Notes under the pieces: generated by a model
What the model saw: only the letters and a program-made list of their open reading frames with translations
What the model was told of the DNA's origin: nothing
The model's database searches: none
Part shown: positions 1 to 64,000 of the stretch, one piece after another
Layout of the letters: each line of letters begins with the position of its first letter
Numbering within the stretch: position 1 is the stretch's first letter
Assembly (NCBI GenBank): GCA_004431415.1
Contig: QPMI01000057.1
Coordinates: forward strand, 62,001 to 126,000
Direction of reading: 5' to 3'
DNA length: 64,000 nt
Origin: Cyanophora paradoxa CCMP329
Taxonomy: Eukaryota; Plantae; Glaucophyta
Translations under genes and position numbers: made by a program

Positions 1-361
1 GGGAACTGGCATTTCGATTTCGATTTGGGAGCTAGAGGCCGTTGTTTCCCCATGGTAATATAAACGGAGCAAGAGGCCGTGGGGCTTTGAGGGGAGAGAG
101 TCTTGATTTTGAATTGGAGGCTAGAGGGAGCTGGTATTTCGAATTCGAATTCAAAGCTCTCAGTTGTCAGCACGGTGGATAATCAATGATCTATCGAGAA
201 TCTACTGTGGCACTCCAGACCCCAGGGGGCTCTAAATCATTGAATAGCAGTGACATGGGGAGTTTGGAGAAGAAGGGGCGCGAAAGGCCTGCAGGGCCGC
301 TGAGTCAGGGCAGAGCCCGCTGCTCAGATCACCAAACGAAGCGGAGCGTGCAGGCGCCAGA

Positions 362-395
<34 letters not shown>

Positions 396-468
396 GGCGC
401 GAGGCGCGAGCTCAGTGTTGATCTGTTCTCGATTCAACGCGAGATGCGGACTGTGGTGGCCCCTACTG

Positions 469-3400
469 CTAGGCATCAGCGCTGCTGGCAGGGTCCCCCG
501 GGCCGGAACTGCGCGGGCGCTTCTTGGGGGTGCCTGGTTCTGGTGCCTCGGCAAGCCGTTTCTGCCCACTGCCGATACTGATCTTGATTTTCGGGGCGCC
601 AGAGGTGGCCGGAGTGCCAGAAGCGATGACGGTCGCAGGGGCGCTTGGGGCAGCAGCCTCGGATGCCTTCGGGAGGTTGGAGCCGACCTTGAAGGTTGCT
701 GGAAGAGGCAGAGAGCCACCCTGGCCAGACCCGGCGAGGGGGACGACCATGCGCCCCTCGAGATCGATGCGGAAGTGGCACTGGAAATAGTCGTTCGGTA
801 CCTCCTGCCCGCTGAAGGTCTCTGTCGGGTTCTGGGGCAATGTAAATGTCATGTGCAGGCACGAGCAATCAGGCAAGACCTGCCTCGGCAGTAGGGAAGA
901 CGACACGGGCATGCCGCACAAGGCGGTCGAGTGGCACATACTGCGACTGCGTGCATTCCACCACCTGTGGGGCGTGTCAATGGCCTTTGTAGGGTCAGCA
1001 AGCAGGCTGCCCAAGGACAGGCCTGGTGCTTGCGCAAGAAGCGTACACCAGGGAGCTTGACTGGCTCTGGTAGCTACGGGGGTGTCTGAACTGAAGCTTC
1101 AAAAAGATATGCACAGCTACACACCTCAATGCCGATTTCGCGCGGCCGATAATAGCGGTGAACCTCCAGAAGCCGGTTGCCTTCCACATCCTCAAACATG
1201 CGCACCAAACGTACCTACAGGGTGTAAGAGGGGCGGGGGGGGGGGGGGGGGGGGGGGGGGAAAGAAGAAGGAGGGGACAAGGGGGGGGGGGGGAGTGTGT
1301 GTGTGTGTGTGGAATTGAAGCGCCACGCACAGGGCATGATTTTTCCCCGAAATTGAATTTGACAGCGGCAAAGTCGCCTGCAAGAGAGCGTCTGCAGGCG
1401 ATGGGCACGGCCAACGCAGGGAAGGAGGCGCACCACAGCGGAAGACCTCCTCGTTGCGCTTCACTGCCTGATAGAAGTGCCGCTTCTGCGGTGCAGGGTT
1501 ACAACATCATCGTGCTGAGCTTGCTGGCGGGCAGGACACGCCTTGGTGCTTTCAGCCTTGCCGACCCAAGAGAACTCTGCAAGCATGTTGTTGAATCCTG
1601 CGTTTGCCACATTTCATTGGTGCATGTGCGTTTACATGTCAGAACCAGCCACAAACCAAACTGTTTCGCCTGCTCTGCAAAGGACTGTTTCCCCTTCTCC
1701 TTCTTCTCTTTTGGCTTCCCCTCCTTCTGAGCGGAGTTTTCCCCGCCACTCTTTGCCTTCTTCTTTGGCGTTGCCCCGGACTCCTGCAGGCACCGGTCAA
1801 ATGTCACTGACTCTGTGATTGCGGGGCGTGCAGACCTCGTCGTCGTCACCCCCCTCGTCCTTGCCCTTATCACGCTTCTCTTTCCAGCGTGCCCAGCCAG
1901 AGCGACTCTTCTTCTTCTCCTGCAGGGGACCTCAGGCAGGCCACGACCAATTCTGGGCAGGACACACCGCCTTCTCCCGGGCGCGGTGGGCGGCTTCGAT
2001 CTCTCGAGCTTCACGTGCCATGCGCTGCGTCTCAGCGTCCTCCTCGGCATCCACTGCATCGTCCTCCCGCGTGCGCATGCCCTGCTTCGCGTGAGAAACT
2101 TTGGTGCCGCCCCGTCACCAAACTCACCCGAACAGGGATGCGGAAGAGACGTACAACTTCTTTTCTTGCCAGCTCCTGTGCCCCGTTCCGCCCCGTTACA
2201 CTATGTCGTGTCTGCCTGAGCAGCACGCCACACGTGCCTTCAGGTATTTAGCATCGTGGTAGATGTCGGAGTCCTCCATATTGAACCGCATCGCCTGCAG
2301 CAGGTGGGCTTGCAGACGACCAGCGTAGCATGCAACGCACATTGTTCCATATCAGATTGAGGTCGCGCTCGAGTCGCTGCCTCCGCTGGTACGTGCCAGA
2401 CTTTATGCGCTCGTCCACCGTGTTGAGGTCCAGCGGCTCCTTAATCACCTGCGCCACACTCAGCAATCACACACACCGTGCCACCACTGACGGCAAGAAC
2501 CTGGTAATAGAGGGGCAGTTCTTCGCGAGAGGGAAGCTCCCGGAAAGCCTCCGCATATTTGCGTCCTGTGAGGCATGAAACTGGGCCTCGCTGCCTTTCT
2601 GGGGCAGCTGCGAACCCGTCGTGTCTGTTGCCGCCAGCAATGAGTCGTACAGCAGGCGGACCTTCTCCTGCGAAAAGGGGTAAGGCAGGCCGTCACGTGG
2701 CCTAATGCTAGTGCACCTGTAGGTCGGGCGTGTTGAGATTTGAGAAGAGCTCCACAGGACCGCGACTCTTGGCGGGACCCCCACGCGGGCCCTCCCCCTC
2801 TTCTCCGTCCTTCGTTCCTCGCCGTCGCGTCCGTGCTGCAGACCGGCGTTCGGGATTCAAAACGTGACCTCGGAATCCAGTGATGCGCACTCTCGCCAGT
2901 CTCAGCCATCTGCAGGAACTGAGCGTCCGTCATTTGGTCGATCGTGTAATCCACCTTCTCCCGCTGCCGCGCCCCACGCCCGTATTCTTCAAGTGCAAAT
3001 TTGTCGGGGTCCGGAAGTGGCTCCAACAACCACTACGCCCAGACTCAGCGAATTCATGACACCACAGAGCAGGCCACAAACCTGAGGGGTCTCGGAATCC
3101 TCCATCAAACGTGGCTTAGGAGCTGCACGGGTGTCATCAGCATGCAACAGTGCACCGAGACAGGCCTCACGTGGTGAGCTACGCTCCTCGCGCTCGCGGT
3201 CCATCTCCTGGAAGAGCTCGAATTCCTGCTAAGCCCTGTCAGCCTACGCCTTTCCCGTGAAGGGCACACACGCCTCCTGCGATCGCGCAAGAAGGCGGTT
3301 GGTCTGCTCATCATCGGGAACATCGGTGGCGGCAGCGCGTTGCATCTTTAAATCTGTGCAGGGTCAGGGGGAAGAATGCTAGGGATGCGCGATGGGCGGG

Positions 3401-6400
3401 CCATCAGTCTCCTTGAGGATCTCCTCCAGGAACTGCCTGCGCTGGTCCTCTGTGACCTGCGTCTCAAGTGAGCCAGCCGGCGAGCAGAGATCTGCCAGCG
3501 TCACACCTTTGAGTTGTCGAAACGGCCAGCGGTGATGCCCTTCTCCGCGATGGCAAGCTTGTTGTCCGCGGTTGCCCGCACATTCTCTTCCACCGTCGAG
3601 ATCACTTCCAGACGGATGACCAGCACCTCTGACTTCTGCCCGATGCGGTGCGCCCGTGCCTGAGCTTGTAGATCGATTTGTGGATTCCAGTCTGCCAGGA
3701 AAAGGTTGTAAGTTTTCGGCCCTTTCGCTCCGGGCAGGGCACTTGGCACCGGTATCGTAGATAATGACGGTGTCAGCAGTCTGCAAGTTGATGCCGAGGC
3801 CACCAGCCCGTAAACTATGTGAAGACAGACGTTAGGACCTCGCTGGCAACCGGTGGGGATAGGGGACCTGAGGAGGAATATGAAGTACGGGGAATTCGGA
3901 GCATTGAACTGCTGCATGAAGAGGGTGCGGTCGTCTGCTTTCGTGTTGCCTGTTGGGAGTAGTGAGGCGCTGAGGCTAAAGGAATGGCGAAATGGAATGA
4001 AAGGAGCATGGATGAGGTTCACCATCAATGCGAAGGAAATTGTACCGCTTCCAAGAGAGGTACGCCTCAATGATGTCCAGGCACCTCGTCATTGTACAAA
4101 AGAGGAGCACTCGGTGACCACCCCTCTGAAGCTGCGTGCACAGCCTGTGAAGACCACATCAAGGGAACTCTTCCTGCTGCACCTTCGGCAGGACCCGGTC
4201 AAGAAGCTCAAGCTTGCCCGACGAGCGGATCAAGTCGTCGTCAATGGGATATTCTCCTGCTGACAGTCAGATTCTGGAGCAAGAGCAGCACGTTGTACAC
4301 ACGAGCGTCGTCAACTGGCCCCTCCTTGGTGCCGACCAAGTACGGGTGGTTGCAAATCTACACCCCACATCAGTGCATCCGTGCAGCGTCAGTGGGATGC
4401 TGCGAACCTTGCGGAGCTGGACAATGATGTTCTGCAGTGATTTTCCAGGTACGCGTCTGGGGATACTCAGGAACGCGGGGTCTGAGAGCGGGGCATGCTA
4501 ACCCAGACTCTGCAACGTTTGTGTACATTTTCCACTGAAATGCCGATGGTCTCACCTTAATTAACGACTCTTTCTTGCCTGGGCAACACGATGTTGGACG
4601 AAAGTGGGATAGAGATCTGTCATGCGCACCCGGCAGCTGTGATTCCACCTGTCCCTTCATGCGGCGGAGGAGGAAAGGCCGCAGAACTGAGTGCAGCCGC
4701 CGAATCAGGAGGATCTTCTCTTCCTCCTGCGCCACAGTTTGACAAGCCGGGACTGATAACCTGGATGCAGAAGTGCACCGCAACGGCATTGACGCCATCA
4801 TCGAATGTGAATGCCGAATTGAACCATTTGGAAAACCCTGCAGCTTTTCAGGACTCTGAGCAGATCGTGGCAAGAAAAAGCCGTGCCTTCGTCTGAATTG
4901 AAGACGTCAGGAAGCAGCCAGTTCATCTGATTCCAAACCTCGTCCAGATTGTTTTGCAGAGGCGTCCCCGTGAGCAGGAGCCGGTGCCGAGTTGAATACT
5001 TGCACAGCACGGCAGAAAGCACAGAGTTCTTGTTTTTCAGGCGGTGGCCTTCATCAATTATGATCTGCGCCTCGCCTCAAAAGTCGCATTTTCCGCTTGA
5101 TTTCAAGGGGCCTACGTAGGACCAACGTATTTTCTGGAGCCGGTGCTTTTCGTATTTATTTGTCACGAACTCGTATGTCGTCACCTGCAGTTCGCAGAAG
5201 TTGGCAACGAGGTTCGCGCTACTTGAAATGTCCTCGCAGACCATAACATGGAAGCGCCCAGATGAGATTTTGGTTTTGAAAATGCGCTCACGCTCAACCT
5301 ACAGGGATGAGCGCTGTTTACATGATGCACTGTAGGGAAATGTGAGTGCTTTAGATTGAACAAACCTTGTTGCCCCGAAATCCCACAACTGTCAGGGCTG
5401 GATTCCATTTTTGTAGCTCATTCACCCAGTTCTGCGATCCGTATTCAATGAGAGTTGAGATCGGAACAAGGCAGCGCAAGGCACTTGGAAGGTGGAGAGA
5501 GGGACAACAATCAGGTAAGGTCCACGGTCGTTTTTTTTCTCCGTCAAGTAGCTGATGAGTGCGATTACTTGAATAGTCTTGCCCAGACCCATCTCGTCTG
5601 CAAGAATTCCATTAAGGCCGTTGTTATACAGAGATACCATCCACCTGCGGCGCATTGGTGGGATTCACGATTTCACCCTGCGCTGGAATGGACGCACTGA
5701 AGTCCCTGCAGCTGGTATTGTCGGAGTTGTCCACCAACAAGGCTTTTTGGCTGTTCCTTGATTTCTTCATCTCGAGAGTGTGCTCGGCGGTAGTAAATGT
5801 TCTAGAGCGTACATCAGCATCGACAAGAAGACGCAGCAGCAGCAGGCTCACCTGGCTCTTCTGTAGGTCAAGAACATCGTTGTCATCGAGCTCGCGCTCC
5901 TCCTGCGGCAGGCATCTGACACTGAACGAAACCTAAGCAGAGAGCTTTGGCGTGCCTCGGATGCATCATCGCTTTCCTCTTCAACATCCTCGTCCAAATC
6001 CTCGACATCAGGCCCCTCTGTCTCGATGACCCCGTCATCCACCGTCACCTATGACAGGGTTGCAAACATACAAGGTTCAGAGGCAAGCGAATTCACGAAC
6101 TGCGTTCTTCTTGTGCCTCTCCCGCTCTGCGGCTGCAGCCTCCTGTTCGGAATCGCTTTCGGCCTCACCTTTCTCATCCTCTTCTTTGACTCCCTCGCCA
6201 TTGGCATCACCAGAAACTTCGGCTGTCTGGGTTGCGTTCTTGGCCAACTTGTCATCCACTGGACCTTTGTCTTCACCTTTGTCTGCACCAAGACTGCTTG
6301 CAGACGATGCCACGTCGCCTGTTGCTGCAGTACCGGTCGCCCCCACAACCTTTGACTCCTGAGCCCCGGCCTGTACTTCTCCTTTGCTTGACGATGTCTG

Positions 6401-7541
6401 GTTCGCCGCGTCGCTGTTGGATGTAATGGGAACCTTCTGCGATGAACCAGCGCCAACATCAGCCTGCTGCTTTGGCTTCAGACGCTTCTTTGTCTTTTTC
6501 TTCATCACAACAAGTTTTGCGCCCATCTGTGGTCAAAGAGGTCAAAGGACGAGGTCAAAACCACATGTTCCAAAGAAAAACAGAAAGCGTTGTACCTGCA
6601 GCATGAACTTGTGTGTTTGCATGAGAATCATGCTCAAGCGCTCATTTTTGGTCTCCTTCAGAAGCTCATAATACCGAGTAGTGTCATTCTCCTTCAAAGC
6701 CTTCAGGCGCTCCTTCTCCAGCTTCTCCTCCCGCACCTTGCGATTGCGCTCACGCTGATCGAGCCACATGTTCAAGGATAACCGAATATCCCTCGAAAAT
6801 GCTGCACGACGCTGGTGATGATAATCGCTGTGATCATGTTCAGCTTCCTTGGCGCCAAACAATCGCAGCACGGACCAGAACTTTCGTGAATGCTGCACAA
6901 TAGCGTGGACGAATTTTGCATACTGCCCCCTGCATGTCTCGTGTAGCTGGGCTGCAGTTTCTTTGACCGCACGGGATGAAAGAGCATCTTCCACGATCTG
7001 CCTCAGTGTGGGTGTGCGGCCAGAAAGGGAGAGCCTGCTAGTGTGCGAACCGCATCACAGCGCCGGAAGCTGTGCCAGTCGAACTCGCTTGGACGTTCGT
7101 ACAATGTTTCTGGGTGACGAACAGACAGAATTTCACCCCGAATTTTCGACTGAAGATGAAGCAGCTGCGAGGGAACGAACTCGAATGAGAGAGAGGACGA
7201 CACACAACGAAGGAAGGAAGACCTCCAATTTTCTCGATTTCCCCAAAATCGATAGGGTGCCACCTGAGGGAATTTTTAAAACACAGTGGAGACGACCGAT
7301 GAAGTCGCCTTGCACACTCTCTATAATGTCTTCTTCGCTGGCTCCAAGGGAATGCAGGTGGCGCCCGGGAGCCATCAACGCGATGCGGCGCAGTGCGAGG
7401 TGTACGACGCTGTTGTCGTAGGGGATTGGCTCTACGCTAGCCCCTTCGAAGCAAGGAATCCCGACAGGCACCTGGAGCGCGGATCGAGTGAGAAGATCAA
7501 GTCAGAAGAAGCGAGCGCTCGAGCACCTCGATTGCGTTCAT
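469..7541 (-). CDS. SWI2/SNF2 (BRM/BRG1/Sth1-type) chromatin-remodelling ATPase, multi-exon: HSA region, SNF2_N, helicase C, bromodomain, putative C-terminal BAH
   Basis: Exons encode [84 protein letters not shown] and bromodomain-like [19 protein letters not shown]...[11 protein letters not shown]-like [23 protein letters not shown] at ~6620-6720. The start at 7541 (MNAIE|VPVG) and the continuation to the stop at 469 are inferred. Confidence 0.88.
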
Positions 7542-7929
7542 CGTGGCCGTCAATTGAACGGAGCGCACTCAGCTTCGCGGCGCTCGAGCCACTCGGCGGC
7601 GCTCTGTGTGCGCTCCTCGCCGGCTCGTCCGCACGCCGAGCGGAGCGCTGGCGCCACGGGCTTCGGTGCAGGAGCTCGTGCGATGCAGGCCGTACGATGC
7701 GCAATGCAGTTCGCGCACCGGTGCAGGCCGTGACCAAGTCTGCACCCGCGCTGTCCCCCCGCTACAGCGGCGGCGACTGTACCCAGAAGTTTGAAAATTA
7801 GGAGGAAGTTTGAAGCGCGGAAGGGGGTCAGATCGAAATCAAAGGCTGCATCCAGCCTGCATCTACCGCTGCATAGAAGCGCGGCTATAGCGTTCACCAG
7901 GTATACGTAACAGCCTCTTGCATCGGAAC

Positions 7930-9504
7930 ATGGATGCGGAACGCGCGCGGCGGGAGATACGCGAGAGGCTGGCGGCGCGCGAAGCCGACATCGAAGGCCC
8001 GCATTCCCGTACTGTGCCCGGGCGCGCCGCTTCTGGTTAGTAAACTCTTAAGCGCAGCGAGGCGCGCCGAGCTTGCGGATCCTGCTTCGAGCGAAAACTT
8101 CAAGCAGCACATCAGTTCGATTTCGGGCGCTTTGAAGGGCGACGGTATGCTCTTCACACATAGCTTGACGTAGCTTTCTAGCTAGAAAGGCTAGGAATCG
8201 TTGCCCCTCTCACGCTGGATTTTCTCCCGTAGCATCGCATGCTTGCACACACAGGGAGCTGAACCTTGACTCGGAAATATGTGTCAAGACCGCCGAGGTC
8301 CTGGGCGAGCGCATCAAGGCCATTCACTCTGGCTTCAAACAGTGGACATCGAAGGATTTCGCCTCGAAGATAAAGCGGAAATATGCAGATATTGCGGCAT
8401 TGGCTGAAGAAGAGGCCGAGTTCAAGCTCAACTGGCGAAACGTGGGTCAGGTTGCACGGAAGTACTTCCGCACGACACCAGCCATGAGCTTCATGTGAGC
8501 TTGCGTACTGATTCGCAATTCTGTTGGCTGATACTGCGTTCCTCCCCAAAGGCTGGGGCCGCTAAGCCTGCAACCAAAGCAAAAGGCAATGCGGCAAAAG
8601 CACATCATTCGTGGAAAAGATGAGGCAGTCAAGGTGACAACCACGGAGCGGGTGCTCTTTCCTCCACACGTGCCACACTTTCTGCGCTTGAAAGTTCACT
8701 CTGCCGCAGATTCTCTCCTCGTCGGAGCAGAAGCAGAAGAGCGAGGCTGAACAGCGGTTATCGCACATGTCGAATGTCGTTCTCAATGAAACTAAAGCTC
8801 GAGGCAAGTTCAGCGATTCCATACAATAACCAGTAATCCTCTTGTTTGCTTAATCTTCATCGAAGGTGGTGTCAATCTGTTCGAGCTGGCAGTCAATCCG
8901 CAGTCATTTGCACAGTCGGTGGAGAACCTTTTTGACTTGTCCTTTATGGTCAACAGGTTCATTTTTCACTGTGCCAATCTCTGTGAACTGCCGTGATCGT
9001 GCTGACCAGCCAGGCAGTGGCGAGGTTGAACTGTCCTTACATCAGAACCAACCCTGGTTACGTGAGCCACTCTTTCTTTCTTAGCGGCCGCTTTCACATG
9101 GTCAGACAGAAACAAGGTATACTGCTGACAATGGTGTCAAGAAAGATGTACATGGAAACGAGATGTCAGAGGACCCCCAAGGGTCGAGGCCCCTGAATGA
9201 TCTCATCATCAAGTTTGATATGAGCATGCACGAGGTAAGTAGTTCTCATGTCTTATGTGCACTAGGGTTCATTGAACTTCATCAGGCTGTGCACTCTGCT
9301 TACAAACTCGAAAACTGTCGCCTTGGTCATCGCTCAGAGTAAGTGTTCCTGTTAATTTCTAATCTCTATTGTCGATAAAATAATAATATGGTTGGCAGCC
9401 CGAGCCTGACCAACGACGGCGGATCCATGCTCTGGGGGGAGGATGAGGCAGATGAAACTGGATATGAACCTGGACACGATGGCCACGAAGATGAAGGAAG
9501 CTGA
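7930..9504 (+). CDS. NSE4: NSE4/EID3-family kleisin subunit of the SMC5/6 complex, multi-exon
   Basis: Exon at ~8866-8957 encodes NLFELAVNPQSFAQSVENLFDLSFMV, the Nse4 C-terminal winged-helix signature. Upstream NWRNVGQVARKYFRTTPAMSF..GPL resembles the Nse3-binding region. Last exon ends ...GHEDEGS* (TGA 9502-9504). Confidence 0.8.
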
Positions 9505-9522
9505 TCGCATATCTACAGATTA

Positions 9523-10244
9523 GCATTTGGACACGATGGCCACAAAGACGAAGGAAGCTGATCGCATATTTCAGATTAGAAGTTCGGGCTACAAGTGTGG
9601 GATGTACACTGCGGCCACCACGACTGTGGGCCCAGCCCACCAGCGAATTGGCCGGCCGGGCCATGCATTGCCCCCTGAGGGGAGTAATGCGCCTCCCCGC
9701 GGACACTTTAGCCAGCTAGCTATAGCTACAGGTGCCCGCACGGTGGGTGCAGCATTGCGTCTTGTGATGGCAGGGGTCGTCCCGGGGTGGTGGCAAAGCT
9801 GCTTTCCGACTTCGAGCTTCATGCCATGCATCCCTTGCGCAAGGCCGGGGAGGCCTCATTCCTTCCCCTTACTAAGTAAGGGCCCTTATATGAGTCACTG
9901 ACCAGTAACCCAGTCACTGAGTGGTTAGCTGTGATCATGACCGGGACTGCTTGGCCCAGTGGATTCCTCCTGTGACCGGGCGTGTCTTATCCATACTCTT
10001 CCTCTTCTTCTTCTTCAGAATTTAATTTCGAATTCACAACTAGCCGACCTCGATTTGGACAGGTTAGCAGCAGGGGCATTCCTCCTCTGCGCAGCGATTG
10101 CCTTTCGTTTCCGAGTGTTCAATTGCCTAGTTCTAGATTAAGTTCTTTCGATTGCCTACGCAGCTGAGAGCTCTCTCGACCGTGTACACTTCTAGTCTTG
10201 GCTAGTTCAGACACCACATATCATAGTATATCGGGTCAGAATGC
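9523..10244 (+). mobile_element. Dispersed non-coding element (family A/B), apparently full-length copy
   Basis: Left end GCATTTGGACACG, core GGGCTACAAGTGTGGGATGTACACTGCGGCC...GGGCCCAGCCCACCAGCG, right part TTGCCTACGCAGCTGAG...GGGTCAGAATGC. Shared with more than 10 other loci in the window. Confidence 0.75.
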
Positions 10245-10613
10245 ACTCAGGCACCCGAGCCGGCGCTGCCTCATGATCAACCTCTAAGCTTAATTATAAG
10301 TCTAGCGTTTTTCGCAAACAAGCGTGGCACCCAAGCCGGTGCTGCCTCATCTCGCGTTTTTTGCCACAGTGCCAGATCTTGATTGGCCATATGCATGCAT
10401 GCGCACTGCGGCATATGCATATGGACTTTGTCTTGGGCCGTGGACAGTCTTGATTTTGGCGCAGTTTTGATTATGGAGGCGTGGCGCCGGCCAACCAAAC
10501 CAAAGGGCATTTGAGCTCTGAGCTCTCCGAACCGATTGGAGCTCCGGAGGCTTTGGAGCTCGATTGGGCCAGACTCGTTCTTTCGATTCAATGATTGCCT
10601 ACGCAGCTCGTTC

Positions 10614-10862
10614 TTTGGACACGTACTCAAAACGCAGGTGCGGGCTACAAGTGTGGGAATGTACACTGCGCATGCGGCCGCCGCGGCCGCGGGCCCAGCC
10701 TGGCAGCCCACCAGCAAGCTGGCCGGCCGGGCCCTGCGTGGCCCCCTAAGGAGAGTAATGCACAAGCCGGGCCCTGCGTGGCCCTAAAAGGCTGGCCAGG
10801 CCCTGCGTGGCCCCCTATTAGTCTCGGCAAGTTCAGACACCAGGTATGTCGGGTCAAAATGC
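10614..10862 (+). mobile_element. Family A/B element, internally deleted copy with both ends
   Basis: TTTGGACACGTACTCAAAACGCAGGTGCGGGCTACAAGTGTGGG ... TTCAGACACCAGGTATGTCGGGTCAAAATGC. Confidence 0.75.
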
Positions 10863-11009
10863 ACTCAGATCCTTTGGACAAAAAGAAGGCCTGCAGTAAT
10901 AGGCCTAGGGCCGCATCTCGAACAGCTAAAAATCCTTGAAGGGGGCCGCAATCGACTTTCAATCTATCTCGCATCAATTTACACGGTAGATAGACTGTGG
11001 AGTCTGACT

Positions 11010-12846
11010 CTAGTGGATTTGTTTGCTGTGGAGTTCGGTCCGATACTTCTCTGGCACACCAAGGTTAGCGAGCTCCTCCAGCTTCTTCTGCTTGATGCGT
11101 TCCAGCTTACTCCTTTCGAGGTCACGCTGAGCCCTAAGTTTATTGCCCTCCTCCAGGAACTCTTGCCTTTCCCGCCTACGCCTCTCTTCTCTCTCAGCGA
11201 TTTGGGTCTGTCCCGAAAATATCAACAAACAGCGAACGAAAAAGGACACCAAAAGACTGACCCGGAGAGCATCCTTGTTCTGCAAACGTCGCCGCTGCGC
11301 CTCTGTCTCTCGATGCTCTTCATCGGCTCTGTCAGCTGCTTGAACTTTGAGGATTCTCTCGAATTCCTCTCGCTGAGCTCTTGCCTCCTCAGCCAGCCTC
11401 TGTTCCTTCTCCAATCGCTGCGCCTGACGCGCTTCCGCCATCTCCGCTTGCATTCGAAGCTCTCTTTCTCTGTCCTCACGCTCCTTTCGCCGCCACTCCC
11501 GCTCCTTCTCTTCAATAGCGCGCTTCGCGCGGAGCGCATCTTCCTCTGCGCGAGTGTCCTGCGCCTTCTCCTGCATAGCCCGCAATCTCGCAACCTGGGA
11601 AACTGTGATGAGCACGGGTCGGTGGACATTTCATCAGGAAATCAAAATTCGAACCTCCCTCTCCTTCTCTGCACGCTTACGCTCCTCCTCTTCGGTCCTT
11701 TCCATCTCCTTTTTGTCCTTCTTCGCCAAATACTGTGCTATTCGCTTCTCCTCCTCTTTCTCTTGCTGTGCAAGGATTGCCTTCCGGCGAATTTGCTCTG
11801 CGTTCGCCGTAGCTACTTCTTCCAGGAGACGGCGGCCTTCCTCGCGCTGCTGGATCATCTTCTCCTTCTCGTCCTTCTTCAGCTGCTCAATGTTCGAAAG
11901 AATTTGCTGCCGCTCGATCTCCTGTAGCTCGAGCTGCTCTCGCTTTTTAGACGCAGGCGAGTCTAATCAGAAGATCTGTGAATGAATGCACCTGGTGTAG
12001 GCGCTCGCGCTCGCGCTCCGCGATTTGCTGGCGAATTACCTCCGCCCCTCGCCGCTGCTTCTCGGCTCGCTCAACTTCGCGCTCCTCATACATGCGAAGC
12101 GCCTTTAGGCGCTCAATTTCCATGATCCTGTCCAGGCGACTGTTCTCGACCTCTCGCTCCGAGGAGACGAGTTTCTGAGAGTTGGTTCAGCGGAGCAGCA
12201 CAATCGCTGTTGACGCAGAGGCACCTTCTCCTCGAGCTGGGCGTCGCGAATGGTGACACACTTCGCATACAGCATCATCTGGTTCATGTGCTTGACGTCG
12301 TCGAGCTCCTCGTCAAGCTGCGCTTGCGCTTTTCCGAGCTGAGCGGAAGTTAGCTACAGACATGAGCGGAAGCGGGATGCTGCGCTGACCAAGCTACTGG
12401 CCTCCTGCATCTGCTCCTTCTCGACATCTGAGGGCGGCGCGCTCTTCTTGGTCTCCTCTGCCAGCTTGAGCATACGTTCCTTTCTGAGCTTGCTCTCCAG
12501 CATGTGCTTCTCCTTCTCCTCTTCCACTTGCTTCTTCATAGCTAGCTCCTCCTCACGAGTCAGGACTCTGGCCATGCTCTGCGCAGCGCTCAGCGACTGC
12601 GACGAGCCAGGGCCCAGGACAGAACCGGACCTTGATTCTGCCGAGCTCCCGAGTGGACAGAATCGTCGCCTCCTCAGCGGCGCGATGCGTGCGCTTTGAA
12701 GTCTGAGCTGCTGACGGGCCCTCGGGAGGCAAAAGCGGCATGGTGTTGATCTTCCTGCTGCTGCCGAAGAGAGTCTCGTCGACGCTGTTCTTGGTGCCCC
12801 GCAGGCGTGCCGACGCCACGGGTGGTGTCTGCCTGCCGGCCGGCAT
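11010..12846 (-). CDS. CFAP45: Cilia- and flagella-associated protein 45 (CCDC19), multi-exon coiled coil
   Basis: QLDEELDDVKHMNQMMLYAKCVTIRDAQLEEK, AEEDALRAKRAIEEKEREWRRKE, C-terminal KKLEELANLGVPEKY; N-terminal SVDETLFG. Confidence 0.88.
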
Positions 12847-12934
12847 AGCTGAAGTTCTTTCTATAAACAGGTAGTGCAAAGGTACCCGGGTGTAAGTTGT
12901 TCGGGTACCCCGCCACCCGTCGTCTTCGGCCAGC
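12847..12934. promoter_or_regulatory. 88-bp bidirectional promoter between CFAP45 and PP2A-A
   Basis: Lies between divergent ATGs at 12846 (-) and 12935 (+); contains TATAAA and two GGTACC(C) motifs. Confidence 0.65.
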
Positions 12935-15513
12935 ATGGGTGCGTGCCCCCCGCCGTTCGCTGAGGTGTCGGAGATGAGCTCTTGCGCCTGTGTTGCCTGT
13001 GATCTCTGCTGAGGGGGCGCTCCGCTCCAGAAGATCAGTCCGACGACAACCTCTATCCGATCGCAATACTCGTACGTATTCCACCTTGCGATTCACCATT
13101 CTGCGCTGACCGGGCCCGGCGTCGGGCCCTGCTCGTAGATTGACGAATTGAAAAATGGTGTGGCTGTGCCCGCGGGCAGTCTTCAGCACTGCTGACGAGC
13201 TCCTTCGCAGAGGACATGCAATTGCGCCTTAACTCCATTCGCCGCCTCAGCACTATTGCGCTGGCTCTGGGCGAGCAGCGCACACGAGACGAGCTGATTC
13301 CCTTTCTGAACGGTGAGCACGCATAATACGGCATATCTGATCGCTCTCAACCGTGAATTCGGCCAGAGTCTATCGATGATGAGGACGAAGTCTTGCTCGC
13401 TGTCGCCGAAGAACTCGGGAACTTTGTGCAGTATGTTGGCGGCCCTGCCTGCGCCCACGTGTTAATTCAGCCTCTGGAAACGCTTGCGACCGTCGAAGAG
13501 ACGGTTGTGCGTGACAAGGTAGGCCTGCCGGCGCGGACGTTCCTACGCGGTCCTGAGCTGCCTCGGGGACAGGCGGCAGAGTCCCTGAACAAGATTGCTG
13601 AGCAGCTTCCCAATGACGCACTCCTGGAGCATTTCATTCCGTTGGTAAAGCGGCTGGCGACTGGTGACTGGTTCACATCCAGGATCTCAGCGTGTGCCCT
13701 GTTTGCTGTCGCCTATGCGCGTGTTCCATCGAACGTCAAAGCGGAGATGAGGAAGTGCGCACAGAGTCGCCTCTTTTCTTTTTTCCGAGGCTTCGTCGGC
13801 GTCTAACGAGAGACAGGCTGTACGATCAACTGTGCCACGACGACACCCCCATGGTTCGGCGAGCAGCTTCCTCGAACCTCGGGGTGAACTGACTTGTCAA
13901 TGTAGCTTATACGCTAGCCCACTGTCGATCTTATTCCCTGTCGCAGAAATTCGCCGCAAAGCTGGAGAAGGAATTCTTGAATAAGGAAATCCTGCCCGTC
14001 TTTATGAGCCTGGCACAAGATGAGCAAGATTCTGTGAGGCTCCTTGCGGTGGAGAACTGTGCTGCGATTGGAAAACTGTTGCCGTCAGAGGAGAACACCA
14101 ACTACATCCTTCCTGTCATAAGGAATTTCTCTCAAGACAAGTCTTGGCGGGTCCGGTATATGGTAGCGGAACAGCTCATTGAGGTTTGTGTTCGCCGCAT
14201 TCATGTTCTTATGATTGCCAAGCTGAAGCGCCGCGTAGCTCTGTGAGGCCGTCGGCCCTGAGACTACAAAGACCGAGATGGTGGCGGCATACGTCCGCCT
14301 TTTGAAGGACACTGAAGCGGAGGTGAGGACTGCGGCTGCGTTCAAGGTGGCGGACTTCTGCAAGCGCATTTCCATTGACATCATTATCCGCCAAATGCAC
14401 CCTTGCATCTCCGATTTGGCATCGGACACGTCGAAGCATGTCCGGGGTAATTCGCCTTTTTTACGCAGTGTTTGTTTATCTTTGCTTGAAACTTTTTTTG
14501 CAGCCGCACTTGCGTCCGTGATAATGGGCATCGCGCCTGTTCTTGGCAGTGAGAAGACCATTGAAAAGCTTGTTCCGTTGTTCCTGCTACTTCTCAAAGA
14601 CGAGGTTCGTCATCTTAGAGCCTATCCCGCCAACGCTGCTCGTTCACGCCCTGCAGGACCCAGAAGTCCGTCTCAACATCATCTCCAAGCTGGATGCCGC
14701 AAATCTCGACCTGACCCAGCTTTCTTCTTCTCTGCTGCCTGCTATAATGGAGCTAGCGGAGGACAAGCAATGGCGTGTCAGGTTGGCCATCATAGAGTAC
14801 ATTCCACTGCTTGCGAAACAACTTGTTCGTTTCTTGGATTCTGTATTCTGGCTTCGAGCTAACAGAAGTGGGCAGGGTGTCGAATTCTTTGACGAGAAGC
14901 TCGGCAACCTTTGCATGTCGTGGCTTGGAGACACAGTGTACTCCATTCGTGAGGCGGCAACGAGTAACGTCAAGCGTCTCACTGAAGTTTTTGGAGTCGA
15001 GTGGTCCCGTCAGCACATCATCCCCAAGGTCGGCTCTGTTCTTGCCTGTGCCCTCTGACCCGCCTGTCTGTTCTGACCGGGCATACTGTTCTGTAGGTCC
15101 TGAAGTATCAAGACAACTCCAACTACTTGTACAGGATGACAGTTCTGTTTGCGATAACAGTACGCTTGCTTCGCACCGGCACAGTGAGTGCTCTCATGAT
15201 GAGCTCTTTCAGGTTCTTGCCCCCGTAGTTGGGCAGGAGGTGATCGTTCAGGACTTCCTGCCACTTGTTTCCAAACTTGCAAGGACAGATGCTGTTCCAA
15301 ACATCAAGTTCAACGCTGCCAAGTGCTTCCAGACAATCATTCCTTTGCTTGACGCATCCGTACGTGCTCTTCTCGATTTCTTGCCTTTTCTGACCGTTTT
15401 TGTCCGTGTAGATTGTGCAGCGAGAGGTGAAGCCAGTGCTCATGCATTTGGCGGAGGACCAGGATCGGGATGTGAAGTTTTTTGCGAGCCAGGCGTTGGT
15501 AATGATTCGTTAG
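12935..15513 (+). CDS. PPP2R1A: Protein phosphatase 2A scaffold subunit A (PR65, HEAT repeats), multi-exon
   Basis: Spliced N-terminus [15 protein letters not shown]|IDELKN|[21 protein letters not shown], plus [32 protein letters not shown] and [15 protein letters not shown]; ends [16 protein letters not shown]. Confidence 0.96.
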
Positions 15514-16993
15514 GGTTGTTTTGATTAGGGAAATTTGGGTGTGGCTCGTCATGCTTTGGTGAGCACGCCTGAACGTATTGAGGGTGGAATTGTCGCATGC
15601 ACTCCAACTAGGATGTGTCCTTTGCAATCCACTTGGGGCCACTAGTCAGACTTGGGTACCTTAGTTGCTTGCAACTAAGGACCCAACGTTGACCCTTGCA
15701 AACGCACAATCGTGTTTTCCGGGCAATCCAGCGACCGCGCCGGCATGTTTCCTTGCAGCAAAGCGCATCCGCTTTATAAGCTAGCGCGAGGGCAGGTAGA
15801 CTGGTTGCCAAGATCGCAAGGTTCCCATACAAACATGCAATCGCCTCCTGCTCCTCAGGGAGCGCGCGCGCGGTTCCGGTTTTCAAACCAGTTACAGGGT
15901 GCATCGAAGCGGGCAAGATGGCATGCTCAGCAGCATGGCGTTAAGGTGCGAGCCATTCTTGGAGCTGGCCGTAGCCGTCACCAGGGAACATGTACCCCAA
16001 AGTCGGCTCTATAAGTTCCGAACTTCGGAATTCGAAAAGCTTGCAAACAGAGATAGGCGCACAGTGCGCACTCACGCAACCGTGCTCTCTGAAACCCAAG
16101 TCTGTACTGCCCCCCGGGGGCAGGAATAGTTATTATACAAGCGAGTCCCTGCGGAGTAGGAGTGGCCTTAAGCTTGGGTCTTGGGGTTTCAAGACGTGAG
16201 GGTGGCTGCTCTTTGTTTTAAAACGGGGTCCCGCAACCGCGCGCGGTTACTGTTGAGAGGACTATGCCGCCTATATATATAGCTAGAATCTTCTAGCTTG
16301 GTCTAGCTAGCGCCAGCGATAGCTATAGCTATGTAGTAGCGGCGCCTGCTGGCGCCGGCGGCGCGCCTATAGCTAGGCCTGGCGCGGCCGGCGCGCGCCG
16401 GCGTCCGACGGTCGCGGCGATCGATCGCGATCACGTGACTCACGTCGGCGCCGGAGCGATAGCGCTAGCGCTCGATCGATCGTTGATCGCGATCGTTTAT
16501 TTGCGAAGCGCCGCGCGGCGATTCTGCCGGCGAAGCGCCTAGTACTAGTGACTCCAGCCTTCCACTGGCCAGCCGGGTACAGAGGCTCTTTGCAATTTCC
16601 ATCGGCGAAGGGCCGGGAAGCAAGCTGGAACCAATGACAATCGCGCTTGTCCGTGAATGGGTGAATTGACTTTTTGTGCCAATGGCGATCGGGCTTAACG
16701 CGAACAATTTCGTTCGTACGTGCTGTTAGTGCTTGTTAGAGGTGTCACATTTGAAAAGTAGCTCCGCCATCGTGCTCCCTAGGGTCGAAAATGGGTACCT
16801 AGGTCTAAAAATTTTGTCTATAAAATCAAGTTGAAGTTTGCCACAAGCTAAGATAGGCACAGACCTAAGGGCCTCTCCTTTCCCCAAGGCCGATATCTGC
16901 GGCCTTGCGCGGCAGAACACTCCCAAAATACCTCCCATCTTGGAGTGGAACCGGCAGTCCTCGCTGTCTGCCTAACGTACCCCGCGACGAACC

Positions 16994-18213
16994 ATGTCGA
17001 AGCCTCGCGTCTTCTTCGGTACGTGCCCGCCACTGTTCGCGTATGTCACCGATACCCTCCCGCAGATATGACGATCGGCGGGGCGCCGGCGGGCCGCATT
17101 GGTGCGCCGGGAAGTTTATCATTCACCGCGGCGGCGGCGAGTAATTCCGCTTAACGATCGACATCTTACTTCGTGATTCTCGATTGCAGTGATGGAGCTT
17201 CGCGCGGACGTCGTCGTGCGTCGCGCCTATCGCCTGCGCGTCATCTGCTGCTAACGAGCGATGTGTCGCCGCGCAGCCCAAGACGGCCGAAGTTCGAGGC
17301 CTGACCTTTTGAAGTCCTAGCCGTTCATTCACGCGCCTCGCAGAACTTCCGTGCTCTGTGCACTGGCGAGAAGGGTGCGCTTGCTGCCCTGTTGCTGCGC
17401 CCCCCGTTAAACATGCGCATTCAGGCTTTGGCTTCAAGGGGTCCATCTTCCACCGGTCCGTCCCGCGAGTGGCGCGTTTTTGCACTCGTCTGAAATTCCG
17501 CGCAGTGTCATTCCGGATGTAAGCGCTTTCTGCGGTGCCCAGTCTTTCTCGCTGACGCTTGCGCTTCCGTGTTTGTGTCGTTCGGCCACAGTTCATGTGC
17601 CAGGTGTGCCTATCCCGTTCAAGCATCGAGTGTCTTTTCTCAACTTAATCCGAACACCGGCAGGGTGGCGATTTCACTAACCACAACGGTGATTGCTCTG
17701 CAATAGATTTCTTTCTTCCTGTTTTCTCAAGGGCAGTGCGATCGTCTCCCGTTCTTGGCCTCCAGGCACCGGCGGCAAGGTCAGTTTGCTCTCGTTTTTC
17801 CTCTTCGACTTGCCAGTACTTACGTGTTGCAGTCGATCTACGGGGCCAAGTTTGCGGACGAAAAGTGCGCATGGAGATCTGTCCCCGTTCTCTGATCCTT
17901 TGCCGTGCACGAATCTTCCCCACAGCTTCACCCTCAAGCACACTGGTCCCGGCATCCTGTCTATGGCGAATGCTGGTGCATCTATGTACTCATGCTCCGT
18001 TCGCACTTGCATGCTTAATTCTTCCCAGGTCCGAACACGAACGGCAGCCAGTTCTTCATTTGCACCGCGAAGACGGCTTGGCTCGATGGCAAGCACGTGG
18101 TGTTCGGCTCTGTTGTCGAGGGCATGGACGTCGTCAAGGCGTGCGAGGCTGTTGGCTCGCAGTCCGGCAAGACCGCGAAGGAGGTCAAGGTGGCCGACTG
18201 TGGCCAGCTGTAG
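16994..18213 (+). CDS. Cyclophilin A-type peptidyl-prolyl isomerase, copy 1 (13 exons)
   Basis: Splicing 12 GT-AG introns gives [130 protein letters not shown]...VADCGQL*. Confidence 0.96.
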
Positions 18214-18577
18214 AGAGGATGTGCTTTGTGGCCAGCTGTAGGCACAGTTGTGCTCTTATTGTAAATGTGACTCTGTGCACGTGTGAAGGCACAGTGTTTT
18301 GTTCGGAATCTGCTGTCACAGTGTAGCGAAGCAAGATTGCGATCTCATGGCCCTGCGGCACACTGTTTTGATCCAACGAAGCCCTGCTTGTCCCATTTTA
18401 TCTCCATCATGAATTCATGTTGGATTGGAGCTGTGTTTGTGGCGTTCGGTCGCACTGTGACAGTTCATATAGCCACAGCACATTCCAAACAAAACACTGT
18501 GCCTTCACACGTGCACAGAGTCACATTTACAATAAGAGCACAACTGTGCCTACAGCTGGCCACAAAGCACATCCTCT

Positions 18578-19797
18578 CTACAGCTGGCCACAGTCGGCAA
18601 CCTTGACCTCCTTCGCGGTCTTGCCGGACTGCGAGCCAACAGCCTCGCACGCCTTGACGACGTCCATGCCCTCGACAACAGAGCCGAACACCACGTGCTT
18701 GCCATCGAGCCAAGCCGTCTTCGCGGTGCAAATGAAGAACTGGCTGCCGTTCGTGTTCGGACCTGGGAAGAATTAAGCATGCAAGTGCGAACGGAGCATG
18801 AGTACATAGATGCACCAGCATTCGCCATAGACAGGATGCCGGGACCAGTGTGCTTGAGGGTGAAGCTGTGGGGAAGATTCGTGCACGGCAAAGGATCAGA
18901 GAACGGGGACAGATCTCCATGCGCACTTTTCGTCCGCGAACTTGGCCCCGTAGATCGACTGCAACACGTAAGTACTGGCAAGTCGAAGAGGAAAAACGAG
19001 AGCAAACTGACCTTGCCGCCGGTGCCTGGAGGCCAAGAACGGGAGACGATCGCACTGCCCTTGAGAAAACAGGAAGAAAGAAATCTATTGCAGAGCAATC
19101 ACCGTTGTGGTTAGTGAAATCGCCACCCTGCCGGTGTTCGGATTAAGTTGAGAAAAGACACTCGATGCTTGAACGGGATAGGCACACCTGGCACATGAAC
19201 TGTGGCCGAACGACACAAACACGGAAGCGCAAGCGTCAGCGAGAAAGACTGGGCACCGCAGAAAGCGCTTACATCCGGAATGACACTGCGCGGAATTTCA
19301 GACGAGTGCAAAAACGCGCCACTCGCGGGACGGACCGGTGGAAGATGGACCCCTTGAAGCCAAAGCCTGAATGCGCATGTTTAACGGGGGGCGCAGCAAC
19401 AGGGCAGCAAGCGCACCCTTCTCGCCAGTGCACAGAGCACGGAAGTTCTGCGAGGCGCGTGAATGAACGGCTAGGACTTCAAAAGGTCAGGCCTCGAACT
19501 TCGGCCGTCTTGGGCTGCGCGGCGACACATCGCTCGTTAGCAGCAGATGACGCGCAGGCGATAGGCGCGACGCACGACGACGTCCGCGCGAAGCTCCATC
19601 ACTGCAATCGAGAATCACGAAGTAAGATGTCGATCGTTAAGCGGAATTACTCGCCGCCGCCGCGGTGAATGATAAACTTCCCGGCGCACCAATGCGGCCC
19701 GCCGGCGCCCCGCCGATCGTCATATCTGCGGGAGGGTATCGGTGACATACGCGAACAGTGGCGGGCACGTACCGAAGAAGACGCGAGGCTTCGACAT
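18578..19797 (-). CDS. Cyclophilin A-type PPIase, copy 2 (inverted duplicate)
   Basis: Reverse-complement copy of 16994-18213. The two coding differences I found are synonymous (TTT/TTC Phe, GTG/GTT Val). Confidence 0.95.
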
Positions 19798-20439
19798 GGT
19801 TCGTCGCGGGGTACGTTAGGCAGACAGCGAGGACTGCCGGTTCCACTCCAAGATGGGAGGTATTTTAGGAGTGTTCTGCCGCGCGGGGCCGCAGACTAGT
19901 TGCCCCAATTGCAAGTGGATTGCAAAGGACACATCCTAGTACCTTTAACTGAACGATATCATGTGCACGCGTACGTGGACTGATCATGACCGGTACCATG
20001 CAGTGTTTGGCCATATGCATGGTGGTTCAATTGCAAAACTTAAAGTATCTATAAGAGATATACGTATATATACGTACACGTATACGTACGCGGGCACAAG
20101 TGACATTGAACCAGCGCTAGCTTGACAAGGGTAGTGACGTCGACGGTGCAAACGCCTATACAGTCTACACGTGCACAGCATGCATGCATATGCAGGCCTA
20201 GGGCCGGGCCCAGTGACGGCATGCAGCACGCATGCGCAGTGGAAGTCCCACACTTGGAAAAACAAAATCGTAGCTACCGCTATAGCCTGGGTGTTCAAAG
20301 GTTGCGACCTGAATTCTTGTCCAAATGCCTAATTCTTGCCCGGCTCCAAGTGCTAGGAATTCAATGATTGCTTAGTTCAAGGCGTTCAGTGATCATTTCA
20401 CACTGGCATGCTTAATTTTACACTGGCTCCAAAAGTGTG

Positions 20440-22303
20440 TTAGGCGAGAGGAGCATTTTTTCTCAGGCGAGAGGCCTTGTCTTTTGGTGCTGAAACCAGG
20501 TCCTGGCGAAAAAAAGGTTCTTTTGGATGAAATGGCGAAAAATCACAGAATAAAGCAACGCCACCTTGAATGATCTGTCTTTCTCTGTGTGGTCTCCTTC
20601 CCCCATTCTTGCTTTTTTTATCCTTCTTCTCTTGTTTGTTATTTCTCCATGTTCATCAGATTCTCCTGCAGTTGCATCTTTCCTTCTCTTCTTTTGCACT
20701 TGATCTTGGCCTGCATCGATATCGGATCCATCTACTTCTTCCTGTTTACTCTGTGCAATTGCTTTTTGCATTTCTCGCCATTCATCCTGTCTCCTGGAAA
20801 TTTTCAATGTTAAGAGAAATCACATGATGTGCCATTTTCCGTACCGTTGCCACTCATTCTTTGCCTTTTCCGCTTTAAGTTGCAGCCGATTAACGACGTC
20901 TTCGAGAGAAAAGGTTTCTCCACTGTGGGACAGTGGTTAAAATCGGTATCGAATCGCTAGGCCGAAGGAAGAAACGGACCCCGGAATGATCTTTCTCAAC
21001 CGCTTGAAACGGCTCTGTGCTTGCCAGTTTTTCCTGGATGGAATCGTTCGCCACAAGAGCAAGATTGGCACGAACATTGCACAAACCACTTCGGTCCGAA
21101 ACCATGCCAATTCAGATCAGCCTCCTCTTCTGCACCACTGGTGAGCTGGGCTTGCATCCTGTGAAACAGATCATTCCAGATGCTAGAAACAGAAAGTTGA
21201 ATGGACACGTCGCACACTTTTCCAGGAGGTCAATGTCATCTTGCAGTGTCCATTCCATCTGCACGCTGTGTTTTGAAGGATCCAAGACAGCATACCTAAG
21301 CAGCTGTTAGGGTGCAAGTTGCAGAAAGTACGAATACTGCCTGCCATTGCTTGCGACATTGTGTACGGTCTCTGATCCCGCCCATCTGCTCACTAGTTAG
21401 GTGCACTTCATTTTCGTCTGTTGAGGTACCTGGTCTGCAATTGCATTCCACGAGATCCCAGCGTGATCATGCGAAGCGCCCAGACCGTGGTCTTCGCATC
21501 CTTGATTTGAAGACAACGCTCTTAGTTGCAGAGCCTAGACGACGTGAGCAGGAATTCTGATCCGAGTCTATCATCGAGTGGCATGGCGTGCCTGTTCGAC
21601 CAAACCCCGCAACAGCTGTTTCTCGTCGACTGACCATGGTCCTAAACAAAGAGGGTATAAGCAGTGTAAATGCGTAGTTCTCGAAACAGCGTACCAGCAC
21701 GCCTTGTGAATGCGTATTGCTCGTCACGCCACTTATCCCGGACGAGCTCAGGGTGCCTTCCCAACAAGTTGCCAATCCTTCTCCACTCGGGACCATGCTC
21801 AATTATGAGCCTGTTCTCTTGAATGAGTCGAGTACAAGATACGAAGTAGCATGTCTTTGTTACCTGCGCAGTGTTGCACACTCATCTGGAGTCCACTGTC
21901 CCTTTCGGGCGTCGTGCATAACAATCCTTCCAACATGGTCATAGCAGGCCTGGACGCTGCGATCCGGACATACTCGTGCTGCAACATCGATCTCAATTAA
22001 GACCAAAGGAAAGTGATTCGTCTGCCCTCACCAACTTCGACCCAGTCGATGGCAACACGATTCCTGCGTTTCCCAGGTTCGCGCCCCAATCTCAGAACCT
22101 CGTATGCCTGTGATAAGTCGTATCCATGCTCCTGCGCAAAATTCGGATCGACAGACAAGCGTTCAACGCATGTGCCGCACCAGCAGGTGCTGATCCAGCG
22201 CCTCCTTCAGCGCGGAAGACTCACTATTTGAGAATCGCTGTGTCTTTTTGGTGGGGTGATCTCCGCTCGCCGTCAGCTTCAGCCGCGATTGACTCAGCTT
22301 CAT
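20440..22303 (-). CDS. Multi-repeat Myb protein, Reb1/TTF1/DMTF1-like
   Basis: PDRSVQACYDHVGRIVMHDARKGQWTPDE, LIIEHGPEWRRIGNLLGRHPELVRDKWRD, RDRTQCRKQW, EWTLQDDIDLLEK..GAEEEADLNW. Both termini are uncertain. Confidence 0.68.
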
Positions 22304-22553
22304 TGCCGCGAGGTGCCGGAGCGACACAGTTGATCCAGCTCAGACCGCCTCTGAGCGCTCGCAGGCGCTGCCGCCCAGTGGTGTAGCTTGCACCGCTTGC
22401 GATACCTGGCCGGCTGGTGCCCGCTACCCCTTGGTTCGGCTGCCGCTCACCTGAGCGGTAGGGGAGGAAATTTTGGAAGCTCGAAAGCGGAAGAGGAAGC
22501 GTGAGGAAAGCAGCGTTCAAGTTTGCAGTTTGCGATTTGCCGCAGTGTGCGTG

Positions 22554-22737
22554 CTCTTTCTACGCTACGGGCGCGCCGGACCTCCTACCTACAGCGCTTT
22601 AACTGTACCCGTGCTGTTTGGGTGAGAGCGTAACCCGCAGGGACTGGTGCCCTGATGGGGAAAAGGGGATGGGAGCCTAGCTAGCTACGAGCCGAGCAGG
22701 CGCTTCGCGTCCACGCCCGTGCCGTAGCGGATGAAGA
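22554..22737. repeat. Family E repeat (~184 bp), copy 1
   Basis: Near-identical to 52246-52428 (CTCTTTCTACGCTACGGG...CCGTAGCGGATGAAG). Confidence 0.9.
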
Positions 22738-22795
22738 TGCCCCTGCGAGAGGTCTGTGCGATCAGTACGATTACGATTGCGACTGCCGCGCCCAT

Positions 22796-22900
22796 TAATC
22801 GCAACCCTGATTCCGATCGTAATCGCAACCCTGATTCCGATCGTAATCGCAACCCTGATTCCGATCGTAATCGCAACCCTGATTCCGATCGTAATCGCAA
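22796..22900. repeat. 24-bp minisatellite (TAATCGCAACCCTGATTCCGATCG), about 4 copies
   Basis: Direct tandem repeat; related units at 52520-52625. Confidence 0.9.
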
Positions 22901-23769
22901 TCGGTCGTAATCGTAGCTCTAGCCAAGGCCTATCGTAATTCTGGGTCGTAATTCATTTGCATGCATTGCTCTCACATTGACTAGGTTTAAGGCGCCTTCG
23001 ATTACGATCATGATGGGATAACGTTAACGATTACAATTTAGACCCGGCGGCCCTTATGGCATGAATTGAAATTGCGATTACGATGTGGAGAGGAAGCTTC
23101 AGCTTATAATTAAGCTCAAGGCCTGATTGAGATAGGAAGCTTAAGCTTAATAATAAGCTTGCCAAGTTGCAATTGAGACCTCAACCAACTTTTTTTGGCA
23201 ATTAATGACCAATTCACAGTCGCGGTCGTGTGCGTGCCCACAAATAGTACTGTGGTCGGGCTAACTCCCACCGCCCACTGACGACGCGATGCTGCACCCA
23301 GTTGTCTTTCTTGTTCCAACTGCGTCTTTGTCGTTTGCAGGACATCGACCCGTGCCTCTGCATCTTCCGCCCGTTTTTTGACAGGACGTGCCTCTGCATC
23401 TTCCGCCCTCTCATCTGTCCGATTACGATCGTAATTAGGACGTCTTAATTAGCTTTGATGGGACGAAATTAAAGGTGAAACTTTTTCGAAAGTTGGACGA
23501 AACTTGCAAGGGACGAAAGTACCAATTAATTGGACGAAAGTTTTTATGGGAAGATTACTCTAGCAAAGCGTACGAGTAATCTGCTTTCTTCTAGCGAAGG
23601 CCGAGCCGAACGCGAAAGCAGCTTGCACGAGCCGCGCGCCTGCTGCTCGCGATCGCGAACATCGGATCGCGATCGGACGCACGGCGTACCCAGATCTGCG
23701 AGCCAGGGCACGGCGGTACCCGCATCGGCGATATGGGCTCGCTGTACCCGGGCTAGCTCTAGCTCTGTA

Positions 23770-23936
23770 GCTCTAGCTAGCCAGAGTGTCCGCGGGGAGG
23801 CGCATTACTCTCCTTAGGGGGCCACGCAGGGCCCGGCCGGCCAGCTCGCTGGTGGGCTGGGCCCGCGGCCGTGGCGGCCGCAGTGTACATTCCCACACTT
23901 GTAGCCCGGACCTGCGTTTTAGTACGTGTCCAAATG
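23770..23936 (-). mobile_element. Family A/B element, left-end copy
   Basis: Reverse complement reads CATTTGGACACGTACTAAAACGCAGGTCCGGGCTACAAGTGTGGG...GGAGTAATGCGCCTCCCCGCGGACACTCTGGCTAG. Confidence 0.8.
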
Positions 23937-24010
23937 TGGCAACGTCCAGGGCCATGGAGAACAACCCCAACCTCAAATCGAAGTACAGTCAATTTCGAAC
24001 TCTTTGAGCA

Positions 24011-24120
24011 ATTGGACACGAACTGAATCACAATGTCCGGGCTAGCACTGTGAGCCGTGGGCCCAGCCCACCGAGCTCATGCCCAGCCAGCCGGGCCCCG
24101 TGTTGCCTTCTAAGGGTGGA
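24011..24120 (+). mobile_element. Family A/B element, degenerate left-end copy abutting the AP-1 gamma 3' end
   Basis: ATTGGACACG...GTCCGGGCTA...GGGCCCAGCCCACC...GCCGGGCCC. Confidence 0.6.
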
Positions 24121-24146
24121 GAGAAGCGATGGTCGTCACGCTGGCT

Positions 24147-27100
24147 CTACAGGCCAGCAGGGAAGGAGGGTAGGTCGGCCATATCACTGACAGGTACTCC
24201 GTTCAGCTCGAAATCCAGCTTGAGCTTCATCACGACAGGTTTCTGGAAGGTGGCGATGAGTCAACGCAGCACATGCCAGAAGGAAAGTGGTGAACCTGTC
24301 CAAAGAGGGTGTTCGTGATCCGAATTTGCTGCGTGATGGCCCCAACAGCGTTGGGCGGAAGCGAAGTTCCAGAGGCGGGGAGCATTTGGAGCTTGATATA
24401 CTGCACAGCCACAATCAACGGGATGGACTGAAGCTTGAATAATCTCAAAAGGGCGCTGTGACCTTTGGAACTGCAGCCTGCAACACAACATTGTTCACTG
24501 GCGTCGCATTGTTGTTGCTAAACAGCACTCCAACCATTGTCGTTTGCGGATCGCCCTAATGAAGCCAGCGAATCATCCTTCAGTCAAAAACGAGGAGCAG
24601 AAAGCACAGTTGAGCACCTCCTGCTTCGAGAAATCGAAAGTGATGACTAGCCCGTGGCGTTCGTAGGCTTTCAAACTCGGTATGCTCGTGTTGCTTGCCG
24701 AGGGCAGCATGCTTGCGGGAAGAGCGGATGACACTGCCAACGCTGGCGAGAGTGGCGCCTGGCTGATGGGTTGCATACCCATCAATGCTTCAAGGGGGTT
24801 GGTTGCAGGAACAAGCCCAGCATTGCTGGGCATTGAAGACATAGGAACAGCCGATGGCCCAGGGCCCAGCAGGGTAAGGAGAACATCTGCATTAGAGAGT
24901 GTAGAGGCAGCAACTGGGCCAGCTGGAGCAACAACGGGAGATGGTGACGCCCCCCCTGGCTGCACGGGGCCTGGGCCAAGAGGGACCCCAAGATCGAGAT
25001 CCAACAACGAAGAGCTCGCCACCTGAATTGCACATAAGAGACATGCAGAAGCGAGGTAGAAAACATTCGAGCCTCTTTTTCGTTGCTCCATGCAGACTGT
25101 GGGGGAGGACTCTGCTTGCCCCCGTCATCCGCTGGCTGATCGGGCGCTTCAGTCAATGTCCTGGGAAATGGGTTCCACCCAGAATCCAAAACACCTGTTC
25201 ACGCATACTGCGTCGCTTCAACTGCTCTTCTTCAATTGGAGGCATGCGCTCCAAAATCGCAGGCCTTCGAGGTGCACTCCAAGGTCAGCGAATCAAAAAA
25301 AAAGACAAGAGAGACCAAATACCGGAGGGTGTCCCATTGGAACAGGGTGGAGTATTCACAGGCTCGTTGCTGGAGTTCAAGAACGATACTGTCCTTGTAA
25401 GAGTGGATAATTCGCTGTACTTGCCTACAGACGAGGTCATTGGCGAAAAAAAATCTGGGTTCACTTCGCATACTCGTTTGCTCTGGGTGAAGCAAGGCGG
25501 GTAGAAAGCTTGATGAGAGCCGTGAGTACGTATTGGCGAGTATGAAGAGTGGCCAAAGGATCGCGAATGAGTCGCTCCAAACAAGTTACGACATCCTCTT
25601 CAGACGGTGTCTGGCGGGATTCGTCGATGCGTGTTTAGAATTAAGACCCAGTGATGCAGAGACAGACCCCGATGGAGAGATCGTCATCGCCGATCGGAGC
25701 TTGTTGAATAAGCTGATCCCCGTACTCGCCAATGCACCAGGAACCAACTTGGATAAGGACTTGCTGCGCTGGTCGTGAATTTAACAAGCTGGGCATCTAG
25801 AGCGATCAAGCACCTGATTGCACTCCCCAACTAAAAGACTGAACGACTTGCGGGATGCATACTGATGCAGCTCCGAGCTCTGATCAAGGAGAGAGAATCA
25901 AATAGGAGGGCGAGAATGAGATGAGCGAACAAACACGCCTGAGAAATGAGGAGGACGATGCTCGATGCCACTTCATCTCGCACAAACGTTCCTGCCTGCA
26001 AATGGTATTAAACGCATCTCTCGTGAAAAGTGGGATACGCAACCAGAGACATGACTCGGAAGATCGTGTCGAGATGCCAGCGCTTGTTTGGAGCATACTT
26101 CTCCACGACTGTGCATATTTTTGCGACCAAGTCTGGCTTGAACTCGACATCGGCTACGACAAGATAGCTCAGCATCTCTTTGACCTGCGCACCGAATCGC
26201 ATCCGCGATTTCGGCAAAACGCTGCAGAGCAACGCACAAGTGCACGAATATTGCTCTCATTAACAAGTGCGTATACAAGTTCCAGAGCACGCCGACGGAT
26301 GGAAATATCCGGGTCCTGCGAACGAATTTTCTTTGAATCGATAAAGAAGGCTGTGACATGGGTTCAACAAACCTTCAGACAATCTACAATTGTCTGACGG
26401 TGCCTCTGCACCGCCTGCGTGTCGATGTTGACGACCTTCGAGAGAGTCTGAAGCGCAACATAGCTGCGAGAGTGTCAGTGTTGAGCGCCTGGCGCCAACG
26501 AACAACACCCACCGAATGTTGTTGTCGCGATTTAGCAAAAATCGCCCAAGAATGTTGATCGCGAGAACCCTCAATCCACTCTCTGACTCTATTCCCATGA
26601 TCGTTTGCACGCATTGGTACAAGATAGCATTTCCCGCATTCTTCGATGTCTCAGTGTTGGTTGCGACCTGCTTCCAGTTAGCGGAAGTTGCCGACGTTGT
26701 CGGAGTTATGGACATACTTGCGCCAAGATATCGCTCATCTGATCGCTAGCCTCTGCATCACCCTTGCCCAGGGTTTGGAGCAACAGCAGAAGCTTGACTT
26801 GCAGGAAAGGGTCACAGATTCCAGCAACATCGTGCTCAGGTTCGTATCCAGACAGGACCAAATTCTTCAAAATGCGAACAAGGTTGGGCACAAGCTGCAC
26901 GTGACAGTAAGCATGTGAACGGTAGTAGAACTGCATAGATTGTGTAGAACTGATCGGTTGTTCGACATGTGAGCCCAGAACCCAACTGACCTTCCGCAGT
27001 GGCGCAATCGCTCCTGGATTCGCTTGGCAGACCTCAAGCACCATCGACACACCCGTTCCGAGAACCGCGTGGTTCCTATCGTTCAGCAACGATGGAAGCC

Positions 27101-27839
27101 GCTCCAAGAAATTGTCTATCAGCTCTGGAACCTTTCTGAAGACACGAATTGCACAGAGTGCGGCCTGTCTTCATTGCTTAGGGGGGCATTTCTCCCAGGA
27201 GGGATTCATGCTAGGGCGCACCTTCTTTCGAAGGTACGGATTTGAGCTGCCCAGGAGCTTCTCCACTTCGGGGGCAAGGTCTCGCGCCATCTCTTGCGAG
27301 GAAATGTTGCCGAGCGCGGTCAGTGCAAGTCCGGCGATATACTGATTCGGATGATTCAAGTCGTTTTTGAGCGAGTTCGTAACCAGCATGAGAACTTCTT
27401 GGCGCTCGTCCAGAAGCAAGTTCAGTGCAAGATACCCTAAGCGCTTCTCAGGGAACGTCGGGGCCGCAATGAGTTTGAGGCACTCCATCTGGCCGAACTG
27501 CGCTCAGAGGTAACGCGCACATGCGCACTTTATCCGTCAGCATGCTCTCACATCCAGCGCGCAGCTGGAGACGAACGGCGGTGTTGTAGCCCAGCATGTG
27601 GATGAACATAAGCTTGGCAACATTGCGGTGCCTGTACTCTGCCTCCTCCTCTTTGAACGAAGTCCGTACCGCTGCGAGCTCTTTGGCAATTGTCGCGCGC
27701 TCTTCCGCCGCGGTTTTGCACGCCCGGACGCTCCGGATGAGGTCCCTGGAAGCGGCGGTGAGGTTCGACGGTACAGCGTCCGCGTGTCTAGCGACCGCTT
27801 CAATGGACTGATTTCAACGTACCTAAGCCTCACCGACAT
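24147..27839 (-). CDS. AP1G1: AP-1 complex gamma-adaptin, multi-exon
   Basis: MSVRL|[109 protein letters not shown]; ear domain ends ...DLPSFPAGL*. Confidence 0.96.
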
Positions 27840-28146
27840 TGGGAAGGCGCGGTGCGAATGGATGGCAGTGTGTACGGTTACTCGTACCCGGACAGGGGGT
27901 ACAGGCCTGATTCGCATTACAACTTTGAATCAGGCCCCCATGAGCATATTGATCAGAATCAAGTTCTGGATAGCTTATAATTAAGATCACAAGTTCAAGA
28001 AGCTAAGAATTACGACCGAGAAGCCCCAGGCAAACTTGAAAGCCCACACGTACCGTAGTACATGCACACACGCACGATTACGTACCGTAGTACATGCACA
28101 CACGCACGATTACGATCGCCCCGAATTACGATCGCCCCCCCGGTCT

Positions 28147-28338
28147 AGAATTACGATCGTCTGGGCTGCTGTTACGATCGGAAGAATTACGACCGCTAGA
28201 GCCATGGCCAGAGAAGCCCCTTGAAGGTCTAGCCTACCAGGCCAGTAGAATTACGATCGTCTGGGCGATCGTCTGGCCATGGGCTGCTGTTACGATCGGA
28301 AGAATTACGACCGCTAGAGCCATGGCCAGAGAAGCCCC
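28147..28338. repeat. Two ~75-90 bp direct repeats built from ATTACGA units
   Basis: AGAATTACGATCGTCTGGG...GCTAGAGCCATGGCCAGAGAAGCCCC occurs twice. Confidence 0.8.
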
Positions 28339-29629
28339 GCTTGCGGAACTTGCGCGGGGGGCTTCTGAGCGCGCTGGCGTTGCGCCGGGGTTTGCGCTAT
28401 GCGCTTTGTTCGCGGAACTTGGCGGGCTCTGCCTTGGGCCTGAGCTGCGTCTTAACGAACACGCACGCGCGGGGCAAACGAGCGGCGCTTTAGCCTTGAG
28501 GCTTCAAATCGCTGATCAATTGCAGAGCCGTTGATCAATTGCAGATCCGCCATTCGGCCGATGCGCACGTGCGCACGCGTGGAGAGCCCGCCACGTGTGC
28601 GTTCAGCCGCGTGCCGCGTGCCAGAACCGGTTCTCGTGGGCCGGGCGGGCGCCCGCAGCGGCTCTGCGCGCAGTTCGTCATTCGAAGGGGGCGTTCTGCG
28701 CTTCTGCGATGGCGATGGGAAGGTGCGCCGCCGCCGCCGCCGCGCGGCCGCGGGCCTTGCGATTCCTCACCGCCCTCGTAGGAACCCCCCTTGCGATTCC
28801 GGGCCCTCGTAGTTTGTAGGAACCCCCAGGGGGAAGTTGCACGCCCCCCTTCAGAGGGCCCTGCCTGCGTCGTCCGCGGCTTCTCGCCCCCGTAGGTAGC
28901 ACCGCCGCTTCTAGCCTGCGTTGTCCGCGGCTAGTATGCCAGTGTTATCAATGTGCATCATCATCGCGTCAGCTGTGTACATACTGCATGTACATATGCA
29001 TGTTGGGCCGTGACCGGATCCGGAGGCTTGCAGAGCTTCAAAACCAAATCGAAGTGTCGATTACGATTAGCCGGGGTGCACGTGGGCGACTGAGCTTAGC
29101 TATATCCAGGTTCTCAAAGTCCCTACGCCCTGACATAGCATGTGGGGCCTTCACCCAGATTTGCTCGAGGAGTAGGGGCGCTGGAACTAGTAATATATAT
29201 ATATATATATATATATAGGTCGGTACCCGGTCGGACGTCTTTGATTACGATTACGATTAGGGGGGTGGGCGACTGAGCTTAGGTTGGACTCAGGGACGTC
29301 TTTGAATGCGATTACGATTTGGGCCGACGCGACGTCTTTGATTACCTCTTTGATGACGACGTGGCAGGGCCCTCTGAAGGGTGGCGCGCACTCGAGCTCC
29401 CCCTGGGTTCGAATTCCTACAACCTACGATGGCCCACTGGGGCCGCCCCTGCCCCGACGCCCCGGCCCGCTGCGGGCCCGGCTGCAGACGAGCTAGAGGG
29501 GCCTGCTGGGGGCCGCGGGCCGAGCGGGTCCGGATCCGTACCCCCCATCGGGTGCAGTCGTCTGGACACCACATTCACGGATCCCGGACGTCAACCATTG
29601 AACACCTCTCACGATTACGATAACGATTA

Positions 29630-29890
29630 TAATTAGGCCCTGAGGGGTTGGGCCTCTTTGATTCATGATTACGGTTACGATTAGGCCCTCAGGGGCCTGA
29701 GGGGTTGGGCCTCTTTGATTCACGATCATGATCAGAGTCAGGGGCCTGAGGGGTTGGGCCTCTTTGATTACGGTTACGATTAGGCCCTGCCAGGCTGAGG
29801 GGTTGGGCCTCTTTGATTACGGTTACGATTAGGTGCTGAGGGGTTGGCCGTCTGTGATTACGATTACGATTAGGCCCTGAGGGGTTGGCC
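29630..29890. repeat. ~40-50 bp minisatellite (TGAGGGGTTGGGCCTCTTTGATTACGGTTACGATTAGGCCC), about 6 imperfect copies
   Basis: Direct inspection; a related unit occurs at ~52770-52825. Confidence 0.85.
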
Positions 29891-30139
29891 ATGGGCGTCT
29901 TTTTGAACGCTGCTAGCTAGCCGGAAAGCGAAAGAGGAACTTGAAGCGGGCGCTCGAATCGGCGGAAGCTCGAAAGCGGATGAGAAAGCTCGAAAGAAGC
30001 AGAAGCCCTGATCATTATGATCACGGGATCTCGAACTTTGGAAAGTGGAATTCGCGAGCTGGACTTCTTTTGCTTGATCGTTCGTGGAGCACGTCTATTG
30101 CTTGCTTTCAATTTGCTTTAAATTTATTGCTTGCTCTTG

Positions 30140-30430
30140 GCTGACTCCATGTCGGGCCCCCAGGGCCCGTAGCTTTAGGGCCTTCCGCCACCGCCCCAAC
30201 GCGACCCCCCCCGCCAAAAGACGCGATGCAGCACCACGCCGTGTGGGCACATGCAGCTCTAGCTTGCCAGAGTGTCCGCGGGGAGGCGCATTACTCCCCA
30301 TTACTCCCCTCAGGGGGCCACACAGGGCCCGGCCGGCCAGCTCGCTGGTTGGCTGGGCCCAGTCGTGGTGGCCGCAGTGTACATCCCACACTTGTAGCCC
30401 GGATTTGCGTTTTTAGTACGTGACCAAATG
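30140..30430 (-). mobile_element. Family A/B element, left end flush with the TMCO1 stop codon
   Basis: Minus strand reads ...ACCATG TAA|CATTTGGTCACGTACTAAAAACGCAAATCCGGGCTACAAGTGTGGG...GGGCCCGACATGGAGTCAGC. Confidence 0.85.
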
Positions 30431-31281
30431 TTACATGGTATTCGCCTGCGCTGCACGCGGCTGGAAACCAAAGAACTGTGTCGAGTATGAGTGAAGTACG
30501 ATTCTTGGATGATGAGGCAGCACCTTTTGAATGCTTTGCCGGATACTCATGGAAGCCAAGACATATATGAAGGTGGCGCTGCAATCCCGATAATCGCTCC
30601 CCAGTAAGCTCCTATGGCTGAGGCCTCGAACAAGTGAGAACGGCTCGAAGGGAAGCCGAGCGACAGTCTTTGCATCATACACTGAGTTCATCTAGGGGAC
30701 GTGGTCAACCAAGAATCTGCGACAAATAAAGGTACGTACTGCAGTGAACACGGTGATCTGCTCGCCGAAACAATTAGCAGCAGGCTTACAAATACACCGG
30801 GGAACGCAGACCATAACAATAGCCAAGGCAAAATTCGATTTCATCTTCGACATCGTCATCTCGCGGTTCAGGTTCTTGAGCTCCTCTGCGCAGCTCACTA
30901 AGCGGGCATCAGAGCTCGCGCTTCGAACAAATCACGCGCCCTCAAACTGCGCAGACGTCAGCTCAGACTAAGCGCGCAGAGAGGAATCGCAGCGCACCTT
31001 GTCGATGCGTTTTGCAGCGGACTTTTGCTTTGTAACGCTAACGGTGGCCTCCTTCCTCCGCTCCAGTTTGCTCGAGAGACCCGCGATCTGCTTCGTAAGA
31101 CGGTTGTAGGAATCGGTCCTGCGAGTCGGTATCAGGCGTCGCATTCGGCGCTCGCGCTCGCTCGCATTCCATAGCGCATGCGAGGCGCGCCGCACCGGTA
31201 GATCAGGATCCACGACAAGAACTCACTCAGAATGGACGACAGGGCGGCAATGCCGACGACGGTCAAGGCGTCGATGAGCAT
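30431..31281 (-). CDS. TMCO1: TMCO1 (Oxa1-superfamily ER membrane protein), multi-exon
   Basis: LSEFLSWILIYR|TDSYNRL, EELKNLNREMTMSKMKS, VARLPFEPFSLVRGLSHRSLLGSDYRDCSATFIYVLASMSIRQSIQK|FFGFQP. Confidence 0.92.
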
Positions 31282-31380
31282 CCTGGGCCCGCTAGAGAAA
31301 GGTACACCCCCAGCTCCTCGGCCGGCGAAGCGCTGTGCGCTACGCAGAGGGGGTATACGTAGAGATCGCTTGTGCAAGGG

Positions 31381-31413
<33 letters not shown>

Positions 31414-32119
31414 AGTTGTCAGAGCTATGTACACAGACGCACGCGTGCACGTACGCGTGCGCGCGCATGCGTGCGCATGCACGTGCGTGCGCGTAATCGA
31501 AATCAATTTGCAAAATCCAGCCCGGGCCGGCCCCGGTCGGGCCCGACGTCGACTAACGTGTGCACCCCCCCCCCCCCCCCACCCCGCCCCCCCCGGGAAT
31601 ATTAAATAACGTCGACGTCAATTCAAATTTAAACGTTAACTCGGCGCGCGCGGAAAACTTTTGAACATGGTGGCATCCGGTCGCGATGATCGGCAGCATC
31701 CGCAGCTCCGCCGGAGAGATCTAGAGACTCAGAGAGAGAGAGATCTATATATATAGATATATAGAGAGAGAGAATGTAGTAGACACTGCGCGTGACACAT
31801 CCACGCCATGGCCAGCAATTGCAAGACTGGGTCACCGGGTATGACAAAGCCGCATGCACCGTGGCACAGAGGCCCCGAATGGAACGTATACGTACAACGC
31901 CCGGCCCGTCAGGGACCCACTAACGTGTCGATTGTGCTTTGGGCCTTCGGGTCCTTCGCCTTTCGTCAAAACCGTACAATTGCAACCGGCTTGGGCGTGT
32001 CTTATACATACTAGTACTCTTCTTCTTCTCCACTAACGTGGGGAGTGAGTGGAGCCTCATACCCCCCACCTCATACTAACGTGGGGAGTGAGTGGACCCT
32101 GGGCCACCACCCCCAGGGC

Positions 32120-32544
32120 GCCTTGGGGCGGTGGCGGACTCCAGGAAGCCCCTAAAGCTTAATTTATAAGCTATGGGCCCTGGGGCCCGGGGGCCTGACA
32201 TGGAGTAGCTATAGCTTAGCCTAGTATGACCAGGCCGGGAAACGATTAATATTACGATTACGATTAGCTATAGCTATAGTATTATACACATGTATTCAGG
32301 GGGCTGCAGCCAGCTGCAGGTTGCATGCAGCTGTCTTCCGGGCAAGGCCCGCACACTGTGACATCTGATCTTTGGTCTTAAGCCTAGTAGATCACTTCCG
32401 GATCCATCTCGATTTGCCTACGCAGCTGAGCCCGGGCGAGACCGTGAACTGTGCCGTGGCGTTGCCTGGCCTCGCGGTCGCTGACCGAGGTCCCTAGCTA
32501 GCCAGAACAGCTAGCCAGATACTGCGATTGTGACGTCAAAATGC
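32120..32544 (+). mobile_element. Family A/B element: internal part plus right end, 17 nt beyond the ADA2 stop
   Basis: TTGGGGCGGTGGCGGA...GACATGGAGT matches the interior of the 30140 copy. CTGAGCCCGGGCGAGACCGTGAACTGTGCCGTGGC...GACGTCAAAATGC matches the 35186, 53166 and 62167 copies. Confidence 0.8.
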
Positions 32545-32561
32545 ACAGAGCTAGCGCTAGA

Positions 32562-34208
32562 CTAAGTTGAAAAGTCCAGCAGAGCCTGCAGCTGTGCTTG
32601 GGATAAACCGAGGGTGGAACACAAATTCTGCTCTATCTCTGATGTTTCAGAGATGTTCTCTGTTGGCGCTGTCGATGGAACAACCCGGTGCATCCCATCC
32701 CGGGCTCGTCGAGCAAATCTTGGCATCCGATAATCACCCCTTGAGCGCGACTCAAGTGGAAGATCAGCCCAAGTTTTGTATCCTCGCTCCCGATATCCCT
32801 GCAGGGCAAGTTTCAAATACTCATATGGGCGAAGCCATTCAGATGGCACACTTTCAACCTCTCTATGTCTGCTCGAAGTGCTCGTTCGGTGGCTAATGCT
32901 CGGACAAAATCCATGTGCGCCACTGGGTCATCAAAGAAACGCTGGCATGATTGCCTAAGTCAATACGAGTGACGACGAAAGCAAAGCATGTAACAAGCGA
33001 CCTGGTATACACGTGCTCGAATGAAAGTATCTCGTTCTTCCTTCGAGAGACCACGGTCCCAAGCTCTTTGCTACGGTACACACATGAGATCGATTTGCAG
33101 CTCTGCATGAGTCGTACCTTTTTCATATCGAGCAATCCTCGAGCAAGAACAATCTCTACTCGACGTTCTCTCTCCATAACCTTCTGGTTATAGGCATGGA
33201 GAACACTAAGTTTCAAGTCTGCGAAATCAGGAGTTCGGCCCTTCAGTGCAATAACATCAAACGGTAGGATATTCAGTACCTCGCTGAGCTGGTGTATCAT
33301 CGGCTGTGAACATAATATCGGCAATGCATGTCTCAGCTTCAGTCTGGAAGCAGCCGTTAGTACAGAGAAATACAGTAGGAGTCGTATATACCTCGAAAGG
33401 GATGTCTTCGAATTCTCCTCTGCGCATCATGTATCCAGCAGACTCTAAAGCTACGGCCTGAGATAAGGTTAGCTGGATCGCTTTCATTTTGAAGGTTGGT
33501 GTCTTTGATGACCTTGGCCAATCGGCGAGGCTCAAGCCTCACAGCATCTGCTGCCCCGGATGCAACGGCGGTATTGCTGAATCCAGACACATCGTTTCCT
33601 GGTGCCGTGGTGTCCAGTGGTCTGCAAGGCTCTGTGTTCACCAATGGACTGCACGATATCTCCTGCTGTTCTGGGTCCTCTGAAGCTGCAGGCTGGAAGC
33701 CAGCAGGAGCCAGTTCACCACTGATGTCAGGCATTGGAGCACACGCTGAAGACAGATAAATGTTGGTATAATGAGTAGCACACTGAGTTCGATCCTTTGA
33801 TCGAACATGCTCGGCGATCTGCATGTCGTTATTGCATGAACTCCACGGGGAACGGAGATCTAGACTCGGACCTCACGCCAGTTGCCAAGCCCATACATTT
33901 CAATGCCCTGTTGGCCATTAGAGCAGGAAATTTTCGAAGGCAGACACTCAGACCTCCAAAAGAAGCAATTCTTCATCAGTGCTCCAGCCGGACATCAACA
34001 GCTCGAAGTGCATGCCTTCGGCTGCAACTGAATAGTAGTCGTGAAATCGCTTGTGCGCTTCGAGCTCGGCGCCTTGTGCGAAGCAGCCGACGCAGAGGAT
34101 CAAATCGCGGCACTCCGCGCATTTGACCCTCGGTTCGTTGGAGACATCGTCGTTACACGCCTTGCATGCGATGGCTGAGCGTAGAGCGACGGGATCTGCG
34201 CTCTCCAT
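32562..34208 (-). CDS. ADA2: Transcriptional adaptor ADA2 (ZZ finger plus SANT), multi-exon
   Basis: CKACNDDVSNEPRVKCAECRDLILCVGCFAQGAELEAHKRFHDY, WSTDEELLLLE, IAEHVRSKDRTQCATHY, GYMMRRGEFE, LKLSVLHAYNQKVMERERR. Confidence 0.9.
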
Positions 34209-34989
34209 AGCACGCGACTCGCTGACTTGCTGAACGAGTTTTCAGTGCGGTTATGGTCGAAATAACGACTTCATTGTTGTACGGACGTGCTAATGCAGAT
34301 CGCTGGCAGACTCGCTGCCACTCGCTGCTGTGACTCGCAGGATAGTGGGGTACGCATACGCGAGTACTCAACGAACGAAGTTGAACGGTCACCGGGTTAA
34401 CGTTGCAACGGGGCATGCATCATGGCATGTTAGCCCCTATGATGTTAAGATTGCAATTGCAGATCCGGGCCGGGGCTGTTATTTAAATTACATTCGAATT
34501 CGATCAGCGCCTGGGGCTTCGATTTCAGGCAAGCTCACGATCAGCTGCTAGCGCTGAGCCGACACCGGAAGCTTAAGGGCAACGTGCACACGTGTGCCTG
34601 CGCTTGCGCAGGCACACCTCCACAGCGAGCTCAGTTTAATCATTGAGGCTCAGTAGAGCCAGAAATTCAAGATCCAACAGGCTGTGAATTCTCATTCCAA
34701 GTACTAGTGGAAAGCTTAAGCCTAGGCCTGCATGTACGATGCTACAATTCGACCGGCGAACCGTGAACACTGCTAGCCAGACAATCTAGTAAGACATCGC
34801 ATGTCGCATCAATACAAGGAGGCTGCTTCACAAGCCTTCACAGATGCAAGCCTGGCCCCTCGGCGATTTGGGGTTTGACGCTCTTTTGCAGGCGTGTGGC
34901 ATGCACAGTAGCCGAGGCAAATAAAGAACTTAGCGGCAAACTGGGGCAGCATATTACTTCGATTTGGCCCTGGCGGGAACGGAGGAGCC

Positions 34990-35186
34990 TCCGGGCAAGG
35001 CCCGCACCTTCGCATCTTTTGATCTTAAACCTAGCACTAGAGCACTTCGATTTCGACTTGCCTTCGCAACTGAGCCCGGGCGAGACCGTGAACTGTGCCG
35101 TGGCATTGCCCGGCCTCGCGGTCGCTGACCGCGGACCCTCGCTAGTCAGAACAGCTAGCCAGATACCGCGTGTCACGTCAAAATGC
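34990..35186 (+). mobile_element. Family A/B element right end, 17 nt beyond the HSBP1 stop
   Basis: Aligns with 32340-32544 over ~195 bp and ends GTCACGTCAAAATGC. Confidence 0.85.
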
Positions 35187-35203
35187 ACAAGCTTGGGGTG
35201 GCA

Positions 35204-35659
35204 TTACTTTCCCTCCTTCTCCTCGGCGCCAGCTTTCGAAGAACATCAGGCGCGGCACGCGTGCACGCACACACCAACGAACCTTGAGCCATCAGTTCCC
35301 CTATCGATTTCTCGAGGTCGTCAATGCGCGCGCCCATCTCGTCAACTGAGCCGTGCGCAGTTTAGTAGGTCGAGCGGAAAAGAGCGACTGCAGGACGACT
35401 CACTGCGGCCCAGGATGGAGTCCGACATTTGCTGAAAACGCGATTGCTGTGCGCACGTCAGCCCAGGGTGAAGCTTGCCGGCGAAACACGCACCATCTGC
35501 TGAAGGAGGTTTTGAACCTGCACGGCAACGAAAGGGCGGCCGTGTCAGGTGGGCGCGGCGGCTTGCAGAGAAATGCACTGCCAAGGTTCTGGGGGTGGGG
35601 CGCACGAAAACGGTCAGGTCCTGCGTGTTGGTCGGGAGGTCTGCGTTCTCCTTCTCCAT
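35204..35659 (-). CDS. HSBP1: Heat shock factor-binding protein 1, 5 exons
   Basis: Spliced MEKENADLPTNTQDLTVF|VQNLLQQM|QSRFQQMSDSILGR|IDEMGARIDDLEKSIGELMAQ|AGAEEKEGK*. Confidence 0.93.
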
Positions 35660-35879
35660 GTACTTTATGTGCGAATTCGCTGTCCTGGCTCGGAGTCGTT
35701 CGCTGCTCACTGTCGCGCTGTCTTGTGTCCAACAGCTCGATATCTTGTACCCGTTACAGGGCCGCGGTCCCCAGTGTAACCGCACCGTGACCGACCGTCC
35801 TCGGCGCCGTGACACCTGTAACCGCCGCTCGCTGTACCAGCAGGGCGGCGAAGCGTTCGGCAAAGCGGTCGGCGGGGGG

Positions 35880-38800
35880 ATGGAGCCGGCTGTGCAAAGC
35901 GATCTGCGACTGCCGGACGATGCCACCACCCAGGACGCGACGACTCTCAATTCGCTAGAAGGAGACGCCGCCCAGAGCAGCCCGCGGCTGCAGACTGAGA
36001 GCGTCGACGATGCCGACTCCGACGCTTCCGAGAAGGAGTTGAGGCGTTCCATAGCACGGCATATCAGCGCAAATCAGCTGGCGAAGCTGGAGGACGTGAT
36101 GCGGAGCGGGGCAAGGGCTGATTTCACCGGTGGGTTGTCGCGGCGCTCAGCGCGGGTAGCGGTTTGCTGATCCGCCCGTGATTTCGCAGTCGAAGGCGAT
36201 CAGGAGGCTTCGCCAGTGCTGCTGTTCGCGCTGCGCAAGGCAAATCTGGATGCCGCAAGGCCCGTGTCCTGCCTCGGCGGTTGCAATTCGTGCGCGCTGA
36301 ACTCGCGGTCTCGGCAGGACGCTGCTTTTTGGGAAACCTGACGGCGATGTTGGTGACCCTCTTCGATGCAAGCTCGACGCCACAGACGCTCGCGGCATCA
36401 CGGCCCTCATGGTGCGCTCTTGCATCCGGTTTTGCGCAGCATCACTAACACAGCATGTACCAGTACGCGTGCGCAAGCGGGCTATACGAGTTCGCGGAGC
36501 TGCTGGTAGCGCTGGGGGCGAACCTGGCGTTGAAGGACCACGAGGGCCAGAATGCCCTCTTCCATGCGTTCATCAATCGGAAGGGCGAGGATTCGCTTGC
36601 CTTTTTCAAGCGCCTCTGCACGAAAGCGGCGCTGCTGCGGGTGCCGGATCCCGACGACGAGGTGCCCGTGGACAAGCTCTTGCTGGACCACGCCGAGCGC
36701 AACCGCCGTATGACTGTCCTCATGCTCGCATCCGCCGCCGGCGCCTACGCCTACGCCGAGTTCACACCGCCCCGCCCCGCATGGCGATTGCGCCCTCAAT
36801 TCGAGACGCAGGGTGCTTGTCTGGAAGGGTGCCAACGTGCACGCCCGTGACGGCAACGGCGAGTCGGTCCGTCGCCCAGCACGCGGAACCCTTGTCGCGT
36901 GGCGCTGAAGGCGGGAGGGCGCAGGCTCCATTTCACGCGCTCAACAGCCAGGATCACTTTGAAAAGCTTCTCGAGTAGGGCCATGCCGCCGCAGCCGCCA
37001 GAGGCGGGCGCCGACGCAAGGGCGCAGGCTCTTCTACACGCCGGATGGGTACCTGCGGCTACACCAGCGGGATCGCAAGGGCGTCGACAAGCTGCTGCCC
37101 ATGATGGAGGTCGAGGCGCGCCTCACCCCTCCCCCCACGGCCCGGGCATCTCCTCACCGATGTGCAGGAGGAACTGCGACCCGCCAAGTGGCCTGTCATG
37201 CATATCAAGTGCGGCCCGGGGATCGTTGGGCCTTTGCCGGCTGGCGGCCGAGCATTGCTGATGGCGCGGTAGGTATGCATTGAACGACAACTACCAGTCT
37301 CTCCTCTCCTATGCCGTCCGCAACCGTGCGCCCAGCTCCGCGCCGTACGATCCCGGCAAACACCGCCGCAGGCAAGGTCGATCAGGCCCGGATGCTGCTG
37401 GACAGGCGCGTGGGACATGGAAGGGCGGGGGCGGCGGGCTTCTGATCCCGCAGGGCAGGTACCAGCTTGACCCGGATTTCCACGACCGAGACGGACGGAC
37501 GCCGCTGGTGTACGCCGCGCAGAACGCGAACGAGCACGGCCTCATGCTCGTGCGGTGCGATTCGTGGGGCGGACTGGCTTGTCCCTCGCCGACGGGCCTG
37601 CAGCATGCTCCTGCAGCCGGACACGTACCGCGAGAAGGTTCCCGCCAAGGACGATGACGGTGTGCCGATCCTCGAGAAAGACGGGACGCCAAAAATGGTG
37701 GACGAAGTGAAGACCCGGTGGAAGACGGCGGACACCAAGAAGCGCGACTTGTGCGCCTCCTGCCGCCTGCCGCCCGCCGCCGCCAGCTGACGGGCCGCAG
37801 CTTCGGGGTTACCGCGCTGCAGGTCGCCCTCGAGAACCAGAACATTGCCTGCGCCCGTGAGCTTCTTGGCGGCGGCGGTGAGGGTGGGCCTACTGCTGGC
37901 ATTGACCCAGCTATGCAGGGTGCGGCCTCTAGCCCGCCTCTGTACATGTTGCCTCCTGAACTCATCCACAGATATCCTTCGTACCATCGTGTACCCTGGG
38001 TGGGCGGCAATCCTTAGCCTTGTCGCGCCGAGTCAGCTGAGCGGCGACGCAGGGGCAAGACGCCGCTGATGAACTGCGTGGGGAAGGAGGGGGCCCTGGG
38101 TCTCACCAAGGAGCTCCTGAACGCCCGTGTAGACGTCAACGCCAGTACGTACACGCGCACCCGGCGACCCTCACGTCGCGCGGGCTGAAGGCGGGCGCGT
38201 AGGAGACGTGAATGGGCGGACGGCGCTGATGTACGTTGCGGTGCGTGGCGATCTTGAGGACCAGAACTACGAGGAGTCACGCACCACCCGCTCCCTCGTC
38301 AACGCCTCAGTCAAGGTCTACGACCGCGACTGCGACGGCCGCACTGTCTGCCCCGCCCTGCCCCGCCCGCCCCATGCCGCCGCTGACATAAGTGTAGGCG
38401 CTGCATTTCGCGGCGTTCAACATGGTGAAGAGGCAGGAGTTCAAGGGGGCGGAGTTCCTTACGACGCGCATTGACGTGATCAAGGAGCTCGTGACGACGG
38501 CCCGCGACCTCCCCGGCGTCCTGGACGACTCGGACCGCCCGCCCCTCACCTACGGTCCGACCCTGCCCCGCCCCGCCCGCCGCCGACGTGGGCATCACAC
38601 TCGCTCCTCCAGCAATCTTCTGCCGACCGGGACGCGGCCGGCCGGCGCTCCCTGACTACGCGGCCATGGCGGCGGCGGTGACGGAGGCGCGCGGGGCGGC
38701 CAAGGCGGAGGAGGCAGCGTCGCAACGGGCGCTGCCGGCGGCCGAGGGCTCCCTCGAGGCCATAGCCGCCGAGCTGCACGCACGGCACCCCGAGGGCCGC

Positions 38801-41800
38801 CTCGCCCGGCGCTCCAGCTCCGTCGCCAAGGTCGCCTCCATCCCCGACCGCGTCCTCCTCTCCCGCGCCGGCGCGCCACGCCCCCGCAAAATCCCCGCTG
38901 CGGCCCCCGATTCGCGACGCAGGGTTCGACGTGGAGGCGCTGCCGGCAGACTTTGACGCGGCCAAAGCCCTGCGCGCTGCCGACGAGGAGCGTGCTCGTG
39001 TGCGGTGGATGATGGAGCGCGGCATCGCCCTCCTTCTTCATCTCGACCTCACCCGCGTCAAGCGGGCCGACGGAAGCGTCGACCCCAAGGCCGACGTGCG
39101 CGGCGCCATGCAATGGACCGTCGACTTCCGCGACGCGGTCGGCCTGTCGCCCCTGATGTGGTGCGCTGCCGCCACGTCGCGCGTCGCGCTCGCGCCGCCT
39201 TTTCGCGCTCCCGCTGCCTTTTCCGGCGCTGAGCGGCGGCGGCAGGGCGGCCTTCACGGACTTTGCGGACCCGGCTGTCTACGGCCGCGAGTGCCTCGAG
39301 TGCGCAACACCCACCGCCTCCCCCCCCCCCCCCCCCCCCCCCCCCCCGCCCTTCGCCACCGCCGCTCCGCCTTAAGGACCTGCAGCCTGCTGCTCCTCTG
39401 CTCGAAGAACGCGGACATGAAACGCTTCCTCGACGCGGTGCGTGGCGCGTGACGCGCGCGCTCGGGGTCCTGCGGGGGGCGAGGCGGGTCGCAGCCGCGG
39501 GAGCACGAGATCGAGCTCGACGAGGAGAAACAACCCACATTCCAGCCAGGAGAGCCCGAGTTCCTCGGCCTCGTCGAGTACTTCGCCTCCTTCGACCCTA
39601 TCGTCAACTGTCCGCCGCCAGACCCCCCCCCCCCCCCCCCCCCCCCCCTCCCTTCCCGGCCCGCCTCGCTGACCGGCCAATCGCAGACCGAAAGATCGTC
39701 CGTGTCTGCCGGCTCCCTGTCCACTGTGCTCTCCTCTTTTCCCGGGCTTTTCGCGAACGAGCGAACCAGGACGAGGCGGGCACCCGTTCCCCATGCATTT
39801 TTCCCCAGGCAGCTGGCGGGTGCCTAATGGGCGTGCAGGTGCGCAATGCGGAGTTCAGCGAGCTGGCTGACCAGGCGGTGGAGCTCGCCTTCGAGTGCGC
39901 TCGCCGTGCATATCCCTTGCCGCCCCACGTGAGACGGCCGCGCAGGCTTCTCGACGAGAAGTACCAGGAGCCAGACTTTCACGACAAGCTCCGTGACTTC
40001 TTCGAGGCGCCGCACATTGGTGCCCGCCGCCGCGCCGCGCCTGCAGCTGTCCCTTACCTCCCGCCCCGCAGTCTCCCTCGAGCACAAGCGCCTCCTTGCC
40101 GAGCGACGGGCTGCCTACTCAGCGCAGCACGGGGCATCTGCCTGCGACGATATGTTTTCCGGGCCGGCAGCCTCGAGCCGTGAGGACGAGAAGTCCGGCC
40201 TCCTTCCGTCCTCTCTGACCTCTTCTGGCCGCGGCGGCCCGGCCTCTCCGAGGGTGCTCGGGGGCCCCAACCCGGCTCTCGCTGCTGGGCCTCACGCTGC
40301 CCGCAGCCAGGGGCCGTCCGCATGCCTGCGCCAAAGCGGGAGAGCCTCATCGACATCGCGCAGTCGATCGGATCTCGCGCTGGCAAGTGGATGGTGCGCG
40401 AGGCCGCGTGGCATTGCACGCCTGCTCCCTTCGGGGACCGCGCCGAGGCGGCACACGCAGGCGCATCCGGCAACGAAGGCGTATCTGCGGGTGAAGTGGG
40501 CTGGGGAGATGGCCCCCGGGGAGTCTACCCTCGGCTTTGTGTTTTTGCGACCCTTCGACGGGATCCTCACGCAGTCCGCGTACTATGCGGAGGAGCGCTA
40601 CAACGTGTTTGAGGGAAGCGTGCCAAACCGACCGGCCTCGTTCTTTGCCACGGCCCGTGGCAAGTTCGCCATGGAGTTCCTCTTCTATTTGTCCTTCATC
40701 GTCTTCTATACGCTTGGTGCTGCCCCTCCCCGCCCGCTGCCTGCGCCGCCGCGCGACCAACCCGTGCGGGGCTGCAGCTATTAACAATCAGACTGTCCAC
40801 ATGAACCTCTACGACCTGGTGCGGCCCCCGCATCGCGAGCGTGGCACAGGCATGCGAGGCAGCGGGCGCAGCTGCTCGGAATCATGGTGGCGGGCTTTGT
40901 GGCAGCCGAGGGAGGGCAGCTTATAGAGGAGCGCTTCGAGTACTTCAAGTCCCCGTTCGCCCCGCCCCCACCCCTTCTGCACCGCTTCCTCGCCCGCGGC
41001 TTCTTCCGACCCGCCACCGCCAGATGGAACCTATCTGACGTCACAATGATGGGGGTCCGTGGGTCTACAGGCTATTTGGACTCTACCCGGGTCTCAACCG
41101 CTCGCGCCGCAGATTTTCCTTGCCTACTACCTGCTACGGACATATGCCCAGATACACGTCCGCCGGCCCCGGGATGCCCCTGCCCGCCCATCGCACCTGA
41201 CACCCGCGGCAGCCGGGATGGTCATCAGCGGACTGGAACGTGATGGCGTACCGGGTGCTGGCACCGAATGCGATTCTCCTCTGGACGCGCCTCCTAAATA
41301 CCTGCGACCTACACCCCGACCTTGGCGTCAGCACCGCCCTGTCCCGCCTCTTCTCGCTTCGCCCGCTACTTACACTGGTCGCTTGCTTCCACCCCACAGC
41401 CACTACTCGTGATCATCAAGGGGGTGTGCGAATCGAGGCGCTACTGGGCGCGCGGGGCCCTCACCATGGCTACAGATGATGACGGACTTCTTTGTGTTCA
41501 TCGTGGTGCTCGCCCTGGTGCTGCTGGGCTTCGCGCAGACGATCCACGTTTTCATGGAGCCCATCCTCTCCCCCGACAACAACCTCGCACTCTCCGACTC
41601 TATGTGCGTGGTGGCCCTCGCCACCGCCTCCCCTGTCCCCCCTGGCACGGGCACCTGACGTGCTTGCAGCATCATGATGTTCCGGGCGGTCCTGGGGGGC
41701 GACTTCTACGAGCAGGTGCAAGAGGCGTTCCCTGCATGGGGTCCACTCTTCTACTTCGTTTTTGTCATCCTCACCACTGTCATGCTCCTCAACCTCCTGA

Positions 41801-44800
41801 TTGCCGTGCGGACCCCGTCGGTCCCTTCTCCATGCCCCCGGCCTGACGCCTCCCGTCAGCTCTTTGGTGGCACCTACGGCCGCATCACCGACAATGCCCG
41901 TGCGATATCCCCTCGTCCGGCTGGAGCCCTTTGGTCCGGCAGGGCCTGAGGCGGGGGTTTGGGGCGCAGAGAACGAGTTCCAGTTCGGGCGAGCGACAAC
42001 TTACCTCTCGTTCGTCCAGCGCGACTACGTACCACCGCCCTTCAACCTTGTTGCCAAGGCCTTCTCCATTGTTGGCGCCCTCCCTGTCTTCTGCTTCGGG
42101 CGCTCCTGCCGTGCTGGTGCCTGCGAGCGCCTTGGCAACCGTGTTGCGTCGATCGCCTTCCTCTTCTGCCTGGCTCCCTTCGCCGTCGTCCTCTACATCC
42201 CTGTCACCGTGTACGAGCGTCTTGCCGGTGAGAAAGCACGTGCACTCGAGGACGAGGAGGCAGCTGGCGGGGCCCGTGAGGGCGCTGCTGCGGACACAGA
42301 CGCGGAGGAGGACGACTTCACAATCGTGCTGTACGAGGGTGAGGGGGAGGAGGAGGGGGAGGAGGGCTGGCAGCAGGTGCACCGCCTAAACCGCACAATG
42401 CAGCGCGAAGTGCGGAACAGCCTTGGCCTCATTGAGGCACGTCTTACGGGCCTTGAGCGCCGTGTCGAGGCCAGCAAGGATCCCCAGAAGAGCCACGCAC
42501 GGCCAGCCCTTGCCGCCCCACGGATCGCCAATGACGGAACCCTGCTTGGCCCACTTGAGCCGCCGGAGCCGCCGCCACCGGAGCCGACAGAGCATGAAAT
42601 TGTGCTCGGAGAACTGGCAAAGTTGCAGGGAAACCTCGACGCCTTTGTGGCTTCCCTCTCGCAGCGCTCGGAAGGGGAGATGGAGGACGTGCGCCGGCAG
42701 GTGCAGCGTGCATCCCAAATGGACGTCATCCTCGACAAGAAGCTCGCTGCCCTCACCGAGGCCGTCACTGCACTCCTCGCGCGGGGCGAGCATCACGCCG
42801 ACACAGCCCTTGCTGCAGCACGCGCAGCTATCGAGCGCCGTGTAGAGGACCGTGTTGCTGGCGTTGAGGCGACCCTTGCACAGCAGGGGGCCGAGCTTGC
42901 GCAGGCCAGCGGCGCCCTTGGTGTCAAAATCAACGGTGTGGAGCTCCGTCTGCAGCAGCGCATGCAGGAGGTCGCCACTGTGCTTGACGGCCACCTCCAT
43001 GAGCGTACCCGTGTGCGTCTCTACGTCCTGTGCGGCTGTTGAACGCTTGCTGAGTCGCCTCGCTGCAGAGCCTCGAAGCTTCTCTCACCCGTCATCTCTC
43101 TGCCATTCTTGCATCCATTACTGGCACCAGCATCCTTCCCGATTCCGGCCTAGAGGCGAGCGCACAGCTTCCAAAGAGCACTGCTACCACTGGCATCACT
43201 GCCGCCGACCCCCCATCAGTGGAGCTTGAGCTCGCTGCGGCGGCGGCTGGCGTCCGAACCCTGCCCGAGGTTAAGAAGCCCCCTGCGGAGGCGGCAAAGG
43301 CAGAGACTGCTTCGGGCAAGACTGGCAGCAAGCGAAAGGGTGCTGCTGCTGGTTCCGCCGGGGGGCCCACTCCCTTGGCTGCCGTGCTGGCCACAGCTGA
43401 GACGTATCCAGCATCTGCTGGCATCCCCGTGGCCACTTCTGCATCAACCGAGCCTCCAGCTGCAGTGCCTCGGGCCCTCTCGCGGGCTGTGTCGGCAGCA
43501 TCTGGTACTGGGGCAACGCTGGAGGAGCGGTTGACAGCGCAAATATCGTTGATTGCCGCTCATGTGGCCAGTGTCGAGGAGGACACCAGGGCGAATGTAA
43601 GGGAGACACGGCGCGTCCTTGAGGACCGCCTTGCTAGCCTTGCAGCTACGCTGACTGGCGGTGCCGAGGAGGAGCATGCACAAGAGTCACCTCCGCCTGC
43701 TGCTGCGGGCTCCACTGCGGCCGCCACTGTGGTGGGCAAGTGGAAGGCAGCAGTTGGAACTTCCACTCTGGAAGACCGTCTTGCCAAGAAAATCCTTCTT
43801 GTCGCGCAGACTGTTGCCAAGAACGACGAGCAGATGAAGCAGCAGGTTGCCGAGACGACTCGCACCCTGGAGAAGCGCCTGACGGAGCTTGCATCCACGT
43901 TGACGGGCAGCATCAGCGAGACCAAGCAGGCGATCAGCGAGACCAAGCAGGAGACTGAGAAGCGCCTGTCGACAACGTCGAGTGGCATGGAGAAGAAAAC
44001 GCAGGCCTTGCAGGAGTCGATGTCGGCAGCGACTTCAGGCCTGGAGTCGAAGGTGGCCATGGCGACGTCCACCCTGGAGCAGCGTTTGTCTCAGCAGATT
44101 GTTGCTGTCGCCCAGTCCATCGCGAAGACGGAGGAGCAGATGAAGCAGCAGGTTGCCGAGACGACTCGCACCATTGAGGGGCGCCTGACGGAGCTTGCGT
44201 CCACGTTGACGGGCAGCATCAGCGAGACCAAGCAGGCGATCAGCGAGACCAAGCAGGAGACTGAGAAGCGCCTGTCGACAACGTCGAGTGGCATGGAGAA
44301 GAAGACACAGGCCTTGCAGGAGTCGATGTCGGCAGCGACTTCAGGCCTGGAGTCGAAGGTGGCCATGGCGACGTCCACCCTGGAGCAGCGTTTGTCTCAG
44401 CAGATTGTTGCTGTCGCCCAGTCCATCGCGAAGACGGAGGAGCAGATGAAGCAGCAGGTTGCCGAGACGACTCGCACCATTGAGGGGCGCCTGACGGAGC
44501 TTGCGTCCACGTTGACGGGCAGCATCAGCGAGACCAAGCAGGCGATCAGCGAGACCAAGCAGGAGACTGAGAAGCGCCTGTCGACAACGTCGAGTGGCAT
44601 GGAGAAGAAGACGCAGGCCTTGCAGGAGTCGATGTCGGCAGCGACTTCAGGCCTGGAGTCGAAGGTGGCCATGGCGACGTCCACCCTGGAGCAGCGTTTG
44701 TCTCAGCAGATTGTTGCTGTCGCCCAGTCCATCGCGAAGACGGAGGAGCAACTCAAGCAGCAGGTTACTGAGACGACTCGCACCATTGAGGGGCGCCTGA

Positions 44801-46307
44801 CGGAGCTCGCGTCCACGTTGACGGGCAGCATCAGCGAGACCAAGCAGGCGATCAGCGAGACCAAGCAGGAGACTGAGAAGCGCCTGTCGACAACGTCGAG
44901 TGGCATGGAGAAGAAGACACAGGCCTTGCAGGAGTCGATGTCGGCAGCGACTTCAGGCCTGGAGTCGAAGGTGGCCATGGCGACGTCCACCCTGGAGCAG
45001 CGTTTGTCTCAGCAGATTGTTGCTGTTGCTCAGTCCGTCGCGAAGACGGAGGAGCAGATGAAGCAGCAGGTCACTGAGACGACTCGCGCTATCGAGAAGC
45101 GTCTCACGGAGCTCGCATTTGCATTGACTGGCAGCATCAGCGAGACCAAGCAGGCCATAAGCGAGTCCAAGCAGGAGACTGAGAAGCGCCTGTCGACATC
45201 GTCGAGTGGCATGGAGAAGAAGACGCAGGCCTTGCAGGAGTCAATGTCAGCAGCGACTTCAACTTTGGAGCAGCGCCTGTCCCAAGCGATCGCTGCAGTG
45301 GCAAGCTCGGTGCAGGATGCCACCTCGACTCTCAACACTGCGGTCTCACGCCTGGATGCCGAGTCTCAGCGTCGCCTTGCGGACACCACGCGGGTCAGTC
45401 TTGCCCCATTTTCATTTCTTGGGAGAAGTTTTTTGCCCATAATATCGTTGGGCAGGACATGGAAAGTCGAATTTCGAAGCAGTTAGAGGGTGTAATTGCA
45501 TCGCTGGCAAGAGGAGAGGCGACACAGCAGACACGAATTGCTGCCGTGCAGGAGGCCCTTACTCGGGAGGTTCGTGCTGTGCAGGATGCCCTTGCGGACC
45601 ATGCCCGTGCCGTTGCCGATGCAACTGCCCGTGGAGCCGATGCGGCCGATGCGCGCATTTCCTCGGTCCAGGCGAGCCTCTTCTCTTCTTTGCTCGGCTC
45701 ATTTTTGCTCAAGTGCTTTGCAGGAGGGCCTCTCCGTGCAGCTCGCGGGTGTTGCTGGTCAGTTGGCGCAGCATGCTCAGGCAGTGGCAGCATCGCTGGC
45801 ACGAGGCGATGCTGAGACTGCTGGAATGGTGGAGCAGCTCTCGGGCCTGGCCAGCATGGTGCGCGAACAGGCGGTCCATCTCGACTTCCTCCGCGATCGA
45901 GTGGAGCAAATTGTGTGCCATGTCGTGCCTTCCCGCCCCCACTGCCTGCCAGGCTTACCTCCAGCAGGCAAAGCTGCAGTCCACACTCGATGACTACTGG
46001 GTGGCACACCCCAGCGGCGCCAGCCAGCGAACTGGTGCCCCAGGAAGCCATGTCTCTCCACAGACCATCACTGCCCTTGTGCATATGTCCTTTTTGGTAT
46101 ACCCAGATCCTGCTCTTACACAACCGCTCAGATGTCCTCCATCTCAACAAGCCTTGCAGACGTGAAGGCTCAAATTGCTCTTAAGAGGGCCAGCACCCTG
46201 CCCCCTTCATCCACACCACACACAGATGCTTGAATATCATTGGCAGAGACTGTGTTCCTAACTTGACAACTACAGTATTTGCAGCAGAGCATGTGTTCTT
46301 ACCTTGA
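35880..46307 (+). CDS. Ankyrin-repeat TRP-family cation channel with a long repetitive coiled-coil C-terminal tail
   Basis: Ankyrin motifs (DARGITALM, DHEGQNALFHA, DRDGRTPLVYAA, NGRTALMYVA). Channel-domain segments LGPLLVII, FFVFIVVLALVLLGFA, MFRAVLG and FVILTTVMLLNLLIA. TRP box-like ENEFQFGR followed by VPPPFNL. The 3' end and the continuity of the tail are inferred. Confidence 0.8.
43760..45290 (+). repeat. Coding tandem repeat, 306-bp (102-aa) unit, about 5 copies
   Basis: Equivalent positions at 44072, 44378, 44684 and 44990; unit TSTLEQRLSQQIVAVAQSIAKTEEQMKQQVAETTRTIEGRLTELAS... Confidence 0.97.
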
Positions 46308-46587
46308 CAACTACAGTCACACTCCCCACGTGGGGCCTCTGCGGGGCCTCTGTGGCTGTGTCATACCCAGTCTTGCTGGCGTGGATGTGTCTACTGCTTT
46401 CTCTCTCTCTCTCAGAGTCTCTCTCTCTCTCTCTCTACAGTATTCGCACACTGACACCACGGCATTGGGTCAAAATGTATTGACTTCTGGACTAAGTTGC
46501 AGCCACCACAGTTTAAAAATTAGATGATCCAAATCGAAGTCCGTCTGAGCCCCTTGGAACCAACCTTGATCATAAGGTAGCGAGAGA

Positions 46588-46742
46588 GCATTTGGACACT
46601 TACTAAAAGAGCAAGTCCGGGCTACAATGACAGTGGGCCCAGCTCACCAGCGAGCTGGCCCGGGGCCGGCCGGGCCCTGCATGGCCCCTACTTGATGCTA
46701 GCTTTGGATCTGGACCCGAGCAGACAGTGCGCATCAAAATGC
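46588..46742 (+). mobile_element. Family A/B element, short copy with both ends
   Basis: GCATTTGGACACTTACTAAAAGAGCAAGTCCGGGCTACAA...GGGCCCAGCTCACCAGCGAGCTGGCC...TCAAAATGC. Confidence 0.7.
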
Positions 46743-46979
46743 ATCTACTCTCTCAGAATCTCCCAAAACGCATCCACTCTCTAAAGGTCCCGGGGGACAG
46801 CGAGTGGGAGGGAGGGGCAGCAGCTGCAGGTTGGAAGGGGGGAGAAGTGGGGAAAGTGTTAGCCTAGTATGGGACCCCCGACAGCAAGCTAGTTGTAATC
46901 GCAATCGCGCTAGTTGCAATCGAAATCACATGCCACAGATGTACTGCCAGTTAGCAGGACATGTCACGTCAAGCGCAAA

Positions 46980-49900
46980 TTAGACACTCGAAGTTGCTAG
47001 ACGTGGGCCAGTGCCATCAGCTGCCCAAATCTATGCCCAAAGGGGTTAAATCCTGGAAAGGTTGATGCAAAATTGGGCGATCATCACCTGGAGCAGATCC
47101 GTGTTTGCGCCCTCAGTCATCAGAGCCAATGCGGTCGCACAAATGTGCGAGGCGTTGAGGCCGGCCTCCTCGTACTGATCCCGAGGGTTGCCATGTTCAA
47201 TGAACTGATCCGGAATGACCATAGGGCGGAACTACGAGACCTTTGTGAGGACGATTCCCTAACAGATGAAGGGTACAGGTACCTTAAGACCAGAGTCAAG
47301 GAGGCCCTCAAGCGCCAGGAAATGCATCACTTGGGAAGAGAATCCTCCGATGGAGTTCTCCTCGACTGTAATCAGGATCTCATGCTCCATGGCCAGTTGC
47401 CGTATTAAAGCATTGTCGATGGGCTTTGCAAAGCGTGCATCGGCTACAGTCGGTTTGATGCCCGTCCGCTCCTCGATGGACTTTGCAGCGGCCTCGCATT
47501 CACTCAGCCGTGTTCCTGGTGCAGAATGTTCGCAGATGTGCACAAACGATCACAGAGATCGTCTTACCGATCGAGAGTAGTGCGACTTTACTTCCTTCCT
47601 GGATGATGCGCCCCTTCCCGATTGGAAGGACTGTACCCTTGGCAGGAAGCTCCTTGCCGGTACTGTTACCACGCGGGAAGCGAACAGCGGATGCTTTGTC
47701 ATCAATGGACGCAGCAGTCGCGACCATGTGCATCAGTTCCTGCAAAAAATCTGAATGCGGGAGATTCACTGGGTGTCATGGAAAAAATCATGGTTCACAC
47801 CACTTCATCCGAGGGCGCCATAATAACAATGTTCGGAAGAGAGCACAGGTATGTCAAATCAAAGGTTCCATGGTGAGTAGCACCATCAGCGCCCACCAGT
47901 CCAGCACGATCAAGAATGAAGCGGACAGGGAGATTCTGCAGGACCACGTCGTGCACAACCTACAGAGTGTGTGCCATCATGACCCTGAAGCTAAGTTACG
48001 AATGCGAGATAGAGAACCTGATCATAACCACGCTGCAGGAAGGTGGAGTAGATGGTACAGAATGCCTTGTAGCCTTCACAAGCCAGGCCAGCACAGAACG
48101 TCACTGCATGCTGCTCTGCAATGCCAACATCGAAGCAGCGATCGGGAAACTCCTTCGCAAAAATGTCTAGGCCAGTGCCTCCAGGCATTGCGGCAGTGAT
48201 CGCAACGATGCGGCTGCAGACAGAGTGACACTTGCCACGTGAGATAAATTTCTGACCAACGCAAGAACCGATTACCTGTCTTCTTCTGCCTCGGCAATAA
48301 GTGCCTCTGCAAATACTCGTGTGTAGCTCGGAGGGCTGTTTGCCGGAGGCTTGAACTGCTTTCCGGTCCTTGGATCGAACTTGACAACTCCATGGTATTT
48401 GTCAGAAGCAAGCTCAGCTGGACGATAGCCATGACCCTTCTCCGTGACTGTTCGATCTTCTGTAAGTGTTTGCACATTCGAAGGCTGAGGGGCTTCGACG
48501 CACTGACGTGAAGCATAACGGGCCCCTTCGATTTGCGATCCCTCAAATTTTGGAGAATAGGCACAAGACTCGAGATGTCGTGACCATCTACACAAGAAGG
48601 GTAAGAATATGTGGGCAAACTTCCACTGAATGTTCTCACCAACAGGTCCGATGTAATAAAACCCAAGTTCCTCGAACATGGTCCCTCCGGTAAACAATCC
48701 CCGCGCGTACTCGTCCGCCTTGGCAGCGGCTTCCTGCCAGTACAGGAATTGGATGGTCGTGGGTACAGGCGCAGGGGAGTTGACCGAACCTGCAGAGGAG
48801 CAGGGAAAAGCTTTGATATGCTCTTTGCGGTGCTCCGAATTTCATCAAAAGGCGTGCTCGAGAGGATCCGGGTGAGATAGTTGCTCAGCGCGCCAACAGG
48901 GGCACTGCCGCCAGCCATGGGGGTACCCTGACTAGCAATTTAAACAGAGCTATGCAGCTCATCTGGAAGACACAAACCGTGGGAAGTGACACTTGATTGT
49001 TGTCGTTCAGAATTACGATCATGTTCGTGTCGAGGTAGCCTGCATGGTTGATTGCTTCATACACCATGCCGCCAGTCATGGCACCATCGCCGACGACCTG
49101 GAAGAGGCAGCACCATAAGAGTAAAAGGAGATCCGATGGCATGGAGCTTACGGCGATGACGTTGTTGTTATGGCCTGCGAGATCCCGCCCAACGGCCATT
49201 CCGAGGCCGGCAGAGACAGCGGTACAAGCATGGCCAGCTCCGAAAGCATCGTAGGGGCTTTCGAACCGATTCGTGAATCCTGGGGGTGCATCAAAGAGTT
49301 GCTAGGGGATACGACGGGGCACGACACGTACCAGCCAAGCCACCGCCCTGCCGAAGAGAGCGCATGCGCTCCCTCCTTCCCGTGAGAATTTTATGCGGAT
49401 AGCACTGATGACCAACGTCCCTGCGCGTCGCGGAAAGAAATAGAGAAGGTCAGCGAGGGATCCGTGAGAAGGAAGATTCGACATTGGACGCAAACCATAT
49501 CAGACGGTCATGCGGAGTGTCGAACACGTGATGCAGAGCAACCGTGAGCTCTACAACACCCAGGCCAGCACCGAGGTGGCCACCTAGGAGCGCGTAAGCG
49601 CGTGCGCTCTGCGATGCGGCGCGTTGCGATGCAGCGAGTTCCAAAAAGCGAACCCGTTTTTGAAACAGCATAGATAGTCTCTTCGCGCAGCTCATTCGAA
49701 AGCTGGATTAGCTGAGGCATGGTCAAGTGCTTCATGTCCTTCGGCTGTTTAACCTTGTCTAGCAATGGCGTCTTGGGCTTCCACTCTGCACCCTCCTCGG
49801 CGCGAATATTTGTGGAAACAGACGCTGGCTGCCGGCGGGCAGGACCGTTAATTTGGCGCGCATGCTGCGGCGCGAGCGCGCGCGTGCCTGGCTCGGCACA

Positions 49901-50088
49901 GCAGGTCTCGGACACTGCAGCGCCCATCGCCGCGAAAGCTGCCGAGAGCCCTTGAACGTGCTCCGGAAAACCGCATGCGGACGCGTTTGGCGCAGAGGCA
50001 CAGCCTGGGCGCCAGAGCTGTCGACGGGCAAGATTGCTGGCGCTGCTGGGAGCCCCAAAAGAGGGACGGCGAACGCTGCGGCTGCCAT
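46980..50088 (-). CDS. DXS: 1-deoxy-D-xylulose-5-phosphate synthase, plastid-targeted, multi-exon
   Basis: [47 protein letters not shown]...[41 protein letters not shown]. The N-terminal [11 protein letters not shown] extension resembles a transit peptide. The last exon is uncertain. Confidence 0.96.
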
Positions 50089-50221
50089 GCCGGCTCTCCC
50101 TGCAGAATCAGCGGCAACCTCGTACCCCAACGTTACGGGGTACTTGCATTCGACATTTTTTTCGGCATGCCTGCGCGCTGCGCTGCGTACGACGTTGAAG
50201 TCACAATACGACCGCCACAGA

Positions 50222-51075
50222 ATGGAAGCCGCTGCTCGCGCGTGGGCTGCAGTGGATCTGCGCCCTGGAACCGCGCACGGCCCAGTTTCAGCGCGGCGGT
50301 CAGCTGGAAAGGCGCCCAAGAAGCGAGGTCGCACTTCGGGGCAAACAGTCGAGGAAGGAGAGATAGTACAGAGTCCTGCAGTGCCTCGAATCTCATCCTC
50401 CAGCGCTAGCGCTAGCGCCAGTGGACACAATGAGAGAGAGCGAACCCGGCCAGCTTGCAAGTTCTGGCAGAATGGCGCCTGTAACAAGGTGCTCTCCTGT
50501 GTATTCTTCCTTTTCAATAGAATTGCCCGGCTAAACCAGCCTTCGAGTATTTATCTCGTTAAACGAAAGGATTGACCTGACCAATCGCCCGAAGGGCTTG
50601 GAGTGTCCTTTCGAGCATGTCGGGCAGCCAGAGAAGAAGGAAGATGTATGCAAGTTTTTTCTCTCTGGCTGCTGCCGGAAAGGCGAGCAATGCATCTTCT
50701 CGCATGATATCCTTTTTGTGAAATTCAAATTCATGTCGCCTGGCGTGGACCGTGATGCTGCTGTCAATGACACGCAAGAAACATTCGGCGAAGGTTCCCT
50801 GCAAGTTTTTCCTCGCAGGAAGCTGTCTGAAAGGGGAGACGTGTCCTTTCTCGCATCATTCTACATGATTTCAGTCCGCATTAGGCCGCCACGGCGCCGG
50901 TGGGACAGCCATTTCGCAATGCATCTGCATATTCAATGTAACCGACTTCGAATTCCCAATACAGCTTTATTATAATTAACGGTATCGCCATTCACTTTCA
51001 CGTCGGGCCCCTGCAGAGACTGGGCGGCTGACGAAGCAGAAGACAGCTGCTGAGGCGTCGGACGAGTCTGAGTAG
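50222..51075 (+). CDS. Tandem CCCH zinc-finger protein (three fingers)
   Basis: CKFWQNGACNK|GLECPFEH, CKFFLSGCCRKGEQCIFSH, PCKFFLAGSCLKGETCPFSH; 3' end approximate. Confidence 0.8.
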
Positions 51076-52245
51076 CTAGCTGATCGTGATAGCCTGCCAA
51101 TCAGCGATTTCGATGCGATGATTAACCAGAATAGAACCTGAAAAACAGGCTTTGCCAGGATAAGCCTAGGGCATGCGACTGTGATCAAACTGATCAGACT
51201 GGCAGCTGCAGCCTCGACTGTGAGTATATTACTGTGGCGGGCTGTGATATGGATTTGGTGATCACAAGCATTGGCCCTCCGATTGCAAGCCTTGAGTTGG
51301 AATTATTTTGGAAGGCTCTGATCTCAATTGCAAGCTGTCCTCAGCCGCAGCCCTGGCAAGGCTGTGATCTGGATTTCGAATTCAGGGGAGAGCTTGATTT
51401 CGGGGCTGTGATTTGGATCTCAAGGGAACTTGGGAACCTCAATTTCGACTGCTAAGGCTAGGCTAGAGCAAGAGCCTGGCGTGGACCGTGATGCTGCTGT
51501 CAATGACACGCAAGAAACACCTGCCCTTCCCCGCCCCTAATTATAACCTGCAATCCCACGTCAATGTCAATGGTGCAATCCAGAGCGGCGATGCCAGAAA
51601 TGGCTCTTACCGCGTATAAAAAGTTTGTTTTGGAGAAGGCGGTGCAACAGAGCATGCTCGATGTCGTCTCGAACGACCTGAAGGACTACATCTGCGACGA
51701 TGTTTTCACAATCATTGAATTGAACAGTCAAGCGATGACATGCTTAAAATCTTCGAGGCCGGGAAGGATTTCGAGTTCCAGGCGCAGTTGACTCTCTTAG
51801 CTCAGTAATCTCAATTGCGTTCAGCGTGCGTACTACGCCTGTCGACGTCTGGCCATGGGCTACGCCTGTGTACTACGAAGAGGTTAGAGTAAATCACATG
51901 CTTCAGTACGTGTCCAAATGCGCATTCTCTCATATATATATATATATATAGCCTTCCGCTCAGTGCTGCCTATCTTTGCGCTGGGCAAACTTTCAGTTGA
52001 AAATTTTCTTGCAAACTTTGAGTTAATTTTCATCCCCGCGCGGCCCTCCATCTCAATTGCAGGCTAGCGCTCAATCTCGCTAGTGCTTGATCTAGATCTC
52101 TCGAGCTCGCCCGGCGGCCTGCAGCTGGCTACTTGTGCTAGCTCGAGGGAAACTTTGATTTCTGGCGGGCCCGGGTGGCCACTAGCTGGGCCAGACTGTG
52201 TTTTTGGTTTTGAGGCATATATATAGGCGGCGGTTGCAATTGTTG

Positions 52246-52428
52246 CTCTTTCTACGCTACGGGCGCGCCGGACCTCCTACCTACAGCGCTTTAACTGTAC
52301 CCGTGCTGTTAGGGATAGAGCGTAACCCGCAGGGACTGGTGCCCTGATGGGGAAAAGGGGATGGGAGCCTAGCTAGCTACGAGCCGAGCAGGCGCTTCGC
52401 GTCCACGCCCGTGCCGTAGCGGATGAAG
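52246..52428. repeat. Family E repeat, copy 2; followed by a block matching 23150-23200 and by TAATCG minisatellite units
   Basis: Near-identical to 22554-22737. Confidence 0.9.
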
Positions 52429-52979
52429 GATAATAATAAGCTTGCCAAGTTGCAATTGAGACCTCAACCAACTTTTTTTGGCAAGTTGGACGAAAGTTGA
52501 ACGTTAACGAAAGTTGAACGTCGTAATCGCAACGTTAACTTAGCAACTCTGATTCCGATCGTAATCGCAACGTTAACTTAGTAACTCTGATTCCGGTCGT
52601 AATCGCAACTCTGATTCCGATCGTTTGGCCTTCACGTCCTTGTCGTCCACTCCCCGCGCGCGCTTTAGCTTCTTCTCCAGCTTCGCCAGCTTCTTATCTG
52701 CCAGGCATAGGCTTCGGCGCTCAGCGAGGGGACAGGTTCGCGATTACGAACATTGCGATTACGAACATTGCGATTACGATTACGATTAGGCCCTGCAGCT
52801 GAGGGGCTGGACCCGATTACGATCAGGCCAAATCACTATTATGCCCGCTTGGCTTCACCTCAAACGTGCACCTCAAACTTGTAGTCCCGGCGGGTTGTGA
52901 TTTGGATTCGGAAACTTGTAGCGCCGGCGGGTTGTGATTTGGATTCCAGTGCCACGGTGGCGCCGGCGGGTTGTGATTG

Positions 52980-53166
52980 GACATCTGATCTTTTATCTTA
53001 AGCCAAGCAGAGCACTTCGAATTCGATTTCCATTTGCGTATGCAACTGAGCCCAGGCGAGACCATGAACTGTGCCGTGGCGTTGTCCGGCCTCGCAATCG
53101 CTGACCGGACCCTACCTAACTCAGAAACAGCTATAGCCAGATACCGCGATTGTCATGTCAAAATAC
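52980..53166 (+). mobile_element. Family A/B element right end overlapping the stop codon of the qRRM gene
   Basis: CAACTGAGCCCAGGCGAGACCATGAACTGTGCCGTGGC...AGCCAGATACCGCGATTGTCATGTCAAAATAC. Confidence 0.85.
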
Positions 53167-54564
53167 AACCGTCACGGTGATCGGGGTGCCGCCTTCATAA
53201 AACGGGAGGAAACTTTTCTCCCGCACTGCTCTTGCCACCTTACCACCAGGTTAATTTCTGTGACACAAAGGGGGGGAAAGACACACCTCTTCCCTTGATG
53301 CGAGGGTGACAAGGGCTGTCTTAGTGCGGAAAGGACCCCAGCCTGACCCTGCCTTCGCAGCACTTCCAGCAAGCAGGGGAGGTTTGAAAGGGGATACAAT
53401 CTATACAATCAATAATGTTAGCTCTGGTATACAAGAGACATAGCATAGAAAGCAGGATGCAAACCGAGATGCCGTCAGCTGGAACCTTGTAACCACGGAA
53501 GAAATCCCGTACTTCACTGGGCGTGGCTCTTTCTGGAAGATTGGCGACCTATGCATGAGCGAATAAGGGAAGTTCGGATCTGCAGAACTGGGGCGATTGC
53601 TGCAGCGCTCGCGGCGCACGACAACAGTGAGGCCCGGCTGCTGCATGCGCTTCTTTGGGAGCATATCGAGAACCTCGGCCAGGATGCGCTGCACGGCGAG
53701 TCCGGCATCAGCGTCAGAAGTCAACTGGGCATTTGCGCGCGCACGACATCAGGCCGGACAGAGAGAAGACCAATGTCGCGCGCCGGTGCGAGCTTCGCGC
53801 GAGCCTCGTGCGCTGCCGCGTTGTTGATGAAGCGCGCGTACCACATGTGCGTCGGCTGATAATCGCTTCCTGGCACCGCGTGCACGCTTGTCGGCTCCGC
53901 TCCCACCTGCGCGCCCCCTCCTCCTTGGCGAGGCCTGCTACGGCAAGGCGTTCGGGCCGCACCTGGCGAAAGAAGTGTAGGATGTCCTCGGGCACGGCTG
54001 TGAGCGGCACGTTATACAAGAGAATGACCCGCTCCTCGGACGCCTTCCGCGCAGTCAGCTCGCCGCGCATCGTGCGCTGAACGGCACCGCACCGCCCGCT
54101 CTGTTCTCGTGTCGCGTTCGGATAGCTCCCGGCGCGCCATGAGCTCCTTCAGCATTGGATCGATCCGTGCTGCGCCTTTGCGGGCAGTCACTGGCAACTG
54201 CCCCCGGCTTTTGTCCGCTCGGATCGGTATCTTCGGCTGCGGCGCCTCGGTCCGGACAGCTGCATTCGCTGGCGGCTGCTCTGGGACGCTGGCAGCCTCC
54301 TCTGCGGCCGTGTGACGGGGCACCCAAGCGCAAGCGCACGCGCAGGCCGAATACCTGTTGTTCGGGGATCGCGTTCCGCTCCCTCCGCATCTGCGGCCGC
54401 AACTCGGGCACCGCTCATCGCAGCGCGATGAGGGACGTACCGGTTGGTTGAGGATGCGAGTTCGATCCTGTACTAAACCACCTCGCGCTGCTTCGCGCGC
54501 GCGATGCAAGCTCCGTCGTAGCGCTACCGCTCTTGGCCGCTCGTGCAGCAATCCGCCGGAGCAT
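53158..54564 (-). CDS. Probable mitochondrial RNA-binding protein with two RRM/qRRM-like domains
   Basis: Presequence-like MLRRIAARAAKSG...ARWFST; ILLYNVPLTAVPEDILHFF; VANLPERATPSEVRDFFRGYKV...TALVTLASREE|VARAVREKSFLPFYEGGTPITVTVVF*. Confidence 0.72.
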
Positions 54565-54614
54565 GGGGGAGATAAACGAAAGGGGTACATCCGCGTTCCG
54601 GCGTCTGCCCCCAG
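54565..54614. promoter_or_regulatory. 50-bp spacer between the divergent start codons of the qRRM gene and SLU7
   Basis: Contains GATAAA and GGGGTAC. Confidence 0.6.
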
Positions 54615-57017
54615 ATGGCGTCCAGTACAGGCGAGCGCCTCTCGTCGTCCGAGTTTAAGAAGCGAAAGGAGCTAGAGGAAGCCCGCAAGGTGACTTTTGC
54701 GCCTCCAGTGCTCTACAGCCCCTGACGCCGCCGCAGGCCGGAACGGTCGCCCCGGAAGTCGACGAAGACGGAAAAGAGGTGCGGCTTCATGCTTCCGCCC
54801 TCGAGTCTGCTCTGAGCGCATGCCTCCGCTCAGATCAACCCGCACATCCCGCAATACATCGCACAAGCGCCATGTGCATTGCCCAAACGGGCCCCTGTGC
54901 GCTGGATCTGATGTGCCCGCAGGGTACCTCAGCGCGAGTGGAGCTCCGGGCCTGAAGCATCAGCGGAACTTCAAAGGCGTTGGTCTCAGCTCAACAGAGA
55001 AGAACTGGCACGAGCGAGGCATCGCCGTGCGCGGACAGCGGCGCGCGCGAGCGCCCGGCGCCCCACTGACCCGCTCAACAGTCGAGCGCCGCGAGGACAT
55101 TCCGAAAAGGAGCGTGTACGAACTGCGGCGCGATGACACATGAAGCCAAGGTCTCCAGGACCGCGGCGGCTGCAATCACTAGCTGCATGTGCTCACGGAG
55201 CTACGCAGTTCTGCGTCGAACGACCTCGAAAACTTGGTGCGAGGTGGACGGGTCAGGATATCAAGGTAAGTTGCAGCGCCGCGCTGTAGTGCGGGCGGCG
55301 ACAGAGGGGACCTACAGCCGGACGAGTTCATTCGGGAGGCCTCGCTCGACTACGACGGAAAGCGCGATCGCTGGAACGGATACGACGCCTCGATGCACCG
55401 GGAGGTCGTGGAGAGTACGCGGCACGCCCCTGCACCCATTCGGGAAGTTTGACGGCGCGCAGTGCACGAGGAGATCGAGAAAGAGCGGCGCGAGATCAAG
55501 AAGAAGCAGATTGAGAAGACTCTGCTCGAGGGGGCCAACTCAGGCTCCGACTCGTGCGAGCGCTAGCTTCGCGCTCCCCTGCGTTCGCCGGTCACCAGGC
55601 GGCAGGGAGTCCAAGAAGAAGGCGAAGCCGAAGAAGGTGCGGGGGGACAAGGCTGAGGGGGAGAGCTCGAGTGATGAGGAGGTGGCACCTGTGGCGGTGC
55701 CAACAGGAGAAGAGATGCTCAAAGAGGATATGCTGGAGGACGAGTCGGTGGCCCCATTCCAGCGGGTACGTGGTCGGTGGGCCGGCCAGGTGGGGCGACG
55801 CGTATGCAAACTGGCCGGGGACAGATGGACGCAAAGTCGCGGACAACTATTCGCAACCTGCGCATTCGTGAGGACACTGCCAAGTACCTGCGGAATTTGG
55901 ACGTGAACTCGGCCTACTACGACCCCAAGACACGTTCTATGAGAGAGAACCCGCTTCCGAACTCGGATCCCAACGAGCAGCTATACCAAGGAGACAACTT
56001 TGTGAGGCAAACCGGCGACTTTGCCAAGTTTGCGGGACTTATGAGCTTTGAGATGGAAGCTTACGACAAGGGCACTGACGTTCACATGACGGTGCCCTGG
56101 GCCGGCAGGCTGTCCACGCAACTCGGCGCTCGCTAAGAGCCCACCGCAATCCAGGCAATGCCGAGCCAGGCGGAGATGGCTTACAAGGAATTCAAGGTGA
56201 AGAAGGAAGAGCTCAAGAAAAAGCAGCGGGAGGAGGTGCGAGGAGGGCAGCGGGCCTCAAAGCTTGCGTTTCATTCCAGGCTTGTGTGACCAGTGGCGCC
56301 CCAGATTCTCTCGAAGTATGGGGCGGCGACGCAAGAGGAGGAGAAGCTGCCACGGGAGCTGCTGCTGGCCCAGACGGAGGCTTACGTCGAATACAGCCGC
56401 GATGGGAAGATTATCAAGGGTCTCGCCAAGGCCGTCCCGAAGTCAAAGTACGAGGAAGACGGTCTGTCGCCCTGCCTAGCGTGCTTGGAGGCGATTTGGC
56501 GTGCGTGGGCGCTGACAATGTAGTGCGGGCAGTTCGTATCAACAACCACACCTCTGTGTGGGGATCGTACTGGTACAAGGGGAAGTGGGGCTTCGCGTGC
56601 TGCCACCAGCTGGTGAAGAATGCGTACTGCACGGGCGAGGCGGGAAAGGCGGCGGCGGATGCAGCGGCAGACTCGATCGTCGCTTCCCTCAAACAGGCCG
56701 TCAACGAGGAGCATGAGCGAAAGGCCCGTGAGGAGGAGGAAAAGACGCGACGCCGCAAGCTTGCCGAAGCCGAGCGCGAACAGTGCAACGATGTTCGCTG
56801 CCTGCCTCTGTGTGCACGCTGGGCCAAGCTGACACGGGGTGGGCAGGCCGATGACCGCAGACGCCCGTACAATTCAAGTCGGGAGATCCGGGACGTCACG
56901 GAGGAGGACATGGAAGAGTATCGTTTGAAGCGCATCCGCTCCGACGATCCTATGGCAGCATTCTTTGCAGAGCGTGAGCATGAACAAGAAGCCGTACCAC
57001 GAGAGCGGCGCAAGTGA
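54615..57017 (+). CDS. SLU7: Pre-mRNA splicing factor SLU7, multi-exon
   Basis: KELEEARK|[14 protein letters not shown]|[85 protein letters not shown]. Confidence 0.96.
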
Positions 57018-57459
57018 ACCCATCCTTCGCAAAAGTGCTCTTCGCTAGTTGGGTACTTGGGGTCTTGTCAGTTACTCTTCCATAGCTAGACATGACTATA
57101 GCCTAGTAGCTAGCTATGGTGCTGGAACCCGGCCACGCCTGGCCCGGGCCCTCGGGGGGTCAAACAGAGCACTGCCAGCTCACCAGGCGATACGCCTGAG
57201 AGATTAGGCCCTCAGGGGCGACGATTAGGGAGGGCCTGGCGAGGAGCAGCTACGCTGGATGGAAGGGGGACTCCGGGAATTCGAAGTGCTAGCATGCAAG
57301 GCTGGCAATCGAACTAGAACTCAATCGCAAGATCCGGGGTTGCCAAAGTTGGAGCTCGCGATCGAGAGGGCCTCCGGGCTTCACAAGCGTACTGGCCATG
57401 GGGGCTGTGATTTTAGAGGCCTAGTGCTGGATTTTCAAGTTTTTTGGACTAGTCCTTGA

Positions 57460-57650
57460 TTTGCGGACCGCAGTACTAAAAACGCAAGGGCGGCCGATCC
57501 TGGCTACAAGTGTGGGCGACCCCACGACCGCCGCGACCCCGCGGTCGGGCCCACTGGGCCAGCCCGCTCCCCTTTTCGAACTGACCCCTTTTCGCCCCCC
57601 CAGCCCGGCGCAAGCTGACTCCATGTCGGGCCCCCAGGGCCTGTAGCAAT
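57460..57650. mobile_element. Diverged or rearranged family A/B fragments
   Basis: GTACTAAAAACGCAAG...GGCTACAAGTGTGGG on +, and GCTGACTCCATGTCGGGCCCCCAGGGCC as the interior on -. Confidence 0.6.
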
Positions 57651-57919
57651 AAATTTTCGTGCAGCCTCGGGTCGGGAGGGAGGGGGTAAAAGTTCGCGTT
57701 CTAGAAAGGTTTCGCCCCCCCTTGGCCAATTCCGCAATAGGGTTGTCGTTCTTGCACAATCGGCCAATAGGATTTCGAGGCCCCAAAGAATCCATCCCCC
57801 CTCCCCCCCCCTATACCGCCACAGAATTAGAAGTGTGAAAAGTAGAACCTCGGGTCGTTACCCTCGCTCTGCTCACTGAGTCAGGTCGACCCGAGGCTGA
57901 TAAACTTGAAAATAGGAGC

Positions 57920-58173
57920 TTCCGCCACCGCTCCGAGCTGGAGACGACCCCCGCCGCCAAAAGACGTGATATCGATGCCGCACCCACCGTGTGGGCACAT
58001 GTAGCTATTTAGCTAGCCAGAGTGTCCATGGGAAAATGCATTACTCCCCTCAGGGGGCCACGCAGGGCCCGGCCGGCCAGTTCGCTGGTGGGCTGGGCCC
58101 GCGGCCACGGCGGCCGCAGTGTACATCCCACACTTGTAGCCCGGACTTGCGTTTTTAGTACGTGTCCAAATGC
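57920..58173 (-). mobile_element. Family A/B element, left end 19 nt after the GPN3 stop
   Basis: Minus strand reads GCATTTGGACACGTACTAAAAACGCAAGTCCGGGCTACAAGTGTGGGATGTACACTGCGGCC...GCGGTGGCGGAAG. Confidence 0.85.
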
Positions 58174-58192
58174 TCAGCGCGTATTGTACGAA

Positions 58193-59323
58193 TTAAGGGT
58201 TGGGCGTGTATTCTGTTTCTTGATCGATTTCGGATTCACGTGCTTCGCGAGTCTCAGCATCCTCTCCGTACTGGATGGCGTTGTCGATCTCCACGAGAAG
58301 GTTAGCGAGCCCGTCTTCATCACTGTAATCCAGCGGCACAAACTGAACCATGCTGTAATCCTCCATCTGGATACCATTGGAATTGGCTGAGGACTCGAGC
58401 TGGGGAACGCACGAGAGAGGCCACAGCAGAGTTGAGAGCGCGAAATCGATCGCCGGTCTGATTCGTGAGTTCCTCTACGAGAGCAGGCACATCGGGATCG
58501 AGGTAGCTTTCAATTCGCTTTTTCAACTTCTTCGGCAAGAGGTCCATCTTCGTGACGACATTGACGTGAGGCAGGGCAAGTCCCACCTACATATCACTTA
58601 ATGCTCGCGTATATGGAGGCGCGAGGTGGGGCGGGCCATGGCGGAGAGACACATAGTGGAGCCGGCGATGAACTTGGCGGCATCGGAGAGAAAGTGCGAA
58701 TCGAGAAGGCACACCGCGCACACGTTAAAACCCCACCTCTGAAGGTTTTCTGCCAGGCTCCGCATTACCGGAAGATGGCTGTACAGCTCGATCTGCCCTG
58801 CGGCAGGATGTCGGTGCCGGCTGCAGCGAACGCAGGAGAGCATGCGCCGCACCAGGGCAATCGAAGACGAGGTAATCGTCATCCAGATACTCGTCCACCT
58901 GTTCCTTGAACCAGTCAATGTTCTCCAGCAAGTACCTGGCCTGCCCGTCAGCCTGCGCGCCCCGGCAGTCTTCGCGGCTCACTCCATGCAGTACACGAGA
59001 CCGCCGTTTGGGCCGTAGCCAAGCTCGGACATGACGTCGTCCAGGCTAATGAGGTCCCGTATGTCTGCGGAGGCGAGTCGCGCGGCGCCTCGCGCGGCAT
59101 TGCCTCGCGCTGGCGCACCGAATGCGACGGGATAACTGAAGTTCTCGGCCGCCGGGTCGAGGTTGACGATATGCACTGTCCGTCGCACATTCTCACAATG
59201 CGTCCGCAGCTGGTCACAGTACGTGGACTGCGGTGCGCTAGTGAGCGCTTGCAGCACAGCCGCAACGACTCGACACACCTTGCCAGACCCTGCAGGGCCG
59301 ATGACAAGTTGTGCATGACGCAT
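58193..59323 (-). CDS. GPN3: GPN-loop GTPase 3, multi-exon
   Basis: [15 protein letters not shown]|[66 protein letters not shown]. Confidence 0.95.
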
Positions 59324-59618
59324 TGTCGATACGGCGAGGCGGCCGCGCTGTAGCCGTACCCTCGCTGCTTGCAGCTAGTGCTACGATATACGCTGCTAGG
59401 CTATATATCTCTTGTGCAGAATCCTCGGAAAGCCAGCCTTCATATCGACATGCCGGCGTTGCGGAACTTCAGCAGCGGGAGCCTTTTTCCAACGAAGCCG
59501 CGAACTTACCCGTACCCCTGCCCTAGACCGGCCGCCGGTGGGTCACCGGCCGCCGGCGAAGACCGCCCCGTGGCTTTCTGCGGGCCGTGCGGCTGAGTGC
59601 GCTTTGATAAACCGAAAC

Positions 59619-61976
59619 ATGTCGCGGCGCGCGGCGCTCCCGCCGTCCGTGCTGGCGCCACCGGTTATCTCGCCGATTGCTCCTCCTCCAAATCCGCCAA
59701 AAGTTCGCCTCAGGTTTAGCTCTGCTAATCAAGCTTCCCACTGTTGACCCTGCGTGCCCAGGAGCGGAAGCCTTATACGATCACCAAGCAGCGCGAGAAC
59801 TGGACGGAAGAGGAGCATCAAAAGTTTCTCGAAGCGCTCAAGCTGTGCGCCCCGCTCGCTGCCGCCCTCCGGATCTTTGTTTCGATGATGACATGGCCGA
59901 CCAGATACGAGCGCGACTGGAAGAAGATAGAGAACTACATAGGGACCAAGAGCGTCGTTCAAGTGCGCTCGTCGTTTTCCTCGCCGCTAGGCGTGCTGCG
60001 CGGGTCACTGACCTCCGCGCTGTAGATCCGCAGCCATGCCCAGAAGTTCTTCCTCAAGGTGCAGAAAAACGGCACCGGCGAACATGTGCCTCCCCCGCGG
60101 CCGAAACGGAAGTCCGCGCAACCCTACCCACAGAAGACTGGTCGGAAAGCGCTCAGCGCCTCAATCAGCCTTATGAGCTCACGTGTGCGGCAGGCCAGCC
60201 TCAGCTCACAGATCAACAGCGACTCGCTCAGGAGCAGGCTGAGCAGGAACAGCTGGTACAGGCGCAAAAGCTTCTGAATGACGTGCGCCAACAGCGGCTT
60301 GCGACCCTCACCACTTCGCTGACTTGCCCCGCCCAGTACATGACCGCCGCATCTGCCCAAACGGCGCAAGCGACTGGCGAGCCTGTCCGAGGTGCGATTC
60401 GGCGCCCACACTGCGGTAAAGCATAGCCGTCCGATGCGCGCCCCGTACACAGGACCGGACTTCCACCGCATCTACGCATTTTTGGGGTCGCTTTTCGATC
60501 CAAGCCAGAGTATGCAGGTACGGCCAGTGACGCGCATCGAGATTCTTGAGCGCTAAGCTGCCGCGGGTAGGACGTCGTGGGAGCTTTGCAAGGGATGTCG
60601 ATGGTCGATCGCGAGACAGCGCATGTGCTGATGCACAATCTCTCTGTAAATCTCTCTAACGACCAGGCGGGCTACATTCCCGGCGCCGCTTGTGTTTGGC
60701 TGCCCAGCTGACGAGCCGTAGATCCGGCACAACGTGGTAGCGCACCTCTCCTTCCATCAACAGACCATCGCAATGAACCAGCAGATTCTTGCTGTATGTC
60801 CTGCCCGACTCTCGCCGCTCCGTTCACCCACCCTTTGCCGCAGGGCCAGCCCGTCACCATCAACCCCAGCGTTGTTCCTCAGAGCACTCATTCTGCCATG
60901 TCTTCCGCCGCAGCCCCTTCCTCATCCTCCTCAGCCCCGCCTCCCCCCGCCCCTCCGTCTGTAATGGGCCCGCCCCCGCCTCCCGGCGCGGCACCTTCCG
61001 CTGTTTCCGGCGCTACCCCGACGGTCGTCCAATTAAGCCCCGCTGCCGCATCCGCCACGGCACGCCCAGGAGCTGTCACGACTAGTGCGCCGCAAGCCTG
61101 CCGCGCCCGTCTGCATGTTCCCTGAACGCCCCTCGCGCAGTACCAGCCCAAATACGATCGGTGCAGGTGCCGCCAGCGCCGGTCGGTGTGTTGCCGCCCC
61201 CCTCCCCCGCTCCCCCGGGAAAAAATGCCGCCGAGCCGCTTACGGGCACCGCAGCTGGACGCTCTGTCGGCCCGCCCGCAGCGATGACAGTCGTTGCCGC
61301 GGGCCGCGGTGGACCTCCTGCCGTGGCCGCTCGGACCGGTCCGGCGGGGGCCCCTCTCGCATCAGGGGCTCCGTTGCAAGTTCCTACCGCCGCGCATGCA
61401 GGGGCACACGTGCCAAGCGTCCATCCGTCGGGCCCTCAGCCTCCAGGCGCCCATCCCCTGCAGCCGGCTGCCCCGCCCGGGGCGCAGCCGGCCCCCCCGG
61501 GTGCCCACATCGCTGCGGGCCCGTCGAGGCCCGTCGCCACCAGTGGAGCCGTTCTCGTGCGGCCCCCTGGGCATTCCCCTCCCGTCCCTGGCGCGGCTAT
61601 CGCCCCACTCGCCGCCCCGCCCGCCTCTCAAACGCCTGCTCCGGGTGGCGTTGGTCAGGCGCGCCCGGGCGCTTCTCTCGGGCCTCCGGTTCCAACGGCG
61701 CCAGCCATGCTCTCCTCCCCAGGGGCCTCCACCGTGCCCGTGGCCCCCACTGGTCCTCCTCCGCCTGCCCCTCCTTCTGTTCAGCCTGTGCCTTCCGCGG
61801 CGCTGGCGTCAACACTAATGCTGGCGGCGGTCAAGCCGGAGGCGGCAGTTGCGGTCAAGGTAGAACCCGGAGCGGGCTCGCAGGCGGAAGTACCCGTCGT
61901 AGGTGCCATTCCCCAAGCTGGCGCTGTCGTGATTGCTGGAGCCGTCGCCATCAAGCCCGAGCCGCCTGCCGCATAG
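59619..61976 (+). CDS. REVEILLE8/LCL-type single-Myb (SHAQKF) transcription factor with a Pro/Ala-rich tail
   Basis: [27 protein letters not shown]|[19 protein letters not shown]|[29 protein letters not shown], and LCL-like [16 protein letters not shown]...[20 protein letters not shown]. Confidence 0.9.
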
Positions 61977-62166
61977 CTGTTGTTTGGCCCCGTTGCATCT
62001 TTGTTTCAGAGAGGCTTTCTCATCGCAGATCCTTCATTTCAATGCGCTTACTTGAAAGAATTTCCAATTCGTGTCCAAATAGTCAATGTACAGTGATCAT
62101 GAACGTACAATCTCGAGACCACACATGCATGCAGCGACAACCCAAGCACTGGAGGCAGCTGCGCGT

Positions 62167-62320
62167 GCATTTTGACGTGACAGTTGCGGTATCTGGCTAG
62201 CTGTTCTTGCATGGCTAACTAGCTATATGTGGGGTCCGATGGTCCACCGTCACCGTGGCACGGCGTGGCACGGTACGGTCATGAATTGCGAGGCCGGGAA
62301 CGCCCCAGCACAGTTCAACT
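62167..62320 (-). mobile_element. Family A/B element right end, downstream of the RVE-like gene
   Basis: GCATTTTGACGTGACAGTTGCGGTATCTGGCTAGCTGTTCT is the reverse complement of the 35186 end. Confidence 0.7.
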
Positions 62321-63184
62321 TGCAACACTTCAGTTACGTATACGTATACGTATATATATACGTAGTACGTATACGTACTACGTATAGCAGTGTGTACTAT
62401 AGCTACGGCGTACGCGTAGCTATATATATATATATATATATATACGTATACGTGTGATCATCGGATCAGAAGAGCCTAGTTTACATATATACGTATACGG
62501 TGCTGCTAGGCGTGGCCATGCGTGCTGTGCAGCTTTGGCAGGCTGGCGGCGAGAGCGAGCAGAGCTGGTATTCTAGGAGCAAGCACAAGTACAGGGTACA
62601 AGTGTGTCACCCGGGGTGTGAGCCTGGGAGGGGTACATGAAAAGTAGTGGGGGTCCAATCGGCGCACTCAATGATCATCATGATGCATCATAATTTTTTC
62701 GCGTCCAAAACTGGCTCTAACTCTGACGTCAGCGCTAATTTCCCCATTGATAACTCACATCTGGTGCAAAACCGCCGGGCCGCCCGTGAAGCGCTGTGGA
62801 TCGCGACGGTTTGAAGTTTGATGTTCAAGGTTTCAACTTGGCAACTCTTTCAAAGTTTAGCTTAGAAGTTTAAATATTTCGATTTCGTCTCCCGTTCATC
62901 CGGTCGGGACGCTGTGACGGAAGAAGAAGAAGAAAAGAGTGCACTAGAGCTCCGAGGCTCGAGCTCCCAAGCGCCTGGAAAGCCTAAGGTAAAAGAGCTA
63001 TGCGCCGAAAACTTTAAGAAGTTCCCAAGTTCCGACGGTTCCGCCGATCCCGCCCCGTAGAGCTGGCGCCAGTACTGACCAGGCGTGGCCCAGTGTTCGT
63101 GGGCGCGTTGTGAGTACTACGGTATCCACCGGTCGGAGCGACGTCGACTTCGAATGGCCGGGCCCGGGGTCCGGAGGGAATGAT

Positions 63185-64000
63185 TTACAGTAAAAAAGAG
63201 GGGGCATCACAGATGGGCGCCAGGGGGGTAGCAGGGTCAGGAGGGGAAGAGGGGCGGGGCAGAGAGATCGTCAAGAGCCTGCCGGAGGTAGATGGAGACT
63301 TCCATGAAAGAGGGTCTGACAGGCAGACGGCAGTGAGGTCGCGCGGAGCGCACGGATGCTCTTTACGGACCGGTTTGCGGGGTTGGGCTCTAGGCAAGAC
63401 GCCGCCAGATGCTGCAGCCAGGAGGGGGCATCTGAACGACCCCGTCAAACGGGGAGCGAGGGGAAAGAAGGAAAGGGCACGAGGGCGGACGGGGCGGGAT
63501 GGGGAGGCGCTGGCCGGCAGCGTGGGCGGCGCGAATGTGGGCGGGGTCGAGGCCACGCCAGGGGAGAGCACGGGCGGCCATCTCCCACAGAATGACCCCG
63601 TAGCTGTAGACGTCGGCCTGCCGGGCTGGCTCTGCGAGGCCGCGCAGAACCTCGGGGGCTGCCCACGCAGCGCTCGCCACCGGGTCTGCAACGCAGAAGT
63701 CCGCGACCTTGGCGCGCCGCCGCGCATCGAGCTGCGAGGGGCGCGGGGGCTCACTAGAGCAGCAGCACACGGGGCGGAGAAGAGAACGCACGAGGACGTT
63801 GGTGGACTTGAGGGCGGCGTGGCAGGCGCCGCGGTGGTGGAGGAAGTGCATGCCGTTGGCGACGTCTGCAGCGATGCGGAGCTGCTCTTCCTCACTGAGG
63901 GGCGCCCCCTGGCGGTGCAGCGCGTCGAAGAGGGATCCGCCTGGCAGGAGCTCCGTGATGAGCGCCACGTGGGGCGGCGCCGCCAGGGCCCCCAGCACCA
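63185..64000 (-). CDS. C-terminal part of a TKL/MAP3K-like kinase domain (5' end outside the window), probably catalytically inactive
   Basis: ALITELLPGGSLFDALH, IAADVANGMHFLH, HAALKSTNVL, AKVADFC, WAAPEVL, ADVYSYGVILWEM; stop position approximate. Confidence 0.8.
   Translation of the reverse strand, partial: WCWGPWRRRPTWRSSRSSCQADPSSTRCTARGRPSVRKSSSASLQTSPTACTSSTTAAPATPPSSPPTSSCVLFSAPCAAALVSPRAPRSSMRGGAPRSRTSALQTRWRALRGQPPRFCAASQSQPGRPTSTATGSFCGRWPPVLSPGVASTPPTFAPPTLPASASPSRPVRPRALSFFPLAPRLTGSFRCPLLAAASGGVLPRAQPRKPVRKEHPCAPRDLTAVCLSDPLSWKSPSTSGRLLTISLPRPSSPPDPATPLAPICDAPSFLL

Follow-up and report, generated by a model that had tools for sequence, protein, structure and literature searches.

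In trypanosomatids such as Leishmania, the short, degenerate, non-autonomous retroposons SIDER1 and SIDER2 are found mostly in 3' UTRs, across many unrelated genes, and have been co-opted into roles in mRNA fate. Plant MITEs (Tourist/Stowaway) have terminal inverted repeats (TIRs) and duplicate a TA or TAA target; they often occur in 3' flanks and sometimes donate poly(A) signals. To our knowledge, no fixed stop-codon spacing has been reported for SIDERs, and we know of no fixed distance to the stop for plant MITEs. Ty1/Ty3 and Dictyostelium TRE target Pol III genes, and Tf1 targets Pol II promoters. Stringent-type LINEs, for example UnaL2/UnaSINE1, form SINE/LINE pairs with a common 3' tail, and introner elements, described from Micromonas and Aureococcus, are located in coding regions and provide splice sites. 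The safe-harbour targeting known to us is directed at Pol III genes, promoters, heterochromatin, rDNA and telomeres, not at gene 3' ends; we know of no system that targets the 3' UTR start of Pol II genes.

We analyzed 64 kb of the glaucophyte alga Cyanophora paradoxa CCMP329 (contig QPMI01000057.1, positions 62,001 to 126,000), here called the window and numbered from its first base. In a motif search of the window, the left-end motif gave 7 matches at ≤2 mismatches versus 0.08 expected, and the right-end motif 5 matches versus 0.42 expected. BLAST and nhmmer recovered about 18 ends, belonging to about 14 copies or fragments (Table 1), in line with the initial annotation, which had described at least 12 dispersed copies of one non-coding family with conserved end motifs. 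The multi-copy units in the window are 20-290 bp long and non-coding, with no ORF of note; no coding capacity was found in any L or R copy there. They are 76-90% identical to one another, and judged by this identity the family is old. Many lie away from gene ends, in both orientations, and about 13 ends are found elsewhere in intergenic DNA. The summed DNA k-mer depth of the L end in contigs is 60-70× the single-copy level, a figure that is not a copy number. No convincing outside relatives of L and R were found, no empty site appeared among the contigs of the DNA run, and no library searched gave a family with these ends; the initial annotation had likewise recognized none.

Table 1. Copies, fragments and ends of the L and R units in the window, with their positions relative to neighboring genes
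Feature	Coordinates	Strand	Context
L copy	9523-9794	+	Docked 18 nt after putative NSE4 stop (TGA 9502-9504); first 13 nt, then 44-nt duplicate of NSE4's own last bases (9536-9579)
R' variant end (...GGGTCAGAATGCAC)	10128-10250	-	Points right; head-to-head with L copy at 9523
L copy, degenerate end (TCTTTGGAC)	10610-10800	+	Nested within R' copy (10566-10600 plus 10801-10868)
R' end	10801-10868	-	Faces CFAP45 stop (11010-11012), 145 nt off
Variant-subfamily end (...TTGTCCAAATG)	20270-20328	-	Faces Myb/'RVE'-like gene stop (20463-20465), 135 nt off
L copy, far side truncated	23765-23937	-	End points right, ~210 nt downstream of AP1G stop
L copy, far side truncated	24008-24129	+	Sense to AP1G; truncated side begins 0-17 nt after AP1G stop (24147-24149)
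Full-length L copy, ~290 bp	30140-30431	-	CATTTGG immediately adjoins TMCO1 stop TAA (30431-30433)
Far-side L fragment without conserved end	32105-32209	+	
Full-length R copy, ~210 bp	32337-32546	-	Docked 17 nt after ADA2 stop TAG (32562-32564)
Full-length R copy	34990-35187	-	Docked 17 nt after HSBP1 stop TAA (35204-35206)
Short composite	46588-46743	+	L end (46588-46688) and R-like end (...ATCAAAATGCAT, 46727-46743) pointing outward; (GA)n run immediately outside L end
Degenerate R end (GTCACGTCAAGCGC)	46940-46978	-	~68 nt from probable DXS stop (47046-47048)
L-end stub, 20 nt	51901-51921	-	
R copy (r53)	52960-53166	-	End overlaps candidate stops of putative qRRM gene; far-end segment present as three tandem copies
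Diverged L arm	57444-57647	+	Head-to-head with L copy at 58173; includes shared far-end segment 57614-57647
L copy	57913-58173	-	Docked 19 nt after GPN3 stop TAA (58193-58195); unrelated 238-bp element with 13-bp perfect inverted repeat (57662-57899) nested in far part
L-type end stub (GTGTCCAAATA)	62061-62082	-	Faces R end at 62165 over 82 bp
R copy, end pointing left	62165-62340	+	Opposite orientation

These copies give little support to the first proposal, in which left and right ends belong to one TIR element. L and R are mostly separate units of about 290 bp and 210 bp, each with a discrete far end common to its full-length copies. Their bodies show no mutual similarity, and the only sequence they have in common is the end motif GCATTT(G/T)GAC. 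In the sense of the host gene, this end reads (CTGAG / YTGT)GCATTT(G/T)GAC, and in that of the element ...GTC(C/A)AAATGC, after which comes a short CT-rich tail. The conserved end probably reaches 3-5 nt further out (CTGAG / YTGTG), in which case the spacings given below would shrink to about 11-15 nt. The full-length L copy (30140-30431) has no terminal inverted repeat. R carries a subterminal inverted repeat (14/18 in copy 52960-53166), its far-side arm lying about 12-17 nt inside the shared boundary, and in four composites or pairs L and R-type ends point outward from each other. Truncation of L and R copies in the window is mostly on the side distal to the conserved end: six truncated L copies (20-190 nt) retain that end, and one fragment (32105-32209) is without it. 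The gene-proximal 130-170 nt are the best-conserved part of both modules; R has a conserved block 85-140 nt from its end.

Of the approximately 18 ends, 5 face a gene from a position -1 to 19 nt behind its stop codon, versus 0.05-0.3 expected in the 64-kb window (P<2e-5). The previously claimed excess of stop-codon hits over random insertion thus holds even under generous assumptions. The distances from stop to GCATTT are also as first read (NSE4, 18 nt; ADA2 and HSBP1, 17 nt; GPN3, 19 nt), with the TMCO1 TAA adjoining CATTT. All but one of these five spacings are 17-19 nt, within a 3-nt window (P ~0.001-0.03; post hoc, the reference base having been picked after viewing the data). Ends are about 25-fold denser in the first 20 nt after stops than in the remaining non-coding DNA, no end was seen 20-65 nt behind a stop in the window, and a family member lies within 20 nt of the stop in at least 6 of the approximately 10 genes checked there. 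The spacers between stop and element show no relation from one docked copy to the next, which places the stop codon outside the element. The ends further out, at 135 nt (Myb/'RVE') and 145 nt (CFAP45), are confirmed, and the degenerate end near DXS is present, its position corrected to about 68 nt from the probable stop. The gene-facing terminus had been described as typically intact; at all five docked copies the conserved end faces the gene, and the one polarity exception is the AP1G L piece (24008-24129), whose conserved end is directed away. Within this window, the ends are clustered position-specifically near a host landmark beyond chance.

Such a pattern might also come from chance or from mis-called stop codons. 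The NSE4 and qRRM stops are putative, and the base to which distances were measured was a post hoc choice; three stops, however, are fixed by spliced RNA-run contigs and one by homology. The ADA2 TAG (32562-64) ends a reading frame that stays open for 418 codons across 8 RNA-supported introns, spliced RNA contigs back the TMCO1 (TAA 30431-33) and HSBP1 (TAA 35204-06) stops, and the GPN3 TAA (58193-95) comes after the conserved GPN3 C-terminal motif. With an excess at P<2e-5 under generous assumptions, this reading is already close to refuted.

The published assembly had no predicted UTRs (PMC6704402). In RNA contigs, we observed that the TMCO1 mRNA extends at least 57 nt into L, down to 30374. 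ADA2 mRNA contigs extend 100-143 nt into R and end at 32443-32446, with one at 32403; over the next 350 nt there is no RNA contig, though DNA contigs cover them. A high-depth HSBP1 contig extends 97 nt into R, to 35090, and depth then drops 10-40 fold (~35090-35119). The apparent end of the ADA2 message and the HSBP1 drop thus fall about 70-145 nt inside R, over its best-conserved block. At contig level, these data support that the elements lie within the mature mRNA behind the stop for TMCO1, ADA2 and HSBP1, the element's first 100-170 nt forming the 3' UTR. The suggestion that the element end now supplies the 3' UTR and poly(A) signal gains support at the same level for these three genes, with the cleavage site placed by inference because contigs break at repeats and poly(A) sites are not visible in them.

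As to element class, the evidence tips slightly towards a SINE-like retroposon rather than a MITE. The SINE-type combination of a constant conserved end with variable truncation of the other side is present, and in several copies short CT-rich stretches follow ...AAATG (CTCTCTC at 46588, CTC at five others). Comparing the flanks of 4 composites and 16 single copies, we found no convincing target-site duplication, and none at docked copies; the only two candidates are 9 bp long with one mismatch (the 10610 copy, and 52951-52959 with 53171-53179 around the R copy at the qRRM gene, 8/9). For a Pol III head, ARAGORN found no tRNA, and Rfam (5S, 7SL) matched neither L nor R, whether at gathering thresholds or with E relaxed to 1. 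The 64-kb window contains no LINE. Helitrons have 5'-TC ... CTRR-3' ends, a 3' hairpin and insertion between A and T; we rejected this class, as the ends here are ...GTCCAAATGC and ...GTCAAAATGCAC and the flanks do not follow the A|T rule.

We speculate, with a probability of about 45%, that L and R are two old, non-coding, non-autonomous mobile-element families, with nothing in common but a terminal motif of some 12 nt, and with an insertion preference just behind stop codons. One common insertion machinery would recognize the shared end, most likely a partner LINE's reverse transcriptase, which would prime on the sense strand of the gene, so that the element would come to lie antisense to the gene. 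This machinery would have a strand-specific preference for the first ~20 nt after stop codons. Insertions may be tolerated because the element carries its own 3'-end-formation region, the candidate in R being the conserved block at 85-140 nt; the part near the gene would then be kept by purifying selection and the far part left to decay. Against this reading stand the lack of a convincing target duplication, Pol III head or partner LINE in the window, the TIR-transposon-like look of the four outward-pointing end pairs and the R subterminal inverted repeat, and the opposite polarity of the AP1G copy. The 17-19 nt cluster, further, is four cases in 64 kb with a post hoc reference base. We know of no DNA-level means of measuring distance from a stop codon.

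A possible alternative, which we hold at clearly worse than even odds, needs no targeting: insertion could occur anywhere, with fixation or persistence only between the stop and the native poly(A) signal, in the orientation giving a working 3' end, and with other insertions slightly harmful or soon deleted in a compact genome and a large population. In the native 3' UTRs of CFAP45 and the Myb-like gene, GTGTAAA follows the stop by only 27 and 41 nt, so the slot before this putative signal would be short and any tolerated insertion would look docked. The better conservation of gene-proximal than distal parts, the age of the family (76-90% identity), the ~13 ends elsewhere in intergenic DNA and the mRNAs that, at contig level, end inside R all fit retention, and a population-level fixation bias could yield the same excess at stops. 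The ~25-fold end density, however, would require nearly all other intergenic sites to be worse than the first 3' UTR bases. Sites just past native cleavage should be at least as harmless, yet the stretch 20-65 nt behind stops holds no end. With spacings spread uniformly over a 0-40 nt slot, a cluster of four out of five within 3 nt has a P of only ~0.004-0.03, and the 17-19 nt cluster leans towards targeting over retention. We consider it improbable that the units spread without transposition, as 3' UTR cassettes copied between gene ends by ectopic recombination, gene conversion or templated break repair. The lack of target-site duplications would fit this, as would the NSE4 and 10610 ends, which join duplicated local sequence via 3-8 nt microhomologies, like the filler DNA of template-switching repair; but many copies lie away from gene ends in both orientations, the flanks of docked copies have no common homology to drive conversion, and the 60-70× L-end depth fits a dispersed high-copy repeat.

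Should the bias already be present at insertion, it would be a new class of genomic safe-harbour targeting and the first transposable-element system aimed at the 3' UTR start; one would then have to ask which DNA or chromatin feature singles out the bases immediately after a stop. If only retention acts, much of the 3' UTR and 3'-end-formation sequence of this glaucophyte would still be built from a few repeat families. Repeat-built 3' UTRs bear on gene annotation, small-RNA regulation and expression-cassette design. A further reading, to which we give clearly less than even odds, is that several unrelated non-autonomous families of this alga share one motif because they use one machinery, with strand-specific placement within about 20 nt behind the stops of Pol II genes, each insertion replacing the 3' UTR with a portable one.

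Set against the described systems, L and R are, like SIDER1/SIDER2, short, degenerate, non-autonomous and located in the 3' UTRs of unrelated genes. SIDER host genes, however, are polycistronic and trans-spliced, whereas L and R start 0-19 nt after the stop, are mostly antisense and seem to hold the mRNA 3' end. With plant MITEs they share small size, lack of coding sequence and gene association, but no regular duplication was found for L and R, their ends are mostly single, and truncation is one-sided. As in the UnaL2/UnaSINE1 pair, unrelated bodies share only the last ~12 nt and truncation affects the other side, although no Pol III-type head, partner LINE, clear tail or target duplication was found for L and R. 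Insertions that accumulate within a narrow range of a gene landmark and obey orientation rules recall Ty1/Ty3, TRE and Tf1; the landmark here would instead be the 3' UTR start of Pol II genes, and L and R are non-autonomous, with no integrase, endonuclease or tether found for them. Like introners, they are non-autonomous and would be tolerated within transcription units through RNA-processing signals of their own, but what they would bring is a 3'-end region, placed behind the stop codon.

The initial annotation had described one element family with a left and a right end. Both end motifs are real: in the window the expected counts are 0.08 for the left-end motif (up to two mismatches), 0.42 for the right-end motif and 5.4 for the minimal common word TCMAAATR, and the observed counts are 7, 5 and 19. 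Using self-BLAST, alignments and nhmmer profiles, we recognized some 14 copies or fragments in the window, which together have about 18 ends. A single element with two ends is not well supported; the family is better described as two non-coding units, L (about 290 bp) and R (about 210 bp), which share the conserved end GCATTT(G/T)GAC in gene sense, agree only in about the last 12 nt, and have unrelated bodies.

Copies of L have a common far boundary, and three copies of R have one in common (see the table). Six L copies are cut down to 20-190 nt and all six keep the conserved end; one further L fragment lacks it. CTGAG precedes GCATTT in several ends of L and of R', a variant of R, while YTGT precedes it in R. 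Among loose ends of further genomic and transcript copies, subfamilies diverge in the last 30 nt and carry the same terminal word, and a short CT-rich stretch often stands behind ...AAATG(C) in element sense. No coding capacity was found in L or R, nor any special RNA structure in gene sense (folding z-scores −0.14 for R and +0.18 for L). The L copy behind GPN3 contains in its far part an unrelated nested element of 238 bp, whose 13-bp terminal inverted repeat, CAGCCTCGGGTCG, is perfect; the L copy behind TMCO1 is the empty site for this element. Satellite arrays of the GATTACGATTACG type adjoin two family copies, and the far-end segment of one R copy is present in three tandem copies.

Coordinates of repeat units, stop codons and other features in the window
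Feature	Coordinates	Remark
L copy	30140-30431	common far boundary
L copy	57614-57647 plus 57913-58173	common far boundary
L fragment	32105-32209	common far boundary
R copy r53	52960-53166 (-)	
Nested element	57662-57899	
GATTACGATTACG-type satellite arrays	29223-29900; 52740-52816	
R far-end segment	52877-52985	
Composites with outward-pointing ends	9523-10250; 10610-10868; 46588-46743; 57444-58173	
NSE4 duplication	9471-9579	
TMCO1 stop	30431-33	TAA
ADA2 stop	32562-64	TAG
HSBP1 stop	35204-06	TAA
CFAP45 stop	11010-12	
Myb-type gene stop	20463-65	
AP1G stop	24147-49	
DXS stop	47046-48	probable
SLU7 stop	57015-17	TGA
GTGCTCTTCGC behind SLU7	57018-57052	
GTGTAAA behind CFAP45	10985-10979	minus strand
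GTGTAAA behind Myb-type gene	20424-20418	minus strand
Inverted repeat	16896-18316; 18475-19895	
Duplicated non-coding stretch	22552-23201; 52244-52484	
Five tandem repeats in ORF	43739-45262	
Poly-G/poly-C tracts	348-405; 1215-1292; 31372-31412; 39303-39350; 39604-39650	25-35 nt

At the spacings first annotated, the conserved end of R begins 17 nt past the stop codons of ADA2 and HSBP1, and that of L begins 19 nt past the GPN3 stop, 18 nt past the putative NSE4 stop and directly at the TMCO1 stop. About 18 ends in 64 kb entered the docking study. When the expectation is computed from 18 ends together with 7-25 stops, five gene-facing ends at −1 to 19 nt past a stop were observed against 0.05-0.3 expected (P<2e-5), and we give very little credence to the docking pattern being an artefact. 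Of the five spacings, four lie in a 3-nt window; the probability of this is about 0.03 over a range of 0-19 nt and about 0.001 over 0-60 nt, in a test that is post hoc and depends on which base is taken as reference. The conserved end apparently continues outward for another 3-5 nt, which would bring the spacings to about 11-15 nt. Since the spacers between stop and element are mutually unrelated, the stop codon lies outside the repeat, and we ruled out stop plus spacer as part of the element. A 43-codon ORF closing 19 nt before the end at 57444 was rejected as a gene end, because SLU7 is the real neighbour and has its stop codon 427 nt upstream. Behind SLU7, GTGCTCTTCGC begins 17 nt past the stop; it resembles the docked ends and has no second copy in the window.

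For the stop codons, contigs of three RNA-type runs and one DNA run were aligned to 30100-35400. Segments of 46-111 nt with CT..AC borders (GT..AG on the minus strand) are skipped by the RNA runs and kept in the DNA run, indicating that the three RNA-type runs are transcript assemblies. The RNA-supported introns in the window are of the GT-AG type and 46-111 nt long, in agreement with the dense, intron-rich genes and short introns of the published Cyanophora paradoxa genome (PMC6704402). Reading frames were followed through the introns by exon arithmetic: ADA2 has 418 open codons with RNA-supported introns up to its TAG, and in TMCO1 and HSBP1 the final exon stays open to the TAA. The GPN3 stop follows a C-terminal region with a 10-residue motif that is conserved in comparison with human GPN3. 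Pfam searches of about 60 ORFs in the window confirmed CFAP45 (TPH), DXS, AP1G (adaptin), PP2A-A and SNF2, assigned the 'RVE-like' gene to the Myb type rather than to an integrase, and found no transposase, integrase or reverse transcriptase. GC3 was discarded as a coding test, as it does not discriminate in the window.

Host messages enter the elements at three genes. The TMCO1 mRNA contig extends at least 57 nt into L, where only the repeated sequence interrupts it; the DNA contig is interrupted at the same position. ADA2 mRNA contigs of two runs reach 100-103 nt into R and one of the third run, with mismatches, reaches 143 nt; no RNA run has a contig over 32047-32400, which the DNA run covers. 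At HSBP1, the high-depth contig extends 97 nt into R, and the contigs downstream are 10-40 fold lower. Conservation in both L and R is highest in the gene-proximal 130-170 nt, and in R the messages stop over a conserved block 85-140 nt from the end. Given the mRNA contigs entering the elements and the conserved block at the message ends, we conclude that the elements are the 3'UTRs of TMCO1, ADA2 and HSBP1, and that R probably holds a 3'-end-formation site. The earlier proposal that the element end supplies 3'UTR and poly(A) signal is supported for the 3'UTR at contig level; the 3'-end-formation site is deduced from contigs, which cannot show poly(A) sites. In one RNA run an unspliced contig, 33953-35108, links the HSBP1 3' region to ADA2, pointing to read-through from one tandem gene into the next or to ADA2 transcription that starts within the R copy or upstream of it. 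One of the poly-G/poly-C tracts in the window inflates RNA and DNA contig depth at 31516-31692.

We tentatively propose, with a probability of roughly 0.45, that the units were inserted in a targeted manner behind stop codons and would then have been exapted. Retention alone, that is, insertion anywhere with survival only behind stops, is a possible but somewhat doubtful explanation. A large excess can arise without any insertion bias where the population is large and insertions differ in their probability of fixation. In addition, GTGTAAA stands 27 nt past the CFAP45 stop and 41 nt past that of the Myb-type gene, in 3'UTRs that are free of the repeats, and is a candidate for the native poly(A) signal. 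UGUAA is the poly(A) signal of green algae; if Cyanophora uses it as well, little room would be left between stop and signal, and any tolerated insertion there would look docked. However, retention without insertion bias is at odds with an end density behind stops that is about 25-fold that in the rest of the non-coding DNA, with the lack of any end at 20 to 65 nt, and with the narrow spacings. An exception in polarity occurs at AP1G: 0-17 nt past its stop begins a truncated piece of L that is sense-oriented and has a fuzzy boundary. This hints that the constant feature is the site rather than the element's end.

As to the class of L and R, we see about an even chance that they are SINE-like retroposons. 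Counted against a retroposon are the subterminal inverted repeat of R, the outward-pointing end pairs in four composites, and two end pairs that face each other 71 and 82 bp apart. A MITE-like DNA element is a plausible but less favoured alternative, and a unit of neither kind is unlikely. Searches for target duplications under both a terminal-inverted-repeat and a retroposon model gave nothing convincing, and none was found at docked copies; the only candidate, 9 bp with 8/9 matching, lies exactly at both boundaries of the R copy r53, near the putative qRRM gene. No RNA-gene head (tRNA, 5S or 7SL-like) was found by ARAGORN or by Rfam, whether at gathering thresholds or with E allowed up to 1. 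The L ends at NSE4 and at 10610 are joined to duplicated local sequence by microhomologies of 3-8 nt. At NSE4, the last 53 nt of the putative gene (CDS end and spacer) are duplicated with 92% identity just within the start of the docked L copy, with the junction microhomology TGGACACG, which looks like filler DNA from template switching. Both joins look like template switching at a break, and a retroposon or a MITE could yield them; spread of the units by recombination itself we consider improbable.

Other repeats also occur in the window. An inverted repeat of 1421 nt, 100% complementary around a 158-nt spacer and with ORFs lacking a Pfam match, is a palindrome of very recent origin or else an artefact of long-read assembly. 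A pair of non-coding stretches matches at 98-100% identity apart from a 411-bp indel, which contains five copies of the 24-bp satellite TAATCGCAACCCTGATTCCGATCG; they are a recent duplication forming a filled/empty pair. Five tandem 306-nt (102-codon) repeats lie within a 755-codon ORF that has apolipoprotein/LEA-like helical repeat matches and no homologue in a large protein search.

The initial annotation recognized no described family with these ends, and we found none in Rfam or in the metagenome, viral and prokaryote collections. Exact 16-18-mers of the L core had 62 matches in metagenomes, 5 in prokaryote genomes and none in viruses; we dismissed these as chance, since none carries the element by nhmmer. 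Our literature searches turned up nothing on repeats at the ends of Cyanophora genes or on a Cyanophora poly(A) signal. To our knowledge, none of the closest known situations joins a fixed stop-proximal position to a fixed polarity: among them, the SIDER elements of Leishmania lie in 3'UTRs, plant MITEs are donors of poly(A) signals, and Ty3, Tf1 and TRE are position-specific elements.
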